Assembly: GCA_046314355.1 (NCBI GenBank)
Contig: JBKBWQ010000001.1
Span: 1,248,001 to 1,312,000 of the forward strand
Length of the DNA stretch: 64,000 bases
From: Candidatus Altimarinota bacterium
GTDB taxonomy: Bacteria > Patescibacteriota > Gracilibacteria > 1-14-2-50-48-13
Reading direction: 5' to 3'
Shown here: positions 1 through 64,000 of the stretch, piece after piece
Layout of the letters: each line of letters begins with the position of its first letter
Numbering within the stretch: the stretch's first letter is position 1
Notes under the pieces: model-generated
Told to the model about the DNA's origin: nothing
The model's input: only the letters and a program-made list of their open reading frames with translations
The model's database searches: none
Made by a program: the position numbers and the translations under genes

Positions 1-1062
1 TATAAACCACTGAGGTACAGGCAGGATTTCTATAGAAGTACCACATCTCTCATGGACGCCTTTCTCATGTGTATGAGATTTTTCAGCAAGAACATATCCA
101 CCTGGACGGATCATTTCTATGATTACTCCGCGGGCTTTCTTGATATAAAGACCGTCAATTTCAGGCATGTCTGGAAAGTTAATATGCCCGTTTTTCGTAA
201 TAAGAATTTTTTCCGGTAAATTATGTTTTTTAACCCAATACATATCTGTCTCATCTCCATATGTACAGCACATAACTGCTCCTGTCCCTTTATCTATCTG
301 GACTTTATCATCTGCCATTAATGGTACAGTATCTCCAAGCGGAGTAGTCACTGTTTTACCAATAAGATCTGTATACCGGGCATCATCAGGATGTACAAAT
401 ACAGCCACACATGCAGGTAAGTATTCAGGGCGGGTTGTGGCAATAGTAAGATCTTTGCCTTCTACTGAAAACTTGAGATCATAAAATATCGTTTCAAATT
501 CTTTATCTTCCACTTCTGCCTGTGCTACTGCAGTCTGACATTCAATACACCAAAGAGCGGGAGCGAATCTTTTTTCTATTCGTCCTTTTTTAAAGAGCTC
601 AATAAATGATCGTTGTGATACGCGCTGTGCCAAAGGATCAATACTAGAGTATTCAAGATTCCAATCAGAGCTCAACCCCACTGACTGCCAGAGAGACTGA
701 AATTCTTTTCTGTACTTTTTCGTGACGTCTAGACAAAGTGCCACAAACTCATCACGATCCATTTCAGAACCTTTTACCCCAGTCTCTTTCTCTACAAGAC
801 GCTCTGTGGGAAGTCCATTGTCATCAAAACCAAATGGATAGAAGACATTATATCCCTGCATACGTTTGAATCGGGCGATCACTTCAGCCTGAGTATAAGA
901 AAAGATATGTCCAATATGAATTGTGCCGGAAACAGTAGGAGGAGGTGTGTCTATTGAGTAGAGAGGTTTTTCAGATTTTGGATCAAAATGATAAGTGCCT
1001 GCTGTCTGCCAGTAGTCCTGCCATTTTTTCTCAGAGATTTGCGGATCGTAAGGAGTTGCCAT
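1..1062 (-). CDS. valS: Valyl-tRNA synthetase, archaeal/type-2-like, N-terminal part (runs off window)
   Basis: Manual translation from ATG at 1062: MATPYDPQISEKKWQDYW..IDTPPPTVSGTIHIGH..GFDDNGLPTERLVE..ATTRPEYL..KGTGAVMCCTYGD..HERCGTSIE. Absent from the ORF track because it is truncated. Confidence 0.95.
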   Translation of the reverse strand, partial: MATPYDPQISEKKWQDYWQTAGTYHFDPKSEKPLYSIDTPPPTVSGTIHIGHIFSYTQAEVIARFKRMQGYNVFYPFGFDDNGLPTERLVEKETGVKGSEMDRDEFVALCLDVTKKYRKEFQSLWQSVGLSSDWNLEYSSIDPLAQRVSQRSFIELFKKGRIEKRFAPALWCIECQTAVAQAEVEDKEFETIFYDLKFSVEGKDLTIATTRPEYLPACVAVFVHPDDARYTDLIGKTVTTPLGDTVPLMADDKVQIDKGTGAVMCCTYGDETDMYWVKKHNLPEKILITKNGHINFPDMPEIDGLYIKKARGVIIEMIRPGGYVLAEKSHTHEKGVHERCGTSIEILPVPQWFI

Positions 1063-1211
1063 TGTTCAAAAAAGTTACAAATTACAGCTATCATACGCAG
1101 GTTTCCAGCAGCCTACAAACTGTAATGTTTGAGTTTTGTTGACCTGTTATATTTTTATTTCATAAAATATAAAGTAAAAAGACCCTCATCATTGAAAGTC
1201 TTTGTAGTTTT

Positions 1212-1652
1212 TCATACCGCTGTTCTACTTTCCAGCAGTTCATTTATGTATTTGCAAAGTGTTGGCAGTTCAACCACACCTTTTTGGATGAATGTCATAT
1301 TGTTTTTATTTAACCACTCATCCAAGCTTTTCTTTGCACTACCGCTATAGACAATTACTTGGTAACCTTTCTTTAAAAGATTTTTAATACTTGTCTCTGT
1401 CGTATAGTGAAAGTGTTGATCCTGTAACAGATCTGATATATCCCAATCATGCAGAACCAGCAGAGGTTTCCCTGTAGCATTATGCACAGCATCCCACATC
1501 TCTTTCGTGACTGCTGATATAACGCTCAGCTCATTTTTAAAAGCTAGATTTATCGTTTTTTCGATAATTCTCCGGGCACTTCCTAGATTGTCATAATGAG
1601 AACTATCATCCATGAGAACAATTTCGTTCCCCTTGAATTCTATTTTGGTCAT
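1212..1652 (-). CDS. Hypothetical protein (146 aa)
   Basis: ORF with SD-like AGAGGT upstream; no recognisable motif. Confidence 0.65.
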   Translation of the reverse strand: MTKIEFKGNEIVLMDDSSHYDNLGSARRIIEKTINLAFKNELSVISAVTKEMWDAVHNATGKPLLVLHDWDISDLLQDQHFHYTTETSIKNLLKKGYQVIVYSGSAKKSLDEWLNKNNMTFIQKGVVELPTLCKYINELLESRTAV

Positions 1653-1828
1653 TTCTGTTTTTACCTCTATACCTATATGTGTTTGCTCACTTATAATCGA
1701 AATGTGTAAAATGATCGTTAAAAAATGATCTATTCTTATCAGAGATGCTTATTCAGATAAAACTTCCATATATTGCATATCATGAAAAATACTTGTACCA
1801 TGGGTAAAATATCCTTACATATTCTTCA

Positions 1829-3136
1829 ATGAAAAAGACGTTTACCTTACTCCTTCTTTTTGTTTTTCTTGGAAATACATCTGTAGCTTTGAATGCAAAT
1901 GCTTTTACTGAACTCCAGAAAGTAAGGGATTGGAATCAGAATTTTTCAGACATTGAAGGACATTGGGCAGAGAGAGAAATAAAGAATTTTTACGAATCTG
2001 GGATAGTAAGTGGTGATCAGGGTACTTTTTCTCCAGATCGGCCTATTACGAGAGCTGAGTTTGTAAAGCTCTTAACACTTTCTCTGAGAAATCATATCAA
2101 TCTTGTGCCGATTATCTCAGAAAAATCTGTAGAGTTCTTTGATGTCCTACCAAATGCCTGGTATGAGTACTCCCTGAAAGTATTAGTTCCTAGAAATATA
2201 ATAAAAGGGTATGAGGATGGTACATTTCGTCCAGAAGCATATGTGAATAGAGCTGAGGCTACCAAAGCTCTGGTCTTAGCATATGGAATATCAGAGGAAC
2301 AAATACAGGCTGATAAGATGTTAAAGAGTGGAATGGTCTTATTGAAGGATATCCAAACAACTGCGTGGTATGCTAAATACATTAATACTGCAATGAAGCT
2401 GAGCTTAATGTCTGGAAAAAATGATGCATTCTTTGGAGTAAGTGAGTATTTGACGAGAGCTGAAGCTGTCAGTATGCTGTATACTGCTACTTATCAAACT
2501 ATTTTCTTTTCAGATGATGATGTAAAGGACATGTCATTAGGCTATACGAGAGAACCAATAGAGCCCACAATAGTAGAACTTCAAGACAACACTTCTCCTG
2601 CTGGTCTGCATGTTGCTGGAAATGCTGATGCACCTTTCACCATGACTGTATTTACGGACTTTGAGTGTCCAGGCTGTACGTATTTCTATTTTGATGTGAC
2701 TAAGAATCTAAAAAAGGAATTTTTAGATACAGGTATTTTGAAACTCGTATATAAAGATTTTCCACTGATAAGTATGCATGAGCGTGCATTTGCTGCTGCT
2801 AATGCGCTTCATTGTGCAGATGGACAGGGAAATGCATCTGGAATGTATCAGTTGTTATATGAAAAAAATGCGAACTGGAAATATAATAATAATATGGCTG
2901 TAGCATTATTTGGATTTGCAGAGCAACTGGAGCTTGATAAAGAAGTGTTTAAAAAATGTGTACTAGGGGCAGAGGAAAGAGAAGCTGTCTTTGCTAATAT
3001 GCAAGATGGATATGCTCTGGAAATATCAGGAACACCTACAATCTTTCTATCAAAGACTGGTACGGGTATAACAATGGAAGATAAGGTAGGAATGCAATAT
3101 GATGCAATTCGAGAGAAGCTTCTGAATTATGAATAG
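1829..3136 (+). CDS. Secreted SLH-domain protein fused to a DsbA/thioredoxin-like domain
   Basis: Signal peptide; three SLH repeats (FSDIEGHWA..ITRAEF; FRPEAYVNRAEA; LTRAEA); FTDFECPGC CxxC motif; GTPT cis-Pro motif. Confidence 0.9.
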   Translation: MKKTFTLLLLFVFLGNTSVALNANAFTELQKVRDWNQNFSDIEGHWAEREIKNFYESGIVSGDQGTFSPDRPITRAEFVKLLTLSLRNHINLVPIISEKSVEFFDVLPNAWYEYSLKVLVPRNIIKGYEDGTFRPEAYVNRAEATKALVLAYGISEEQIQADKMLKSGMVLLKDIQTTAWYAKYINTAMKLSLMSGKNDAFFGVSEYLTRAEAVSMLYTATYQTIFFSDDDVKDMSLGYTREPIEPTIVELQDNTSPAGLHVAGNADAPFTMTVFTDFECPGCTYFYFDVTKNLKKEFLDTGILKLVYKDFPLISMHERAFAAANALHCADGQGNASGMYQLLYEKNANWKYNNNMAVALFGFAEQLELDKEVFKKCVLGAEEREAVFANMQDGYALEISGTPTIFLSKTGTGITMEDKVGMQYDAIREKLLNYE

Positions 3137-3146
3137 AGATGTGAAT

Positions 3147-3175
3147 AGAAGGCTATTTCTTAGAAATAGCCTTCT
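3147..3175. terminator. Perfect palindrome between convergent genes, probable bidirectional terminator
   Basis: AGAAGGCTATTTCT-T-AGAAATAGCCTTCT, 14-bp arms. Confidence 0.6.
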
Positions 3176-3188
3176 GAGGTGAGAAAAA

Positions 3189-3371
3189 TTAAAGGTAGAT
3201 TCCAACTGGTTCGTCAGGATCAATAGGTGCTGGAGGATTTTTTGTATTTGTTACAAATCGTTCCATGCTTTCCAAGATGATAGCACGATTATCATCTGAA
3301 TTTTCCTTTTTTTCAAAAATTTCTCTCATGTTTTTATATGCTGCCTCTAAGCGATCGAGGTGTTGACACAT
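3189..3371 (-). CDS. Small hypothetical protein (~60 aa)
   Basis: AAGGAG SD before ATG at 3371 (MCQHLDRL..); TTGACT..TATAAT promoter-like motif upstream. Confidence 0.6.
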   Translation of the reverse strand: MCQHLDRLEAAYKNMREIFEKKENSDDNRAIILESMERFVTNTKNPPAPIDPDEPVGIYL

Positions 3372-3449
3372 ACTGTTAACTCCTTTTATTTTCAATAATA
3401 ATTTTGTTTGTTCTGATTATAGGTAAATGTGGGGAAAGTCAAGGGGGCT

Positions 3450-3616
3450 GTGTATTGTTTTCACCTGCCGGTGAGGGCTTTTTCTTTTGTAACCAAAAGA
3501 AACAAAAGTTTTGGGGGAGGAGAAAAGCGTCTGGCAGGGTGGGGCGGCTTCGAGAAGTGATCAGACGCTTCTCCTCCCCCAAACCCCCAGGGACGGTGCA
3601 GTTTAGGTGAGGGCTC
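3450..3616. repeat. Dispersed ~165-bp structured repeat, module M1, copy A
   Basis: Near-identical to 21693-21855 and 29461-29626: CACCTGCCGGTG, TTCTTTTG-TAAC-CAAAAGAA hairpin, long TTTGGGGGAGGAGAA..GCGTCT/AGACGC..TTCTCCTCCCCCAAA stem; ends in GGGCTC. Confidence 0.95.
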
Positions 3617-3699
3617 AAGTAACTAGTAACTAGTGACCGTCACTAGTTACTAGTCACTGCGCAGTCAGGCGATGTACCTGCGGTACATGTCATTGGCTC
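3617..3699. repeat. 77-bp palindromic module M2 plus closing GGCTC, copy A
   Basis: 20-bp-arm CTAGT(A/G)A hairpin plus ATGTACC-TGC-GGTACAT hairpin; second copy at 29627-29709. Confidence 0.9.
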
Positions 3700-3720
3700 G
3701 AAGGGGAGAGGGCACAGGCG

Positions 3721-3791
3721 CGTCATCCTGCAGGGTGATTCTTTATCTTCAGTCTCTACATTTAGAACTGTGGGAGGGGTCTCCAAACACA
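3721..3791. repeat. GTCAT-type REP-like hairpin, solo copy of the GIY-YIG element end
   Basis: Starts CGTCATCCTGCAG; 3763-3791 is the exact 29-bp reverse complement of 35235-35263. Confidence 0.9.
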
Positions 3792-3863
3792 GGCTTAGGA
3801 GTAACTATCACACGAGCCTTTTACTCCTTTTGAAAATTGAACTATAAAACTTAGACAAATAAC

Positions 3864-4496
3864 TTAATTTGCCGGTGGATAATATTTCTCCAATCCCTTA
3901 GGGAATACAGGTATAAAAGGTGTGTCTAGGAGTGTCTGTATTTCCTTACAAACATAGGGGTCCTTTGCGAGTTTTATATATTCCTGTGCACTCATTAGAC
4001 CTACATATTCCTGTCCTAAGAATTCATATGCTTCAAGCATTTCACAGTCATATGGTGCTAAGATAGGAATTTTATCAATTGGTGTTACTTCTTTTGTAGA
4101 GATATATTCTACTCCTTTCTCCCATTTGCCGATTTCCCAGTCTTCTCGCTCAATGCGGTAAAAATCTTGTCCTAAAAAGACGTAGATAAATCCTTTCAAC
4201 TTTGCCCCAAGTAAGATGTGACGGTTTTTATAGTATAATCTGTGGAATACAAAACGGTATTTCTCTTTGTATGATTGGTACTGTTCTGTAGGTTCATAGC
4301 AAAACATGCCTGAAGGAGTGGTGTGCCCAAACACTACAGGTTCTCCGAATTCATAATTTCCATTCTCAGTTGGTTTATGGAATGCGGGACTTAGTGTAGA
4401 AAAATCTTTTCCGGAGCCATGAAAAACATATTTTTCTGTACAAGGCTGTACATCGAGAATATGCATTTGTGATGAATCATATGGCGTGAAAAGCAT
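3864..4496 (-). CDS. Hypothetical protein, possible ADP-ribosyltransferase-like (Arr-like) fold
   Basis: YVFHGS..LSP..VVFG..GFIYVF..EYIS..VTP pattern; likely start MLFTP at 4496 because the upstream extension lies in a repeat. Confidence 0.5.
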   Translation of the reverse strand: MLFTPYDSSQMHILDVQPCTEKYVFHGSGKDFSTLSPAFHKPTENGNYEFGEPVVFGHTTPSGMFCYEPTEQYQSYKEKYRFVFHRLYYKNRHILLGAKLKGFIYVFLGQDFYRIEREDWEIGKWEKGVEYISTKEVTPIDKIPILAPYDCEMLEAYEFLGQEYVGLMSAQEYIKLAKDPYVCKEIQTLLDTPFIPVFPKGLEKYYPPAN

Positions 4497-4521
4497 AAGT
4501 ATTCTTATAATTTTGAATGAT

Positions 4522-4581
4522 GGTTTCCGTTGGGCAGACTTCTTCGGCTTCGTTATAATCATCGAACGGAATGACAGGCTC
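4522..4581. repeat. GTCAT-type REP-like hairpin (minus orientation) ending in AGGCTC
   Basis: GGTTTCCGTT...AACGGAATGACA-GGCTC. Confidence 0.75.
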
Positions 4582-4603
4582 TAGCCCTCCTTACAGTTCT
4601 TAT

Positions 4604-7264
4604 TTATCCGCTTATTCCTATTCTCGCCTCAATCTCCTGATCTACGAATACTCTTTTTCTTCCATACTTCAGACTTGAATATTTCTTCAAGATAGCTGCT
4701 ACTTTTTCGTTTCTGTCACGTTCATCATTTACTGTCTCGAGGGAGAATGGTCTTGAAGTGGTGTTGTGGATATTGAGTTTTATATAGGCTTTGTAGTTGG
4801 CGATATTTACGATATCCTGATCTGATAGGGTAGGTGCGTATTCTTTTGCTAAATATTCCGCATCTTCTGCACCTACTTTAAAGCTCATCATAGTACCTAC
4901 GTTACCGAAGATGGCATCTCGTACCTGTGTGCTTTGTTTACCGTTGGCGCTCACGACCAGCTGGCTGATATACTGATGGGCCATGATAAGGGCGAGGCGG
5001 TACTTTCTGGCCTCGGAGAGGATGCTGGCAAAAGTATCTGTGGCAAAGTTCTGGAACTCATCCACATAAAGGAAGAAGTCTTTACGGTCCTTAGACGGAA
5101 TGTCTACACGGCTCATGGCTGCCATTGAGATTTTATTTACAAGGATCAGTCCTAGCAGCTGTGCATTAAGTCCTCCGATTTTACCCTTTGAAAGGTTTAC
5201 GAGGAGGATCTTCTGCTGATCCATACATTCCCGGATATTAAAGGCACTCTTTGATTGTCCGATGACATTTCGGATCGTAGTATTTGTAATAAACGGTCCA
5301 AATTTGGCAGAAAAGTAAGGGATCATCTCCTCACGTTCTCTTGCTCCTGTATGGGCATATTCATGCTCCCAGAAGGATCTTACCACTGAGTTTTTAATCT
5401 TCGCTACCTTGTATTTCATGAACTCTTCATCCGTAAACATACGGGGAATATCAATTAGTGTAGCGCCGTCATCCTCATCGTCCATAAGTGTCAGACACGC
5501 ATTTCGGAAATAATGCTGGATTCGAGGACCGAAGATTTCATCTCCATAGAGTTTAATAAAGATTTCTGTGGCGTCGAGACTGGCTCTGTCTTTTTCTTCC
5601 TCTGTCTTTGCCTCTAGGATATTTAGTCCCATCGGGCGATCCTTGTCAGAAGGGTCAAACACTATCACGTCCCGTGCACGTTCCTTTGGAACATAACAAA
5701 GAATATCTTCAATCAAGTCTCCATGAGGATCGATCACACCTACTCCATCGCCGTTCCAGATATCCTGACGTGCCATATACTGTAGAAATACCGACTTACC
5801 AGAACCGGATTTTCCGATCACGTAATGATGTCTTGTACGGTCATCTCTAAGTATGCGGACAAGTTTTTTTACGCCGCGGTAACGGCTATATCCGAGCACA
5901 ACTCCTTCGTTTGGAAGATCTATCGGAGGAGGCAGGATCTTGTAAGACTGCCAGAAGATTACTGGAGATTTATTATAGATGCTATTTGGGAAATGGTAGA
6001 CTGTGGCGAGCTCATCCGGAGTAAGTAGACATGTTTTTACAGCAAATCCGTAGAGACGTTTCTCATAGCCGTAATAGATAAGTGGTGTACTGATAAAGTC
6101 CAAGGGGACTACTCGTCTGTTTTGAAAAAGATTTCCTTTACCGTCACTAAAGATGCTAAAACCTACAACCATATTGTTGAGGATGTCATCAACTCTGTTA
6201 TTTCCTTCTTTTGATGCTGCAACGATTCTGAAAGTTACATTAAATCCGCCGCTCTGAGCTGCCTTTTCACCTACGCGTTTTGCAAACTCTTCATCTGTCT
6301 GAAGCATACGTACATATGAGTCACCTCCTGAGGCACCAGGTGCATTCGTTTTTCCTGAAGGCAAAAATGAGTTATTATTCCATAAGAATCCTAGAAAGCC
6401 AAAAATAGGTCCTATAATAGGGATCTTACCAAAGAAAGACTGATGAATCTTTTTACCTTTAAAGAGAAGGGTACCTTTGGCCTCTGCCTCACGTCGCCAT
6501 TTATTGCTGCTGGGACGAATGATCATCTGGATAGCTGCGCGCTCGTCTTCTCCGAGTTTACTCATCACGTTTGTAATATCATTGAGAGGGTCGTCCTCCA
6601 TTGTTTGATACGTCTTGATAGGATTCCAGAACTCTTTCTTTGTATGCATATAATATCCTTTCACATGATATCCTGTCTCATACATGACTGGAGCTTTTGT
6701 AAGCTCGATCTCGGCTTCAGGATAAAATGTTGTGATCTGCTTTTCTACGATACTTTTATAATAAGGAAGGGTAGCTACGTAAAAGTAGAGATTCTTTTTA
6801 TTGATGTGAAGCTCGAAGCAGACGATATCAGTCTTTAGGAGATAACTTCTGATCATATTCCAGAGATTGATTTCTTTGATCTCAAACAGTGCACGGTAGA
6901 GCTGCTGCATGACAATAAGTGTCTCTTTAAAGTCTTTCTTAGTTTCTTTTTCTTTATCAGATTTAGAATCAGATCTAGAAAGGACTACTTTCATAAAGAT
7001 CAGATGTTTACTTACCCACAGTGCTACAAGCCATTTGAAGAAAAGCTTAAATAGCTTCCATCCGTAGAATATAACGATGAAGGCTACCAGAGCAATAAGC
7101 CAGTATTTTTGAATGTAGGCGATAGCTATTGTGCCGTTTTTGACTGTGCTAGCTAAAAACTGCTGTAATAATAAAAAAATATTATTAGTATTGGCTGCTG
7201 CTTGTTGTGTGGTCCGTGCGACAAGCTGGATGAACATGAGGAAAGAGAGAAATGTGAGTATCAT
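4604..7264 (-). CDS. Membrane-anchored VirD4/TraD/HerA-like ATPase (type IV secretion coupling-like protein common in CPR)
   Basis: N-terminal TM; RTRHHYVIGKSGSGKS Walker A; IDPHGDL; LYVDEFQNF Walker B; LSEARKY; AHQYISQL. Confidence 0.9.
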   Translation of the reverse strand: MILTFLSFLMFIQLVARTTQQAAANTNNIFLLLQQFLASTVKNGTIAIAYIQKYWLIALVAFIVIFYGWKLFKLFFKWLVALWVSKHLIFMKVVLSRSDSKSDKEKETKKDFKETLIVMQQLYRALFEIKEINLWNMIRSYLLKTDIVCFELHINKKNLYFYVATLPYYKSIVEKQITTFYPEAEIELTKAPVMYETGYHVKGYYMHTKKEFWNPIKTYQTMEDDPLNDITNVMSKLGEDERAAIQMIIRPSSNKWRREAEAKGTLLFKGKKIHQSFFGKIPIIGPIFGFLGFLWNNNSFLPSGKTNAPGASGGDSYVRMLQTDEEFAKRVGEKAAQSGGFNVTFRIVAASKEGNNRVDDILNNMVVGFSIFSDGKGNLFQNRRVVPLDFISTPLIYYGYEKRLYGFAVKTCLLTPDELATVYHFPNSIYNKSPVIFWQSYKILPPPIDLPNEGVVLGYSRYRGVKKLVRILRDDRTRHHYVIGKSGSGKSVFLQYMARQDIWNGDGVGVIDPHGDLIEDILCYVPKERARDVIVFDPSDKDRPMGLNILEAKTEEEKDRASLDATEIFIKLYGDEIFGPRIQHYFRNACLTLMDDEDDGATLIDIPRMFTDEEFMKYKVAKIKNSVVRSFWEHEYAHTGAREREEMIPYFSAKFGPFITNTTIRNVIGQSKSAFNIRECMDQQKILLVNLSKGKIGGLNAQLLGLILVNKISMAAMSRVDIPSKDRKDFFLYVDEFQNFATDTFASILSEARKYRLALIMAHQYISQLVVSANGKQSTQVRDAIFGNVGTMMSFKVGAEDAEYLAKEYAPTLSDQDIVNIANYKAYIKLNIHNTTSRPFSLETVNDERDRNEKVAAILKKYSSLKYGRKRVFVDQEIEARIGISG

Positions 7265-7383
7265 AAAAGTATATCATACTCGTATTTGGCTATGCAAGAA
7301 TGTGGTGGTAGGAATGGGAAATTATTGAAGGGTGATATTTTTTTTGAAGTTGTTGAATATTTATCTTTCAATTCTTTTTAACG

Positions 7384-7411
7384 TTGACAAATTATAAATT
7401 AAGCTTATTTT
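7384..7411 (+). promoter_or_regulatory. Sigma70-like promoter with 16-bp spacer
   Basis: TTGACA-N16-TATTTT upstream of the 7516 ORF. Confidence 0.5.
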
Positions 7412-7515
7412 ATTAATAAGCTTAATCGCAACAAAGGGATACGTGACCACGTATCCCAGATCTTTAGGGTCTGGTGATTGAAGTGAATATGATATTTTGA
7501 AAATTTGGAGAAAAA

Positions 7516-8529
7516 ATGAGCAAAAAAGGTTTAAATTTACATCTACTTGATGATTTAATATTTGCAGGTCTGTATTCATGGTATACAGCACAGCTTGATA
7601 TTTATCATAAGATCGGATTTACTTCGATCCAAGATGGAAAGGTTGGAATTTTTGACCAATATGGCACTTTCAGACCGGTTCCGACTTTGGAAGAAATTCA
7701 TGCAGTAATAAATGAAAAGAAGGAAAATTTGGAACTGGAATATAAGCAATCACAAGGCTTCTCTAGATATATGCTTGTTCCTATTGGTCTTTCTAGTGAG
7801 AAGATGTACTCTACCTTAGTTGGATTGTATAGACACTATCAGAGAAAGGTTTCACTTTTTCAGGATGATAGAAAAAAGACTCCTTTGAAAATCACTCTCA
7901 CCCCTACAGGGAAAGAGAAAAAAAAGTATAACATGCATGCTTTCAGCAGATCGTTAACGATTAAAGAGGACCAAGTTTACTATTATCCAAAAGATCTTCG
8001 TCAAAACGATCCTGCATTATCGGGGGGTGTTCTAAAGGATACACTTCTTGAAAGTCAGCGCTTCCCAGGTTGGGAGATTCATATACTTCAGAAGGATACG
8101 AAGCTTCGTAGGAGAGGAACAGGAAAGACTATTAGTGATCGTCCTGAGTTAGATGGAGGTCTTAGTGCGGCGGATTGTTTAGATTTAATTAGTGACAGGA
8201 TTGAAAATCTTCCAGGAAAAGCCATTAGGGATAAAAACGGGAAACTCGTCTACCGACATGAAGTAGGAAGTACTTCAGAAGTTTGGATTGTTGAGGCTAT
8301 TATGAAACTTACTGAATACAAGAAAGTTCACGGCGATATTGAGAATAAAGATGATGCTGGATGTCTACACGTAGGAACTGCAATATTTTATCAAAATATA
8401 TATGGTAAAAATATTAATGTGACTTGTTCGCAAACGGATATTCACAGGGGTAGAATACTGTGTCTTGGTGAACATACTGAAGTGGATTATTCTGATTTAG
8501 CTCCCAGTACAACTGTAAAAGTTTGTTGA
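7516..8529 (+). CDS. Hypothetical protein (337 aa)
   Basis: Long ORF with GGAG SD, promoter and terminator. Confidence 0.8.
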   Translation: MSKKGLNLHLLDDLIFAGLYSWYTAQLDIYHKIGFTSIQDGKVGIFDQYGTFRPVPTLEEIHAVINEKKENLELEYKQSQGFSRYMLVPIGLSSEKMYSTLVGLYRHYQRKVSLFQDDRKKTPLKITLTPTGKEKKKYNMHAFSRSLTIKEDQVYYYPKDLRQNDPALSGGVLKDTLLESQRFPGWEIHILQKDTKLRRRGTGKTISDRPELDGGLSAADCLDLISDRIENLPGKAIRDKNGKLVYRHEVGSTSEVWIVEAIMKLTEYKKVHGDIENKDDAGCLHVGTAIFYQNIYGKNINVTCSQTDIHRGRILCLGEHTEVDYSDLAPSTTVKVC

Positions 8530-8558
8530 TTTTTCTCCAAAAATAAAAATTGCTATGC

Positions 8559-8589
8559 AAAGCACTTACAGTAATGTGAGTGCTTTTTT
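8559..8589 (+). terminator. Rho-independent terminator
   Basis: AAAGCACTTACA-GTAA-TGTGAGTGCTTT followed by T-run. Confidence 0.7.
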
Positions 8590-8707
8590 ATATGTTTAAA
8601 TATAAATACAATAAATATTTATATATATGTCAACTCTTCTCTACTGCAAAAAATAATCCAGACATGGTACAATGATATGATAAAAATTTACATAAACAAA
8701 AACATAT

Positions 8708-10906
8708 ATGGACAAAATGCCTTCGTCTCCCCAGGACGATCAGAAACAGAAGATGATAAAGAATGCATCTATAGTAGGAGGGTTTATTGCGGTTACTCTT
8801 GCAGGATCCATATTATTCAGCGGAATGAGTGGATCAGTCTTTCAAGCAAGTCTTTTAGGCAGCACTACTCCAAAGCCATTTGATGGGACAGTCCTTCCTA
8901 TTCAGAAAACGGCAAATTGGGTAAAACTTACTAGTAGTCAGTACACAAATTTTAAGAATGGTTCATTTACCTATGAACAGGCTGGGGCAGTAAATCAGCT
9001 TATTGATATACCTAAATATGATTCGGCAGCTCTCGCTAATGATCCTGCTAAACTTAGCTGGAAAGGATCAGATCTCGATATCCGGAATACTCTTTTGACA
9101 TATGTGACTGCATATATGGGAGCATATACGAGTGGATCAGCACCTGCTATCGAAAATGCAGGAAGCCATTTGGCTGTTGATATCCGTGCTCCAAAAGGAA
9201 CTCCGATCTTCTCAATTGCTAACGGAAAAGTCACTAAAGTAAAAAATGATAAAACAGACGGAGGTGTAATAGTTATCGAATATTCAAATGTTCCATCTGT
9301 AGAGGATCCAAAGGTAACTACTACCTACTATGCAAGTTATCTCCATATGGATACGGTAGCAGTATCAGAGGGGCAGGTAGTAGATAAGGGAGCTCAGATT
9401 GGTACTGTAGGAAATACAGGTATTGCCACTACATATCATCTACATCTTCAGCTCGATAGAAAGGAAGCGCCATTCCATCCATACTGGCCATATACACTTA
9501 CAGAAGCTAAGGCAGCAGGTCTTGATTTCGTTACTGGTGTAGATAATGGGCTTGGTAAGGATAAGGGTATCCAATATACGGTTAATCCATATAAATGGAT
9601 CTACTCAAATCTTAATGGAACTTCTTCCACAAGTACTGGAACAACATCTACATCCTCTGGTGTAAGAAATGCTTCTACAAATACAGCGCCTGCCTCTACA
9701 GCAGGTGCTGCTCCTACTCTCAGCAAACTCCAGGTAAGTTCGACAGATACAAGTATTACTGCAGGGAATATTGCAACTATCACTGTGACGGCTCTTGATA
9801 CGACAGAGAAGCCTATAGATACTTTTACAACACCAGTAAGTATTTCTGCTTCTCAGGGAGCGAAAGGAGTACTCTCTACCCTCTCAGCATTTCAGAAAGG
9901 AACTGCAACTTTCACGTATAAGACTTCTGATACTGAGAATGTAGCATTTACTGTTGTAAGCGGATCTGTAAGCTCCTCTATCTCACTTTCTGTGACTGAT
10001 AGAATCAAGAATCCTGTGAAGTTTGCACTTGATTATAGTTCAGCAGGAACAGTGAATACTCCGATGGATATTCAGATTAAGGCTGTAGATGAAAATAATC
10101 AGCCGACTCTTGCGGGTCTCACAGATGCTATCATAGTGGGGATGGAAGGCGGAACAGGAAATTTTTCAAAGACTATCTTAGGCTTTGCTGACTTTAAAGA
10201 TGGTGTAGCAGTGGTAACGTTTACACCAAGTTCTGCGGGAACGTATACAATCACTGCTAAGGCAGGAAATCTTGCGGGAAGCGGACCTGTGATGACTGTA
10301 CCAAGTGATGCGGTTGCTCCTACTGGAGCGTTTAGCGACGTAACGGAGGCTACTGTTCATGGTAAGGCAATCCTTTATCTTAAGCAGAAAGGAATCATCG
10401 AGGGATATTCTGATGGTACTTTTAGACCTGAAGCTGATATCAATCGTGCGGAGGGTACAAAGGTAATTCTTGCAAGTCTTGGAAGCTCACCGCTTTCACC
10501 TCTTGAGCAGACATCATTTACTGATACTGCTGCATCAGACTGGTTCAGCGGCTGGGTAGAGCTAGGTAAGTCTCTTGGAGTACTTGCTGGAAACCCTGAT
10601 GGTACCTTTACTCCTGCGAGACAGGTAAATCTTGCAGAAGCACTTAAGATAGTACTTCTTGCAAATAAGGTGGATCTCACAAATGAAACGGTATTCGAGA
10701 AACCGTACAATGATGTAGAGATTGATTCATGGTTTGCAGTGTACTTCCAGTATGCAAAGAACAAGAATCTTCTTGAGGCGGACGCGGAGGGAAATATCCG
10801 TGCAGGCCATACCCTCACACGAGGTGAAGTGGCAGAGCTCATGTACCGGTTAGTTCGAATCCAGGAAACTAATTCGGAGACTTATTCAAACGCGATAGAC
10901 GCGTAA
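8708..10906 (+). CDS. M23 metallopeptidase with Ig-like domains and C-terminal SLH repeats
   Basis: HLAVD and YLHM..HLHLQ M23 motifs; Ser/Thr linker; beta-rich repeats; three SLH motifs (FRPEADINRAE; LTRGEVAE). Confidence 0.9.
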   Translation: MDKMPSSPQDDQKQKMIKNASIVGGFIAVTLAGSILFSGMSGSVFQASLLGSTTPKPFDGTVLPIQKTANWVKLTSSQYTNFKNGSFTYEQAGAVNQLIDIPKYDSAALANDPAKLSWKGSDLDIRNTLLTYVTAYMGAYTSGSAPAIENAGSHLAVDIRAPKGTPIFSIANGKVTKVKNDKTDGGVIVIEYSNVPSVEDPKVTTTYYASYLHMDTVAVSEGQVVDKGAQIGTVGNTGIATTYHLHLQLDRKEAPFHPYWPYTLTEAKAAGLDFVTGVDNGLGKDKGIQYTVNPYKWIYSNLNGTSSTSTGTTSTSSGVRNASTNTAPASTAGAAPTLSKLQVSSTDTSITAGNIATITVTALDTTEKPIDTFTTPVSISASQGAKGVLSTLSAFQKGTATFTYKTSDTENVAFTVVSGSVSSSISLSVTDRIKNPVKFALDYSSAGTVNTPMDIQIKAVDENNQPTLAGLTDAIIVGMEGGTGNFSKTILGFADFKDGVAVVTFTPSSAGTYTITAKAGNLAGSGPVMTVPSDAVAPTGAFSDVTEATVHGKAILYLKQKGIIEGYSDGTFRPEADINRAEGTKVILASLGSSPLSPLEQTSFTDTAASDWFSGWVELGKSLGVLAGNPDGTFTPARQVNLAEALKIVLLANKVDLTNETVFEKPYNDVEIDSWFAVYFQYAKNKNLLEADAEGNIRAGHTLTRGEVAELMYRLVRIQETNSETYSNAIDA

Positions 10907-10987
10907 TCCTTTCTTTCGGAACCATAGCGGTTTACATATACAAAAATAAAAAGATCCTTTGTGTGGCTACAAGGGATTTTTTTATTG

Positions 10988-11069
10988 TGTCATTCCGGAC
11001 TTGATCCGGAATCTTCAAGGTTTAATAGACTCCAATGCTTTAAGATCCCGGGTTAAGCCCGGGATGACA
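10988..11069. repeat. GTCAT-type REPIN-like doublet
   Basis: TGTCATTCCGGACTTGATCCGGAATC...GATCCCGGGTTAAGCCCGGGATGACA: two inverted hairpins abutting the stop codon at 11070. Confidence 0.9.
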
Positions 11070-12491
11070 TTAGGAAGCATTCTCTCTTTTTAAAATAGTG
11101 AGCACTGTTTTAAGAATAACAATAATATCCTGTTTCATAGACCAGTTCTCAATATAGGAAAGCTCTACTTTGATCTCCTCTTCAAAACTAAGGGAAGATC
11201 GTCCGCTTACTTGGGCAAGTCCTGTAAGACCAGGCTTAACCGTAAGTACTCGTGAATAATGCTTGAATATTTTTTCTACCTCCGAAGGCATATGAGGTCG
11301 AGGTCCCACAAGGCTCATATCTCCCTTTAAAATATTCCAGAGCTGGGGAAGCTCATCTAGACTAGTCTTTCTAATAATCTTACCAACAGGAGTAACTCTA
11401 GGATCCTCTTTAATCTTTAAAAGTCCGCTGCGTTCACTCATACTCTCAAGAAGCTTCATATGCTCTTTTTCAGCCCCTTGTCTCATAGACTGAAACTTCA
11501 GACAGGTAAATGGTTCTCCATGAAGACCAACTCTCTTTTGTCTGAATAAGATTTGTTTAAAAGATTTCTGCTCAATCCATACTGCGATAGCAGTTCCAAG
11601 GATAAAAGGTGAAAGTAGAATGATGCCGAAGAAACTCCCCATAATATCCATGAAACGTTTCAGTACCCGCCCCCATCCGTCTAGCGGAGTGGGTTTGAGT
11701 TCGATGAGTGGAATTCCAAAATCATTATTTACGTCAATATTCAGCATTTGGACCTCCACTAGATCAGGTACAAAACGATACCGTACATGCATAATTCTGC
11801 AGAGTTCCATGACCGTATTGGCAGTACCTTCTTCTTCATTGCTGTTGGTCTGGATAATTTCATCAATATGATATTTCGTTATAGACTCCTCAAGGTCGTG
11901 TACAGTACCAAGTACTGGTAGTTTTGCTTGTTTTTCTGTAGATGCGGAAAGTACTCCTGCGATCTCGTAATGCCGTCCTTTTTTTAATTTTCTAGCAAGT
12001 TCTGCTGTGAGTTTATTATTTCCTATGAACAGTACTTTATATCTACCCACTCCGCTTCTCAAAAACATCTGTTGTACGATACGTACTAGGATACGTGCAG
12101 CAAAAATAAGAAGAGTAGCAAATATCCATCCATAGATCAGGATCAGACGTGAGAAGAAAAACTGTCTTGTGAGAAAGAATCCAACAATGACCAGCATGAC
12201 CCATGCTGTTGAAAGAAAAAGAACCTGTTTTAACTCTGATCCAAGTTTGTGAGAACTTTTGAGAGAATACATTCCATTGAAAGCGAATACCAAAGGTATT
12301 GTTGCTGCTCCTATAAATACATAATAGACAAGATAGAAATGATGATCGGGAAGCAGTCCAATATCGAGCTGAACACCTGGAATAAGATCTGTCTTTGCAC
12401 GGATAAGATACGCTGTATAAAATCCAATAGCAGCAGCCAGATAATCAAGTGGTACTTTTATAATACCGAAAAGTATTTCAGAACGTTTCAT
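11070..12491 (-). CDS. Undecaprenyl-phosphate sugar phosphotransferase (WcaJ/WbaP-like)
   Basis: N-terminal TMs; KRFMDI; KFQSMR; DPRVTPVGKIIRKTSLDELPQLWNILKGDMSLVGPRP. Likely start MKRSE at 12491. Confidence 0.93.
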   Translation of the reverse strand: MKRSEILFGIIKVPLDYLAAAIGFYTAYLIRAKTDLIPGVQLDIGLLPDHHFYLVYYVFIGAATIPLVFAFNGMYSLKSSHKLGSELKQVLFLSTAWVMLVIVGFFLTRQFFFSRLILIYGWIFATLLIFAARILVRIVQQMFLRSGVGRYKVLFIGNNKLTAELARKLKKGRHYEIAGVLSASTEKQAKLPVLGTVHDLEESITKYHIDEIIQTNSNEEEGTANTVMELCRIMHVRYRFVPDLVEVQMLNIDVNNDFGIPLIELKPTPLDGWGRVLKRFMDIMGSFFGIILLSPFILGTAIAVWIEQKSFKQILFRQKRVGLHGEPFTCLKFQSMRQGAEKEHMKLLESMSERSGLLKIKEDPRVTPVGKIIRKTSLDELPQLWNILKGDMSLVGPRPHMPSEVEKIFKHYSRVLTVKPGLTGLAQVSGRSSLSFEEEIKVELSYIENWSMKQDIIVILKTVLTILKRENAS

Positions 12492-12569
12492 AGGAAAGGT
12501 AAAAAATGCATGCGGATGTATTATAGGGAAAAAATAGAAATGGGGAAGGAAAATGGGGAAGTGAGGGGT

Positions 12570-12695
12570 GATTAGGCTCAATCATTAGGGACTCATAATT
12601 TGGGCTCAATAATTGGGCGCACATAATTAGGCTGCAGTAATTGAGCTCAATTACTTAGTGATTGAGTCCAATTATGTGAGTCCTAATTACTGAGT
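12570..12695. repeat. Degenerate ~14-bp tandem/inverted repeat (TAATTGGGCTCA-like)
   Basis: ATTAGGCTCAATC/ATTAGGGACTCAT/AATTTGGGCTCAAT/AATTGGGCGCAC..., then inverted units TGAGTCCAATTA and TGAGTCCTAATTA. Confidence 0.7.
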
Positions 12696-12697
12696 GT

Positions 12698-13206
12698 AGT
12701 TGCCTCCCTTCTATAAGCCGAGTTCTGTACATATCTTACGACATGCGATGCGAATCTCTCTTGATCCGGATTTGCACCCGGATTCTAGCGGCTGTCTACC
12801 TTTCCTTCTCCGGAAAAAGAAACGGATTGAAGGAGGATAGCCATACAGCCTTGCAGCACACAGGGTTTGCCGGCACATCCCGATCACTCGGGAGGCAATA
12901 GTGTAGCTGATTGCTCAACACCACTATTCTTTTCACCTTTAGGAGTAAACTCCAAGTATCGTCTCTGTGGCACTTTCCCTAGTCTTCACCAAGACTACAA
13001 TTGCAAGCTTCTGGGCTTGCCAGTCGTAGCCTTGGCGAAGACTGGCGGACGTTATCCGCTGTGTTCTTTTCCATGCTGCCCGGACTTTCCCCAGTGAACC
13101 ACTCACTACGTTCAATCACACTACATCTGATAATATGAGAAAACCAGCTTGCAGTGTACCTGAGCGTAGCGAATGGTTCACTGTACGCATCCGAAGGGAA
13201 GCAGAC
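12698..13206 (-). ncRNA. rnpB: RNase P RNA (bacterial type A), unusually long (~505 nt)
   Basis: Minus strand carries GGAAAGTCCGGGC, GGAAAGTGCCACAG and ACAGAACTCGGCTTA. P1 GCTTCCCTTC/GAAGGGAGGC; P2 GATGCG/CGCATC. Confidence 0.93.
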
Positions 13207-13208
13207 TT

Positions 13209-13237
13209 AGGATATAGGAGTCAGGTATGCTGGTCAA
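13209..13237 (-). promoter_or_regulatory. rnpB promoter
   Basis: TTGACC-N17-TATCCT ending a few nt before P1. Confidence 0.65.
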
Positions 13238-13342
13238 GGATTGTTCTTTTTGACAATTAAGAATTATATGTTTAAATGCTTGCGAAAGAAATATTATTCT
13301 TTTATTAGAAATTGTTTCGGCAGTACCGAAAAGGAGGAGTGT

Positions 13343-13915
13343 ATGATAATAAGACTTATGAGACATGGGGATGCGCCTAAAGGTCAGGATGGGGAAAGGC
13401 ATCTTTCCATAGAACATAGAGCATTACTGGAAGCAGGTGAAGTAGATGTTGGTATGAAGGGGGAGAATAAGTTTATCTTGCATTCTCATACTGTAAGGAC
13501 ATTTGAAACAGCTGAGGCACTTGCGAAAGGTTTGGCTTTAAAAGATGGATCTTCATTGAACATAGGACGTACAGCTTTTTTAGGAAGTGATGAAACCTTA
13601 GCAAAGATGGAATCTTTCGAAGGCTTTGAAGAGATCTATAAAAGATACTACAAGCCTGGAGAGAGTTTCGAAAAGTATCTCAAGGCATTAGAGTACTATC
13701 CTGCTTTGAAAGCATATTACGAAGAACTCGTAGATACTGCTGGTGAAATTATTCAGGAAACTGTTGATAGCAGCATCATAGATGCGGGAATTATTTTTGT
13801 ATTTCACAGTACTCTAATTGAAGGAGTGATATGGAAGATAACAGGTTCAATTGTAAAATGCCTACCAGGTATGGGTCATTATTCTATTGATACGAACACA
13901 AAAAAGCTCATATAA
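13343..13915 (+). CDS. Histidine phosphatase superfamily protein (SixA-like)
   Basis: AAGGAGG SD; LMRHGDA; SHTVRTFETA; FVFHS. Confidence 0.75.
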   Translation: MIIRLMRHGDAPKGQDGERHLSIEHRALLEAGEVDVGMKGENKFILHSHTVRTFETAEALAKGLALKDGSSLNIGRTAFLGSDETLAKMESFEGFEEIYKRYYKPGESFEKYLKALEYYPALKAYYEELVDTAGEIIQETVDSSIIDAGIIFVFHSTLIEGVIWKITGSIVKCLPGMGHYSIDTNTKKLI

Positions 13916-13953
13916 AAATAAGCATTAAAAGAGGAATTCATACTTCCTCTTTT

Positions 13954-14487
13954 TTATTTTTCCATTAATTTTTTCTCCACGATTTTATTTGCCCGCTCAA
14001 CTTTCTCAGGTTCTAGATAATCAGTAAAAAGCTTTCCATCCAAGTGATCGATCTCATGCTGTACTTCACGCGCATTTAAACCGCTAAGTCTAATCTTTTG
14101 TTTCTTTCCGCTGAGATCAAGAAATTCTACTTCGACTGCCTTTGATCTCCGTACATTGTCATAAAATCCTGGGATACTCAGACATCCTTCTTCTCCCATT
14201 TCCGTATCAACGGAGAAGGAAGTGATGACAGGATTAATCATCGGGAGGATCTTATCCTCTTCATATTCGATCTTTCCATCCTTTGCTATGAACTCCTTAA
14301 AAATCGTAATGAGAATCACGCGGAGATGTACTCCTACTTGAGGAGCTGCAAGACCAATGCCGCTTTCGTCAAGCATAGCTTCCTCCATCTTTTTTAGGAG
14401 ACGCTTAATATCTTTTGTTATCTGCAGCACAGGTTGAGATTTCTTTCTCAGAATGGCGTTTTCAGTACCAGTTTCTATATAGAGCAT
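13954..14487 (-). CDS. def: Peptide deformylase
   Basis: GIGLAAPQVG, EGCLS and QHEIDHLDG motifs. Confidence 0.97.
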   Translation of the reverse strand: MLYIETGTENAILRKKSQPVLQITKDIKRLLKKMEEAMLDESGIGLAAPQVGVHLRVILITIFKEFIAKDGKIEYEEDKILPMINPVITSFSVDTEMGEEGCLSIPGFYDNVRRSKAVEVEFLDLSGKKQKIRLSGLNAREVQHEIDHLDGKLFTDYLEPEKVERANKIVEKKLMEK

Positions 14488-14664
14488 TAAATTCAAAAAA
14501 TTGTAGGATATGGATCAATAGTATTGGATTATGGCGCGGATTGCAAATATTAAAAGAGCGAAATATAAATATTTAGTTTCTATGAAAAAAGAAATATTGA
14601 TATTAAGAAATATATTTGTAATATAACAATGTGTTATTTTGAAAATTAGGAAGGAAAAACAAAA

Positions 14665-15813
14665 ATGAAGTTAGATATACTTGATAAATATCTTGCGATT
14701 TGGGAACAGTTTATCTCTCATTATGAGTGTTATTTTGAGTTAATGGAGAAATATCAAAAATCTCCTGGAATCTTTAAAAAGATTCCTGATACAAATATTG
14801 ATCAATCTGCATTAAGAGCAATTAAAGCTCTTAATGTGCGAAAATCTCTTTTTTTCGGTTCGAAGCTGATTGACTATGCGAAGAACAGTCTATCAAAGGA
14901 ATATTATACTCATTATCATGAAAAACTTGGCCTACATGGACAGGGGAAACCAGTAACAATTGTGAGACAAATATTGGATGTTGTTCCAGATGTTGCATCA
15001 TGGTTTCTTCATTCGAAGAAGGTTTATAGTCTTTCTGGGAATTTTTTTGCTTTAATGTGTCATACTGATATTAAAGACTTTTTCTTATCAGATATCGTAT
15101 TTCCATTTGATAGCTACCTTATCGCACTACCGCTTTCGGTGCAGATTATGCAGGAACAAATTGAAATAAGTCATGTTTTATTTCAAAAATATCAACTTCT
15201 TGATGAATGGAGAATCCGAGTAGTTTTGCTGGGACCAACACTTATGAAGAAGCATGATCAGATTAAAGTTTTTGAAAAACGTTTTTCAAAAAGCTTTCAA
15301 AGTAATGATCCAACGATGTATCTCACTTATCTTGGGCAATGGATCAACGATCTCAGAATTCCTATGATTGACTTTGGAGTTGAACAGAATATCCATCTGG
15401 GAGGACTATATGATCTGATTGCGAAGGATGATAAAAATAGTGCAGATGTATTTCTGTTGGCATTTAAAGTAGCTCTTTACTTTATGTCCATGGATAATAA
15501 GACAGATGAAACGATTAAAGAGAATAAGGAACCTGCTGTTTTTTCTTTGAAAAACGGATCAATAAAAAATATACTTGTTGATCTCTTTGAAATTGATACG
15601 TCATACTCTATATCGCACTTTTCATCGAGTTCTTCGGAAAGTAAGAAAGGAGCAAGTATGATGGATCCTAGGTTTCGTAGAGGATATTTTCGTAGAAAAC
15701 CAGGTGAAGGCAAAAACCCAAATGCTGCAAAGGTGGTGCAAGTAAGACCAACCATTATAAATAAACATTTGCTCTCGGAAAAATCTCTGAAGATTTCCGA
15801 GCAGAAAATATAA
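14665..15813 (+). CDS. Hypothetical protein with C-terminal RRGYFRR basic motif
   Basis: 382-aa ORF with own promoter, SD and terminator (15820-15846). Confidence 0.8.
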   Translation: MKLDILDKYLAIWEQFISHYECYFELMEKYQKSPGIFKKIPDTNIDQSALRAIKALNVRKSLFFGSKLIDYAKNSLSKEYYTHYHEKLGLHGQGKPVTIVRQILDVVPDVASWFLHSKKVYSLSGNFFALMCHTDIKDFFLSDIVFPFDSYLIALPLSVQIMQEQIEISHVLFQKYQLLDEWRIRVVLLGPTLMKKHDQIKVFEKRFSKSFQSNDPTMYLTYLGQWINDLRIPMIDFGVEQNIHLGGLYDLIAKDDKNSADVFLLAFKVALYFMSMDNKTDETIKENKEPAVFSLKNGSIKNILVDLFEIDTSYSISHFSSSSSESKKGASMMDPRFRRGYFRRKPGEGKNPNAAKVVQVRPTIINKHLLSEKSLKISEQKI

Positions 15814-15951
15814 ACAACGAAAGATCGACTCTAGTCGGTCTTTTTTATTCTACTTAATAAGGTTCTCCATAAAGTATTTCTATACTAACTATTCAAGCAA
15901 AAACTATTCTTTTCTGCTATAATTATACGATTTCATCATTTCAATTATTTC

Positions 15952-16737
15952 ATGAAAGATCTTACTCTTACTGACGCAATTAATATTGTAGAACGCAGAC
16001 ATGTGCAGGAACCTGAACTGCAAGCTGCAAAGGATTTTTTTGACGTACATTTAAAGGAAATTGGAGCAGAGGAGTTTGAAAAAAGAGCGGAATTTCACTA
16101 TTATTTACTGACGATTATGCTCTCTCAGCATCTGCTTTATGAAAATCTTCATGTTCGGAAGCATTATGATGAGATGATATTTAACTTTAGAAAGCAGGAA
16201 CTAATACTTCTTACTGAGTTCAAGAGTTTTAAAAATACTGATAGATCAATTATTGCGATACAGCTTCGGTCCTTGTCTAAAATTTTTGAGCATTATTGTA
16301 ACTCTCTCGAGTTGGCTTATAAAAGGCTGGGATTTAGCGAGGCAGAGGAGCGTGTCTATGTGGTAAAGATGCAGTGCCGCAAGATGCATGCATATTTTAC
16401 GAAAAATACCCGCAACTGGTTATTTTATGCTCTTTTTGAACTGACTAGTAACTTTGGTTTGAGTTTTTATCGTTGGGGATCAACTCTTATGGTAATCATC
16501 TTTTCTTTTGCGGTAAGTTTTTATGTGATCGATCTTTTCTCAGTAGAAAAGATCATTAAGGATGCTACTTCCTTCAACTTTGACTATGTCTATTATAGTG
16601 TTGTGACCTTTTGTACTCTTGGTTTTGGAGATATACTTCCTCATACTACCCTCCAGAGAGTGGTTGCATGTATAGAGGTAGTGACTGGATATACGATGCT
16701 TGGAATGTTTCTGAATCTTATTCAGAAAAGAATGTAA
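15952..16737 (+). CDS. Potassium-channel-family (Ion_trans_2) pore protein with N-terminal helical domain
   Basis: TM, then YYSVVTFCTLGFGDILP selectivity filter, then TM. Confidence 0.85.
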   Translation: MKDLTLTDAINIVERRHVQEPELQAAKDFFDVHLKEIGAEEFEKRAEFHYYLLTIMLSQHLLYENLHVRKHYDEMIFNFRKQELILLTEFKSFKNTDRSIIAIQLRSLSKIFEHYCNSLELAYKRLGFSEAEERVYVVKMQCRKMHAYFTKNTRNWLFYALFELTSNFGLSFYRWGSTLMVIIFSFAVSFYVIDLFSVEKIIKDATSFNFDYVYYSVVTFCTLGFGDILPHTTLQRVVACIEVVTGYTMLGMFLNLIQKRM

Positions 16738-17013
16738 AATTCTAAATTATATAAATCTTAGATATTCTCCATTAAAACTCGCGACACCTCCTTTTTCACT
16801 TGCAGGATCATTATCAAATCTTTTACCAAAGAGTTCTCTCTTTGTCCCCATGAAAGCATTTGATGTAGGGAGATCTATTTCTTTGCGGGATTATGAATTT
16901 TTAATATTCATAACAGGAAAAGTATATATTTTATTGTATATATACATGTTAAATTAAAATGTCAACATCTCAGATTTCTACTTCTATTAAAAGTATTACA
17001 AGATCCAACGATA

Positions 17014-18111
17014 TTATGCTTCTAATCCTCTAATCTCTGCCTGGATAAACTCATCCAAATCCCCATTTAGTACATTATCCACTTGAGCTACTTCCACACC
17101 AGTCCTATGATCCTTCACCATCTTATATGGATGAAGCACATATGATCTGATCTGCTTTCCCCAGTCTACAGAAGTGACTTCTCCTTTTATACCCTGCTTC
17201 TCCCGTGCCTGCTCTTCTTGCTGAAGCTGAAAAAGTCTTGCGCGGAGAGCCATCATTGCACGATCTTTATTCTGATGCTGAGATCTCTCTACCTGGCAGG
17301 ATACGGAGATACCTGTGGGAATATGTGTAATACGAATTGCGGAGTCGGTCTTGTTTACTTTCTGCCCTCCAGCTCCCGAAGATCTGAAAGTATCTATTCG
17401 AAGATCCTTTTCGTCGATCTCGATATCATCTTTGGAGATATTTTTGATAAGCGGCATCACATCTACCAGCGCAAAGGAGGTCTGTCTTGAATCAGCAGAT
17501 TTGAAAGGAGAAAGTCTTACCAGACGATGCACTCCTTTTTCTCCTTTAAGCATCCCGTATGGGAACTGCCCATGTACTTCTAATGTTACTTTCTTTATAC
17601 CGTTTGCTCCAGCACCTTCTGAGATATCAAAGATCTCATAGGTATACTCATTTTTATCAAAGTATAGTTTATACATACGGAGCAGCATACCTGCGAAATC
17701 TTCAGCATCATCGCCACCTACACCTGAGATAATGCTGAAGAGTATAGATTCTTTATCATATGGTCCACTGAAATAGAGAAGAAACGAGGATTTTTCATAT
17801 TGAGCAAGGATGCTCTTATACTCTTCTTCGAGCATAGAAATCTCATCTTCACTGCTTTGAGAGAGCATTTCCTTTAGAGATACAATACTGCTTTGGAGAC
17901 CTTTCCAGGTATCTAAAGAGGATTTTGCTACTTTCAGCTTTTGGATAATTTCCTGCGCATATTCTTGTTTACCCCAGAAATCAGGAGCATTCATGGCGTC
18001 TTCATATTCTCGTACTTGATCCTCAAGCACCGACATATCAATCTTTGTACACGCCTGAATGATTTGAGTCTCAAGATCTGTGACTGCCTGTTCTAGCTCG
18101 TAGCGTTCCAC
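17014..18111 (-). CDS. prfB: Peptide chain release factor 2
   Basis: GVHRLVRLSPF (RF2 SPF motif); SSGAGGQKVNKTDSA; single uninterrupted ORF. Confidence 0.97.
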   Translation of the reverse strand: MERYELEQAVTDLETQIIQACTKIDMSVLEDQVREYEDAMNAPDFWGKQEYAQEIIQKLKVAKSSLDTWKGLQSSIVSLKEMLSQSSEDEISMLEEEYKSILAQYEKSSFLLYFSGPYDKESILFSIISGVGGDDAEDFAGMLLRMYKLYFDKNEYTYEIFDISEGAGANGIKKVTLEVHGQFPYGMLKGEKGVHRLVRLSPFKSADSRQTSFALVDVMPLIKNISKDDIEIDEKDLRIDTFRSSGAGGQKVNKTDSAIRITHIPTGISVSCQVERSQHQNKDRAMMALRARLFQLQQEEQAREKQGIKGEVTSVDWGKQIRSYVLHPYKMVKDHRTGVEVAQVDNVLNGDLDEFIQAEIRGLEA

Positions 18112-18133
18112 ATGATAGAGTAAAAAAGTAAGG

Positions 18134-20566
18134 TTACCGTTCTGGCGGAATATGATAATAGTCTATCATAAAGTCTGTAATTTCCTTAAATAAAGGTGCT
18201 GCTGTGGAGTCAGCCCATTTTGAAGATCTTGGGCGCTCAATGACTACTATAATAACATAGCGAGGTTTGTCAGCAGGGAAGAATCCGGAAAAGGATCCGT
18301 TTGTATTTCCCACTTCGTCCGGCTCATATCCTCCTCTTCCTGCTATCTGCGCAGTACCTGTCTTTCCAGCCACAAAGTAGCCGTCAGTCTTTACTACCTT
18401 TGATCCGCCGTTCTCTACCACTGACGTAAGCATAGCTGCTACAGTATCTGCTGTTTCCTTTGATATAACACGTTTGATGTACTGCACTTTACGTTTTTCT
18501 TCTTTTCCACTTGGGTGAACAATCTTATCAATAATACGCGGTGAAATGAGAATTCCACCGTTAGCCAGAGCCGAGTAGGCTTGGGCCATTTGCAGTGGTG
18601 TCACAGTGAGACCTTGTCCAAAGGCTGCATTAAAGAGTTTTGCGTCAGACCATGTATCAAAATGCGTTACAATTCCTTTTGATTCATTTGGAAGCTCTAT
18701 GTCTGTTCTGCTTCCAAATCCGAATTCTGTAATATATTTATATATGAGAGCCTTTCCAAGCTGCTTCGCGATAAAACTCATTCCGATATTACATGAGTAG
18801 TTGAGGACGTTGATCATATTCTGATATCCGAGACATTTTTCACTTACATTATGTATAGTAAACTCATCTACTTTGAGTTCGCCCTTATCCATATATCTAG
18901 TCTGAGGTGTCACTTCGCCCGCATCTATGGCTGCTGCCATGACGATAGGTTTAAAGATTGAACCAGGTTCATAGGTGCCCTGTACGGGCTTATCAAAGTA
19001 TGCCCCAGGTCCAAATTTGTTTGTATAGGCTGCCCTTTCAGCTCCTGCGGGTATAGTGCTTTTGCCGTATTCATCCACTAGGATCATCTGACCTTTATCA
19101 TCTTTATAGAACATTGGGATACCTTTCCCAGGATCGTAAGATATAGGTTCCGTCGCATAAACATCACTATAAGTATTTGGGTTGAAATTCGGATGCTGCG
19201 CCATGGCGACAATATTTCCTGTAAAAGGGTCTATGACTATGACTTGTCCTGAGTTTGCCTTAGTATCCTGCACTTTTTTCTCAAGAAGTTCCTCTACTTT
19301 TTTCTGAAGTACGCGGTCGAGCGTGAGGTAAATATCGATACCATTTTCCTTTGGCTTTAATTCATCAGCCTTAAGATCGGTAGCAATAAATCGCCCCATT
19401 GGATCACTCTTGAGCTTAAACTCTCCATCTGTACCTCGAAGCTGATTGTCAAATTCTTCTTCGATACCGTATACACCAGTCTTTTCAAAGTTCACAAATC
19501 CTATGACTGGAGATGCGAGATTCTCTTCAGGATAATATCTCCAGTTCTCAGTTTTGATACCAATTCCGTAAAAATTACGTACAGGCTTACCCTTTGTATT
19601 TGCTTTTACGTGCTGGCAGATCGGATCTGAAGGATCAGTAAGATCTTTCTGTCTTTCAGGTCTCGCATAAAAGATGGGACACTTTTGTTCTTTTATATTA
19701 AATTCTCGAATTTTTGCCGTGAGTTCAGGATGTATACGATCAACGATCTTTACATAACGGGAAAGACGCCGGGAGAGAAGAGTACCGAGCTTATCCATAG
19801 GCACATTGATGGCTTTCGCAAGTGCTTCATACTGAGGCATGATATCTCCTCCGTCTCTGCGGAGTACTTCCATAGGCTGTCCATAGATTAATCCTTCGCC
19901 TACATAAATGCCGGGCAGTTTATAATCATCAATAATCTTTTGAAGTGCAGGCTGATCCTTAGAGTAAAAAAGAGGCACAAAATTTACTTCCTTTTCCTGT
20001 AGTTTAGAGCTCATATACTCAGCAATATCCTTGATGAGGTCTTCTTTCGTTTTTTCCAGTTCTATGCTTTTAGTTTCTTTTTTCTTAACGGCAGTGGCTG
20101 CAGTCGTAGCATTTTCAAGTAATTTTGTAGTCGGTTTTCCAGTAAAATCACTGATGATCTCTACACAGGTCTTACCTTTGGCTAGTTCATAGACATGAAG
20201 TTCACAAAAATGACTGTAGAGAATGGGTGCTACATTTAGTGCCACAAACTGCTGATCGATATAGTTATCAAGTTCTTTACTATTGTATGGATTTGGATCC
20301 ACATAGAGAAGATCTAGTGGTACATTCGTAGCTACAGGTCTGTATTCTCCTGAATTATCCGCCTTTATGAAAATCTTTCCTCTCGTGGCAGGCTCTACTG
20401 TGGTGGTCACTTGCTGGTTCTCTGCAAGGGCCCTATAATATTTATAATTATTTACTTGAAGGTAAAATAAACGTATAAGTATAATAAGAGCGAATATCCC
20501 GATGAAAACTCCGATGATAAAGATACGATCTGTTGCTTTTTTTCCTCCTTTATAGTATGTCCTCAT
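18134..20566 (-). CDS. Class B penicillin-binding protein (FtsI/PBP2-like)
   Basis: N-terminal TM; RGKI; RYYP; EPGSIFKP (SxxK); SCN; KTGTAQ. Confidence 0.93.
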   Translation of the reverse strand: MRTYYKGGKKATDRIFIIGVFIGIFALIILIRLFYLQVNNYKYYRALAENQQVTTTVEPATRGKIFIKADNSGEYRPVATNVPLDLLYVDPNPYNSKELDNYIDQQFVALNVAPILYSHFCELHVYELAKGKTCVEIISDFTGKPTTKLLENATTAATAVKKKETKSIELEKTKEDLIKDIAEYMSSKLQEKEVNFVPLFYSKDQPALQKIIDDYKLPGIYVGEGLIYGQPMEVLRRDGGDIMPQYEALAKAINVPMDKLGTLLSRRLSRYVKIVDRIHPELTAKIREFNIKEQKCPIFYARPERQKDLTDPSDPICQHVKANTKGKPVRNFYGIGIKTENWRYYPEENLASPVIGFVNFEKTGVYGIEEEFDNQLRGTDGEFKLKSDPMGRFIATDLKADELKPKENGIDIYLTLDRVLQKKVEELLEKKVQDTKANSGQVIVIDPFTGNIVAMAQHPNFNPNTYSDVYATEPISYDPGKGIPMFYKDDKGQMILVDEYGKSTIPAGAERAAYTNKFGPGAYFDKPVQGTYEPGSIFKPIVMAAAIDAGEVTPQTRYMDKGELKVDEFTIHNVSEKCLGYQNMINVLNYSCNIGMSFIAKQLGKALIYKYITEFGFGSRTDIELPNESKGIVTHFDTWSDAKLFNAAFGQGLTVTPLQMAQAYSALANGGILISPRIIDKIVHPSGKEEKRKVQYIKRVISKETADTVAAMLTSVVENGGSKVVKTDGYFVAGKTGTAQIAGRGGYEPDEVGNTNGSFSGFFPADKPRYVIIVVIERPRSSKWADSTAAPLFKEITDFMIDYYHIPPER

Positions 20567-20645
20567 TAGGCAAAAATTGTATTAAGAGTTCATCTCCATA
20601 CTACCGGGACATAAGGATTTTTCAAACGTAATTTTCAGAATATTT

Positions 20646-21602
20646 ATGATTTCTTTTTTAAAGAGAGGAGCAGCCGTAACTTTAGCTCTTATGCTGATCA
20701 GTTCTTGCGGATCTGGACTACAGAGTAATCTGGTAGAAGATCAAATTACTCCAAAGAAGTCTCTCCAAGTCACATCATCTCCTGCTGTAACGGTATCCAG
20801 CTGTAAACCAGTGGTGATCACTTCATTTAAAAATATTAGAGATTTCATGGTAGGACCCATCTCTTACTCACTTTTAGGAGTAGAGTTTTTTGACAGCCGA
20901 CCTATCCCTCCAGAGTATATGGCGTCTCTGCAGAATGATGCTTTTTGTATCAAGGAGGATCCAGGCGTAGATGACGGACAATTTGTATATCTCATGAGTG
21001 CAGACAATAAACTTCTCAACGGAAAGATTATCCAGGATGGATTTGCGAAATCTACAAAGGATATAGATTATGTCTATAAGAGTTATTTTCAGAATCTTCA
21101 GCAAGAGGCGGATACGAATAATACTGGCTACTGGAACCCTGACTTTAAAGTGCAGAGGGCACCGCAATCAGTAAATCAAAATGTGAATGCTCCTATCACT
21201 TCAAATGGAAGTACTGATCTTTCTGTACTTACGAATACACAGAAATCTCCTCAGCAAACTGAGACTCCTGAGACATCTTCTACAAAAGCTTATAGTGTCA
21301 TCCTACCTCAGCAGGCAAAGGCGAACATAGGTGCTACTGTTGTGCTTAGGATGAAAGTAAGCTCGGTCGGACAGGGAAAGAATGTGTTTTATCTCAATTC
21401 TGATAAGGATTATGCGAGCAGCGTAAATGTGGCAGGTGTAATAGCTTTGCCTGCTAAGGATCTGACACTTCAGGATGTGGTGAAAGCTGATAAAAATCTG
21501 ATAGGAAAATATGTGGAGATGACGGGGACGATACGGAATATTGAGGGGAAGATGCAGCTGATTGTAACTGAGGGGAAGAATATACGGCTGGTACAAATGT
21601 AA
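20646..21602 (+). CDS. Lipoprotein with degenerate thermonuclease-like domain and C-terminal OB-fold
   Basis: Lipobox ISSC; LLNGKIIQDGFAK..YFQNLQQEA..TGYW resembles the SNase C-terminus; GKYVEMTGTI OB-like segment. Confidence 0.6.
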   Translation: MISFLKRGAAVTLALMLISSCGSGLQSNLVEDQITPKKSLQVTSSPAVTVSSCKPVVITSFKNIRDFMVGPISYSLLGVEFFDSRPIPPEYMASLQNDAFCIKEDPGVDDGQFVYLMSADNKLLNGKIIQDGFAKSTKDIDYVYKSYFQNLQQEADTNNTGYWNPDFKVQRAPQSVNQNVNAPITSNGSTDLSVLTNTQKSPQQTETPETSSTKAYSVILPQQAKANIGATVVLRMKVSSVGQGKNVFYLNSDKDYASSVNVAGVIALPAKDLTLQDVVKADKNLIGKYVEMTGTIRNIEGKMQLIVTEGKNIRLVQM

Positions 21603-21604
21603 TG

Positions 21605-21652
21605 TGTCATTCCCGTACTGATCTGCATCAGCATAAACTCCGGCGGGAATCC
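21605..21652. repeat. GTCAT-type REP-like hairpin
   Basis: TGTCATTCCCG...CGGGAATCC. Confidence 0.8.
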
Positions 21653-21692
21653 ATTGTAAGTGTTGATTATATGGCAGTGTTTCTTAAGTGAT

Positions 21693-21855
21693 TTGTTCTT
21701 CACCTGCCGGTGGGGCGTTACTTTTGTGACCAAAAGGTAACCAAAAGTCTTGGGGGAGGAGAAAAGCGTCTGGCAGAGGGGGTGCTTTCTATAGGTAATC
21801 AGACGCTTCTCCTCCCCCAAACCCCCTATGGACGGTGTGGTCTTTAGGAAGGCTC
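21693..21855. repeat. Module M1, copy B (more diverged, lacks M2)
   Basis: Same stems as copy A with a TTACTTTTG-TGAC-CAAAAGGTAA variant; ends in AGGCTC. Confidence 0.93.
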
Positions 21856-21913
21856 TATTAGTATGTGTCCTTTTTTATGCTATACTATTGTTAATAGAGA
21901 TAACTTATCATTT

Positions 21914-22315
21914 ATGAATTCGTCCAAACTTCCGCCTAAGGCTCCTTCTAAACAAAAAGTAGTGGTTATGATGATTGCTATTTTTGTCCTTTCAATGTTA
22001 GTGGGTATTGGTACTCATTATATGGAACATGGGACGGTGGATGTAACGACGATGTTGTTTTCGAGTATTGTTATAGGAATATTGATTGCTGTGAGTGCGG
22101 TGATAGGGTATAAGAAGAGGAAAACTATTCAGAAGGCTCAGCAATCGGGGCAATGGGCGGTGTGGCAAATATTTATTGGTGTGGGAATGCTGGTACTGAT
22201 TACGTTGAGGTCACTTATCTCAGATACGAGCTCTGTTTCGATTTATCTGCATATTTTTGGCGGCTTATTCTTTTTGATAGGCGGAGTGATGTACTTTTGG
22301 AAAAAGAAAAAGTAG
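21914..22315 (+). CDS. Small 4-TM membrane protein
   Basis: Four hydrophobic segments; basic C-terminus. Confidence 0.7.
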   Translation: MNSSKLPPKAPSKQKVVVMMIAIFVLSMLVGIGTHYMEHGTVDVTTMLFSSIVIGILIAVSAVIGYKKRKTIQKAQQSGQWAVWQIFIGVGMLVLITLRSLISDTSSVSIYLHIFGGLFFLIGGVMYFWKKKK

Positions 22316-22334
22316 CCTCTTTAAGACTGTAGAT

Positions 22335-22363
22335 AAAAAAGAGTGCTCTGCGCACTCTTTTTT
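22335..22363. terminator. Bidirectional terminator
   Basis: AAAAAAGAGTGC-TCTGC-GCACTCTTTTTT between convergent genes. Confidence 0.8.
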
Positions 22364-22386
22364 ATCTATCAAATTTCAATAGTTTT

Positions 22387-24561
22387 TTACCCAATCTTCT
22401 CAATCGGTGCAATATTTGCTGCCAGCTTCTTTCTGCCATACAGCGGATTCTGAAAAGCAACTGTCAGCAAATCTCCCTGTACTTCAAGTACTTTTCCGAT
22501 ACCCCAGCTTGCATGTCTAATGAGGTCTCCCGGATTGTAGGTTGCTATTTCGTATGTCTCGTCTTCAAAGTCACTGCTGTAAGATGGTTCATCTATAAAC
22601 GCGCTATCGATCATTCTTTTTGCCTTCTTAGAGACGCCGTCATACTCTACAAATTCTTCTGGTATTTCTTCGATGAAGCGGGAAGAAGGGAAGTATTGAT
22701 ACTCTCCATAGAGCATTCGGCTCTTTGCGTAGCTGAGGGTAAGTTTATCTTTTGCACGTGTCATACCCACATACATAAGTCTTCTTTCTTCTTCAAGCGC
22801 CTTTGGATCAAGCTGTGATCTCGAGCTTGGGAAGATGCCTTCTTCCATTCCTACGATGTAGACATGAGGAAACTCAAGTCCTTTTGATGCATGAAGAGTC
22901 ATGAGAGTGACTGCATTATCCTGATCATCTAGAGTATCTATGTCACTCACGAGAGCTGCTTCCTCAAGAAAAGTGGCGAGGGAGATGCCTGATTCGAGTG
23001 CGTCATATTTTGATGCAACGGAGATAAGCTCCTCCACGTTTTGGAATCTTTCTTCACCTTCTAGAGTACCATCAAGGATAAATCTCTCGTAGCCTGAGAG
23101 TTTCAGTATGTGTTTCATCACTCCAGAGGCACTGAATTCCTGATTTGCTTCACGGAGAGATTTGATGAGCTCGCGGAAACTCATTAGGGCTCCTCTTGCT
23201 GCGGGAGTTAGTTCTGTAAACTCTTCTACTCTTTGTATGAGATCAAATAAAGAAATACGCAGCTCACTTGCTTTCACCTGAAGTGTCTGGATCGTTTTCA
23301 GTCCAATCTTTCTGGCTGGTACATTGATCACTCGAAGGAGACTAATATTGTCCTGAGGATTCAGAGTAAGTCGTGCGTATGCGAGGATATCCTTTACTTC
23401 TTTTCGCTCGTAGAATTTTACACCTCCGATGATTTTGTAGGGCATACCATGTCTCATCATGCCTTCCTCGAGCACTCGGCTTTGTGCATTTGTACGATAG
23501 AGAAAAGCAAACTCACTATAAGATCTATGTCCGTTTCGAATCTTTTCCTGGATCATCTGTATTATTTTCTCCACCTCGTGACGTTCATCCCGGGCTTCAA
23601 ATATATGAATCTTTTCCTCAGATTCCTTTTCTGTCCAAAGTTCTTTGTCAGTACGTTCCTGATTACATTTTATCACTGCATTAGCAGCCTTTACTATGAC
23701 CTGTGTAGATCTATAATTTTGTTCAAGCTTGATGGTCTTCGCATTTGGGTAATCCTTCTCAAAGGTAAGAATATTCTGCATATTCGCTCCTCTCCAGGAA
23801 TAAATACTCTGCCAGTCATCTCCAATCACGCAAAGATTTTTATATTTATCCGCAAGCATTTTGATCAGTCGGTACTGAGCATTATTGGTATCCTGATACT
23901 CATCGACAGAGATATACTGAAATTTTTCCTGATACTTTGCGAGGATATCCGGAAAGGTCATGAATAATTCTACTGTCTTCATGATCAGATCATCAAAGTC
24001 CAGTGCTTGAGCAGATCGAAGCTCTCTTTGGTAGATAGGGTAGAGTTCTGCTACGAGCTCATGGAAGCCGCTGGCAGCATAACGGGAAAATTTTTCTGGA
24101 GTAATAAGCTCATTTTTTGCATTGCTGATACCTCCAAGTACAGCTTTCGGATTGAACTGCTTGTCATCGATATGTCTTTCCTTAAAAATATTTTTCATGA
24201 GAGCAATTGTATCTGCACTGTCATAGATCGTGAAACTGTTTTCAAAGCCAAGATGATGAATCTCCCTCCGAAGAATACGTACACAGATGGAGTGGAAGGT
24301 TCCCATCGTGATCGTAGAATGCGGAGTATATGGGCAAAGCTGAGTTACCCGCTCTTTCATCTCATTTGCCGCCTTGTTGGTAAATGTTACGGCAAGGATC
24401 CTATCAGCAGTTACACCTTTCTCTTCCATAAGATAAGCTATTCTATGCGTCAAAGCTTTCGTCTTTCCAGAACCCGCTCCGGCTATAATCAAAAGAGGTC
24501 CTTCTGTGGTGAGGACAGCATCTTTCTGCATTTCGTTGAGACCTTCCAGGAGACGAGACAT
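22387..24561 (-). CDS. pcrA: ATP-dependent DNA helicase PcrA/UvrD
   Basis: AGAGSGKT; VDEYQDTN; GDDWQSIYSWRGA; LEQNYRST; TLHASKGLEF; EERRLMYVGMTRAK; C-terminal Tudor-like domain. Confidence 0.96.
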   Translation of the reverse strand: MSRLLEGLNEMQKDAVLTTEGPLLIIAGAGSGKTKALTHRIAYLMEEKGVTADRILAVTFTNKAANEMKERVTQLCPYTPHSTITMGTFHSICVRILRREIHHLGFENSFTIYDSADTIALMKNIFKERHIDDKQFNPKAVLGGISNAKNELITPEKFSRYAASGFHELVAELYPIYQRELRSAQALDFDDLIMKTVELFMTFPDILAKYQEKFQYISVDEYQDTNNAQYRLIKMLADKYKNLCVIGDDWQSIYSWRGANMQNILTFEKDYPNAKTIKLEQNYRSTQVIVKAANAVIKCNQERTDKELWTEKESEEKIHIFEARDERHEVEKIIQMIQEKIRNGHRSYSEFAFLYRTNAQSRVLEEGMMRHGMPYKIIGGVKFYERKEVKDILAYARLTLNPQDNISLLRVINVPARKIGLKTIQTLQVKASELRISLFDLIQRVEEFTELTPAARGALMSFRELIKSLREANQEFSASGVMKHILKLSGYERFILDGTLEGEERFQNVEELISVASKYDALESGISLATFLEEAALVSDIDTLDDQDNAVTLMTLHASKGLEFPHVYIVGMEEGIFPSSRSQLDPKALEEERRLMYVGMTRAKDKLTLSYAKSRMLYGEYQYFPSSRFIEEIPEEFVEYDGVSKKAKRMIDSAFIDEPSYSSDFEDETYEIATYNPGDLIRHASWGIGKVLEVQGDLLTVAFQNPLYGRKKLAANIAPIEKIG

Positions 24562-24610
24562 GTAGGGAATAGGATTAGGGATTGGGATAAGAAGTAGTGA
24601 TGATAGTTAA

Positions 24611-24643
24611 CCACTTTGAGAAAGGGGCAGGGGGGTTGAGCCT
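24611..24643. repeat. Degenerate module M3 copy
   Basis: TGAGAAAGGGGCAGGGGGGTTGAGCCT resembles 29731-29760. Confidence 0.65.
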
Positions 24644-24924
24644 CTCTTAGTGTAAGTCAAAGTGCAAGTTACCAGTCACTAGTAAACTCATTTTAAGATG
24701 TACTTTATTTATAGGGGAGGTGGTGGAAAAAATCTAGGGAAAGAAAAAAAGAGGGGTAAGTGGTTCGGTAGATCCGTAGATTTGAGCTGTTAATAGTTGT
24801 TAACAACAGTTCAAACTATACATCAATAAATATTTAGAGTATTTTTGAGATATATAACAATATGTTGTAATATTTTATAAAAGTTGATACTATAAAAATG
24901 AATTATTTTAGTAGAATGTCTGTT

Positions 24925-25254
24925 ATGGCTGATAAAAGTACTTCTCATAGAGGCAGAGTAAGAAAGTTTGATAATAATCTTACTTATTTTGGTATGAAGC
25001 TTACTACTGACGAAAAAGAAAAAATTAAAAATCTTTCTCTTACTCTACATACAACGGCAACTCAGGCCGTACTTAAAGCTGTCGATATTGCCCTTGCCCA
25101 ATATGCTCATGATATTCCTACTGGCAGACGAGTTACTGCAGATGAGCTTTTATCAATGGATAAGGCGACACGAAATAAGGTGATACAGAGTCAAATGAAA
25201 TACGTTGATAAGGATGAATCTATTGAAGACGGATTTGATATTATTGATGATTAA
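24925..25254 (+). CDS. Putative antitoxin (RHH-like N-terminus, acidic tail)
   Basis: Lies directly upstream of the MazF-like toxin with a 2-bp gap. Confidence 0.7.
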   Translation: MADKSTSHRGRVRKFDNNLTYFGMKLTTDEKEKIKNLSLTLHTTATQAVLKAVDIALAQYAHDIPTGRRVTADELLSMDKATRNKVIQSQMKYVDKDESIEDGFDIIDD

Positions 25255-25256
25255 TT

Positions 25257-25610
25257 ATGAAAGATATAAATCCTAAAAGAGGAGAAATATGGCTTGTCGA
25301 ATTCCAACCTAAGGTTGGAAGTGAGATTGAAAAAACTCGCCCTGCTGTGATAATAAATATTCCAGGTATTGTGAGTAGTACAAGAATAATTGTACCAATA
25401 CGTGAACAAAAAGAGCATCATAAAAAAGTATCTTTTTATGTACCGTTGGAACCTGGGAATTATAATGGTCTTAAAAAGAAAAGTACTATTGATTGCTTAC
25501 AGATAAAATCCTTTGATCTCCATAGATTTCAGAAGAGACTGGGAAAAATAACTACTGATCAGCTTGAAGAAATTACAAAGCTGATAGCTATAGAGGTTGG
25601 GTATATCTAA
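25257..25610 (+). CDS. PemK/MazF-family endoribonuclease toxin
   Basis: KRGEIWLVEFQPKVGSEIEKTRPAVII..GLKKKSTIDCLQIKSFD..RLGKI. Confidence 0.92.
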   Translation: MKDINPKRGEIWLVEFQPKVGSEIEKTRPAVIINIPGIVSSTRIIVPIREQKEHHKKVSFYVPLEPGNYNGLKKKSTIDCLQIKSFDLHRFQKRLGKITTDQLEEITKLIAIEVGYI

Positions 25611-25613
25611 TAA

Positions 25614-26027
25614 CTACTTCTTTTCTCCATCCGGAAACAAAAACTTCACTACGATTAGACACATACCCACAATCTGCAGAAAATTCTCTCCAATCACCAG
25701 GCTTATAAATGTAGGATAGGCAGTAAAATCAATAATTCCGAAACCTATGAAAAATGTAATTACGAACTGGAAGAGAATCATTGCATAGAGTGCAATGACC
25801 AGATAGATAGACCATTTATTCCTTAGCTTAAAATATTCTTCACGTCCTTTTCTTTCAGCTTCCTTGTCTTTAATCTCTTGTTCAGAAAGCTCGCTTCTCG
25901 TGGGGAGACCTTCCAGGAGATTTTGAGAAAGACTATTCTCAGCGTGTTCCGTCACAAAATCCATCAGGCTTGAGAGGTGTTCTTTGCTTGTTTCTTCTGG
26001 TACAGGAGGAAGGATATTATCTGCCAT
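25614..26027 (-). CDS. Small protein with two C-terminal TM helices, coupled to the IrrE-like gene
   Basis: Start MADNIL at 26027 overlaps the end of the upstream gene (stop at 26017); charged helix followed by two TMs. Confidence 0.75.
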   Translation of the reverse strand: MADNILPPVPEETSKEHLSSLMDFVTEHAENSLSQNLLEGLPTRSELSEQEIKDKEAERKGREEYFKLRNKWSIYLVIALYAMILFQFVITFFIGFGIIDFTAYPTFISLVIGENFLQIVGMCLIVVKFLFPDGEKK

Positions 26028-26511
26028 ATTCAATTTGTAAACGATAACCAATGACTTCAGGGGAGACTCCGAATATTTTTGCAATGGATGCTACATCCAG
26101 ATCCTTATAAGTATCCAGGAACTTTCTTGGGACTAAAAGATTGGCAGCAAAGGCATTTGCTTCTTTCTCAAGGGGATCTGTAGTGGATGCTCCGAGGGGT
26201 TTTCTATAGAGAATGGCATACTTATGGGGCTCATCCCCAAGCTCAGGCTGATGCAGTATCCAGTGACCGAGTTCATGAGCGATCGTAAATGCTTTTCTAT
26301 GATCCGGATCGGATTTGCTGATATACATGGTTTTGCTGCTGGGATCGATAAATCCGGCAACACTTGCATGTTCACCTATGAATTCGATCTCGACTAATGA
26401 TAGACCGTAGTTCTTGGCAATCTCAACAATATCTATGGGCGGAGTGCAGACATAGTTGTCTTCAATGATCGCCAGTGCCTTGTCTACAGCGTTTTGATAG
26501 TTTGGCTTCAT
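26017..26511 (-). CDS. ImmA/IrrE-family (M78) zinc metallopeptidase without N-terminal HTH
   Basis: PPIDI; RKAFTIAHELGHWILH; EKEANAFAANLLVP; FGVS..YRL. Confidence 0.92.
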   Translation of the reverse strand: MKPNYQNAVDKALAIIEDNYVCTPPIDIVEIAKNYGLSLVEIEFIGEHASVAGFIDPSSKTMYISKSDPDHRKAFTIAHELGHWILHQPELGDEPHKYAILYRKPLGASTTDPLEKEANAFAANLLVPRKFLDTYKDLDVASIAKIFGVSPEVIGYRLQIEYGR

Positions 26512-26586
26512 AAAGGGAGGATTAATTCATCTCTATTATAAAACACCCGTGTATCATATTCAATGACTTTATTTATACTTTCAGTT

Positions 26587-27318
26587 TTATAGTACTTTCT
26601 TGATATCCGGTGTAAGCCCGAAGACAGTATTTCTAAAATTTTTGTATATATATTCCTGTTCTCCTTCTGGTGTTTCTATCACATTCATTATGTTTTTATG
26701 AGCTTCAATATATTCCATTTCTTTTTCTGCAAGTTCGAGACGTTCGATAAGTTCTTTTTTTGAAATGGGAGCTCTGTCTGTAATACGTTTTTCAAGCTTC
26801 TTAATACTTTCAGGAACAATAGCAACTATTTGAAGTCTATTTCTAAATTCAGACTTAAGAAAAACTTCAATTCCTGGAACATCCATTTCACGTAAGACAA
26901 AAGGTTTTCTCAGTTCTGTCTTTAAAATCCCATACTGTTTTCCTGCTCGTAAGGTAGGTGCAATAAACTCACCATTATCTTTACGTTCTTGAAACTCTTT
27001 TTCATCAACAAAATAGTATGTCTCTCCATTCTTTTCTCCAGGACGCATATCTCTCGTAGTCATTGAGAGGGCAAAATGTATTTTCGGCAAAAACAGCAGA
27101 CGTGTTTCATCGATAGAACAATCAGCATTATGAATCGGCTCAAATGTATCCTTATCTACAGCAACAGGCTTCTTATGGTACTTTGCAAGCTCGCCTATAT
27201 TTGTACCTTTCCCCGCTCCTGCAGGTCCCATGACAATAATGATCTTCTTTTCAGAATCATGCGGAGTTTGATCAATCTGAGTCTCAGATCCTACAAAACT
27301 GGTCTGCTTTGTATTCAT
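26587..27318 (-). CDS. gmk: Guanylate kinase-like protein
   Basis: GPAGAGKGT; SMTTRDMRPGEKNGETYYFV; YGI. Has an insertion after the P-loop. Confidence 0.8.
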   Translation of the reverse strand: MNTKQTSFVGSETQIDQTPHDSEKKIIIVMGPAGAGKGTNIGELAKYHKKPVAVDKDTFEPIHNADCSIDETRLLFLPKIHFALSMTTRDMRPGEKNGETYYFVDEKEFQERKDNGEFIAPTLRAGKQYGILKTELRKPFVLREMDVPGIEVFLKSEFRNRLQIVAIVPESIKKLEKRITDRAPISKKELIERLELAEKEMEYIEAHKNIMNVIETPEGEQEYIYKNFRNTVFGLTPDIKKVL

Positions 27319-27559
27319 GTCCAAAAGAAAAAGTATATTTTTCCTATCCTACTATGTTTTAATGTAGAGTCAATAATAATCTATTCAATAGATGTGTCTC
27401 TTAGTGGAAAAGAATAAAAAGCTTAAATTGTGCTCCTCGCTAAGTTTGATCGCACTTTTTGGTTATTAGTCGTGTTAAAATAGATGTATAAAATTGACTA
27501 TTCTTATATTTATTATATATTGCTTGAAATAAAATTAAATATAACGAAGGAGAAAGAAA

Positions 27560-27922
27560 ATGTTTTATTATGCAATTTATGATAATAAAGAAAGAGAAGT
27601 GATGTGTGGTACGGTATCTGATGTACAACTCACGCAAAAAAAATCTGAAAAGTGTAAGGAATACGGTCTAGCAGATATTATCATTGTTACCTTCTCAGGA
27701 GGGGATAAGGTATTTATTCTTGATACAAACCATGCGTGTATCGGACGTGGTTCTTCTCTCGATGCTAAATTTGGACCTGTAAGTTATCAAGACATACAGT
27801 CATTCCTCTGGTTAGTTGTAAAAACTGAAATAAGACTAAAAAATATCAATATAAAAATTGACAGAGATGAAATACTTGAGGGAACCTTGGTTTTAAAATC
27901 ATTGCTCGCAAGAATAATTTAA
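27560..27922 (+). CDS. Hypothetical protein (120 aa)
   Basis: AAGGAG SD; TTGACT-N16-TATATT promoter; terminator downstream. Confidence 0.7.
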   Translation: MFYYAIYDNKEREVMCGTVSDVQLTQKKSEKCKEYGLADIIIVTFSGGDKVFILDTNHACIGRGSSLDAKFGPVSYQDIQSFLWLVVKTEIRLKNINIKIDRDEILEGTLVLKSLLARII

Positions 27923-27931
27923 ATAAATATT

Positions 27932-27969
27932 AAAGAGCTCCCCCGCGTCAAACGCGGCAGGGAGCTTTT
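27932..27969. terminator. Bidirectional terminator with CCGCGTCAAACGCGG core
   Basis: AAGAGCTCCC..GGGAGCTTTT between convergent genes. Confidence 0.75.
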
Positions 27970-27985
27970 CTTTACCTCTACTAAA

Positions 27986-29320
27986 TTATGCTTTATCTGC
28001 TGCTGCCTTAATCTTCTCAGCACTTGCCTTACCGATACCACCGATCATAGTAAGATCCTCTACACTCATCTGCTTCACTGTACTGATATCTTTGATACCT
28101 CCACCGATAAGCTTCTTCTTTGCAGAATCTGCAATATCGAGATTGTCGATGCTATCATCAGCTCCGCCTTTTTCGATGTCCTTCTTAGGCTTCTTTGCTT
28201 CTTTCTTTGGAGCTTCTTCTCCCTCAGCAGCTTCTGTCTCTGCAGCCTCTTCCTTTGGAAGTTTGGCTTCTTTCAGTTCTGTAATATCATGAAGATTGAT
28301 CTCATATCCAGTAAGGATAGATGCGAGACGTACATTCTGTCCTGCCCGTCCGATGGCAAGTGGTCTCTGGTCTGTAGGAACATAGACATCAGCTACTCTT
28401 TTCTTCTGATCAAGCTCTATGACAGAGATCTTAGCAGGGGAAAGTGCCTGAGAAATATACTTCTCAATATCATCGCTGTAAGCCACGATATCGATCATCT
28501 CATTATTGATCTCATCCATAATTGTCTGGATACGTACACCTTTCTGTCCTACACATGCTCCGATCGGATCTACCTTTGGATCGTTACTTTTTACAGCAAC
28601 CTTAGTTCGTACTCCAGCTTCACGAGCAATTCCTTTGATCTCTACTATCTTTGTCTTTACTTCAGGGATTTCAAATTCAAAAAGTTTAGCTACGAGCTGC
28701 GGACTTTTTCGGGAGATCACGAGACGTGGTCCTTTTGTAGTCTGCTCAACAGTAGAAAGGTATACCTTGATACGCTGTCCAAGCTGGTACCGCTCAGACT
28801 GTACTCGCTCTTCACGTGGAAGTGGTATAGTGTTTCTGTCGATTTCTACATACACCATTCCTTTATCTACTCGGGATACCTGTGCAGTAAGTAACTCATC
28901 TTCTCTTTCTTTGAAAGTTTCGAACAAAATATCTCTTTCAGCTTCCTGAAGTCTCTGTAGGATTACCTGCTTTGCTGCCTGGGCTGCAATTCGTCCGAAG
29001 CCTGGAGGTGTAACGTCAATACGGATCTCGTCTCCTGCCTTTGCGTCTTTCTTGTATTTCTTTGCATCTGGTGCAAGAATCTGAAGCTCCTCAAATCCTT
29101 CTTCCTCTTCGTTATAAGTGTCTACTACCTGTCGTACTATATATACTGTAAAGAATCCTGATTCGTCGTCTACAGTGACGTCGATATTCTGATCCTTGTT
29201 TCCAAAGTCTTTTCTGTAGGCTGTCTTGATGGCATCCTGTACTGCATGCATTACCTTGTCGCGGGGGATGTTTTTTTCCACGCAGAGCTGGTTGATGGCT
29301 GAGATGAACTGTTTGTTCAT
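27986..29320 (-). CDS. nusA: Transcription termination/antitermination factor NusA
   Basis: FGRIAAQAAKQVILQ; FEFEIPEV; REAGVRTKVAV; DPIGACVGQKG; AIGRAGQNVRLA; C-terminal HhH. Confidence 0.98.
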   Translation of the reverse strand: MNKQFISAINQLCVEKNIPRDKVMHAVQDAIKTAYRKDFGNKDQNIDVTVDDESGFFTVYIVRQVVDTYNEEEEGFEELQILAPDAKKYKKDAKAGDEIRIDVTPPGFGRIAAQAAKQVILQRLQEAERDILFETFKEREDELLTAQVSRVDKGMVYVEIDRNTIPLPREERVQSERYQLGQRIKVYLSTVEQTTKGPRLVISRKSPQLVAKLFEFEIPEVKTKIVEIKGIAREAGVRTKVAVKSNDPKVDPIGACVGQKGVRIQTIMDEINNEMIDIVAYSDDIEKYISQALSPAKISVIELDQKKRVADVYVPTDQRPLAIGRAGQNVRLASILTGYEINLHDITELKEAKLPKEEAAETEAAEGEEAPKKEAKKPKKDIEKGGADDSIDNLDIADSAKKKLIGGGIKDISTVKQMSVEDLTMIGGIGKASAEKIKAAADKA

Positions 29321-29460
29321 GGTATGAAGAATAATAAATAGGCTTTTTAAAAATGCGCATACTCCACATTAGGAAGTATACGTTATTTGTAGATATATAG
29401 TACACGGGAGTGGGGAGAATGTAAATAGTTTGTCAGGGTACTGGTGATTTGGGGGTGTAG

Positions 29461-29626
29461 GTGTGTTGTTCTCACCTGCCGGTGGGGCTTTTTCTTTTGT
29501 AACCAAAAGAAACAAAAGTTTTGGGGGAGGAGAAAAGCGTCTAGCAAGATTGAGTGTGATCTAGAAGTGATCAGACGCTTCTCCTCCCCCAAACCCCCAG
29601 GGACGGTGCGGTCTAGATGAGGGCTC
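29461..29626. repeat. Module M1, copy C
   Basis: Near-identical to 3450-3616 except in the large loop. Confidence 0.95.
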
Positions 29627-29709
29627 GAGTTACTAGTGGCTAGTGACTGTCACTAGCCACTAGTAACTACGCACCCAGGCGATGTACCTGCGGTACATGT
29701 CATAGGCTC
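29627..29709. repeat. Module M2, copy C
   Basis: Same 77-bp length as copy A; perfect 20-bp-arm hairpin; closed by AGGCTC. Confidence 0.9.
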
Positions 29710-29718
29710 AAGGGGGGA

Positions 29719-29760
29719 GAGCCTATCCCCTGAGAAGGGGGACACAGGGGGTTTGAGCCT
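29719..29760 (-). repeat. Module M3: 30-bp core between AGGCTC direct repeats
   Basis: GAGCCT-core-GAGCCT; core matches 31831-31860 at 26/30 positions on the opposite strand. Confidence 0.9.
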
Positions 29761-29838
29761 CTAGCCCGACAGCTCTTAAGCTAGACAAACTGGGTTATCT
29801 TTACTATGGTGATAAGGTACATTTTCTCTCTGATTCTT

Positions 29839-31083
29839 ATGAAATACAAAATTTTTCTTTCGGGCTTACTTGTAGCCTTTGCGGTGGTTCTTTCTCCTGT
29901 TACTGCATATGCTGCTTCTAGTGTTGCTTGGTCACAGGTTTCTCAGACTTTAGATATCCTTCATGGAGACGAGATTGGTAGTAAAGGGGATAGTTTTTTT
30001 AATAATTTAGCTAAGAAAACGGGCACGGTAACTGTGTCTGCATTTTTTGATGCGTACCGTAGTATGGATAGTATGCTGCCTATTGATGCGCAGTCTATGC
30101 CGGCTTCTCAGATGGTCTCTCCTATGATCTCTGCGCGTGCGAGGGGTTTTATAGATACTGCTGTAAAAGGTTCTGATCTTGTGACGCCTGAGCTTTTTGC
30201 GTCTATCAGTGCAAGAGATATGATCGTACAGAAGTATAAGCCGTATATTATGAAATTTGAGCGCGGTCTTGTCCGTTCTCCTGCAGAGGTAAATGAAAAG
30301 AGTTTTTCTTCGAGAGTAGAAATAAAAGAAATCCTCGTAAGATACAATGGATATCTTTCAAGAGCGGAACTTCCAGATTGGATGAAGAAGGAGCTCGGTA
30401 ACAGAAAAAATCAGTTTATCGCACTTGATAAAGTACTAGAGCGGAAAGAGAAGGAAGCGCAGGCTCTTGTAAAAGAGGATCTTTCAAAACAGCGTGTAGA
30501 ACTTGCTGTAAAGTTTTATAAGCAGCAGAGGAATCTCTCTTGTGAGATGGCAAGTCTCCGAAGTCTCCTCTCTTTTTATGGAAAGGAAGTCGCAGAGAAG
30601 GACCTGCTTGCAACTCTTGGTGTAGATGGTCCAGTGAAAATGACAGACGGAGTATGGGGAGATCCTCAAAAAGGATTTGTAGGTAATGTGGATGGCAAAC
30701 AGGCTACTAAAACTGGGTATGGTACATATTGGCAGGCTGTGGCGCGGGTGGGTGCAAGCTATTACGATAAGATAGGATATTTTGAAGGATCATCAGTATC
30801 TTTCCTTACATCCTCGATCCTTGAAGGAAAGCCAGTGATCATATGGGGACTATTACCTGCTACTGGAGGGAATTTTGAGATTACATGGAAGACAGAGGAA
30901 GGAAAAAGTGTGACTGGGTATAATGGAGAGCACTCTTATCTTGTCTATGGGTTTGTAGGTCCGAAAGAAGCTCCTACAAAAATCCTAGTGGTAGATCCAT
31001 GGTACGGTTATAAAGAAATTGACACGGCTAAGTTTGACGGCTTCTGGTCAAAGTTTGGAAGAAGCGGAGTGCGTGTCCAATAG
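29839..31083 (+). CDS. Secreted protein with C-terminal C39-like cysteine peptidase
   Basis: Signal peptide; FYKQQRNLSCEMASL; GDPQKGFVG; EHSYLVYG; VVDPWYG. Confidence 0.85.
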   Translation: MKYKIFLSGLLVAFAVVLSPVTAYAASSVAWSQVSQTLDILHGDEIGSKGDSFFNNLAKKTGTVTVSAFFDAYRSMDSMLPIDAQSMPASQMVSPMISARARGFIDTAVKGSDLVTPELFASISARDMIVQKYKPYIMKFERGLVRSPAEVNEKSFSSRVEIKEILVRYNGYLSRAELPDWMKKELGNRKNQFIALDKVLERKEKEAQALVKEDLSKQRVELAVKFYKQQRNLSCEMASLRSLLSFYGKEVAEKDLLATLGVDGPVKMTDGVWGDPQKGFVGNVDGKQATKTGYGTYWQAVARVGASYYDKIGYFEGSSVSFLTSSILEGKPVIIWGLLPATGGNFEITWKTEEGKSVTGYNGEHSYLVYGFVGPKEAPTKILVVDPWYGYKEIDTAKFDGFWSKFGRSGVRVQ

Positions 31084-31189
31084 GCATATCCGCAGAATGT
31101 AAATACAGAATCTATGCAAGAACAATGCGTTTACACTGATATGTGCATGTCATATAATGAATCTGTACCTTTAATTAAAAACTATATTT

Positions 31190-31816
31190 ATGTCATATTT
31201 AGTACCTACAGTTATCGAAAAGACTCCCATGGGAGAGCGCGCGTATGATATCTATTCAAGACTCCTCAAGGACCGTGTTATTTTCATGAGCGGTCAGGTG
31301 ACGGATGAGTCAGCAAGTATTGTCATTGCGCAGCTTTTATTCCTACAGAGTGAAGATCCTAAAAAAGATATCGTCATGTATATCAATTCTCCGGGCGGAT
31401 CAGTATCAGCAGGAATGGCCATCTATGATACAATGCAGTATCTGAGCTGTGACGTCTCTACCGTGTGTATTGGTCTTGCTGCAAGTATGGGGTCAGTTCT
31501 TCTCATGGCAGGAGCGAGAGGAAAAAGATTTATTCTTCCTCATGCTGAGGTCATGATCCATCAGCCGCTTATGCAGGGATTAGGTGGACAGGCATCAGAT
31601 ATTGAAATCTATGCAAAACACATCGTAAGAACAAAGGATATTCTTCATAATCTCTACGAGCTTCATACCGGTGAATCAGTAGATAAGATCGTGAAGGATA
31701 TGGACCGTGATAATTTCCTCACGGCAGAGCAGGCTATAAAATACGGTAAATTTGGTCTTGTGGATAAAATCATCGAACACAATACTACACGGCTTACATA
31801 TTTGAAAAAGAAATAG
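31190..31816 (+). CDS. clpP: ATP-dependent Clp protease proteolytic subunit
   Basis: [14 protein letters not shown]; YINSPGGSV; GLAASMGS; MIHQP; DRDNF. Confidence 0.98.
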
Positions 31817-31824
31817 TCATCTAT

Positions 31825-31866
31825 AGGCTCAAACCCCCTGTATCCCCCTTGTCAGGGGGAAGGCTC
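31825..31866 (+). repeat. Module M3: 30-bp core between AGGCTC direct repeats
   Basis: AGGCTC-AAACCCCCTGTATCCCCCTTGTCAGGGGGA-AGGCTC. Confidence 0.9.
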
Positions 31867-31911
31867 TTGGGTCTACATTAATTCTTACTTATCAATTCTT
31901 ATCCTCAACCC

Positions 31912-32769
31912 ATGTATATCAGAGTCAATTATCTGAGGAAGAACGCAATGCATGATCTGGAAATACCCAGAGAAAAAAGTGCTGAGTTCAAGCAGGGTGA
32001 TTATGTTATCCTCCGTATTCCGGAAGAGGAACGTGAGGAAGTAGGAAAAATAGTGCTCAAACATGATTTTGAGACTGCTGAACATAATCCTCCAGTACTG
32101 CTACGTAAAGCAACGGAAGCTGATATTTCACGAATTTCCTACCTTCAGGAGGAAGAGAAGAAGGCATTCTCTATGTTTATGCAGAAGATTGAAAAATACA
32201 GACTAGATATGCAGCCTGTGACTGTATTTTTTTCCTTTGATGGAAAATATGCAGATCTGCTCTTTACCGCAAAGGAAAGAGTAGACTTTCGTGAACTCGT
32301 AAAAGATCTAGCATCGTTTTTAAAGAAGAAAATATTTCTTGAGCAGGTTGGTCCCCGTGACCGTTCTGCCGTTGCAGGCGGATGCGGCACATGCGGACGT
32401 ACTCTTTGCTGCTCCAGTTTTTTGAAGGATCCTCCTCCTGTTACTATGACCTCTGTCCGTAATCAGAATCTTTTCTTTAAGGACCGTGAGAAACTCACTG
32501 GTCTTTGCGGAAAACTCAAGTGCTGTCTCAACTATGAGCTTGATGTGTACGAAGAGCTGGCAAAAGCCTTCCCGCCTATGCAGAGTGAGGTAAAGATCAT
32601 CTCTACAGGCAAGATGGGGACTATTGTAGGCCGAAGCATCCTGGATCAGCAGGTAAAGGTACTTACAAGTGACGGCAACAGACCAGCATTGATACCGCTC
32701 TCAGATATACACGTACTGAAGGCTGCCCGACATAGAGAACAAAGTGCGGTGGCGGAAGTACTCGAATAA
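31912..32769 (+). CDS. PSP1-domain protein (RicT/YaaT-like, Fe-S)
   Basis: FTAKERVDFRELVKDL; GGCGTCGRTLCC; GLCGKLKCCLNYE. Confidence 0.92.
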   Translation: MYIRVNYLRKNAMHDLEIPREKSAEFKQGDYVILRIPEEEREEVGKIVLKHDFETAEHNPPVLLRKATEADISRISYLQEEEKKAFSMFMQKIEKYRLDMQPVTVFFSFDGKYADLLFTAKERVDFRELVKDLASFLKKKIFLEQVGPRDRSAVAGGCGTCGRTLCCSSFLKDPPPVTMTSVRNQNLFFKDREKLTGLCGKLKCCLNYELDVYEELAKAFPPMQSEVKIISTGKMGTIVGRSILDQQVKVLTSDGNRPALIPLSDIHVLKAARHREQSAVAEVLE

Positions 32770-32783
32770 TAACTCTCATTTCT

Positions 32784-33128
32784 ATGGATTGTTTATTTTG
32801 CAAAATAGTATCAGGAGACATACCTGCACCGCGTATATACGAGGATGAAAACATAATCATTATTGAAGATCTTCACCCGAAGGCTCCTGTGCATGCTCTT
32901 GTTATTCCTAAAAAACATATTGAAAGTATCGCACTCCTCAGAGAAGAAGATGCCGGGCTTGTAGGAGACATGCATATAGCAGCTGCAAAGACAGCAAAGG
33001 ATCATTATAAAATACCTGGATATAAAGTAATGTTTAATGTGAATAAGGAGGGAGGACAGGAGATCATGCATCTTCATTTACATTTGCTTGGAGGCGCAGA
33101 GCTTTCTATGCCTAACGCAGGACAATAA
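32784..33128 (+). CDS. HIT-family (HinT-like) hydrolase
   Basis: DCLFCKI; PKAPVHALVIPKKH; GQEIMHLHLHLLGG. Confidence 0.95.
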   Translation: MDCLFCKIVSGDIPAPRIYEDENIIIIEDLHPKAPVHALVIPKKHIESIALLREEDAGLVGDMHIAAAKTAKDHYKIPGYKVMFNVNKEGGQEIMHLHLHLLGGAELSMPNAGQ

Positions 33129-33129
33129 T

Positions 33130-33690
33130 ATGGATAAGCCAACTCTTATTATTATCAATGGTCTCTCTGCCACAGGAAAAAGCACACTCATAGACCGGAT
33201 TACTAGTGAATTTCATCTGCCGATCTTCTCTATGGATGTAGTCAAAGAGTATCTTTTTGATGAATTAGGTACAGATGATACAGAATGGTCAGCAGCACTT
33301 GGAAAAAGCTCTAGAGGGCTTATTTATATGAGTGCAAAGGAAGTACTCGCAGTGGGACAGTCATGCATTGTAGAGGGCTTGTTTGAGCCAGAAGAGAATA
33401 AGAAAAATATTGAATATATCCAGAAAAGTGCTTCCTGCAATCTTATACAGATCATATGTACAGCTGATAATGCAGAACGTATTCAGAGATGGAATGACCG
33501 TGTGAAAAGCGGCGACAGACATCCTGGTCATAATGACGAGATACTTACAGGAGAAAATTATGTGAACGCTCTTGAGGCTTGTGATCCTGTTGTTCCTTTA
33601 GAGGCACCTCTTTTATGCTATAGAAGTGATGCAGAGGACGCTGAAGGGGAACTAAATTCACTGATTTCTGCCCTTAAAGAGCTCCTATGA
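33130..33690 (+). CDS. P-loop kinase (AAA_33-like)
   Basis: LIIINGLSATGKST; DVVKEYLFD; RHPGH. Confidence 0.8.
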   Translation: MDKPTLIIINGLSATGKSTLIDRITSEFHLPIFSMDVVKEYLFDELGTDDTEWSAALGKSSRGLIYMSAKEVLAVGQSCIVEGLFEPEENKKNIEYIQKSASCNLIQIICTADNAERIQRWNDRVKSGDRHPGHNDEILTGENYVNALEACDPVVPLEAPLLCYRSDAEDAEGELNSLISALKELL

Positions 33691-34709
33691 TGCCACTTGT
33701 TACGGTTGGATTTATTAATTATTCTAATCCAAGCATAGGATACTCCAGTAAAAAGTATCTTAAGCTTTTTCTTGAAACCCTCGCTGCACAAACGTATGAG
33801 AATCTTGAAGTTATATGTCTTGATAACGGTTCCACAGATAATGAAGAATCACTTCAAATGATCAAAGAGTTCTATCCTGGAATAAAAATTATTAGAAATA
33901 AAGAAAATACAGGGTTCATTGCACATAATCAGATTATCGCTGAAGGCAAAGGAAAGTATTACTTATGCATAAATTTTGACCTACTCCTAGATCCCCATTA
34001 TATCAAGAATTTGGTGGATTTTGCGGAAGCCCACCCTGATGTTGGAACATTTGGAGGAAGTATTTACCGCTGGGATTTTGCAAAGAATGTTAAGACTGAA
34101 TATTTAGATGCGACTGGTATTACTATTTCTCCATCTCATCATTTACGTGAACGTGAAACTGGAGTACATGTACCATTTGTTGAAATAGAAAAAAGAAATC
34201 CGGAAGAGGTATTTGGAATATCCGGCGTAAGTGTGATGTTCAATAAACAGGCACTTGAAGATATTTATTCTGTATACAACTATTACTTTGATCCGCTTTT
34301 TGTCATTTATAAAGAAGAAGTGGATCTCATGTACCGACTCAGATGGCTCGGATGGAAATCTTGGTATATTCCAAGTGCATTAGCATGGCATGATCGGACA
34401 TTGGGAGAAAAGCAAAAATTTAGATTGAGAAATCTTACAATTCTTACAAACCGTAAACATAAGAGTGAGTACAATAGGAGACAGTCTATCCGGAATCATC
34501 TTTGTATACTCTATAAAAACTTTTCTTTCTCCTTTTCTTTAAAGGTAAAAGTTCTGACATTTTGGGATGAGATCAGGAAATTCTTTTGGGTGCTACTTTT
34601 TGAGAGCTTTGCGTTAAGTGCTTATAAGGATTTTTGGAGAATGAGGAAAGAGTTGAAAGTGAGCAAGAAGAGTGTAGCGCCGGAAGAGATTGAGAAGTTA
34701 ATGATGTAA
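33687..34709 (+). CDS. Glycosyltransferase family 2
   Basis: CLDNGSTD; ENTGF; INFD; YKEEVDLMYR; AWH. Confidence 0.9.
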   Translation: MMPLVTVGFINYSNPSIGYSSKKYLKLFLETLAAQTYENLEVICLDNGSTDNEESLQMIKEFYPGIKIIRNKENTGFIAHNQIIAEGKGKYYLCINFDLLLDPHYIKNLVDFAEAHPDVGTFGGSIYRWDFAKNVKTEYLDATGITISPSHHLRERETGVHVPFVEIEKRNPEEVFGISGVSVMFNKQALEDIYSVYNYYFDPLFVIYKEEVDLMYRLRWLGWKSWYIPSALAWHDRTLGEKQKFRLRNLTILTNRKHKSEYNRRQSIRNHLCILYKNFSFSFSLKVKVLTFWDEIRKFFWVLLFESFALSAYKDFWRMRKELKVSKKSVAPEEIEKLMM

Positions 34710-34724
34710 TAGAACAAGAAGAAG

Positions 34725-35312
34725 CCTGGAGCCGTCATCCAGCAGAGTGTTAAAATAGGAACATAAAGTATCTTGAACTGCAGGAACCATCAAACTCAAG
34801 CCAGGTAGAAAGCATATGAGCTATTATTTAAACGTGTTTATAGAAAATATCTACAACTCTGTTATAAAAGGGTATTTTCCTGCTTAAAATTTAGTAAGCT
34901 TTAAAAAAGCTTACGGCTTACTTATGACATACGCCTATATCCTCGCATCTGAAAAAAACGGTACCCTTTACACAGGGGTAACTATAGATTTAGAAAGACG
35001 ACTTTGGGAACATAAACAAGAATCTAGTAAGGCTTTAAAAAAAAATACAGAATCTGGAGGCTCGTGTATTTTGAATATTATGAATCAATAGTTGATGCAA
35101 TTCATCGTGAAAAACAGATCAAAAACAAGAAGCGAGATTGGAAGAAGAGGCTTATTCTTTCTTTCAATCCTGAGTGGAAAGATTTGAGTGAAGCAATGGG
35201 CGCTTAAGCTCAGTTTTGTTGTTTCAGAATTTTTTGTGTTTGGAGACCCCTCCCACAGTTCTATTATTGAATCTAAAGTTTCTGTGTCACTCTGCAGGAT
35301 GACGGCTCTAGG
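34725..35312. mobile_element. Putative GIY-YIG cassette bounded by 25-bp terminal inverted repeats
   Basis: 34725-34749 CCTGGAGCCGTCATCCAGCAGAGTG versus reverse complement of 35288-35312 CCTAGAGCCGTCATCCTGCAGAGTG (23/25). Mobility is inferred. Confidence 0.6.
34924..35207 (+). pseudogene. Small GIY-YIG nuclease with a single frameshift
   Basis: Frame 0: MTYAYILASEKNGTLYTGVTIDLERRLWEHKQ. Frame -1: GFKKKYRIWRLVYFEYYESIVDAIHREKQIKNKKRDWKKRLILSFNPEWKDL. Shift lies near TTT-A9 at ~35030-35045. Confidence 0.9.
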
Positions 35313-35471
35313 ATTTATTCTGCAAATCTTAAAAAGGGATTAGGTTTCTTATATCTATATTGATACATGAAGCAAGATAATGAACTAATCGTTTCACGCA
35401 GATAATGGTACTGGGACTCTGTCACTAACAATATGGCCTATTCAAAAAGGTTTACTTACCAACTAAAGAAT

Positions 35472-35523
35472 TTACTCTCTTACTCTCTTACTCTCTTACT
35501 CTCTTACTCTCTTACTCTCTTAC
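35472..35523. repeat. (TTACTCTC)6 tandem repeat
   Basis: Six perfect octamers counted. Confidence 0.95.
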
Positions 35524-35593
35524 TTACTTCTTACACTAGACAAACCTCTTCTTTAGGATTATAACTCTCCACTATCATATAACTCATTTCTCT

Positions 35594-36328
35594 ATGGAAA
35601 CAGCGAGATCATATGTGGACGGATATGTAGGAAAAAAGATAGAAAGACTCTCCTCTGAAAAGGAGGAAGTAGCAAAGAAGCTTGCCTCTCTCGGGCTTGA
35701 GCATTTTCATAATGCGGTGGAGAAAATAGTAGATGATCAGGTGACAGAAGAGACGAAAAGACTAGAGAAAAATCAAAGAGGATTAGAGGAGCATTTGCAG
35801 AAGAATGGTATTAATAGAAAGCTAGAAGACACAGGGGTGTTTGAAGGGTCTAACACTGATGACGGAATGAGAGTCGTAGGTACTCATAATCATGCTACAG
35901 AAGAGACAGCTATCGATCAGAGAGAAATGGAAATGGCAGTAGAAAGTGGAGACTATACTAGAGTAAATCATATCTTAGCTCATGAGGAGACTCATGAAAA
36001 TTATCCAGGTCCAGATATATATCAGCAGGATCCTGAAATCCTTCAGAAAACTCTCATCGGTCTCTATGAAGGGTGGACTGAAGATAAAAATAGAGAAAAT
36101 TTAGGCACCGCTGTTCTGGAAGCATATGAGAAAGAGCGGGCATTGCTGAAAGAAACGGTGGAGAGAGCTGGCAATAAGGAGCATCTTGAAAAGGCATTGA
36201 AAGAAAAAGACTCCTTTGGAGCGCGTATTATTCTGCTTCACAGTCTGCAGCATACTCGTCCGGATCTGCTCGGAGGATACGATCCGACCTTTGAGTTTAT
36301 GCTCTATAAGAGTAAGAAAAATATATAG
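35594..36328 (+). CDS. Hypothetical protein with HExxH..E zinc-peptidase-like motif
   Basis: ILAHEETHE followed by LYEGWTE. Confidence 0.65.
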   Translation: METARSYVDGYVGKKIERLSSEKEEVAKKLASLGLEHFHNAVEKIVDDQVTEETKRLEKNQRGLEEHLQKNGINRKLEDTGVFEGSNTDDGMRVVGTHNHATEETAIDQREMEMAVESGDYTRVNHILAHEETHENYPGPDIYQQDPEILQKTLIGLYEGWTEDKNRENLGTAVLEAYEKERALLKETVERAGNKEHLEKALKEKDSFGARIILLHSLQHTRPDLLGGYDPTFEFMLYKSKKNI

Positions 36329-36415
36329 ATCTGGAATTCAAGAAAAGCCTCCCTGTAGAAGAGAGGCTTTTCGGAGAACATTACTTTTTGATAACTCTAT
36401 TAGAGTTTGTCTCAA

Positions 36416-36988
36416 TTAATTGATGACAGACTTCTTGAAAAGAGTAATGGTTCTGATCTCTGGGATCACGTGGCAGACATCTTTTTCTAATTTTATAGTC
36501 TCAACATGATCAGCATATCCTGCTTTTTTCACTGTAAATTTATAATGACCTTTGCCTTCCCAGATGCCTGAATACATACCGTCATCACCTTCATCAAAAT
36601 TGGACTGCTGTGTGGAATCTGAAGTGAGATTCGCTGTCACAGTAGCTCCTTTCAAAGGATCACCATTCTCATCCTGAAGGATAATCTGAAGTCCGGATTT
36701 TGCTTCAAGAGTACAGGCTGTCGCCTCACTCTTTAGATCCTTTCCTAATAGAGAGGCAAATCGATCAAGAATTACTGCAAGTTCTGCACGGCTTACCTGA
36801 TTATTTGCTCTGAAAGACCCATCGGGATAACCTTTTATGACATCGTTATACGCGAGTTTTTCTACAGATGGTTTGAACCAGTCTGAAAAACTTCCTTGAT
36901 CAGAGAAGCTGCTGGTAGCAGCTACCGCAATGCCTGTAATACTAAAAATACTTATAACTCCTAGGGTGAGTAAGATATTCTTTTTCAT
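36416..36988 (-). CDS. Secreted SLH-domain protein with a beta-sandwich (carboxypeptidase-regulatory-like) domain
   Basis: Signal peptide; GYPDGSFRANNQVSRAELAVIL; DENGDPLKGATV..VKKAGY. Confidence 0.85.
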   Translation of the reverse strand: MKKNILLTLGVISIFSITGIAVAATSSFSDQGSFSDWFKPSVEKLAYNDVIKGYPDGSFRANNQVSRAELAVILDRFASLLGKDLKSEATACTLEAKSGLQIILQDENGDPLKGATVTANLTSDSTQQSNFDEGDDGMYSGIWEGKGHYKFTVKKAGYADHVETIKLEKDVCHVIPEIRTITLFKKSVIN

Positions 36989-37093
36989 AAGAAATGAGTA
37001 AGGAATAATACTTCTCAGTATATACCGCTTAGAGAATATGTATAGTAAAATGAGTAGTCGAAAAAAGACCGCCTTGAGGAAGCGGTCTTTTCT

Positions 37094-37660
37094 TTATGCA
37101 GTTACTTTTTCAAATGAATTACACTCATCGCATTTGTAAAATGCATTGTATGCTCTTCCAGTCTTCTTACTGATACCGGAAGGGACATATTTCATATATC
37201 CGTGAGTATCATCGAAGCTGCACATTTTGTGGTTCGGCAGGAAACTTGGAAGAGTGAGCTTTTCATTCTTTTCTACCTGCTCATCCTTCTCTGGATCATC
37301 ACCAGTAGGGATAAGGAATGAAGAAGTTAAGATATATTTAATGGCTCCTGTGATAGCCTTGTAGAGTGCTTTGTCGCCTTTATCTTCGCCAGATCCCATG
37401 AATTCTCCAGTAAGTTCTTCTCCTGACTCAAGATCGGTAAAGTAATATTTTACTTTTATGAGCAGAAGTGTGTCGTGTACCTGAGAGTCGATGACTTCTA
37501 GACGAAAGAGTATCTTTTGCGCTACAAGATGTTTATGGAGCGTTTCTTTTATAATTTTTTCTGAAGCATACTCATAATTGTGAAAATCATTTCTTTTGTC
37601 CTTTTCAATAAAAGGAACTGCTTTCATGATCGTATGCATCTTCGCGAGTAGATTTTTCAT
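37094..37660 (-). CDS. ERF-family ssDNA-annealing protein with C-terminal zinc-finger-like motif
   Basis: IEKDKRNDFHNYEYASE; GSGEDKGDKALYKAITGAIKYIL..LIPTGDDPE; C..H..GISKKTGRAY..FYKCDEC. Confidence 0.85.
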   Translation of the reverse strand: MKNLLAKMHTIMKAVPFIEKDKRNDFHNYEYASEKIIKETLHKHLVAQKILFRLEVIDSQVHDTLLLIKVKYYFTDLESGEELTGEFMGSGEDKGDKALYKAITGAIKYILTSSFLIPTGDDPEKDEQVEKNEKLTLPSFLPNHKMCSFDDTHGYMKYVPSGISKKTGRAYNAFYKCDECNSFEKVTA

Positions 37661-37914
37661 AGCTTTGAAAAATAATCAATAAAGTGTGCAGAGAAGGCTA
37701 CTTTGTGAAAATATTTTCAAAGGATGTATGAGAACTTATCCTTTTTTTAAGATAAATATAAAAAGTGAGGAAGAGTAAAATAATATAAGTTTTATTACAT
37801 GTTTATTATATATTTTACGTAAAAAATTGCAAGTATATGTCATAAAAATAACAGTATTGACCTATGTTACTGTCAGGAGTATTCTAAGGATAATTACCTC
37901 ATTACTTTGTTTTT

Positions 37915-38097
37915 ATGGCTAAGACTCCCATATCTACTCCTAAAAAGGAAACTTCAGATAAATATGAAGCAAAAATATGTATTTTTACATCTAAGGATAA
38001 ACGTGAAGCTCTTAAAGGAATATTAAAATCTGAAGGCAGGTCTCTTACAGGGGCTGTCAAATATTTGATAAAAAAAGAGTACGGAATCGAATTATAA
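37915..38097 (+). CDS. Small RHH-like DNA-binding protein, divergent from the ERF gene
   Basis: Beta-helix-helix pattern (ICIFTS..REALKGILKSEGRSLTGAVKYLI); TTGACC-N17-TATTCT upstream. Confidence 0.55.
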   Translation: MAKTPISTPKKETSDKYEAKICIFTSKDKREALKGILKSEGRSLTGAVKYLIKKEYGIEL

Positions 38098-38317
38098 TAG
38101 GTAGTAGAGTAGAGAAAATTAAAAATATTTAGAAGACGTAATGAATGTATTGTCAAGATGAGGAGAGGCTCTTTGTAAAATAGCTATAGTACTAGATTTT
38201 CTAAAGCATTTTTTTGTTTAGAAAGCTTAGTTTGGCTCTTAAGCTCACTTGTAATGGTTGATTTTCAGTAAAAATCGTGCATACTAAGAGTTGCTTTAGT
38301 TCTTCATCCCTATTCAC

Positions 38318-38578
38318 ATGGATAATCAAATTAGAAGAAACGATCCGCTAAAGACTTTTTCAGACATTCTTCTTCTTATAGGAGGTTTGAACTGGGGACT
38401 TACCGGACTCGGAAGATTGATAGCAGATCAGAACTGGAACGTTATAAACGTTGCATTAGGATCTGTTCCACAACTTGAGTGGTTTATCTACTTGCTAGTA
38501 GGTATCGCTGCTGTCTATAGCATTTATGCTTGGAATAGAGATGCAGCACATTATGGACGAACTGCACACATCCATTAG
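38318..38578 (+). CDS. DUF378-family small membrane protein
   Basis: LLIGGLNWGLTG..IYLLVGIAAVY. Confidence 0.88.
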   Translation: MDNQIRRNDPLKTFSDILLLIGGLNWGLTGLGRLIADQNWNVINVALGSVPQLEWFIYLLVGIAAVYSIYAWNRDAAHYGRTAHIH

Positions 38579-38586
38579 GAAAACGT

Positions 38587-38629
38587 AAAAAGCACCCGCC
38601 GCGTCAAACGCGGTTGGGTGCTTTTTTTT
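38587..38629 (+). terminator. Terminator with CCGCGTCAAACGCGG core
   Basis: AAAAAGCACCC..GGGTGCTTTTTTTT. Confidence 0.8.
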
Positions 38630-38696
38630 ATCATTATGGTCTTCTTGAGTTTCCTGGATTTTCTGTCATACTGCAGAGGAACTTTTTTTCTCATCT

Positions 38697-39506
38697 ATGA
38701 AACTCTCTATTCTTTGTCTGAACTTAAGCATCCCCGGATACAGTACGACAGAAAAATATAATGCAATGCTTGAGTCATTCTATATGTACCCGCCCACTGT
38801 AGAATTTGAAATAATTATGGTAGATAACGGATCAAGCGATCATGCTTTGGAATCCTTAAGATCAAGATGGGGAGATAAAATCACTCACTATATACAGCTT
38901 CCAAAGAATGTTGGTTTTCAGAGAGGAAATAATGAAGGAGTGAAAAGAGCATCAGGGGAATACCTGGTATTCATGAACCCTGATATTACGATACAAAAAG
39001 GCACGATGGATGCACTGGTACAGTATATGGATAAACATCCTGAGGTGGCAGTCACAGGTCCTCAGCTTATTTATCCAAGCGGAGCAGTGCAGGATTCTTA
39101 TCGGCGTTTTATGAGACCGCTGGATTTTCTGATCAAAAGGATCAAACCTCTGCACAGAATCCCATACTTTAAAAAGCGTATGATGCAGTACCTGCTCTGG
39201 AAGATAGATAATACAAAAGTGCAGGAGATCGACTGGATTGTAGGTGCGTTCATGATTGTCAGGAAGAGTATGTTTGATGCAATAGGAGGATATGACAACC
39301 GTTTCTTTCTTTTTAATGGAGATACAGATCTCTGCAGACAGTTCTGGGAAAAGGGGTGGAAGGTCATCTATAATCCGATGATCACAGCTGGACATAAGGA
39401 ATCGCGCCTCTCAGGAAATGGATTCTTTGACGCATTGTTTAAGAAGACTGCATGGATACATGTATTTGATATGGTAAAGTATTTTTTGAAGTGGGGGATT
39501 AAGTAA
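38697..39506 (+). CDS. Glycosyltransferase family 2 (WbbL-like)
   Basis: VDNGSSD; NVGFQRGNN; MNPD; DWIVGAFM; GYDNRFFL..DTDLC. Confidence 0.9.
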   Translation: MKLSILCLNLSIPGYSTTEKYNAMLESFYMYPPTVEFEIIMVDNGSSDHALESLRSRWGDKITHYIQLPKNVGFQRGNNEGVKRASGEYLVFMNPDITIQKGTMDALVQYMDKHPEVAVTGPQLIYPSGAVQDSYRRFMRPLDFLIKRIKPLHRIPYFKKRMMQYLLWKIDNTKVQEIDWIVGAFMIVRKSMFDAIGGYDNRFFLFNGDTDLCRQFWEKGWKVIYNPMITAGHKESRLSGNGFFDALFKKTAWIHVFDMVKYFLKWGIK

Positions 39507-39645
39507 GCTGACGCTTACTAGTGACTAGATTTTGGTCGCTAGTAACTAGAATCTAGTGGGCGCTGGTTGGGGGACAGGATGAATGTTTAGAAGTATGAGT
39601 ATTAAAAAAGCACAGATAATACTATCTGTGCTTTTTACTGTCACT

Positions 39646-40884
39646 TTAGTACATTCTCGTATCCGTTGACTTAGCAAACTCAGCAAAGGTAATCTCATCC
39701 TTTGTAAGTGTAAAAGTAACTGTATCGCTATCTCCAAAAGTAAGAGTATTGCCCGCTAGACGTATGGCTGTAGGACCATACGAAAAGCCAAGGAGGAAAT
39801 TTTTATCTGCTTCTGAATCTCGTGATGCAAGGAAGGATTTCACTTTTGGTGAGATGGTGATGGTCCTCTCTTCCAAGTTTGGATTGCCTGTATTAACGAT
39901 CACTATACTCTCTAAATCTTTTAATGGATGGGAAGTATTGGCATCAATTTTTGAGATACCTTTATATGTTGCAAAAAAGATATCTCCGCTCTTCTGATCT
40001 TCAGTGATAAAGGATTCAAGCGTGATATTTTTAATGGATTTTCCCGTAAGAGAAGTAACTTTTATAGGACCGCTGGACGGCATATAGTCCCCCCACGGAC
40101 CTCTGTAGATCTCGTACGCGTGTCCAAACCAGGCTATTGTGCGTTCATTGATGCCGTCGTAGAGAAATGGAGAGTACGCGAGTTCGCCTTTTACATTTTT
40201 TGATGTACCTTCTGAGGAAGCATTGTAGTCTATAAAGTTGTTCTCAGGGGCAGCATTATTGACGCTAAGAAGCACATCTTTTGTACTATCATATGTGTAG
40301 AGTGCATCCGGTGTGGATGAGAAGTTTATAAAGACGCCTGGTCCAATCTCCTTAGAGACTTCTGCACCTTGCATTGTAAATACTATGAAAAGATAGCTTC
40401 CTTTTTTATTGAAAGCTTCTTTTGCATAAAGACCTTGATCCTTTTCTACAGCCAGCTGAACCTTTGTGTCATTGGCAGTGAAGGGAGTTATTTTCTGTGT
40501 ACTTGGCTGGTAGCTGTATACTTTGCTGTCTTTGATAATAAGAAGATAGTCCTTTGGCAAAGCATCTATCTCAAGAAATTCATATCCTGCAGGAGCTTTC
40601 ATCGAATTTGCGACGACATTGCCGTTTCCATCATTTTGACTAGCTTCACTGCATCGGTAGAAGGTACACCCTTCGCTGAAACTCACGAAGGTATCTTTTT
40701 TCAGGGAACGGGCTGCAAACTGTGCAGGTTTTTTCCCAGCTGCAGATTCAACAAGGGTGTTGAGATTTGTTTGATCAAGCGGTGGAGTATCCGTATTTAC
40801 ATTTATGTTGCTTACCTGTGTGGTATTGGCACATCCTGTAAAAATGATACTGATGACTAAAGAGGCGAGCAGCTGCTTTTTCAT
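39646..40884 (-). CDS. Lipoprotein of unknown function
   Basis: Lipobox FTGC; 412-aa beta-rich ORF. Confidence 0.8.
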   Translation of the reverse strand: MKKQLLASLVISIIFTGCANTTQVSNINVNTDTPPLDQTNLNTLVESAAGKKPAQFAARSLKKDTFVSFSEGCTFYRCSEASQNDGNGNVVANSMKAPAGYEFLEIDALPKDYLLIIKDSKVYSYQPSTQKITPFTANDTKVQLAVEKDQGLYAKEAFNKKGSYLFIVFTMQGAEVSKEIGPGVFINFSSTPDALYTYDSTKDVLLSVNNAAPENNFIDYNASSEGTSKNVKGELAYSPFLYDGINERTIAWFGHAYEIYRGPWGDYMPSSGPIKVTSLTGKSIKNITLESFITEDQKSGDIFFATYKGISKIDANTSHPLKDLESIVIVNTGNPNLEERTITISPKVKSFLASRDSEADKNFLLGFSYGPTAIRLAGNTLTFGDSDTVTFTLTKDEITFAEFAKSTDTRMY

Positions 40885-41002
40885 GAAGTAGAATATAAAG
40901 TATTAGTTCACATTATAAGCAAAAGTATTGAGAAAGGTTACATAAAAATGAATTTGCTAGAATGTATTGTCATTCTTGCTTCTGTACTTATAATTCCTTC
41001 AT

Positions 41003-42436
41003 ATGCTACAGCTACAAAACGTTACAATCAGCCATGGAGTACAGACATTTATTGAAAATGTTTCTTTTTCCATGGAAGGAAAAGCCAAGAAACGTATCGC
41101 TCTCTTGGGGGCAAACGGTACGGGAAAATCTTCTCTTTTGAAGGTGCTTGCGGGAATAGATGAACCTGCTGGAGGATCCCGTTCTCTGAGCCGTGAAATG
41201 ATCGGCTACGTGCCGCAGGAGCTGGTGATAGATGAACAGGTGAAATTGGGAGACTATATGGAGACTCTACTGGTGGAATCATGGATGAGCTACCGGATCG
41301 TGATCGCCCTGGATGAAGTGGGACTTGCAGAGGATATTTTAGAAAAGAATATCGGTATGCTCTCGGGCGGTGAAAAAGTACGTTTGAGTATTGCGATCGC
41401 TCTCCTCTCTGAACCTACGATCCTGCTGCTCGATGAGCCGACCAATCATCTCGATGATCAGGGCTTACTTTGGCTTGGTGAATTCCTGACTAGCTTCTCA
41501 GGATCTCTCCTTATGATTACTCATGACCGTGCTTTTATCAATACGTATCTGACAGAGCTTTGGGAGATCGATCTGCAGTATAAAGTGCTGCAGAAATTTA
41601 CTGGAAACTATGATGATTTCTTACTCCAGAAGGAAAAACTCTACGAAATAGCAATGCGAGACTATAAGCGTTACCAGGATCAGATAGATGAGGCAGCACT
41701 TTGGCTGAAGGAAAATGAATTTCATCCGAAGTTCAGATTCTCCGACCGTGTGATGGCAAAGAAAAAGCAGCTTGCAGATCTATTGGAAAAAAGACCTCCT
41801 GAGCCTATCCTCCGCAAATCTGTAAAATTCCTGAAGCCTCTCCAGACGAGTGAACAGAGACTTTTGAAACTCAATATTCAGGAAAAGAAGATAGGAGGAA
41901 ATATTATTCTGAAAGACAAAGAGATCATTATCCGTGTGGGAGACCGTATCCGGATCATGGGTGAAAACGGCAGCGGAAAGACTACGCTTCTCAGGATCCT
42001 TGCGAAGGCAGATAAGGATTTTACAGGTGAATATTCAGATGGAGTAAATCTCAAACTTGCATACTTGGAGCAAGGCGTCTCTCTTCCGCAGGATAAAAAA
42101 ATGCTGGATTATGTCCTGGACACAGTATACGGAGACCATACTTCACTCCGTCGTATGCTTGCGCATTATCTATTCAATGACAATCAGATGGATCAGAAGA
42201 TAGGTAACTTGAGCTTTGGTGAACAGAAACGTCTAGAACTTGCGATCATGCTTCAGCAAAAGCCAAATCTCCTGCTGATGGATGAGCCGACGAATCATCT
42301 TGATATCTTTGCCAGAGAGGATCTGGAGAAATTCCTCATTGAGGAGGCACCGAGTATTATTGTGATTACTCATGACGCGTATTTTGCTGATAAGATAGGA
42401 TTTACAAAGGAGATTGTTCTTGAAAAGGGCAGATAG
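41003..42436 (+). CDS. ABC-F family ribosome-associated ATPase
   Basis: Two ABC domains (GANGTGKS, LSGGE, LDEPTNHLD; GENGSGKT, LSFGE, MDEPTNHLD); no TM. Confidence 0.93.
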   Translation: MLQLQNVTISHGVQTFIENVSFSMEGKAKKRIALLGANGTGKSSLLKVLAGIDEPAGGSRSLSREMIGYVPQELVIDEQVKLGDYMETLLVESWMSYRIVIALDEVGLAEDILEKNIGMLSGGEKVRLSIAIALLSEPTILLLDEPTNHLDDQGLLWLGEFLTSFSGSLLMITHDRAFINTYLTELWEIDLQYKVLQKFTGNYDDFLLQKEKLYEIAMRDYKRYQDQIDEAALWLKENEFHPKFRFSDRVMAKKKQLADLLEKRPPEPILRKSVKFLKPLQTSEQRLLKLNIQEKKIGGNIILKDKEIIIRVGDRIRIMGENGSGKTTLLRILAKADKDFTGEYSDGVNLKLAYLEQGVSLPQDKKMLDYVLDTVYGDHTSLRRMLAHYLFNDNQMDQKIGNLSFGEQKRLELAIMLQQKPNLLLMDEPTNHLDIFAREDLEKFLIEEAPSIIVITHDAYFADKIGFTKEIVLEKGR

Positions 42437-42604
42437 AAAAAAAGGGAACCTATGGGATTCCCCGTCCTTTTGTTTACTGGTGTTTTTTGTTTTGCAAACG
42501 TTATTATAGAGAGATTGGTAAAAAGAAGGTAAGAAAAGAAAAACTTTTCCTCTTCTTAATTTTAAGCTACAGTGAGGGATGACTTACTCTCTTATCCAAT
42601 GCCC

Positions 42605-43432
42605 ATGAGATACCTTCTACTTGCTGTAAGCTTTCTCTTCCTTGCGGGATGCGCGAATGAAAGCACGGTGAATACTACTGTTTCAAATGTAAATACGAAC
42701 ACAACTGTCACGTCCGCTGAACCTGTCATGACTACTTCTGCCAGCGGTAATCTCATACAGACTCAGGAAGTAACATACTATGGCAATGTGAAAGGATACC
42801 TGGCATATAATCCTGCACTTTCTTCACTGCGTCCGGCTGTGATAGTGGTGCACGAGTGGTGGGGACTGAATGATAATATGAGAGAGATCGCGATGAAGCT
42901 TGCTGACGAAGGATATGTAGCATTAGCGGTGGATCTCTATGATGGTAAACTTGCTACTACGCAGGATGAGGCTAGGACTTATTCTTCTGCGGCACGGGCA
43001 AACCCGGCGGAAGCTATGAAAAACCTAGATGCAGGTATCTCATATCTTAAGACGTTACAGAATGTAAATAAGGATCTCATAGGTGCGATCGGATACTGTT
43101 TCGGAGGTACATGGTCCTATGAACTTGCGAGACAGACGAAGGATCTGAAAGCTTCTGTGATGTATTATGGACAGTTTAAGCCGGAGGATCCGTTTACAAA
43201 CGCAGATACTGCTGTACTTGGACATTTTGGTGAAGCAGATACGAGTATTCCTCTTGCAAATGTAGAGAAGCTCAAAAGTACTTTGGCTGGTGTCTCTGCT
43301 CAGGATGTGATCTACACTTATCCAGGTGCGGGTCATGCCTTTGCAAACAAGGGTAGCGCAAACTATAAGGAAGAACCTGCGCAGCTTGCATGGGGAAGGA
43401 CGCTTGCATTTTTGAGAGATCACTTGAAATAA
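42605..43432 (+). CDS. Dienelactone hydrolase-family lipoprotein
   Basis: Lipobox LAGC; VHEWWGLN; GYCFGG; YPGAGHAFAN. Confidence 0.92.
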   Translation: MRYLLLAVSFLFLAGCANESTVNTTVSNVNTNTTVTSAEPVMTTSASGNLIQTQEVTYYGNVKGYLAYNPALSSLRPAVIVVHEWWGLNDNMREIAMKLADEGYVALAVDLYDGKLATTQDEARTYSSAARANPAEAMKNLDAGISYLKTLQNVNKDLIGAIGYCFGGTWSYELARQTKDLKASVMYYGQFKPEDPFTNADTAVLGHFGEADTSIPLANVEKLKSTLAGVSAQDVIYTYPGAGHAFANKGSANYKEEPAQLAWGRTLAFLRDHLK

Positions 43433-43481
43433 GAAGTAATATAAAAAAGACTCCTCAATAGTTGAGGAGTCTTTTTTAATA

Positions 43482-43820
43482 TCATGAGATGTTTTGGAGT
43501 TCCACTAATGTTTGTTTCATGTGTTTATTGAGTTCAGACAAATTTAAAGTTACTTTCTCATTCTTTTCATAAATACAAACTGGTGTAAGAAGATCATTAC
43601 GTTTTAGCAGAAAAATATATACTCTGTAGCCAGCTGATTTACCTCTGTTGTTTTTCTTTAAACGTATTTTGTAAATATTCCCAGAAATCTTTGCTGCAAG
43701 CAGTACATTAAATGTCTCAAAGGTTTTAATAAAGTTCTCTTTTAGAGCAGCATCTTTTTTACACAGTATTCTCAGCTGTTTCTTGAAATGCTGCGTAATA
43801 AAGACTTTATACATCTGCAA
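43482..43820 (-). CDS. RelE/HigB-like toxin
   Basis: TQHFKKQLR; IYKIRL..RGKSAGYRV; IYEKNEK. Confidence 0.85.
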   Translation of the reverse strand: MQMYKVFITQHFKKQLRILCKKDAALKENFIKTFETFNVLLAAKISGNIYKIRLKKNNRGKSAGYRVYIFLLKRNDLLTPVCIYEKNEKVTLNLSELNKHMKQTLVELQNIS

Positions 43821-44052
43821 GCTGAGCTTTGAGTGAAGTAGGTATTTTTCCTTTTTTATCCAACTGAATTAGTATATCTGAGAGTTCTTGGGAGAGCGCA
43901 TTAAGTTTTAATAGCTCACTATTCCTATGGTATTTATAGAATTTGATGAGAAATCTGAAAAACTCTGCTTTGCTGTCATAACCCTCATCCTGCATAAAGG
44001 TTTTTAACTCCTGATCGAAGGTTTCGTTCACTTTGAAAAATATTGAGGACAT
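43807..44052 (-). CDS. RHH-type antitoxin
   Basis: GYDSKAEFFRFLI; overlaps the toxin start. Confidence 0.8.
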   Translation of the reverse strand: MSSIFFKVNETFDQELKTFMQDEGYDSKAEFFRFLIKFYKYHRNSELLKLNALSQELSDILIQLDKKGKIPTSLKAQLADV

Positions 44053-44254
44053 AAGGAATAGTATATCAAATATATATCAATTATATAGTATATTGATATT
44101 TCTGTATACTGTTTTGAGCATACTTACATATATGACAGTCTGCAACCAGCTAGTGTAATTATATCTTATAAACAGGGACAGTTCATAAGTCTGTTTCAGG
44201 TTTCCAGTGAGATCTTAATGTGTTATAAATGACTTATGATTCCTCATATTTACT

Positions 44255-45217
44255 ATGCTCTCACGCTCAATCCTTAAGAAAATATATATAGCTTTTGGTA
44301 CACTGCTGGGAATACTTCTTTGTCTTCTCGGCTACTTACTTTTCCCCTATACACTTCCAGCTGCATCTGGAGAATTTACTCTCATAGCCCACCGCGGAGT
44401 GCATCAGACTTTTCCATTGGATGGGCTGGAAAATGATACCTGTACTGCGAGTATCATGAATACTCCTACTCACGAGTATCTGGAGAATACGATTCCTTCT
44501 ATCCGGAAAGCCTTTGAGAGCGGAGCTAATATAGTGGAAATAGATATTCATCCCACTACGGATAACAGACTCGCTGTCTTTCATGACTGGACCATTGACT
44601 GCAGGACAAATGGAAAAGGAGTGACTCGTGAACAAAGTATGGAGTACCTCAAGACTCTGGATATCGGATACGGATATACGGCGGATGGAGGGAAGACCTT
44701 TCCAATGCGGGGGAAAGGCATCGGTATGATGCCGACGATAGAGGAAGTGCTGGATGCTTTTCCAGGTAAGAAATTTGCGGTAAATCAGAAGGATACCTTT
44801 GATAGGACAACGGATCTATTGGCTTCAGTACTTGAAAAATATCCAGTAAACACACGGGAAAATATTTATTATTATACGGCTACAAAGCAGTATGAGCTGC
44901 TCAAGGCAAAGACCCCTGAAGTAAAAAAAGATATGCCCACACGCGGAGAAGAGAAAGCATGTATACCAGAATATCTGGGGATGCTCTTTACAGGAAAAGT
45001 CACCGAGAACTGTAGAAGATATATCATGGGAATCCCTGCCCGCTATCTGATATATGCACCAGGATGGCCGAATCTTTTTCTGATGAGAGCGAGGCAGGCG
45101 GACTTAAAAGTATATATTATAGATGTGGATAGCCGGGAAGAATATGAATACCTAAGATCATTGCCCATCGATGGTATTACGACGAATAAGATAGAGTTGA
45201 TGGATTCTTTTGAATAA
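44255..45217 (+). CDS. Glycerophosphodiester phosphodiesterase family protein
   Basis: N-terminal TM; IAHRG; ENTI; EIDIH; VFHD; DGITTN. Confidence 0.92.
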   Translation: MLSRSILKKIYIAFGTLLGILLCLLGYLLFPYTLPAASGEFTLIAHRGVHQTFPLDGLENDTCTASIMNTPTHEYLENTIPSIRKAFESGANIVEIDIHPTTDNRLAVFHDWTIDCRTNGKGVTREQSMEYLKTLDIGYGYTADGGKTFPMRGKGIGMMPTIEEVLDAFPGKKFAVNQKDTFDRTTDLLASVLEKYPVNTRENIYYYTATKQYELLKAKTPEVKKDMPTRGEEKACIPEYLGMLFTGKVTENCRRYIMGIPARYLIYAPGWPNLFLMRARQADLKVYIIDVDSREEYEYLRSLPIDGITTNKIELMDSFE

Positions 45218-45257
45218 ATACAAAAGCCTGCTAGGATAAAAATATATATTTTATGTA

Positions 45258-45683
45258 ATGCCTATGCAGCCTCGACTCTCTCTCGTCACACTTGGTACTT
45301 TGGACTTCGATCGTGCAGTAAAATTCTATCGTGATGGTCTCGGGTGGGAAGCACAGCTTCATGAAGATACTGCTTTCTTTCAGCTGCCTGGGATTATTCT
45401 GAGTATTTATCCGAGAGAAAAGCTTGCGGCGGATGCTAAGATAAGTCCGGAAGGGAATGGTTTTTCAGGTATCACGCTTGCATACAACACTGGAAGCGAA
45501 GCAGAGGTAAATGAAGTATTTGAGACGGTAAAAAATCTTGGTGCAGAGATCATAAAAATACCTGAGAAAGTATTCTGGGGCGGATATAGCGGATATTTTA
45601 AGGATCCGGATGGTTTTCTTTGGGAGGTCGCTTTTAATCCTTTTTGGAAAATGCATGAGGATGGACGAGTAACATTGGCATAA
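45258..45683 (+). CDS. VOC/glyoxalase family protein
   Basis: VTLG..FYRDGLGW; FWGGYSGYFKDPDGFLWEVAFNP. Confidence 0.93.
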   Translation: MPMQPRLSLVTLGTLDFDRAVKFYRDGLGWEAQLHEDTAFFQLPGIILSIYPREKLAADAKISPEGNGFSGITLAYNTGSEAEVNEVFETVKNLGAEIIKIPEKVFWGGYSGYFKDPDGFLWEVAFNPFWKMHEDGRVTLA

Positions 45684-45731
45684 TAAAAGAGCTGTCATTG
45701 ATGACAACTCTTGTGTGGAAGATCATAGCCC

Positions 45732-46037
45732 TCACTGGATCTTTGAGAGAAAAAAATAGAGCGCTTTCCGCTCTGCATCTAGTTTTTTCTCATCCAATGG
45801 GAGTGATTTTGTTTCCTCTTTTTGTTTTAGACTAAGTAGAAAAGGCGGTATGGGTGCAGCATGAAATTCGAGAATACAGGAAGAGAATTTGAAGAGATAC
45901 TGATACGGAATCTTTTCTTCACCACTTTCTATAGACTCGAGATAAGTAGGTCCCAACTGCATTCTGAATGCTGCATCAAGGACATCAAGTCCAAGTGCTT
46001 CCCGTAAAGCCTTTAGTTCTTCAGCGAGAGTTTTCAT
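45732..46037 (-). CDS. XRE/Cro-type HTH protein
   Basis: AAGGAG SD; MKTLAEELKALREALGL..AAFRMQLGPTYLESIESG. Confidence 0.7.
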   Translation of the reverse strand: MKTLAEELKALREALGLDVLDAAFRMQLGPTYLESIESGEEKIPYQYLFKFSSCILEFHAAPIPPFLLSLKQKEETKSLPLDEKKLDAERKALYFFLSKIQ

Positions 46038-46186
46038 TTTGTATTCTCCTTTTTTATATATTTTTTGTGAGTATAGTAAGTACACTGCTGAATGTACAAC
46101 AGATCGGCTGTGAAAGAGGCAAATATGACAGAGTTTTGACCCATCAGACTTGCTGAAAATACTATTTATGAGATAAGAACTATTTT

Positions 46187-47488
46187 GTGGAAATCGATCA
46201 TAATCCGGAACTAGATCGCGCACTTCATCTGCTGGATAATACTTCAAGTCACGTGATCCTCACAGGTCGCGCGGGTACAGGTAAATCCACGCTTCTTACC
46301 TATTTTCGTCTACATACGAAAAAGAAAGCTGTGGTACTTGCGCCAACTGGTATTGCTGCGGTGAATGTGCAGGGAGAGACGATCCATTCTTTTTGCGGAT
46401 TCAAGCCGAGTGTCACGCTTTTTTCTGCTTTGAAAAGGGCAAAGAATCTCAAGAAAAAGGAGAGGGAAATGTATAAGGCGGTCCAAATGATAGTAATTGA
46501 TGAGATCTCGATGGTGAGAGCTGATCTTCTGGATATAGTGGATAGATTTCTCAGAAAAGCAGTGGGAGATGAAGCTCCTTTTGGAGGAAAACAGATGGTA
46601 TTTATAGGAGATCTGTATCAGCTTCCTCCAGTCCTGCGTGAGGAAGATAAGGAAGACTATGCGGTATTTTATAAGACTCCATATTTTTTCAGCTCCCAGG
46701 TCATCAAGGAAATGCTCTGGTCTGCATTCCCGCCAGAACACGTGGAGCTGACACGCATCTACCGTCAGGAGCAGCAGGAGTTTATAGAACTGCTCAATGC
46801 TATCCGTGATGGATCCTGTACACAAAGAGACATAACGAAACTTAACGAACGCAAGATACAGCTCCCGCCTGAATCAAATGCTATTCATCTCACTGCCACC
46901 AATAAGCAGGCCGATATAGAAAATCAGACAAGGCTTGATGATCTCGACGAGGCTCTGGAAATGTATCAGGCGAAGGTCACTGGAGATATTGATGAACGTA
47001 TTTTTCCTGTAAAAGATGTGCTGGAGATCAAAAAAGGCGCACGGATCATGATGACCAATAACGAGACAGACGGCAGGTGGCAGAATGGATCACTAGGCAC
47101 AGTAATAAATTGTGATGAAAACGGGATAGAAGTACACCTGGATAACGGACGAATCTGTGAGATAGATCCTTTTAGATGGGACATGTATCATACGGTGCTG
47201 GATGAAGAAAAGGGACAACTGGAGCAGAAATCTGTAGGATCATTTACACAGTATCCCATCAAACTTGCCTGGGCGATCACTATTCACAAGAGTCAGGGAC
47301 AGACCTTTGATGAAGTGCTCATAGATCTCGGATGGGGAGCCTTTGCGGAGGGTCAGACTTATGTGGCGCTATCCCGGTGCAGGACTTTTGAAGGGATTTA
47401 TCTCAAGAAAGCACTGCAGATGAGGGATGTGAAAGTGGATTTGAGGATCGGGGCTTTTTTTGAAGTATTGAAAATGAAGAAGATATAA
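46187..47488 (+). CDS. Pif1/RecD-like SF1B DNA helicase
   Basis: TGRAGTGKST; APTGIAA; IDEISMV; GDLYQLPPV; RIYRQ; AWAITIHKSQGQT; YVALSR. Confidence 0.93.
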   Translation: MEIDHNPELDRALHLLDNTSSHVILTGRAGTGKSTLLTYFRLHTKKKAVVLAPTGIAAVNVQGETIHSFCGFKPSVTLFSALKRAKNLKKKEREMYKAVQMIVIDEISMVRADLLDIVDRFLRKAVGDEAPFGGKQMVFIGDLYQLPPVLREEDKEDYAVFYKTPYFFSSQVIKEMLWSAFPPEHVELTRIYRQEQQEFIELLNAIRDGSCTQRDITKLNERKIQLPPESNAIHLTATNKQADIENQTRLDDLDEALEMYQAKVTGDIDERIFPVKDVLEIKKGARIMMTNNETDGRWQNGSLGTVINCDENGIEVHLDNGRICEIDPFRWDMYHTVLDEEKGQLEQKSVGSFTQYPIKLAWAITIHKSQGQTFDEVLIDLGWGAFAEGQTYVALSRCRTFEGIYLKKALQMRDVKVDLRIGAFFEVLKMKKI

Positions 47489-47531
47489 AAAAGCCCGGGA
47501 AGAGCTTTCCCGGAAGTTCTGCATACACATA

Positions 47532-47996
47532 TTATTTCTGTATGCTTTTTTGTGTGTTTATCAATTTGTATACATCTTCATATACCTCATCGACGCAACG
47601 TAGTGTGAAATACGCCACAGCACCCTTTACAAGTAATGCCATAGCAATACATAGAAGAAATATATTCCCCTCAGTTCTATAGAGTAACATTCCTATAAAG
47701 CTGAGAAAAGCAGAAACGCCTCCAAATCCTCCTATAACTATAATGTCACTAAATATACCAACCATATACTCTCTGGATGACACGCCATCAGTGTCCAACC
47801 TTATAAGCATAGTAACAGGTCCTCTTTTCCAATGAAGTGTTGCCACAAGCGTGTAGAGAGCTCCCATTGGAACGATATTTTTAAGCGCACTATATGTAAA
47901 ATGCTGAGCATTCATGCCCTCATAGAGACATATAATATCGGGAGTCAAGACTCCTAAGAACAATATCAGTACTTCAAAGTATGAAGTATTCTTCAT
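47532..47996 (-). CDS. Orphan membrane protein (~4 TM)
   Basis: AGGAGG SD; TTGACA-N16-TATTTT (48033-48060). Confidence 0.7.
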   Translation of the reverse strand: MKNTSYFEVLILFLGVLTPDIICLYEGMNAQHFTYSALKNIVPMGALYTLVATLHWKRGPVTMLIRLDTDGVSSREYMVGIFSDIIVIGGFGGVSAFLSFIGMLLYRTEGNIFLLCIAMALLVKGAVAYFTLRCVDEVYEDVYKLINTQKSIQK

Positions 47997-48178
47997 CACT
48001 ATTTTCCTCCTTCTTTTTATTTTAGTGTTCGCAAAATACTCTAAATAAATAATTTGTCAAAATTTCTACAGGAAAAGGCATGTATAGAGGTCATGCAAAA
48101 ACATTATTTTTACCTTTCTCGAATGTACAGACTTACGATATACTTCTTCTGTTATTCTATATCTTCTCTTAAGTTCTC

Positions 48179-48586
48179 ATGTCCCAAGACTTCCTCATAT
48201 TACTGCTGGTAACACTTACATCACTCCTTGTCTGCTTTATATTTTCAGTCGTCATCGGTCTCAAACGAAGAAAACATAAGATCGCTGCACCTGCTATGGT
48301 AGGACACCCTGAGGTAGAAAGTGCGATACGCGTGCATTACAATACTATTGAGCAGATCATTCTCTTCCTCCCATCTCTCTGGATGTTCTGGTATCTCGTA
48401 TCTCCACTTTGGGCAAATATCCTGGGTATGATCTGGATAGTAGGACGAGTGCTCTACGCTCTCGGATACTACAACTCTCCGCTTAAAAGATATCCTGGTC
48501 ATCTTTTGACTCTTCTTCCGCTCTTTATCCTCATGTTTGGAAGTATGTTTGTCATCATCGCGCAGCTTGTAGGTATGCGGATGTAA
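48179..48586 (+). CDS. MAPEG family membrane protein
   Basis: RVHYNTIEQ..FLP; WIVGRVLYALGY. Confidence 0.9.
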   Translation: MSQDFLILLLVTLTSLLVCFIFSVVIGLKRRKHKIAAPAMVGHPEVESAIRVHYNTIEQIILFLPSLWMFWYLVSPLWANILGMIWIVGRVLYALGYYNSPLKRYPGHLLTLLPLFILMFGSMFVIIAQLVGMRM

Positions 48587-48643
48587 GAGAGTATATGTAG
48601 AAAAGGATCTCTAGAGATAGAGATCCTTTTTTTGTACTGTGTT

Positions 48644-49099
48644 TTAATTCATATTTTTGTAATATTGAGTCTGCCGCTCAGTTCTTATGTACTGAAAGAG
48701 GTAGAGTGTAACCATGGCTGCCTGGGTAGTAAAACTGAACCTCAGATGCCAGATCTTATCTAAATGCATCTCAGGATCTGCATATGTCCCCGCAGTGTAA
48801 GCTGCATAGCTGATCAGCATGCCGCATACGGCAGCACAGCCAGCAGATACGAATACTGATCTCTTAAAGCGCTTCCAAACAGCTGGGCTTAAGCCATAGC
48901 GTTTGTTGAGCATCTGATAGAGCATGGTCTTCACCGCAACTTCCATCATAAAGACTAAAGTTACTGTATAGGGTATACCTGCTATAAGACATATAAGGAG
49001 TGGAAAGCCTACCTGTCCCATATAAAATGATAAGGTATGCAGTGCCAGTAATCCTAGTACCAATATTGTTGTTTGCATGAACATTAACCCCAATTCCAT
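48644..49099 (-). CDS. Orphan membrane protein (~4 TM)
   Basis: AAGGAGG SD; TTGACA-N16-TACTTT (49134-49161). Confidence 0.7.
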   Translation of the reverse strand: MELGLMFMQTTILVLGLLALHTLSFYMGQVGFPLLICLIAGIPYTVTLVFMMEVAVKTMLYQMLNKRYGLSPAVWKRFKRSVFVSAGCAAVCGMLISYAAYTAGTYADPEMHLDKIWHLRFSFTTQAAMVTLYLFQYIRTERQTQYYKNMN

Positions 49100-49321
49100 A
49101 TTGTTTTCCTCCTTTGTTTGTATGTGTGGAGGTAAAGTAGTCTTTTTATAAGATTTGTCAATTGATGTGAGTGGAGATAAGAAATATATAATAAAAACAG
49201 AGATTTCCCCTCAAAAGAAGTCTCTGTTTTATTTATGTACATATGATTACTATTATACTGTAGTTTTACAGTATAACAAAGAAAAAAGAGACCTTTTGAG
49301 AAGTCCCTTTGAGCATTTGTA

Positions 49322-49828
49322 TTATTTTAACGAATTTTTAGTTTTATGTATTTTAATTTTTTCCTCAAGATTTTCCAATGTGTGTATCACGTTGTATATA
49401 ATGAGGACGATGCTGAGATGGGTGATGATAAGGTAGATGAAGCTGCCGAAGTATACTCCGTACTTTACGCAAAGCCCGCCTTCATAGGCACATACAGCAA
49501 CCACTGCTCCGAGGGTGCCAGTAGTTATAATGCTATATACAAGATTATCCATGTAGAAAGTTTTTTCCTCCTCAGTAGGCGCCCTACGCTTGGTCTGCTC
49601 TTCGTAGAGCTGCCTCCAGGTATCTACTTCAAAGATACCTACAAATACTAAAGCGCATACAAATCCTAGAGAGCAAAAGTCCATAGGTTCATATTCTAAA
49701 GATGATATTATCCCTAAAAAGAATAAGAAAGCAGTACCGAAGATGAAACAATATTTGCATAAGTCGGCTTTGTACTTTACCTCCGGTGAGATAGCAGAAT
49801 ATTTTTCATAGATCTCTTCCTCTGTCAT
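49322..49828 (-). CDS. Orphan membrane protein (~4 TM)
   Basis: AAGGAGG SD before MTEEEI; TTGACA-N16-TATGCT (49866-49893). Confidence 0.7.
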   Translation of the reverse strand: MTEEEIYEKYSAISPEVKYKADLCKYCFIFGTAFLFFLGIISSLEYEPMDFCSLGFVCALVFVGIFEVDTWRQLYEEQTKRRAPTEEEKTFYMDNLVYSIITTGTLGAVVAVCAYEGGLCVKYGVYFGSFIYLIITHLSIVLIIYNVIHTLENLEEKIKIHKTKNSLK

Positions 49829-50017
49829 ACACCCCTCCTTTTTTTCAAAAATATTTGTTTTGCATAGCATAGAGATAAGCAGAAAGATGTCAATGGTTTG
49901 AAATGGAGATGTGGAGAAGTATCAAATGCAGTTTTAAAGTGGGATACTGAACTCATTGACAAATGTAAAAATATGTCTATAAGTTGTTTAAAAAAATATT
50001 AGAAAGGAGAAATAAAA

Positions 50018-50629
50018 ATGACAACAGTAGATGGAAAGACATTGATCTCTATGGTGCTGGAAAATGGAATGGATCATAAAAAGTTTCTGGAACTCATAGA
50101 TACGGGATGCAGGGGAAATGATATCCTGACCATGCCTATCTCTCTAGAATATCTGGAAGCGGAACTGATCCTGGTACAGGAGCTCATAGAACAGAGTAAT
50201 ATGAACTTCTCCATCAAGCAGGAGAAAGTAAAAGCATTTACTTTGAAGACAAATGAGTACGAGAAAGTTTTGCTCTCTAGTCCGAGTCTAGAGCAAAAGG
50301 CATTTGCAGGAAAAATCATACGATTCTTCCGCCTGCTCGTACGCGGAGTGACGGTCAAACCGGTATCTGATCAGAAGGATCTGTTGGGATATGAAGCGTT
50401 CAATCTCTATATGGCTTGCAAGTGCTATCTGGAAGTACAGGCGATCTATAATGCATATCAAAGGACTCTCGCGATCTGTCCCGAAGAATTGCTCGCAAGG
50501 GCAATGGTAAGTGATATCGTAGCTCTGTATAAAAGACTGCGTGAGACAAAATTAGGAATCGTAGAAATGTCTTGGCGGCATTGCCTTACAATCGATAGAT
50601 TGGTGAGGATGATGGAGTCTGGACGGTGA
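50018..50629 (+). CDS. Hypothetical helical protein (203 aa)
   Basis: AAGGAG SD; TTGACA-N16-TATAAG; terminator-like sequence after the stop. Confidence 0.7.
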   Translation: MTTVDGKTLISMVLENGMDHKKFLELIDTGCRGNDILTMPISLEYLEAELILVQELIEQSNMNFSIKQEKVKAFTLKTNEYEKVLLSSPSLEQKAFAGKIIRFFRLLVRGVTVKPVSDQKDLLGYEAFNLYMACKCYLEVQAIYNAYQRTLAICPEELLARAMVSDIVALYKRLRETKLGIVEMSWRHCLTIDRLVRMMESGR

Positions 50630-50767
50630 AAGGAATGAGGGGGCAGGGATGCTCCTTTTTTTTGTAGATTGGTAAAAAGAAGATGAAATATTATTTTAGC
50701 TGTAAATAAATCTATGCAGAAGTAAAATGTAGTCTAAGAAAGAAAAACTATACTTCACCTCACATAC

Positions 50768-51124
50768 ATGTCACAAGATCCAAGGTTTCAAAAAGTTATT
50801 GATCGTATCAATAACTTTAGAGAAGCACGAGAATGGAAACAGTTCCACAGTCCAAAGAACTTAGCGATGTCTCTTGCTATGGAAGCTAGTGAGGTAATGG
50901 AGTTTTTTCAATGGTGTTCTACGGAAGAAGCACGGGAAGTAGTAAAGAAAAAAAATGATGCTTTGAGTGAAGAACTAGCAGATGTAGGTATCTATCTCCT
51001 TCAGCTTTGTGAAGAGTCTGGAGTGGATTTACTCTCGGCTATAGAAAGAAAAATGGATATTAATGAGAGCAAATATCCAGTAGAAAAAGCTAAAGGAAAT
51101 GCTACAAAATATAACGAACTATAA
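50768..51124 (+). CDS. MazG-like nucleotide pyrophosphohydrolase (DCTPP1-like)
   Basis: FREAREWKQFHSPKNLAMSLAMEASEVMEFFQW; EELADV; KYPVEKAKG..KYNEL. Confidence 0.93.
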   Translation: MSQDPRFQKVIDRINNFREAREWKQFHSPKNLAMSLAMEASEVMEFFQWCSTEEAREVVKKKNDALSEELADVGIYLLQLCEESGVDLLSAIERKMDINESKYPVEKAKGNATKYNEL

Positions 51125-51125
51125 T

Positions 51126-52970
51126 ATGATTCTCTACAAAGCAACGGCAGGTGAGTTTTGTGAAGCAGTGGATGATAATAAGATTGCAGATTTAGTGGAG
51201 AAGACTTTTGCTGTAAAGCTTGGACATCGAGTAAATCAAAGTCAGAAAAGAGCATTCATCAATTCTCTTCCAGCTATGGAGAGAGTTCTCAGACGTGCTG
51301 CTGTTCCTAGTGATTGTGGAATTTTGATTGAATATATTATCCCTCTAACTTCTAATCGTATCGATTTTGTGATTGCAGGGGAAGACAGTATGGGTAAGAA
51401 AAATGTAGTAATCATCGAATTGAAACAGTGGGACTTGGCTCAAAGCACTGATATGGATGGAGTTGTAAAAACTTTTATTGGTGGAGGAAATATAGAGACT
51501 ACACATCCAAGTTACCAAGCAAATTCATATAAAACTTTTCTGGGAGATTTTAATGAGCATATTTTTAACGGAACTATAAGAGCATATGCCTGTGCATATC
51601 TTCATAATTATCCCCTCCATAATCCTGAACCATTGAAGGCGGAGATTTATCAAAATGTGATCGAAGAAGCTCCTCTTTATTTGAAAGATGATGTCTCTCT
51701 TCTTGCAGATTTTATACAGAAGCATGTGGGAAAAGGAAAAGGCATGAATATTTTATATGAAGTGGATTCAGGAAAGATTCGTCCAAGTAAACAGCTTATT
51801 GATTATGTTTCTAGTATGTATCAAGGAAACCAGGAGTTTGTGCTGCTTGATGAACAGAAGATTGCTTATGAAACTGCGAAGAATATAGCAAAAAAGAATG
51901 AAGGGAAATCCGTAATCATTATCAATGGTGGACCTGGAACTGGTAAATCAGTGCTTTCAATGAATCTTCTTGGAGGACTTCTCAAGGAGAATCTCAATGT
52001 GGCTTTTGTAGCTCCAAATGCTTCTTATCGCGATACTCTTATTGATAAATTGGCACAGAATGAAAGAAGGACTAGATTGTATCACTTATTCAAAGGATCT
52101 GCAGGATTTACACATGAGAACGCCGATATGTTTGATGTACTTGTAGTAGATGAAGCGCATCGTTTGAAGAAGCGTGGCGCTTATCAGTATAAAGGTGAGA
52201 ATCAAGTGGAGGATCTTGTGAAAGTTGCAAAGACTACGATCTTCTTTATTGATGATGATCAGATGATTCGTCCTGACGATATTGGATCTGTAAAAGAGAT
52301 CAGAAGAGTAGCTGAAAAGTTTGGTGCACAGATCTCTGAGATAGAGTTAGTAGCTCAGTTTCGATGTGCGGGTGCTGAAGGGTATGTGAATTGGGTGAAT
52401 GATATTTTACAGATTAAAGAGACTGCAAACTTTGATGGATGGGATCAGAAGGACTTTGATTTCAAAATCTTTGATAATCCAAATGAGATGCGAGCGGCTA
52501 TTCAGAAGAAGCATGAGGAAGGATATAATGCTCGAATGCTTGCTGGATATGCATGGAAGTGGACAGGGCAGAAAGATGGTAATGCGAATGGTGAAGTGAA
52601 TGATGTGGTGATTCCGGTGTTTGACTTTAGTATGCCGTGGAATAGTCGAAAGGTGGGGACTACTTGGGCGAGCGATCCGAGAGGGATTCATCAGCTTGGA
52701 TGTGTACATACTTCTCAGGGATTGGAGTTTGATTATGTGGGAATTATTGTGGGAAAAGATCTAAGTTTTGACCCTGTTAGTTTAAAGTACACGACTGATT
52801 GGAGTGAATATAAGGATGCTACGGGAAAAAAGGGATTGAAAGATAATCCTGAGGAGTTGAATCGGTTTGTGAGGAATATTTATAGGGTATTAATGACGAG
52901 GGGGAAGAAGGGGTGTTATGTGTATTTTATGGATGAGGAGGTTAAAAAACAGTTTAAGGATATTAAATAG
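51126..52970 (+). CDS. DUF2075 (Schlafen-group-3-like) helicase with N-terminal PD-(D/E)xK-like domain
   Basis: IEY..RIDF..IIELKQW; HPSYQ; GGPGTGKS; VDEAHRL; QFRCAG; GCVHTSQGLEFDYVG; YRVLMTRG. Confidence 0.9.
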   Translation: MILYKATAGEFCEAVDDNKIADLVEKTFAVKLGHRVNQSQKRAFINSLPAMERVLRRAAVPSDCGILIEYIIPLTSNRIDFVIAGEDSMGKKNVVIIELKQWDLAQSTDMDGVVKTFIGGGNIETTHPSYQANSYKTFLGDFNEHIFNGTIRAYACAYLHNYPLHNPEPLKAEIYQNVIEEAPLYLKDDVSLLADFIQKHVGKGKGMNILYEVDSGKIRPSKQLIDYVSSMYQGNQEFVLLDEQKIAYETAKNIAKKNEGKSVIIINGGPGTGKSVLSMNLLGGLLKENLNVAFVAPNASYRDTLIDKLAQNERRTRLYHLFKGSAGFTHENADMFDVLVVDEAHRLKKRGAYQYKGENQVEDLVKVAKTTIFFIDDDQMIRPDDIGSVKEIRRVAEKFGAQISEIELVAQFRCAGAEGYVNWVNDILQIKETANFDGWDQKDFDFKIFDNPNEMRAAIQKKHEEGYNARMLAGYAWKWTGQKDGNANGEVNDVVIPVFDFSMPWNSRKVGTTWASDPRGIHQLGCVHTSQGLEFDYVGIIVGKDLSFDPVSLKYTTDWSEYKDATGKKGLKDNPEELNRFVRNIYRVLMTRGKKGCYVYFMDEEVKKQFKDIK

Positions 52971-52999
52971 GAGAATTTTTTAATCTATCTTAAAAATGT

Positions 53000-53236
53000 T
53001 TAAAAAAAATAACTACTAATAGATATTAGTACAGGTTTAAGAATATTGTTCCAAATTGTCGGAAGATTTAGAGTGCCCACTGCTCCTCCCGTTAACCAGA
53101 GGAGGTTTTTTAGTAAATCTCTTCCAATAATTAAAAATTCTCCTTTTGGTTTGTTAATAATAGCTAAATCGATGTCTCTTTTATAGACATATTTATTACA
53201 TTTTTGAGTGTAGCTTTTTTGAGATGTTGATGCCAT
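53000..53236 (-). CDS. Small hypothetical protein
   Basis: 78-aa ORF downstream of the 53267 ORF, with a hydrophobic C-terminus. Confidence 0.4.
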   Translation of the reverse strand: MASTSQKSYTQKCNKYVYKRDIDLAIINKPKGEFLIIGRDLLKNLLWLTGGAVGTLNLPTIWNNILKPVLISISSYFF

Positions 53237-53266
53237 ATATTGCTTTTTAGAATTATATTTTTTGTT

Positions 53267-53710
53267 CTAAAAAGGCACATCTTCGATTGAAATTTCTTCT
53301 TCTTGTTCTCGATCTGTTATTTTTTGATTCGGTAACCTAAACTCACCCTCACCTGTGAAGATTAACTCATCTCGATTATCACTTTTTCTCTTTAAGTATG
53401 CGTAAAGAGCTTTTTCATTTAAATCGTCCTTCCATCCGATATTTTTCATTTCCGTAAAGATTTCCCTGTATGAAGAACTTTGACCTAATCTTTCAAGTGC
53501 TCTTACTATAAAGGGCCATTTATCGATGTTTCTATTTTTTCGATGTTGCTCTTCATCTATTCCAAATTGCTCAAACATTTCTAAAGCATGTTTAAGTTTA
53601 AAGTACTCTTGTTCTAGTTTATTTAGCTCACTTTGTTTTGTTTCGTAAAGCTGTTTGATAGTTTCAAACTTGTCCTTTATAAGTGTTTCAGGTAAGATTC
53701 TCTCGCTCAT
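53267..53710 (-). CDS. Coiled-coil + winged-helix-like protein with acidic SSB-like tail
   Basis: Ends EEEISIEDVPF; TTGACA-N17-TAAGAT upstream. Confidence 0.7.
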   Translation of the reverse strand: MSERILPETLIKDKFETIKQLYETKQSELNKLEQEYFKLKHALEMFEQFGIDEEQHRKNRNIDKWPFIVRALERLGQSSSYREIFTEMKNIGWKDDLNEKALYAYLKRKSDNRDELIFTGEGEFRLPNQKITDREQEEEISIEDVPF

Positions 53711-54263
53711 AGAAATATGAGAATAAATGAATAAATGTGTCTACTTTGATCTAGTTTAAGCATCTTGATCTTAGCAGGCATGTTTACTCGTGTCAAATTT
53801 TAGACATGCTTTACGGGTACGCGTAACTTGTGATTATTAAGAATATGTTTACTGTAAATGCTTAACGTGAGTTACGAATCGTTATTTTTTTCGTAACTTT
53901 TATATAAAAACGTTCTAGATATGTTTCTTAAGTAATAATTTTTAAAATTTGTAGTATTAATATGCTTCCACTTTACTTACATAGAGGGGCAATTTTATTC
54001 TATAAATATTTTCTACGTACTAATAAAAATTTTGCTTTCTCAGAAGATCTAAATACCTATCGATGGTTCTGAAATGCATTTTAATAAGAAAATATAAGTT
54101 ATACAGTATACATCTTTGTATGAATTGAGAAAGCCTAGAGATTCCTTCTCGTATTTTCAGCGATATAGAAGGAGTGTTAGGAATTTGATTTTTCCCTTAT
54201 TTTCTCTTCCATTCAAGCAAGTCCTCACGTACAATCCCCACACTAACCTAAAATTATACGCTC

Positions 54264-55772
<1,509 letters not shown>

Positions 55773-55775
55773 AGA

Positions 55776-56363
55776 TTACCTTACTTGATGATCTAGAGAG
55801 ACTTTGCGCTTATACACTTCGCTGAAATATGCTCTTAGATCCTCGGCTGTTACCTGAGCAATCTCTGCTTTATCATAGAGCTGAATAATCCAATCATTTG
55901 AGAAGTATAAACAAATAACTTCTACAAGTTCGATAAAAAGATTTGAAAGAATCTGAATCTGTTCATAAGTGCTCTTTGCTTCGGGAAGTTCCTGTACAAG
56001 AGATTGTATAGCTGATTTCCGCGTCTCATTGCGCATATTTTTTTGTACTGTGAGATAGTCTACACAGGCAAAAAGTGCATCCTGGTGCCTTAGGATATTA
56101 TAAGTATCCAGATAATCCTCTAGAGATTTCCTGGTAATTTTAAACTCTCTAGGGTTTTTCGGAAACTTTCCAATACGAGTTAAGGTATCCTTCATGAGAG
56201 AAGCGTCATATTGATTTTCCCTTGAAACGAAAGACGTGAATTCTTTAAAAAACGCATAGTGCTGTGTACAAAACTGCAGTGTGAGCAGCTGATTCTTTGT
56301 ACAAATCTCATCAATGGTCTCTTGTCTTGGGTAATAGGGAAGCTCGTGCATAGGTACATACAA
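55776..56363 (-). CDS. Hypothetical protein (~190 aa)
   Basis: ORF with protein-like composition; no motif recognised. Confidence 0.6.
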   Translation of the reverse strand: MYVPMHELPYYPRQETIDEICTKNQLLTLQFCTQHYAFFKEFTSFVSRENQYDASLMKDTLTRIGKFPKNPREFKITRKSLEDYLDTYNILRHQDALFACVDYLTVQKNMRNETRKSAIQSLVQELPEAKSTYEQIQILSNLFIELVEVICLYFSNDWIIQLYDKAEIAQVTAEDLRAYFSEVYKRKVSLDHQVR

Positions 56364-56458
56364 AATTTAGTGCCAGAATACTAATTAATATTTAGTATAA
56401 AGCAATGTTTTTTTATATATACAAGCACTCAAGAAAGAAAAATATCACACTCTATTTT

Positions 56459-59335
56459 CTATAGATCCTTCATGAGATATCCAGAAATCTTTTCTCCAAG
56501 TCTCTTCATTCCGAGGTCTCCAGGATGTGACAGGATACCAGCTATATTTGCCTTTACCTGTTCCTGATTGAACCCTGATCCAAGTTTAGTTTCAAAGTGA
56601 AAAGGAGCTGCACATGGATTCTTTGCTACTTCAGCTAGGTTCATGAGTACGATATGTCCGCATGGCTTTGAAGTGGGATCTGACGAGATGCCTGTAGTAT
56701 CTATAAATGTCACAGTTGGAAATTCCTTGAGTACTTCCTGGATCACAGTATTTTTTGATCCAGTAAGCGGCTCATACCATCCGCTGAGTGCGTATATTTT
56801 TGCATTTGTTCTGTTTTGGATGCTTTTGATCAGATCCCGGTACTGATTTTTAAATTCAGCAAGCCGTATTTGATATGCAGCTGGAGTCTCGTCCTTCACA
56901 TATTGGAGATCATTCTCTGAGAGCTGGATGACGAGATACTCAGGGGCTAATTTCTGTATAGTCTGCTGTATGTTTTCATTGAGATAGCCTGCGACATTGC
57001 CAGCTGAAGGGACATCTTTTCCTGAAAAAGAGACAGTGACGTTTTTACCAGCATTTTTTAGAAGTTTTTCCACTTGATGCACATAGTCATTCTCAATGGA
57101 AGTTGCTGCCATTCCCCAGTTGCCGGACCAAGGGAGATTATTGGTAGGACTTGCCGGGGCATGGTGCGTAAGACTATTTCCTATGAAAAGAATCTTAGCA
57201 GGAAGTTTTTCTATAATGATAGGAGCAATGGTCTCTGGTGAGACATTTAAAGTAAATGCCTTGATGGCTTGTGCAAGGGGGCCAAACCATTTGGATGCTA
57301 TCTTTTCTTCTCCAGAGGAATTTGGATGGACATCATCCTGAAGATCCTTGCCTGTGATATCTGTCCACTGATCCACAAGAATAATAGGTGAAGTCTTGGT
57401 AGTAAGCTTTGCTGCAAGATCAGTAAGCATCGTGTTGTATTCGATCACCTTTCCTTGAGCGTGATAGTTACTATACCAGATAGTAGTCGGTATGATCTTC
57501 GCCATCAGGATGACCGCTTTGGGGTTTTGGGTTCGTATCTTTGATATGATAGTCTTCATGTTTTCTACCGCCGCTGAAAGTGGAGTTGACTGGTTTTTAA
57601 GGATATCGTTTGTACCTAGGTGGATCACCACAATGTCAGGATTGGCATCCTTGATCCATGTGTCAAAGCTATAGCTGCTGTTACCATTTATACCCTTCAA
57701 GATATCTCCTGTAGTCCAGCCTGCATGTCCTTCATTATCTGCATCATAGTAAAGAAGTGTATTGGGAGCTCCTTCACGGGCGTTACCGCTTCCTACGAAG
57801 TCAAAGGGTAGGCTTGCGTTTGTGAGCTTCTGCCAGAGTTTGAAGCGGTATCCTCCGTCTTTTGGTGCTGCGTAAGAGTGCTCTGTAATAGAATCTCCCA
57901 GGAGCATGATCCGAGGTTTCCGTTCATTACTCTGTGAAATAATTTCTGTTACACCAATACTTTGCAGAGCTTTTTTATACCGGTCATCTTGAAGTCTGCC
58001 CTCATTCTTTCCGGAAAATTGATAATGAGTATAGGCGGAAGAAATGAGACCTTTTTTCATAACATCAGCAATATCCTGAAAGGCTGAGAGATATAGCTCT
58101 TCGCGGAAGCCGTCATTGAGAGCGCTCACAGCATCTCTATACTCCTGGGTATTTAGTTTTCCTTCAGCTTTTCCTGCATATGTATAATGAAAGAGAGCAG
58201 ATGGAAGAGTGCCGTTTTTTATAGCCTCTTTTATGGTAGGATAAGCCATGATATACGCGTCTGTTGAGAATCCCACATTGAGAGCTTGAGCGGCATGACT
58301 ATACTGTTCATTCTTAAGTTTTTCTTCAGCTTTCCCTGTCTTGAGATAGTGATCAAGAGCGGAAGCATATTTTCCCTCTTTGATAGCTGTCTTGACCTCA
58401 GGAAAAGCTGTCTGATACCGTACAGCATGAAAGCCTTCAGCTGCTGCCTGTGCTGCATTTTTATACTGCTGCTGCTCGAGTCTTTTTTCTGATTTACCCG
58501 CGTAGACATAGTGAAAGTAGCCTGAATACTGCTTTGTTTTGTCTCCGAATTCTACACTTTTCTCTACGTCAGGATAAGCTGTAAGATAGACCTCTTCGTC
58601 ATAGCCTGCATTGACTGCAAGAGCTGCTTTTAGATATGCGATCCTTGTGGTTGTGTAGAAATTCCCAAGATTATTTTTTTGAAAATTATATCCATTCATG
58701 AGATCAGACTCTGTTTCCTGGAGTCTGTATTTATATTCATTCTGGGATTTTGCCTCAAGAAGTAGTACAAGCCGGTAAGCCTTTGCCTGGAAGGATTGGT
58801 TGTTCTTTTGTGTGACGGCTGCGAGATTTGTTTTTGTAAGGGCGTATCCATACCGCGGATCAGTGAGTCTCTTCTCTTTTTTTCCTGCATAAAAGTAATG
58901 AAAATATCCTGAATGAAGACCGGTAGATGTCCCATTTATGATGGCTTGAGTGACATCCGGATTGGCTGCAAGATATGTTTCTTCATCGTATCCTTCTGCT
59001 ATATCGACTGCAGCTTTTTTATATAATTCCAAAATCTGGGAGTAGCCGGATTTACTTAACTCTTTCGTATACTCACTTTTGAGAGCTTCTGCAGACATAT
59101 TTCTTTTTGCTGTATATTCATTTTGAGAAGGTGACAAAAAGAGCAGAGCAGTCCTCAAAGCCTCAGGCTGAAACTGTGTGGAAATGTTTGAATTCGTCTG
59201 CTGAGTGAGGATGTCACTTTGCCAGTATCCTCCGTTCTGTCCGGAGTACAAGCCTATCATAAGTAGGGGTAAGGCGAGGAGCGTAATATTCCGGATACCG
59301 CGTCTGATTTTGAGATTTTTTGTGTTTTTGTTCAT
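56459..59335 (-). CDS. Exported protein with five ~45-55-aa repeats and two SGNH/GDSL hydrolase domains
   Basis: Repeats of G[YF]xxxxY..[NYF]PDV..S..xHY...GKxExRL; LGDSIT..LGTND..DDVHP; IGNSLT..LSEND..HPGDLGM. Confidence 0.88.
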   Translation of the reverse strand: MNKNTKNLKIRRGIRNITLLALPLLMIGLYSGQNGGYWQSDILTQQTNSNISTQFQPEALRTALLFLSPSQNEYTAKRNMSAEALKSEYTKELSKSGYSQILELYKKAAVDIAEGYDEETYLAANPDVTQAIINGTSTGLHSGYFHYFYAGKKEKRLTDPRYGYALTKTNLAAVTQKNNQSFQAKAYRLVLLLEAKSQNEYKYRLQETESDLMNGYNFQKNNLGNFYTTTRIAYLKAALAVNAGYDEEVYLTAYPDVEKSVEFGDKTKQYSGYFHYVYAGKSEKRLEQQQYKNAAQAAAEGFHAVRYQTAFPEVKTAIKEGKYASALDHYLKTGKAEEKLKNEQYSHAAQALNVGFSTDAYIMAYPTIKEAIKNGTLPSALFHYTYAGKAEGKLNTQEYRDAVSALNDGFREELYLSAFQDIADVMKKGLISSAYTHYQFSGKNEGRLQDDRYKKALQSIGVTEIISQSNERKPRIMLLGDSITEHSYAAPKDGGYRFKLWQKLTNASLPFDFVGSGNAREGAPNTLLYYDADNEGHAGWTTGDILKGINGNSSYSFDTWIKDANPDIVVIHLGTNDILKNQSTPLSAAVENMKTIISKIRTQNPKAVILMAKIIPTTIWYSNYHAQGKVIEYNTMLTDLAAKLTTKTSPIILVDQWTDITGKDLQDDVHPNSSGEEKIASKWFGPLAQAIKAFTLNVSPETIAPIIIEKLPAKILFIGNSLTHHAPASPTNNLPWSGNWGMAATSIENDYVHQVEKLLKNAGKNVTVSFSGKDVPSAGNVAGYLNENIQQTIQKLAPEYLVIQLSENDLQYVKDETPAAYQIRLAEFKNQYRDLIKSIQNRTNAKIYALSGWYEPLTGSKNTVIQEVLKEFPTVTFIDTTGISSDPTSKPCGHIVLMNLAEVAKNPCAAPFHFETKLGSGFNQEQVKANIAGILSHPGDLGMKRLGEKISGYLMKDL

Positions 59336-59473
59336 AAAAGTGGAAGAGATTTTATATCATTATATCATATTTTATTAATTTGTATTGTTTGAGACTTCTG
59401 AATATCAAGAGCATATCCTTGCATTGAGGGGCTTTTTTTGCTTTAGTAGAAGGTACTATCCGCTATTTCCCTC

Positions 59474-59905
59474 ATGCTCTACTTCCAGCCTCCTTCCGAC
59501 TTCTCACCATCCTTCGATGTGGTTGCCTGCTATATCACCTGCGGCTCCGAGATCCTCTTCATTCAGCGTCATGAAGCCAAGGACCATGGGCGTACCTGGG
59601 ATCTGCCGGGCGGAAAGATCAATGAAGGGGAGTATCCGCTGGATGCAGTGGTCAGGGAAGTCTTTGAGGAGACAGGGCTTATCTTTGAACCAAAGGACTT
59701 TGAGTTTTTGAAAAAAGTATTTGTACGTCTGCCTGAATGCGATTTTGAACATAATGTCTTTCAAGTGAAGATTCCTGAAAAATATAGAATTACACTCTCT
59801 CCTGAAGAGCATACGAGTTTTACGTGGGTGACACCTTTGGAGGCACTCAAGATGCCATTGGTGCCGGATGAGGATCAGTGTATCAGATATTTTTTTAGAC
59901 TTTAA
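59474..59905 (+). CDS. NUDIX hydrolase
   Basis: WDLPGGKINEGEYPLDAVVREVFEETGL. Confidence 0.93.
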   Translation: MLYFQPPSDFSPSFDVVACYITCGSEILFIQRHEAKDHGRTWDLPGGKINEGEYPLDAVVREVFEETGLIFEPKDFEFLKKVFVRLPECDFEHNVFQVKIPEKYRITLSPEEHTSFTWVTPLEALKMPLVPDEDQCIRYFFRL

Positions 59906-59936
59906 AAAAAGCCCCGCAGATCTGCGGGGCTTTTTT
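59903..59936. terminator. Bidirectional terminator
   Basis: AAAAAAAGCCCCGCAG-AT-CTGCGGGGCTTTTTT. Confidence 0.85.
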
Positions 59937-59939
59937 CTA

Positions 59940-62087
59940 TTAGTACTGTATCCGGCGGAAAAGAGCCGCTGTGATCTTTGCTCCTTCTGCTCTTGAGATA
60001 CTTCTGTCAGGGAATGCTTCCTCCGCCACGTCTATGAGATTGAGTGCTTGAGCATCTCTGATGAATGGGTATTGCCATGAATCCTTTTGGACATCCTTAT
60101 ACTCGGTGCTTGTTCCATAAGGTAAAAGCGCGGTACTCAATGGGTTTGAGTTTTCCGCTGCGTACATCATAATCTTCATGAATTCTGCTCTTGTCACAGG
60201 TTCTCCTGGAGCAAAGGTAGATGCAGTCTTACCTGAGATGATTTTGAGATCTTGAGCTAGTGCTACATATTTTGCATACCATTCGTTCGTTGATACATCA
60301 GTAAATGACAGCGTACTTGCCTCAGGATGCAGAGCTTTGTACTGTGCAAGTGTCTTATCTGCAGTAGTTTCTGAATAAAATGTCCGGATAGCGAGTGCTA
60401 CTGCTTCTGATCTCGTCAGAGTACCCGCCGGCTCAAACTGTGTAGGTGTCCTGCCTGTGAGAAATCCTCTTACATAGAGAAGCTCTACATTGTAGTAATA
60501 CCAATAGTCGTCATTATTTATGTCTGTGAAAGGCATGGTTGGTTCTTCTACAGGTATGGATCCAGGAATTTTTTCCAGATAGAGTGTGTTGCTGAGAGCT
60601 GATACATGTTTCTGTTCATCAATGTAATAGACTCCAAGTGTACCGCTTTCCATACTTACAATATTCATATCATATTTTGCCGTACCTCCTGCTGTATTTG
60701 TAGTGGTGAATTTTTTCATACAATCCACCTGGTGGTCATAGCACTGTCCTCCGAAGGAACCCCTCTCAAAACGTTTCTCCATTTCTGCCTGATCAAGCTG
60801 CTCTCCAGTATAAAACCTCACACGGTAAGAAAGATTTGGAAGCGGCTCAGTCCATTGCAGGGAATAGACGTTTCTTGTCTGACCGGAGAGCTTGAGATCA
60901 GTCACCGCAGGATGCTCTGATGCATGTGAATCTATCGTAATATTACTTCGGTACAGTTCATTGTCTTTTGTGATGTAGAGCATGGCATAGGATGTAAAAC
61001 GAATGTCATTGCCGTATATGAGTGGCATATCGCTTCCTCTTGTATTCCAGACATCGCTGTCAAAGAAACTGTAGGTATTTACCTCCATATTCTCCATGCA
61101 GCCTTTTCCAAAGCATCCCACTACCTTTGATGTAGCAATATCCTTATGTGGAGTCTGAAAGGTAACTGTATCCTGTACTCTATTAAATATAAGATCGCTG
61201 TGTCCTTCTTGTACTTCACTTACTTTAAGCTGAGAATCATAATTGCTGCTTACAAAAAGCGGCTCAGAAAGAGGACTTATGGTCCCATCCATGTTAAAAT
61301 AAATGCCTGCCCAGCCTTTTTCGTTGAGTTCGGGAATCTTTGCTGATATTTCACTGCCTTCATACCAGATATTCTTTAGGCATGTATTTGCGGCTTTCTC
61401 AGCAAGTATACATGTAGATATGCTCGGATCTTTTTTCTCTACGAGAGATACAAATTCATCTGCAGAGAGAGTAGTATCATTTGAATAAACTATATAAAAC
61501 GTCTTATCATGTCCGTCAGCCTGCCAGATTAGTTTTCCTTTGCTGTAGGCTATATTTGCAATATTCTCATGTGCTTCACCTGGAAACGGTACGGAAGGAT
61601 CTTTGAAAGGACTGAACTCTTCAGTGCTGATATAAATAACATTGCTGATATTTGATACCTCACCTTCAATAGTAGTATACCGTACAGCATAAGTACCCTT
61701 TGAAAGAGTATCCGTGCGGACAAATATATTCGTTGATTCTGCTACATTTTTTTTGTATACATTTTTTATACAGATGTCGCTTTTTTCTTTAGAAAAACTG
61801 CAGGAAACATAAGGAAGTTTTGCTGAGAGATGGTTACGGAAATCCGACACACTGAGCTTTTCATCTGGGTAGAATAAGATCTCGTAGCTGGTGATTGGAG
61901 TGTCATAGCCTGGAAAGTAGATATTGCTTGGCCAGCTGAATCCAGTAGGAGTAAAGGTAAAATTCTGAATACTTGGGAGCGGATACGTCTCGCTCTGTAC
62001 TGCGGAGAGGGAGAAAAAAGCCGTACTAAGTGCAATAATAGAGAGTGCTAGTATGTAGAATAGCTTTCTAACGATAGTGTTCGCCAT
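59940..62087 (-). CDS. Secreted protein with repeated FnIII-like Cys-containing domains and C-terminal SLH repeats
   Basis: Signal peptide; repeated C..C..S.[IL]S[NE] units; FEPAGTLTRSEA, FAPGEPVTRAEF, ISRAEGA. Confidence 0.85.
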   Translation of the reverse strand: MANTIVRKLFYILALSIIALSTAFFSLSAVQSETYPLPSIQNFTFTPTGFSWPSNIYFPGYDTPITSYEILFYPDEKLSVSDFRNHLSAKLPYVSCSFSKEKSDICIKNVYKKNVAESTNIFVRTDTLSKGTYAVRYTTIEGEVSNISNVIYISTEEFSPFKDPSVPFPGEAHENIANIAYSKGKLIWQADGHDKTFYIVYSNDTTLSADEFVSLVEKKDPSISTCILAEKAANTCLKNIWYEGSEISAKIPELNEKGWAGIYFNMDGTISPLSEPLFVSSNYDSQLKVSEVQEGHSDLIFNRVQDTVTFQTPHKDIATSKVVGCFGKGCMENMEVNTYSFFDSDVWNTRGSDMPLIYGNDIRFTSYAMLYITKDNELYRSNITIDSHASEHPAVTDLKLSGQTRNVYSLQWTEPLPNLSYRVRFYTGEQLDQAEMEKRFERGSFGGQCYDHQVDCMKKFTTTNTAGGTAKYDMNIVSMESGTLGVYYIDEQKHVSALSNTLYLEKIPGSIPVEEPTMPFTDINNDDYWYYYNVELLYVRGFLTGRTPTQFEPAGTLTRSEAVALAIRTFYSETTADKTLAQYKALHPEASTLSFTDVSTNEWYAKYVALAQDLKIISGKTASTFAPGEPVTRAEFMKIMMYAAENSNPLSTALLPYGTSTEYKDVQKDSWQYPFIRDAQALNLIDVAEEAFPDRSISRAEGAKITAALFRRIQY

Positions 62088-62151
62088 TGTGGTGAAGAAA
62101 GGGGATAGACTATCTACCTTATAGCCCTTTTACAGGAAATCACAATAAAAC

Positions 62152-63210
62152 TTACTGCAGAAAGAAGAGATAAATAAACATCAGCATGAGCAGTATGATA
62201 CCAATCATGAGTAATTGATTTGTTCTCTTCGCCTTTTTCAGCTCCTGGGTGGTCTGCATATACTCTTGCTCCCGCTTGAGTTTCTCTAAGGCTGCAGTCT
62301 CTAAATCCAGCTTTCTCTGTTTCTCAAACTGCTCCTCCATCTGCTTGATCATCAGTGCCTTGCTCTGGCTCATCTCAGTAACAGCATCTTCTACGGTCTG
62401 TTTGAAAAAATGTCCCAATGCGGTAGGTGTGGTCATAGGAAGGTCTGATACCTTATCCACCCAGTGAGTATCATCAGCATGACCAATAGCGGAGATCACC
62501 ATAGGGCTCATCTGTGAGACCATGGATACGAGATCTGTATGATTGAAAATCTCAAGCCCTGATCCTCCTCCCCGCACAAGAGCAATAATATGGTAGTCGT
62601 CATTATCCACAGCTTCGAGCTGATCGAGCATATCTTCCACAGAGCTCATGTTCATTCTGAATTCATGGAATTCATAAAATTCTCCTGCGGCGTCGATGGC
62701 TTCTTTGAAGTCCTGATCCACGATGGAATTATGACCGTACAGCAGCGCTACTCTCACAGGTTCATTTTTGTACACATTCTTTTTGATAAAGCCAGCGATA
62801 TCTCTATGACCGAGAGTGAGCTTCTGCTGAATGATTTTTACAATCTGCTGTTCTTCGTCAGACATAGTTTTTTCTTGTTCTCCGAGAAGTTTTGTGACCA
62901 CAAATCGCAGACAGATATTTCCATCTTTTGTGGCAGTACGCTCCACAAAGCCAAGAAACTGATAGATACCCTCATCATTGAGCAGGGGGCGAAGTACGGA
63001 CGGCATCTTCAGTGTCATCTGGTATTCACTAAGGCTTTCTTTGATCCGGTCATAATAATATCCTCCGTAATCCCGCCCGTTATAGCGTTCATACACACCC
63101 TCAAGGACGATGAGACGCTGCTCTTCCTTTACTTTGATGACATTATTATAAATCCCGATCAGAGAGGCGGGCGTATAGTATTCTGTAGATATTTCTGTAT
63201 CTTTTTCCAT
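62152..63210 (-). CDS. Exonuclease VII large-subunit-like protein with C-terminal coiled coil and TM anchor
   Basis: IALVRGGGSG; ISAIGHADD; DKVSD..TTPTALG; C-terminal LLMIGIILLMLMFIYLFFLQ. Confidence 0.8.
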   Translation of the reverse strand: MEKDTEISTEYYTPASLIGIYNNVIKVKEEQRLIVLEGVYERYNGRDYGGYYYDRIKESLSEYQMTLKMPSVLRPLLNDEGIYQFLGFVERTATKDGNICLRFVVTKLLGEQEKTMSDEEQQIVKIIQQKLTLGHRDIAGFIKKNVYKNEPVRVALLYGHNSIVDQDFKEAIDAAGEFYEFHEFRMNMSSVEDMLDQLEAVDNDDYHIIALVRGGGSGLEIFNHTDLVSMVSQMSPMVISAIGHADDTHWVDKVSDLPMTTPTALGHFFKQTVEDAVTEMSQSKALMIKQMEEQFEKQRKLDLETAALEKLKREQEYMQTTQELKKAKRTNQLLMIGIILLMLMFIYLFFLQ

Positions 63211-63418
63211 AAAATGAGGACTCATAAAATCATATCTTATTATGGAGAGATTCCGTACCAGTAGCAATATATTTATCTTTTGGTAGGCGGACTTTGTTGA
63301 AAAAAATCAGCTTTATGCTAGATTTATATGAGAAATCTATATAAAACTGTAGTGAGAGGGGAATATTGACTTATTATAAAAAAAGTATATTAAGTATAAA
63401 ATATTATGAGCAGAAATT

Positions 63419-63892
63419 ATGAAAGACAATGTATGGATGCCGAAAAAACAGGTGGATGTGATTATTCAGCAAGAGCGGATGTCCAAGGATAATCTTGCTA
63501 TGCTTACACTTGAGATTGGGATATACAAGGAGCTCCTGCTCAGCACAAGCTCTATGCATGTTGATATCTATGATGAAAATGTCCTGAATGCAGATAAAGC
63601 ATTTAGTATTTTTTTCGGCAGACAGCATGTCAAACACCCTTCTGATCTGCGAAGAAACCGTGCATTCTTTGTACATGTCTGGAAGAGAGTAGAGCAGGAT
63701 CTCCAGCATCAGCCGAAAAGTGAACAATTCCAAGCTTTCTTAGATGAGATCAAAAAAGCCGAAATCCCATCTACCGGTGAGACTGAGCTAGAGGAAAAGG
63801 TAGCCGAAGCTTTTAAACTGATTATCCAGATCAGGCTTTGGAGAGATCCTGAGCTGGAAGCAATGATTGACAAGGGCTCGGAGTGTGAATGA
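63419..63892 (+). CDS. Hypothetical protein (157 aa)
   Basis: ORF with TTGACT promoter-like motif upstream. Confidence 0.65.
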   Translation: MKDNVWMPKKQVDVIIQQERMSKDNLAMLTLEIGIYKELLLSTSSMHVDIYDENVLNADKAFSIFFGRQHVKHPSDLRRNRAFFVHVWKRVEQDLQHQPKSEQFQAFLDEIKKAEIPSTGETELEEKVAEAFKLIIQIRLWRDPELEAMIDKGSECE

Positions 63893-64000
63893 TCGTGTAC
63901 ATACTTAGTAGTTAGGGAAATTTTCCTTATATGAAAAAAGTGCAATAGGCTCAGAGCGTACCAAAAGACATCTCTGCTTAATGCCTGGGTGTCCCTCTAC

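Follow-up and report, generated by a model that had tools for sequence, protein, structure and literature searches.

GGCTC-ended hairpin modules of a Gracilibacteria genome as segments of a composite intergenic repeat

Several palindromic modules without evident kinship end in the same short word, (A/G)GGCTC, in a 64,000-nt stretch of a Gracilibacteria genome (the window; Candidatus Altimarinota bacterium, contig JBKBWQ010000001.1). The locus raises the question of how such modules came to share a junction. The original prediction was that a single site-specific enzyme inserts or shuffles hairpin cassettes at a GGCTC core, so that loci are assembled combinatorially. All of its coordinates are borne out when read from the sequence (Table 1), including a distance of exactly 77 bp between the two hexamers in both M2 copies. 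The modules are true dispersed repeats, and several unrelated ones do end in (N)GGCTC. A repeat search of the window recovers module pairs unaided (D1, 232 nt, 88%; I2, 47 nt, 89%; I13, 28 nt, 89%).

Table 1. Modules, arrays and neighbouring features of the window (position 1 is its first nucleotide).
Feature	Position	Strand	Details
M1 copy A	3460..3616	+	Terminal GGGCTC 3611-3616; 5' to 3': small hairpin CACC-TGCC-GGTG, hairpin CTTTTG..CAAAAG, long hairpin GGGGGAGGAGAAAAGCGTCTG...CAGACGCTTCTCCTCCCCC with variable tip, variable linker, GGGCTC
M2 (M2a + M2b) of copy A	3617..3699	+	M2a an ACTAGTN-stepped palindrome, about 3617-3661; M2b hairpin GATGTACC-TGC-GGTACAT, then GTCATTGGCTC; TGGCTC 3694-3699
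Degenerate remnant resembling M3 3' half (GAAGGGGAGAGGGCACAGGCGC)	3700..3721	+	Without terminal GAGCC; assigned by eye against C1 973530-, where the arrangement is identical
G module GTCATCCTGCAGGGTGATTC...GAACTGTGGGAGGGGTCTCCAAACAC...	3722..3816	+	GCGC, not GAGCC, ahead; 3763-3791 an exact inverted copy of 35235-35263
210-aa gene	3864..4496	-	232-aa ORF extends to 4562, likely start Met23 of ORF; lies between GTCATYCC ends that read inward, 3722 (+) and 4576 (-); product a domain of unknown fold, elsewhere fused to LigD 3'-phosphoesterase, NUDIX and 2H phosphoesterase domains
T-like module GAGCC-TGTCATTCCGTTCGA...39 nt...TGCCCAACGG	4500..4581	-	Outer GTCAT-type end ATGACAGGCTC 4571-4581; likeness to T of long copies judged by eye, not reported by BLAST
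Array of 13-14-bp ATT(G/A)GGCTC-type units around centre ATTGAGCTCAAT	12572..12690	.	One of 57 arrays
Copy B: L hairpin + spacer + M1	21604..21855	+	L hairpin GTGTCATTCCCG-loop-CGGGAATCC 21604-21652; M1 21699-21855, end AGGCTC 21850-21855; unique DNA directly after M1, next gene at 21863
Degenerate M3 remnant + M2a-like remnant (CCAGTCACTAGTAAAC)	24600..24690	+	M3 remnant ends GAGCC 24638-24642 (GAGCCT at 24638)
Copy C: M1, M2, M3	29470..29760	+	M1 to 29626, GGGCTC 29621-29626; M2 29627-29709, AGGCTC 29704-29709; M3 29710-29760, GAGCC(T) at 29719 and 29755
Solo M3: GAGCC-TTC-CCCCTGACAAGGGGG-ATACAGGGGGTTT-GAGCC	31825..31866	-	In 95-nt clpP-PSP1 spacer, antisense to clpP-PSP1; 30 bp between AGGCTC 31825-31830 and 31861-31866
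580-bp element	34729..35308	.	22-nt terminal inverted repeats GAGCCGTCATCC(A/T)GCAGAGTG; GTCAT-type ends GAGCCGTCAT 34729-34738 and ATGACGGCTC 35299-35308; holds frameshifted small GIY-YIG nuclease gene, pieces 34924-35091 and 35064-35207

M1, M2 and M3 are consecutive segments of one composite intergenic repeat, ordered L-S-M1-M2a-M2b-M3-T/G, which measures at most about 520 bp and occupies 17 loci of this 1.69-Mb hot-spring genome. An L hairpin and an AT-rich spacer (S) precede M1, followed by the M2a palindrome, the M2b hairpin, M3, and either T or G; in three copies (C1 34833, 973530 and 1522760) short GGCTC-ended units fill the M2a slot instead. M1 is represented by 16 complete copies and one truncated copy, every one on contig C1, with subfamilies up to 95% alike. 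Copies differ from each other by 5-25%, and their internal length variation consists mostly of 7-8-nt ACTAGTN steps within the M2a palindrome. The genes downstream of M1 copies are functionally unrelated (SecA, EF-P, RlmH, thioredoxin reductase and DUF305 among them). The ends of the composite, GTCATTCC... and GTCATCCC..., stand in direct orientation and form no terminal inverted repeats, and no target duplications were recognised around the modules.

The proposal that loci are built combinatorially finds no support in this architecture. All 15 loci with at least two modules are collinear and co-oriented in a BLAST comparison, where the sole segment scored as inverted is M2a, a palindrome. Given this single order and orientation, the different module combinations nest within one master element and are neither permutations nor shuffled arrangements. 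Shorter loci are 5' or 3' truncations, carry alternative 3' ends or have lost internal segments, and M3, M2a, G and L are also found alone.

The proposed junction word fares better, as the predicted enrichment of GGCTC at module boundaries is present. Of 121 similarity breakpoints in 28 loci with modules, 31 fall no more than 3 nt from GGCTC/GAGCC, against 8.6% expected; the binomial p-value of 3e-8 is overstated because copies within one family are not independent, the independent cases being about five family edges (M1 3' end, M2b 3' end, two M3 ends, G outer end). No other of the 512 pentamers has a higher breakpoint count. Genome-wide the word is not over-represented (1414 seen vs 1521 expected under a Markov model). 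It is 2.5 times denser between genes than within them (350 in 197 kb of intergenic DNA; rank 5 of 512 pentamers), where "intergenic" rests on crude gene calls (greedily chosen ORFs of at least 100 aa). GGGCTCG (21 times), GGGCTCA (17) and TGGGCTC (16) are the top three intergenic-specific heptamers of the genome. Within the window, 19 of 61 occurrences fall in its 11,016 intergenic bases, and 14 of these 19, by inspection, sit at described module edges.

(N)GGCTC stands at the end of M1 and of M2b, on both sides of M3 and at the outermost point of the G inverted repeats. The 3' end of M1 carries an exact GGCTC in 14/16 complete copies, preceded by a variable 8-10-nt linker, and four M1-only copies stop exactly at this word before unique DNA. 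M3 ends in GAGCC in 11/12 copies; at its 5' edge GAGCC stands directly in 6/12 and one 8-nt step away in three more, while three of four solo copies have the word at both edges. G ends in GAGCC in 4/9 cases and in (G/A)CGC instead in another 4/9, and half of the GTCAT inverted repeats end in GGCTC. The shared word stands as the commonest pentamer at breakpoints, not as a universal junction rule: the M2a/M2b joint is GCAGCCAG, the L hairpin and some G ends lack GGCTC, and recurrent internal indels have it at an edge in 4/17 cases. Outside the unit arrays described below, GGCTC has only a slight genome-wide association with nearby hairpins, found upstream in 13.8% and downstream in 11.9% of cases (permuted words: 9.4% and 8.3%), and favours neither side.

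Relatives bear on the origin of the word. M3-like cores occur in 3/150 other genomes of the class and in one metagenome contig. Among the copies listed, 5' GAGCC is present in 0/9 and the 3' end varies, TTTGAG(CC/CT/TT), from which it follows that the 3' GAGCC of M3 is part of an older element and not a target duplication. In several segments (N)GGCTC belongs to the segment itself, as its last word, and does not represent target duplication. Among 40 relatives, the longest match to M1 does not exceed 34 nt, and the M1 core has no exact match in genome and metagenome collections; on these sequence comparisons the repeat family appears to be lineage-specific.

We lean, without great confidence, towards reading the modules as segments of lineage-specific, non-coding, hairpin-rich small interspersed repeats of a MITE/REP/BOX-like kind, a composite accompanied by its nested subsets. 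Such non-autonomous elements would be copied by a protein recognising hairpin-plus-GGCTC ends, and the nested set might arise by cutting or ending at alternative GGCTC words. Recombination between short repeats, together with slippage, at the shared word and within palindromes could account for the clean presence/absence variants. Once settled, the elements would mostly be co-transcribed with neighbouring genes and fold into stable stem-loops. Several results weigh against this reading: no mobilising enzyme was identified in the genome, target duplications were not recognised, the composite ends are direct, and GGCTC is only slightly linked to hairpins genome-wide.

Three biological alternatives and one technical one were weighed against this reading. 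A single site-specific nuclease or recombinase that uses a GGCTC core to insert, excise and shuffle unrelated hairpin cassettes, duplicating the core, would amount to an integron-like or IS200/IS605-like system for non-coding DNA, a scenario we regard as quite unlikely. It would account for the direct AGGCTC repeats that frame the solo M3 and for the word at both edges of 3/4 solo copies, for M1-only copies that stop at GGCTC, for the enriched breakpoints and for the GGCTC-ended units that replace M2a in three copies, and the genome does encode a Y1 (HUH) transposase, three tyrosine recombinases and small GIY-YIG nucleases. Yet no recombinase linked to the modules was found in the genome. The only transposase found, an IS200-type Y1 enzyme with one intact and one frameshifted copy, has ends that are CCCCGGAG hairpins without GGCTC and unrelated to the modules. 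Searched at E <= 0.01, the genome yielded no other kind of Y1 domain; across the class, RAYT-like Y1 domains are frequent (20/41 genomes, counting the IS200-type genes of this one). Empty orthologous sites should, on this proposal, hold a single GGCTC; the clpP-PSP1 spacer measures 8, 1 and -1 nt in three family-level relatives and lacks GGCTC in 3/3. This outcome counts against the cassette enzyme, but with ClpP only 73-77% identical the relatives stand too far off for a fair empty-site test. Only the probable source run holds the locus, in the form of contigs, and in these no joined or alternative module forms, empty or filled alleles, excised forms or strain variants could be seen. Several junctions lack the word, which only 4/17 recurrent indels touch. 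In view of the fixed order and orientation in 15/15 multi-module loci, the M3-like cores elsewhere that have no 5' GAGCC and a variable 3' end, and the missing linked recombinase, the single cassette enzyme of the original prediction is not sustained. Chance resemblance or an assembly artefact is very improbable. The metagenome assembly has contigs that break at repeats, and two C1 ends overlap within a copy, but Logan's separate assembly of the same run, built from the same reads, shows 0 differences on long records across 20500-36000; divergence of 5-25% with compensatory changes is not expected from chimeras, and intergenic pentamer density, heptamer specificity and breakpoint statistics speak against chance.

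Function at the RNA level, with the composite as a family of structured RNAs or cis-acting elements (UTR stem-loops, terminator-like hairpins, stabilisers), is unlikely. The modules would then be optional helices, and GGCTC/GAGCC helix halves or single-stranded linkers under RNA selection. Compensatory double changes occur in nine alignment columns of the long M1 hairpin, fold z-scores of -6.2 and -7.5 point to kept structure, and the fold of the + strand is 21 kcal/mol more stable than that of the - strand. On one strand the hairpin loop has the form G-N-N-A in 12/12 M3 copies, and it does so too in the M3-like copies of other genomes. Thirteen of 17 composites are oriented like the downstream gene (one-sided p = 0.025), and of four M3 copies outside M1-bearing composites (three alone, one with M2a), three follow a gene of the same direction at a distance of 22-50 nt. 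The first M1 hairpin has a terminator-like score, and by eye GATGAG-GGGCTC, where M1 ends, is able to pair with GAGCCC...CTCATC, which lies beyond M3. Against this family reading, Rfam holds no family matching the modules, no promoter-like site was found on the element strand in the one long copy examined, truncated and degenerate copies exist, and the solo M3 of the window is antisense to its neighbours. Wobble-pair asymmetry in the M1 hairpin is uninformative, as 13/17 G:U-type cells come from one column. GGCTC pairs 3-25 nt apart are mostly direct, not inverted (75 vs 24), with a 13-14-nt period. An RNA family would also be compatible with spread by transposition. The kept structure and the orientation bias also speak for the interspersed-repeat reading, but compensatory changes and orientation bias fit a purely RNA-level function just as well. 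A DNA-level role, in which an abundant DNA-binding protein (for instance a nucleoid-associated protein or a global regulator) recognises GGCTC in its fuller form, ATTG(G/A)GC(T/C)CAAT, and arrays and module edges are kept for recruitment, strikes us as rather improbable. It draws on a second family, separate from the composite and more abundant: 57 arrays of ATTGGGCTCAAT-like units with GGCTC as core, near-palindromic 12-mers set at a 13-14-bp period around a perfect palindrome, ATTGAGCTCAAT. The arrays lie in spacers of every kind (9 divergent, 6 convergent and 23 tandem among 38), and the unit types found in one arm recur in the other in another sequence, which means that pairing into a hairpin is not their conserved feature. 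The M-module junctions, however, lack the ATTG...CAAT context, and no candidate protein was identified. Such arrays are absent from 200 genomes of the class (at most one match each), and the binding protein would therefore need to be new to the lineage.

The small interspersed repeats preferred here are best read as a BOX/NIME/BIME-like mosaic, with a mechanism that we infer. REP/BIME sequences are small, GC-rich and imperfectly palindromic, with a conserved word at their flank; they cluster into mosaics and are served by RAYT transposases, and the IS200/IS605 single-strand mechanism relies on a hairpin-linker-cleavage-word geometry. The original likening to REP/BIME-type mosaics is apt, as the M1 and M2b ends show hairpin-linker-word geometry. 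Unlike REPs, most M modules are longer, and unlike REP/BIME with RAYTs, the Y1 genes found here are all IS200-type, and their ends bear no relation to the modules.

The unit arrays recall the TIGR arrays with Tas proteins, short-period arrays of small-genome parasitic bacteria; their units consist of two 9-nt variable spacers between 8-12-nt repeats beside a Nop-domain gene, and some types contain palindromic units (PMC12045711). Short period is common to both, whereas the units here hold almost no variable part and are scattered across about 40-57 sites, and a search of this genome detected no Nop domain.

Neisserial intergenic mosaic elements (NIMEs) are RS elements punctuated by dRS3, that is, many unrelated 50-150-bp repeat families separated by one short constant sequence in dynamic arrays; the constant sequence, a 20-bp inverted repeat (ATTCCC-N8-GGGAAT), was proposed as a recombinase site, and the paper states that such arrays were unseen outside Neisseria (PMC1797815). 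Punctuation of unrelated repeats by a short constant sequence is shared. The word here is shorter (5-6 nt) and asymmetric, module order is fixed rather than free, and no phage or recombinase is known to target the word. A count in this genome gives 19 GTCATTCC(C/G)G hairpins and one exact ATTCCC-N8-GGGAAT, a likeness to dRS3 taken provisionally as coincidence.

BOX elements of Streptococcus pneumoniae and S. suis are assembled from named modules whose order is fixed (boxA, then boxB in variable number, then boxC), with additional boxD/E/F modules in S. suis and a size range of 67-637 bp; the middle module can be absent or multiple because it folds independently (PMC3049150). They are intergenic and co-transcribed, are predicted to form RNA stem-loops, have no transposase of their own, and carry terminal inverted repeats and target duplications, according to that paper (PMC3049150). 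Neither of the last two features was found in the present composite, whose elements form GC-rich islands within AT-rich spacers; conversely, BOX is not known to have a short word common to module edges and other repeat families, such as is present here. As in BOX, the Gracilibacteria element is a composite repeat of fixed-order modules, widely varying in size, that places stem-loops between genes.

The modules M1, M2 (M2a plus M2b) and M3 are consecutive stretches of one composite intergenic repeat, as is evident from genome-wide module BLAST and from an alignment of the long copies. A module map built with one long copy as reference places M1 at 17 loci, and about eight module types follow a single fixed order. 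The original prediction held that such loci are built combinatorially, perhaps by one enzyme that inserts or shuffles hairpin cassettes at a GGCTC core. Instead, modules are collinear and co-oriented at all 15 loci with two or more of them, with "inverted" calls limited to the palindromic M2a. The window's "combinatorial" loci are thus nested subsets of the composite, and the fixed order argues against shuffling. The inner modules vary, M2a in length by steps of 7-8 nt, and M2a, M2b, M3 and T by presence or absence. Segments also occur apart from M1: M3 by itself at three sites and together with M2a at one, M2a at a single site, G as five single ends and two inverted pairs, and L-type hairpins at several sites. 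The left (GTGTCATTCC) and right (GCGTCATCCC) ends of the composite are in direct orientation with no terminal inverted repeat, and no target-site duplication was recognised in flanks inspected by eye. The GTCATTCC(C/G)G word of the solo hairpins has 19 occurrences. No relaxase gene to accompany the two TrwB/TraG-like ATPase paralogues was found in the genome.

Segments of the composite repeat and positions of associated features (window, coordinates within the studied stretch, which is C1 1248001-1312000; C1, contig JBKBWQ010000001.1 of GCA_046314355.1)
Feature	Position	Description
L	first segment	GTCAT-type hairpin GTGTCATTCCCG-loop-CGGGAAYCC
S	second segment	AT-rich spacer, 107 nt
M1	third segment	155 nt
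M2a	fourth segment	palindrome made of ACTAGTN heptamers
M2b	fifth segment	7-bp hairpin, then GTCA(N)GGCTC
M3	sixth segment	GAGCC-(T)ATC-CCCCTGAGAAGGGGG-ACACAGGGGGTTT-GAGCC; 42 nt, 12 copies
T	alternative last segment	GAGACTCTCATC...GAGCGTCATCCCGTTC...
G	alternative last segment	GTCATCCTGCAGAGTG..., ~95 nt
Copy A	window ~3460-3816	M1-M2a-M2b-(degenerate M3)-G
Copy B	window 21604-21855	L-S'-M1
Copy C	window 29470-29760	M1-M2a-M2b-M3
Solo M3	window 31825-31866	clpP-PSP1 spacer
Solo hairpins	window 10987-11015; C1 569177, 572295, 1363545	GTGTCATTCC(C/G)G...C(C/G)GGAAT
Unit array	window 12572-12690	adjoins RNase P RNA gene
Other unit arrays, examples	C1 1224176, 633685, 757174	
8-nt microsatellites	window 35464-35527 and 55711-55776	(TTACTCTC)n, (AGTAAGTA)n
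210-aa gene	window 3864-4496 (-)	lies between GTCATYCC ends that point inward, at 3722 and 4576
GIY-YIG element	window 34729-35308	frameshifted gene within 22-nt inverted repeats GAGCCGTCATCC(A/T)GCAGAGTG
Gene-less G pair	C1 794096-794294	~200 bp, inverted repeats as in the GIY-YIG element
TrwB/TraG-like coupling-ATPase paralogues	window 4604-7264 (-); C1 846348-848747 (-)	each adjoins a composite repeat and a G module

Module ends do share a short word, and the statistics behind this are sound. All hexamers, spacings and hairpins of the original prediction are present where it placed them, and a repeat search recovers the pairs independently. Exact GGCTC closes M1 in 14 of 16 complete copies (GACTC and TGCTC in the remaining two), and similarity ceases directly after it in the four M1-only copies. 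Each M1 copy was extracted only as far as its first such word. The 8-10 nt preceding the terminal word are variable; in the M1 alignment the word occupies homologous columns throughout, except in a single copy that requires a 7-nt insertion. The reverse complement, GAGCC, lies at the 3' end of 11/12 M3 copies; at the 5' end it is direct in six, one 8-nt GAGCCTAT step off in three and absent in three. The tips of nine genuine G ends read GAGCC (four), (G/A)CGC (four) or TGTC (one). In the window, 19 of 61 GGCTC/GAGCC occurrences are intergenic, and 14 of those 19 fall, by reading, at described module edges.

Breakpoint analysis confirms the enrichment of GGCTC at module boundaries. Breakpoints among 28 module-bearing loci were delimited independently of the word, by clustering the ends of BLAST alignments; 31 of 121 fall within 3 nt of GGCTC/GAGCC, where 8.6% would be expected (p = 3e-8), the top count of 512 pentamers. 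Because copies of one family share descent, the truly independent cases are only about five family edges. These 28 loci took the place of a genome-wide test, in which the breakpoints of all intergenic repeats give 2.0x enrichment (rank 9) and unit arrays swamp the signal. The word is missing at the M2a/M2b joint (GCAGCCAG), in the L module and at half of the G ends, and it touches 4/17 recurrent internal indels, the rest being mostly symmetric 7-8-nt steps in both M2a arms. A genome-wide rule of a hairpin followed by GGCTC is weak.

Genome-wide, GGCTC is not frequent (1414 seen, 1521 expected). Intergenic GGCTC, delimited by crude ORF-based gene calls, occurs 350 times in 197 kb, which is 2.5x the coding density and rank 5 of 512 pentamers, and the top three intergenic-specific heptamers all contain it (GGGCTCG 21x, GGGCTCA 17x, TGGGCTC 16x). 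A restriction or VSP-repair drive on GRGCYC was dropped because GGGCTC is unenriched genome-wide (237 seen, 216 expected) and the AGGCTC and TGGCTC junctions do not fit such a site. A DNA-uptake-sequence role was likewise rejected, as there is no very abundant 10-12-mer besides the centre of the unit arrays.

These arrays, 57 in all and absent from the original prediction, form a second repeat family that contains most intergenic GGCTC. Their 13-14-bp units (ATTGGGCTCAAT, ATTGGGCGCACAT, ATTGGGCTGCAAT and alike; ATT(G/A)GGCTC-type) flip orientation at a perfect palindrome, ATTGAGCTCAAT, with unit types that are shared by the two arms but differently ordered. Where two copies of the word lie 3-25 nt apart, 75 pairs are direct and 24 inverted, and the spacing peaks at 13-14 and 27 nt. 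The 14-nt array centre occurs 57x in this genome, whereas none of 200 other class genomes has more than one, which makes the arrays genome-specific among 201 genomes of the class. Array-type short units (GGGCTGCA, GAGCTCA, GGCTC) stand in for M2a in three composite copies, which ties the two families together. Several segment types of the composite end in a word common to an abundant array family. Tracts resembling (AGTAATT)n often border the arrays, as do AGTAAGTAAGTA-type 12-mers, which are among the commonest in the genome.

The distribution of M3 in relatives bears on how its flanking words arose. Of 150 other class genomes scanned with an IUPAC pattern of M3, whose reversed control gives no match, three carry M3-like cores (nine, two and two copies), as does one unrelated metagenome contig. 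The 70 nt upstream of the nine M3-like copies displayed contain neither GAGCC nor GGCTC, and the 3' end reads TTTGAG followed by CC (two), CT (two) or TT (one), with four more diverged. It follows that the 3' GAGCC is inherited as part of the element and that the 5' GAGCC is particular to this genome. At two M3-like loci of G076 (L033 and L037), a second conserved hairpin, CCCACCTAGCCTCCCTT-loop-AAGGGAGGAA, follows the first, and repeats composed of hairpins in this way may be common throughout the class. The exact M1 core has no match in the genome or metagenome collections, and the exact G end none in genome or viral contigs.

An inserted cassette should leave an empty allele with a single GGCTC in relatives. 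The clpP-PSP1 spacer, which holds the solo M3, is 95 nt here and 8, 1 and -1 nt in three family-level relatives, all three, by reading of the sequence, without GGCTC; with ClpP only 73-77% identical, these relatives are too distant for a true empty allele. No alternative junctions at modules occur in contigs of the run holding the region or of a second run from the same study, where the joints listed are repeat cross-matches. Free insertion of cassettes at GGCTC by one enzyme is an unsupported mechanism, with several results against it.

Pairing in the long M1 hairpin is kept by compensatory double changes in nine columns, chiefly among the three copies that diverge most. On either strand, a complete long copy is far more stably folded than its shuffles, and the + strand is 21 kcal/mol better than the - strand. 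On the composite + strand, the M3 loop reads G-N-N-A in 12/12 copies, and likewise in the M3-like copies elsewhere. Composite orientation matches that of the downstream gene at 13 of 17 loci (p = 0.025) and that of the upstream gene at 10 of 17, which is not significant; the downstream genes have unrelated functions. The first M1 hairpin has a terminator-like score, and a by-eye promoter in long copies (TTGGTT-N17-TATAGT) failed a promoter scan. These folding, loop and orientation features fit elements that are co-transcribed with their neighbours and fold in RNA, as in BOX and REP, and they fit hairpin recognition in single-stranded DNA equally well. Membership in a known RNA family was rejected, as only RNase P passes in the window with Rfam 15 and the long copy returns two chance-level miRNA rows (E ~0.7).

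Several mobilisers were weighed against these patterns. An IS200-type Y1 transposase has one intact copy (C1 772701-773060) and a second that is frameshifted, both between CCCCGGAG...CTCCGGGG hairpins without GGCTC modules; its ends are unrelated to the modules, and it was rejected as their mobiliser. Y1 genes do occur in all three M3-bearing relatives, but also in 20 of 41 genomes sampled, leaving no association with M3-like copies. Searches of the genome for TnpB, IS110, reverse transcriptase, rve, DDE_Tnp_1, MOBP relaxase, TrwC and Nop return nothing at E <= 0.01. Retroelement or SINE-like spread, guide RNAs of IS110 (bridge) or TnpB, and an oriT/relaxase site were rejected accordingly. A resemblance between ATCCTGC, part of the G end, and an IncP nick region was dropped. 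The family of the 210-aa protein is rare: 1.84 billion proteins include 24 representatives. Its AlphaFold model is confident (pLDDT 91.7) and matches nothing in the PDB at E <= 0.001. In other organisms the domain is fused to LigD 3'-phosphoesterase, NUDIX or 2H phosphoesterase domains, so it may act in the processing of RNA or DNA ends; these RNA-repair-type partners lend no support to a recombinase.

Small GIY-YIG genes are also present in the genome, one of them, intact (C1 1415688-1415891), with GAGCC upstream at 100 nt and GGCTC downstream at 47 nt, a weak association. The GIY-YIG element and the gene-less G pair may be a small GIY-YIG-borne mobile element and its miniature derivative. 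MITE traits (terminal inverted repeats, small size, non-coding) are found only in the G pair, whose flanks are unlike (GAGCC on one side, GCGC on the other) and carry no target-site duplication; no DDE, rve, IS110 or TnpB gene of a matching autonomous transposon was found in the genome. The GGCTC word may be an end recognised by a mobilising nuclease, a protein-binding core or a microhomology for unit loss and joining. That it is the cleavage-and-joining word of an unrecognised hairpin or single-stranded-DNA enzyme, which would build this lineage's non-coding mosaics, seems rather unlikely. Candidates for such an enzyme would be the small GIY-YIG nucleases, one of which lies inside GAGCC-tipped inverted repeats, or a protein of no known family. 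Its products would include the composite element, the GTCAT-bracketed single-gene cassettes at window 3722-4581 and 34729-35308, and the 57 unit arrays. The best-supported description is a lineage-specific modular small interspersed repeat with BOX-like architecture.

The assembly (1,688,208 bp, 38% G+C, 28 contigs) is 98% complete by marker genes, and the ends of the 1.62-Mb C1 (1-121 and 1618935-1619055) share an identical 121 nt inside a composite repeat, where the chromosome probably closes. The region is present in one public run only, a hot-springs metagenome that is probably its source. Genome sizes of 0.7-2.0 Mb in the 40 nearest genomes compared, and in-frame TGA inside conserved genes of some members, suggest a small-genome, Patescibacteria-like class. 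Two class relatives (G024 and G036) have Y1 transposase matches with 3-10 in-frame TGA codons and probably read TGA as sense; in the window's genome, by contrast, ORFs are long under table 11. Streamlining is the usual view of small-genome, probably symbiotic bacteria, yet this 1.69-Mb hot-spring genome harbours no fewer than three layers of lineage-specific non-coding repeats with one common short word. If the word is a recognition site for an enzyme or another protein, it would offer a handle on how such mosaics are made, a question that NIMEs, BIMEs and BOX also pose; if not, these are well-documented, ordinary modular interspersed repeats. Even then, the composite repeats are useful for annotation, since assemblies break at them and their recognition helps avoid false ORF calls.

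A limited title and abstract search, too narrow to claim novelty in print, returned no published account of such repeats. In REP/REPIN-RAYT systems a Y1 (RAYT) gene, present once, lies between repeats of its own, whereas the Y1 genes here are IS200-type and lie between hairpins without GGCTC. REPs themselves are numerous imperfect palindromes of 20-40 nt, each with a conserved short word beside it, and they often form inverted pairs; M3 and the 19 L hairpins are REP-like in size and form, with few copies, mostly not in inverted pairs. An integron has an IntI-type tyrosine recombinase beside attI and cassettes that each end in an attC hairpin. Here, the modules are dispersed rather than gathered in one array, and none of three tyrosine recombinase genes (PF00589) is near them by coordinate. 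A TIGR-Tas system, in which a Tas gene with a Nop domain adjoins arrays whose 9-nt spacers are paired (PMC12045711), was rejected because PF01798 has no match in the genome and the unit arrays have no 9-nt variable spacers.

Neisseria NIMEs offer a closer parallel. There, a 20-bp inverted repeat, dRS3 (ATTCCC-N8-GGGAAT), flanks each RS unit (PMC1797815), and a constant short word between unlike units is the trait shared with this genome. Many unrelated unit families occur in free order in NIMEs, whereas the module types here keep a single order. The punctuating word here is GGCTC; the exact dRS3 pattern occurs just once in C1, among the solo hairpins, probably by coincidence. A GGCTC enzyme, if real, would make these repeats a second, mechanistically different "punctuated" intergenic mosaic. 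BOX elements have terminal inverted repeats and a target-site duplication (PMC3049150), neither of which was seen in the composite. Like the composite, BOX elements combine distinct modules in a fixed order with variable inner modules (PMC3049150); no boxA/B/C homology is expected in this lineage, and the likeness is one of kind rather than of family.

Follow-up and report, generated by a model that had tools for sequence, protein, structure and literature searches.

The interval from 34722 to 35315 of the window (the whole 64-kb stretch of DNA that was analyzed) is bounded by a 28-nt inverted repeat, the arms of which are 89% complementary and are separated by 538 nt. The left arm, at 34722-34749 (plus strand), includes 12 nt that lie outside the sequence GTCAT; the right arm is present at 35288-35315. 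When as many as 3 mismatches are allowed, a 21-nt core of the arms is found at only two places in the window, and 0 of 100 shuffles match it. The initial annotation of this DNA had reported 25-bp inverted repeats (23/25) flanking a gene, each repeat beginning a GTCAT-CC(T/A)GCAG...CTG(CA/TG)GGA hairpin. The hairpin is seen at both arms, and the repeats, as measured here, extend to 28 nt.

Within this element, two modules of ~75 nt, each starting with CGTCAT, face inward around a gene for a GIY-YIG nuclease. The architecture of a module includes a 9-bp closing stem (ATCCTGCAG...CTGCAGGAT), a 34-nt, partly conserved loop, and a CCAAAC-like tail. The left-end (LE) type module, at 34728-34804 on the plus strand, is recognized by nhmmer (E 1.3e-13), by an alignment (A3), and by pair counts; it has CGTCAT at 34733-34738, the closing stem TCCAGCAG...CTGCAGGA, and the tail AACCATCAAAC. 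The right-end (RE) type module, at 35226-35309 on the minus strand (nhmmer E 5.1e-17), has GTCAT at 35303-35299, a degenerate 3' stem half (CTGTGGGA, which includes two G-T wobbles), and an insertion of 6 nt that gives rise to GGGAGGGGTCTCC. This insertion is shared by three RE-type modules (window 3716-3796, window 35226-35309, and C1:848845-848926, where C1 denotes the contig), in which it creates a GGGAGGGGTCTCC mini-hairpin that replaces the 3' half of the closing stem. Two G-T wobbles in the 3' stem half are present in three RE-type copies, including the right end of the element. A terminator-like hairpin on the minus strand overlaps the outer edge of the left module. Besides the GIY-YIG gene, the element contains no open reading frame (ORF) of 30 aa or more with a Pfam match.

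A prophage context was considered and rejected, since the neighbors with Pfam annotation are ordinary chromosomal genes apart from a lone gene for an ERF-superfamily single-strand annealing protein at 37094-37660 (minus strand; PF04404, E 4.8e-14), ~1.8 kb from the element; this gene could be a phage remnant. Two neighboring ORFs are without a Pfam match. About 160 nt downstream of the element, at 35464-35535, there is a microsatellite with an 8-nt unit, TTACTCTC, which presents seven register-shifted copies of a 24-nt reference at a spacing of 8 nt. At the gathering threshold, the sole Rfam match in the window is a bacterial RNase P class A RNA at 12698-13138 (minus strand, 149 bits), and a search of 34650-35400 at E ≤ 1 returns nothing.

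The nuclease gene and its frameshift

Positions 34924-35207 constitute a 94-codon GIY-YIG gene that is interrupted by one -1 frameshift. The first 36 codons, at 34924-35031 (plus strand), match PF01541 (E 1.7e-8), and they encode the tyrosine of the GIY motif (Tyr5), the tyrosine of the YIG motif (Tyr16), and Arg and His residues. The remaining 58 codons and the stop lie at 35031-35207 (plus strand) in the +2 frame, and are recognized by alignment with homologs and by a profile of Ssn homologs (A2), which gives this fragment 91 bits. The glutamate of a REKQ sequence, residue 63 of the read-through, sits on this C-terminal fragment. At the frameshift site (35029-35033, plus strand), base 35031 is common to codon 36 (frame 1) and codon 37 (frame 3), for a net change of -1. 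The gene appears as two ORFs in differing frames, 34924-35091 (55 aa) and 35064-35207 (47 aa), of which the second has no Pfam match of its own. PF01541 is the sole Pfam match, and the protein of 36 + 58 = 94 codons across the frameshift is thus single-domain. The GIY-YIG gene of ~95 codons described in the initial annotation is thereby confirmed.

The 36-aa and 58-aa pieces tile intact homologs of 95-101 aa with no gap and no overlap, and the C-terminal 58 aa are 58% identical to an intact 97-aa homolog of a relative, G012 (E 2.6e-16). Tyr5, Tyr16, and Glu63 fall in columns that are conserved among relatives, but they are encoded on two different reading frames. Other collections give no diagnostic match. 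A search of NCBIfam yields only a sub-threshold match to a group I intron endonuclease, and in PDB the only match, obtained with a relative's protein as query, is the UPF0213 protein BH0048 (1zg2), at a weak E value of 0.0089. UPF0213 and the homing endonucleases of the I-TevI type have a GIY-YIG catalytic core in common with the protein here. However, homing enzymes have a separate DNA-binding domain and cut double-stranded (ds) DNA at intron-less alleles, whereas this locus is without such a domain or an intron. Among the best 80 metagenome loci, identity across the C-terminal 58 aa does not exceed 64%, and no intact near-copy with the same CCTGCAG modules is present.

A perfect 9-bp palindrome, GTAAGCTTT...AAAGCTTAC, is located at 34894-34914, 10 nt upstream of the start codon. 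It gives a terminator-like match on the minus strand and is possibly an operator or a terminator.

The gene might nonetheless be intact or expressed, if the frameshift arose from faulty assembly, belonged to a minority allele, or were bypassed by programmed ribosomal frameshifting. The damage consists of a single lesion, neither fragment contains an in-frame stop, and the junction loses no residue, as such a reading would have it. However, a contig built separately from a public sequencing run (X1, labelled as a hot springs metagenome) has 0 differences from this DNA over 34300-35501, at a depth of 16.8; since that contig is identical, the frameshift is not the artefact of one assembler. X1 is possibly the source sample, so its contig does not represent independent DNA, and contigs hide minority variants. 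In addition, no slippery heptamer is visible by eye at 35025-35035. An intact or expressed gene is therefore considered improbable, and the gene is treated below as inactive. The X1 contig breaks inside the microsatellite at 35464-35535.

Hairpin modules across the genome

A nhmmer profile finds nine clear members of the long-loop module family in the 1.69-Mb genome (E 6e-11 to 2e-19; the next match has an E value of 3e-4), and CGTCAT opens all nine. These members are the two ends of the element, a gene-less inward pair at C1:794089-794300, and five solo copies. The gene-less pair is ~205 nt long and contains one LE-type and one RE-type module, which face inward as in the cassette; an AACCAT tail is common to one of its arms and to the left end of the element. 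A (TAAG)n run, C1:794300-794330, abuts this pair. The remaining modules, including every solo copy, are of the RE type. One solo RE-type module, a GGGAGGGGTCTCC variant, lies in the window at 3716-3796 (plus strand; blastn 80% over 71 nt, nhmmer E 2.5e-18) and has a run of 29 nt that is identical to the right end. The initial annotation had placed this solo copy, with the 29-nt identity, at 3721-3791. Sequence similarity that continues for ~40 nt past the module was judged too weak to indicate that solo modules carry remnants of the gene. Immediately outside GTCAT, the 5 nt are GAGCC in four of the nine modules and end in GCGC in four of the nine.

Three sister modules, at C1:27607, at C1:972059, and in the window at 4581-4515 (minus strand), have a related loop and an alternative self-complementary stem, CCGTT/AACGG. 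The sister module in the window (4515-4581), identified by alignment and pair counts, has the compensating stem TTCCGTT...AACGGAA and an LE-type tail. In the alignment of 12 sequences, 88.9% of the 108 closing-stem cells are paired, versus 30-51% after a slide of 1-3 columns. Four of the nine stem pairs vary on both sides (11 cells), and none of 500 shuffles attains the covariation score of the real alignment; this covariation rests on few events, with the double changes coming mostly from the one three-member sister class. The predicted ssDNA folds of the nine modules are not clearly more stable than those of mononucleotide shuffles (z from -2.3 to +0.05).

Other hairpins are of a short, canonical GTCAT type, with an 8-bp stem and a loop of 4-5 nt. 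A covariance model (R1), built from 18 short hairpins that came from the flanks of relatives' homologs and, in two cases, from the window, gives 17 matches in the genome. Ten short hairpins found by a hairpin scan are arranged as five inward doublets, 26-106 nt in length. One of these, a gene-less 80-nt doublet within 10986-11071, has arms at 10989-11012 and 11068-11045, and corresponds to the R1 matches C1:1258986-1259017 (plus strand) and C1:1259040-1259071 (minus strand). Two doublets of 106 nt, C1:1402664-1402769 and C1:1496935-1497040, share a conserved central third hairpin, AGAGTCGC...GCGACTCT, and compensating changes distinguish their terminal stems; the two resemble members of a small MITE-like family. 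A further GTCAT-anchored hairpin, at 21606-21650 (plus strand), has a stem of 7 bp (ATTCCCG/CGGGAAT) around a loop of 28 nt. Related hairpins had initially been noted at 4522, 10988, and 21605. The first is the far end of the minus-strand sister module, whose GTCAT starts at 4575, the second is the inward short-hairpin pair, and the third is the hairpin with the 28-nt loop.

GTCAT-anchored perfect hairpins number 5 in the window, versus a mean of 1.0 (maximum 4) in 50 shuffles, and 55 on contig C1, versus 17-34 in 5 shuffles; thus, the enrichment in both is modest. Outside this genome, the 18-nt module motif was searched in one genome per species (596 Gb), where at least 117 stretches with a single match are found in unrelated taxa, approximately the number expected by chance.

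Relationship to Ssn nucleases and their repeats

A system that pairs a gene for an ssDNA nuclease, Ssn, with a hairpin repeat was described in 2025 (Chenal et al., Nat Commun 2025, PMC11893778). In the portions of that paper that are drawn on here, SsnA of N. meningitidis is described as a 94-aa single-domain GIY-YIG protein (cd10448), and its hairpin repeat in Neisseria (NTS) has the consensus CGTCATTCCCGCG...GCGGGAATC. The wider class of such hairpins is called "Ssn-related motifs" (SRM), and the SRMs described are 20-50 nt long. Binding of SsnA to the hairpin is confined to ssDNA, with cleavage a few nucleotides upstream, and the mutations Y6A, Y17A, and E64A abolish cutting. The mechanism of binding and cutting has been demonstrated for four Ssn enzymes; RNA is not bound. 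The identity of the loop is dispensable, and extensions of the loop are tolerated in vitro. An SRM is nearby for 71% of homologs and on both sides for 42%. In these portions, Ssn is shown to hydrolyze ssDNA and to modulate transformation, but not to transpose DNA. The NTS-ssnA-NTS arrangement is likened there to an insertion sequence (IS), to RAYT/REP, and to IS200/IS605-REP, the IS analogy being offered as a hypothesis only. The terms "Patescibacteria" and "Peregrinibacteria" occur in none of the 13 supplementary files, of 14, that were searched (PMC11893778).

The locus described here resembles this system in several respects. The protein is a 94-aa, single-domain GIY-YIG protein, and the spacing of Tyr5, Tyr16, and Glu63 (11, 47) is identical to that of Y6, Y17, and E64 in SsnA, as judged from the residue numbers. 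The hairpin is anchored by CGTCAT and has an AT(C) closing end, inward copies are present on both sides of the gene, and pairs and solo copies are scattered in intergenic DNA. There are also differences. Each module here measures ~75 nt and has a loop of 34 nt that is conserved in part, and the left and right ends belong to distinct subtypes. There are ~30 copies here versus hundreds, the gene is frameshifted, and the host is from a class of small, CPR-like genomes. None of the nine modules (0/9) matches the published degenerate SRM string, since the loop is 34 nt rather than N0-5 and letters of the stem fall outside the string; across the genome the string has 4 matches, 3 of them convincing, versus 0-7 in 10 shuffles. 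Judged from these features of the sequence, the locus is very probably a decayed Ssn cassette, in which cognate, inward-facing SRM hairpins bracket a gene for a GIY-YIG ssDNA endonuclease.

By analogy with the four Ssn enzymes for which it was shown, the strand that reads 5'-CGTCAT-stem...stem'-AT(C) would fold when the DNA is single-stranded. A monomeric enzyme would then bind the hairpin, in a manner dependent on both sequence and structure, and would hydrolyze the strand a few nucleotides 5' of the motif, leaving dsDNA, RNA, and the complementary strand uncut. Because the two modules face inward, cuts are predicted just outside both ends of the cassette, one per strand. The -1 frameshift after codon 36 separates the two catalytic tyrosines from the metal-binding glutamate; therefore, no active enzyme is expected from this locus.

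The association of gene and hairpins extends beyond this genome. With the 58-aa C-terminal fragment as query, homologs are found in 22 of 40 relatives (genomes of 0.7-2.0 Mb from the same class), often several per genome. Inward hairpins are present on both sides at 15 of the 35 relatives' loci, on one side at 7, and on neither side at 13; these loci were assessed in two batches in which detection differed, the second having been scored by a hairpin script that misses extended types. The stems differ by locus (CCTGAA, CCCCGCG, TGCCCGA, CCCGAA, and others) but covary, whereas GTCAT and the closing AT are invariant. Long or extended modules accompany intact homologs at four loci (L023, L024, L016, and L010). 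Among the best 80 metagenome loci, the 63 that have 250 nt on both sides carry inward hairpins on both sides in 16 cases, on one side in 17, and on neither in 30; for outward-facing hairpins, used as a control, the counts are 2, 18, and 43. R1 matches are present in 16 of 22 Ssn-positive relatives versus 4 of 18 Ssn-negative ones (Fisher p 0.0036), although these relatives are not independent of each other. Without the 9 positives that supplied training sequences for R1, the comparison becomes 7/13 versus 4/18 (Fisher p 0.13). In a relative, G023, the Ssn ORF of two loci (L163 and L164, on contigs C42 and C127) runs into the right hairpin, so that the repeat supplies the codons for the last residues, DPELNSG, as well as the TGA stop. 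With a length of only 1568 nt, contig C127 comprises little more than the cassette.

These hairpins could instead be ordinary terminators, regulatory hairpins, or an RNA element, with a position around the nuclease gene that is incidental. The modules do lie near the ends of genes, and the terminator-like hairpin on the minus strand overlaps the outer edge of the left module. Yet the enrichment around homologs is specific for orientation (58 of 143 sides for inward hairpins versus 22 of 143 for outward ones, among the best 80 metagenome loci), and the 5' CGTCAT is conserved while the stems covary. Furthermore, Ssn enzymes cut at motifs of this kind, and RNA is not bound, according to the portions of the Ssn paper used here (PMC11893778). 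Nor do the hairpins match an Rfam family, a result that speaks only against a described RNA. An origin of the hairpins as ordinary terminators or RNA elements is thus very improbable. The core inference of the initial annotation, that the clade of this GIY-YIG enzyme and the GTCAT hairpin family are linked in function, holds, and the survey of co-occurrence that it had proposed gives the flanking on both sides at 15 of 35 relatives' loci. This tie is already anticipated by what is reported in PMC11893778. Since the pairing of gene and repeat was published in 2025, the locus represents a decayed, slightly unusual copy of a known system. What is particular here is minor: long-loop modules that the published pattern does not cover, left and right ends that are differentiated, and a gene that is dead.

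Profile A2 finds only this locus strongly (91 and 43 bits), and no second Ssn gene is detected with it in the genome, which is 98% complete. Two further small GIY-YIG remnants, which belong to another clade, reach just 28 and 24.5 bits. One, at C1:1106982-1107185 (minus strand), has an internal TAA and by eye adjoins an apparent tRNA, and the other, at C1:1415682-1415894 (plus strand), looks frameshifted; neither is flanked by GTCAT modules. Because the sole Ssn gene is dead and no second gene was found, the ~30 SRM-like hairpins (9 long ones with the CCTGCAG stem, 3 long ones with the CCGTT stem, and 17 short ones) appear to be orphaned relics of a decaying system.

Possible mobility of the cassette

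The arrangement had at first been compared to RAYT transposases and REPINs, the GIY-YIG enzyme being assigned the analogous role for its own repeats. REP repeats have a conserved 5' tetranucleotide, GTAG or GGAG. The likeness to RAYT/REP/REPIN/BIME systems lies in a small gene between inverted hairpin repeats that are recognized as ssDNA, in the gene-less inverted doublets and clusters elsewhere, and in a conserved 5' oligonucleotide that is followed by a variable palindrome. However, the protein here is a hydrolytic GIY-YIG nuclease, whereas a RAYT is a Y1 HUH transposase with a covalent intermediate, and the anchor is (C)GTCAT (CGTCAT in 9/9 modules) rather than GTAG. Membership in the RAYT/REPIN class is thus rejected, and the two systems are analogous only. 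IS200/IS605 elements and PATEs likewise have subterminal hairpins that are recognized in ssDNA, as well as non-autonomous, two-end derivatives. Their ends are in the same orientation, with both cuts on one strand, whereas the ends here are inverted, and no TnpA or TnpB is present. Consequently, membership in IS200/IS605 is also rejected; the modules are inverted, and apart from the GIY-YIG gene the element has no Pfam match among its ORFs of 30 aa or more.

An extension of the decayed-cassette reading is that the SRM-ssn-SRM cassette is, or at one time was, truly mobile and has distinct ends, that Ssn supplies the nicks for it, and that the doublets and solo ends are its non-autonomous derivatives, similar to REPINs or MITEs. 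Several observations are consistent with this. The gene-less, ~205-nt element at C1:794089-794300 has one LE and one RE end facing inward, five solo RE-type modules are present, and the short hairpins form five inward doublets of 26-106 nt, two of which, at 106 nt, share a central hairpin. Of nine sites examined, eight are located between ORFs of 100 aa or more, at a distance of 0-97 nt from the closest one, and the ninth, C1:973313-973390, overlaps a 112-aa ORF. Relative G023 has, on separate contigs, two cassettes with 75% identity across 434 nt, and their homology opens at the left GTCAT and stops shortly after the right ATGAC. Within the family the distribution is uneven, with R1 matches numbering 0 in G001, 0 in G002, 11 in G003, and 17 in this genome, and hairpins persist in 4 of 18 relatives that lack Ssn. 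The IS analogy, as noted, has been raised as a hypothesis in the portions of PMC11893778 considered here.

Other observations argue against mobility. GIY-YIG nucleases act by hydrolysis, without a covalent intermediate with the DNA, and thus strand transfer would need host functions; moreover, the inward modules give one predicted cut per strand. There is no target-site duplication, as the outside 5 nt, GAGCC or ...GCGC, are not repeated flanks. The module copies are only ~70-80% alike, so none is a recent copy. Two of three paralog pairs share homology only inside the coding region. Finally, no empty site was obtained from same-family genomes, metagenomes, or contigs of sequencing runs. In the same-family genomes, homologs of the neighboring GT2 gene are just 33-36% identical (G001 and G002), and the ORF at 35594 on the other side has no homolog in G001-G003; because these neighbors are diverged or absent, these genomes offer no orthologous site for comparison. 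A degenerate back-translation of the end of the GT2 gene gave 0 matches in a metagenome search. Among the sequencing runs, the stretch is found only in X1 and not in X3, and the contigs contain no joints and no variants; as contigs, these data could hide rare empty-site alleles.

To our knowledge, mobilization by Ssn has never been demonstrated. A literature search returned no paper on the mobility of prokaryotic Ssn systems other than PMC11893778. Of the role first proposed for the enzyme, then, the tie to the hairpins stands, being published in PMC11893778 and evident in the inward flanking of the gene. The RAYT-like mobilization lacks support in the form proposed, in that the activity shown in the portions of PMC11893778 used here is ssDNA hydrolysis, no empty site was found, and the gene is inactive. 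That the cassette is or was a mobile element is considered rather unlikely, as is Ssn-dependent mobility as such. It is slightly less likely that the cassette represents a transposable unit of an undescribed prokaryotic class, one that is driven by a hydrolytic GIY-YIG nuclease, has differentiated long-loop ends, and sheds gene-less doublets and solo ends.

As a decayed Ssn cassette, the locus extends the Ssn/SRM system of 2025 to a small-genome, CPR-like bacterium. It also reveals that natural hairpins with long, partly conserved loops escape the published search pattern; because the pattern misses them, surveys based on it undercount such sites. Each enzyme-hairpin pair of this kind is a candidate for a new specificity in ssDNA tools. 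The decay of the gene while hairpins survive, together with the hairpin-bounded homology in G023, bears on the mobility of the cassette. If the cassette were indeed a transposable unit, the doublets and solo ends that it shed would outlive the nuclease gene, and this genome would show the end state, a dead nuclease gene and its orphan hairpins.
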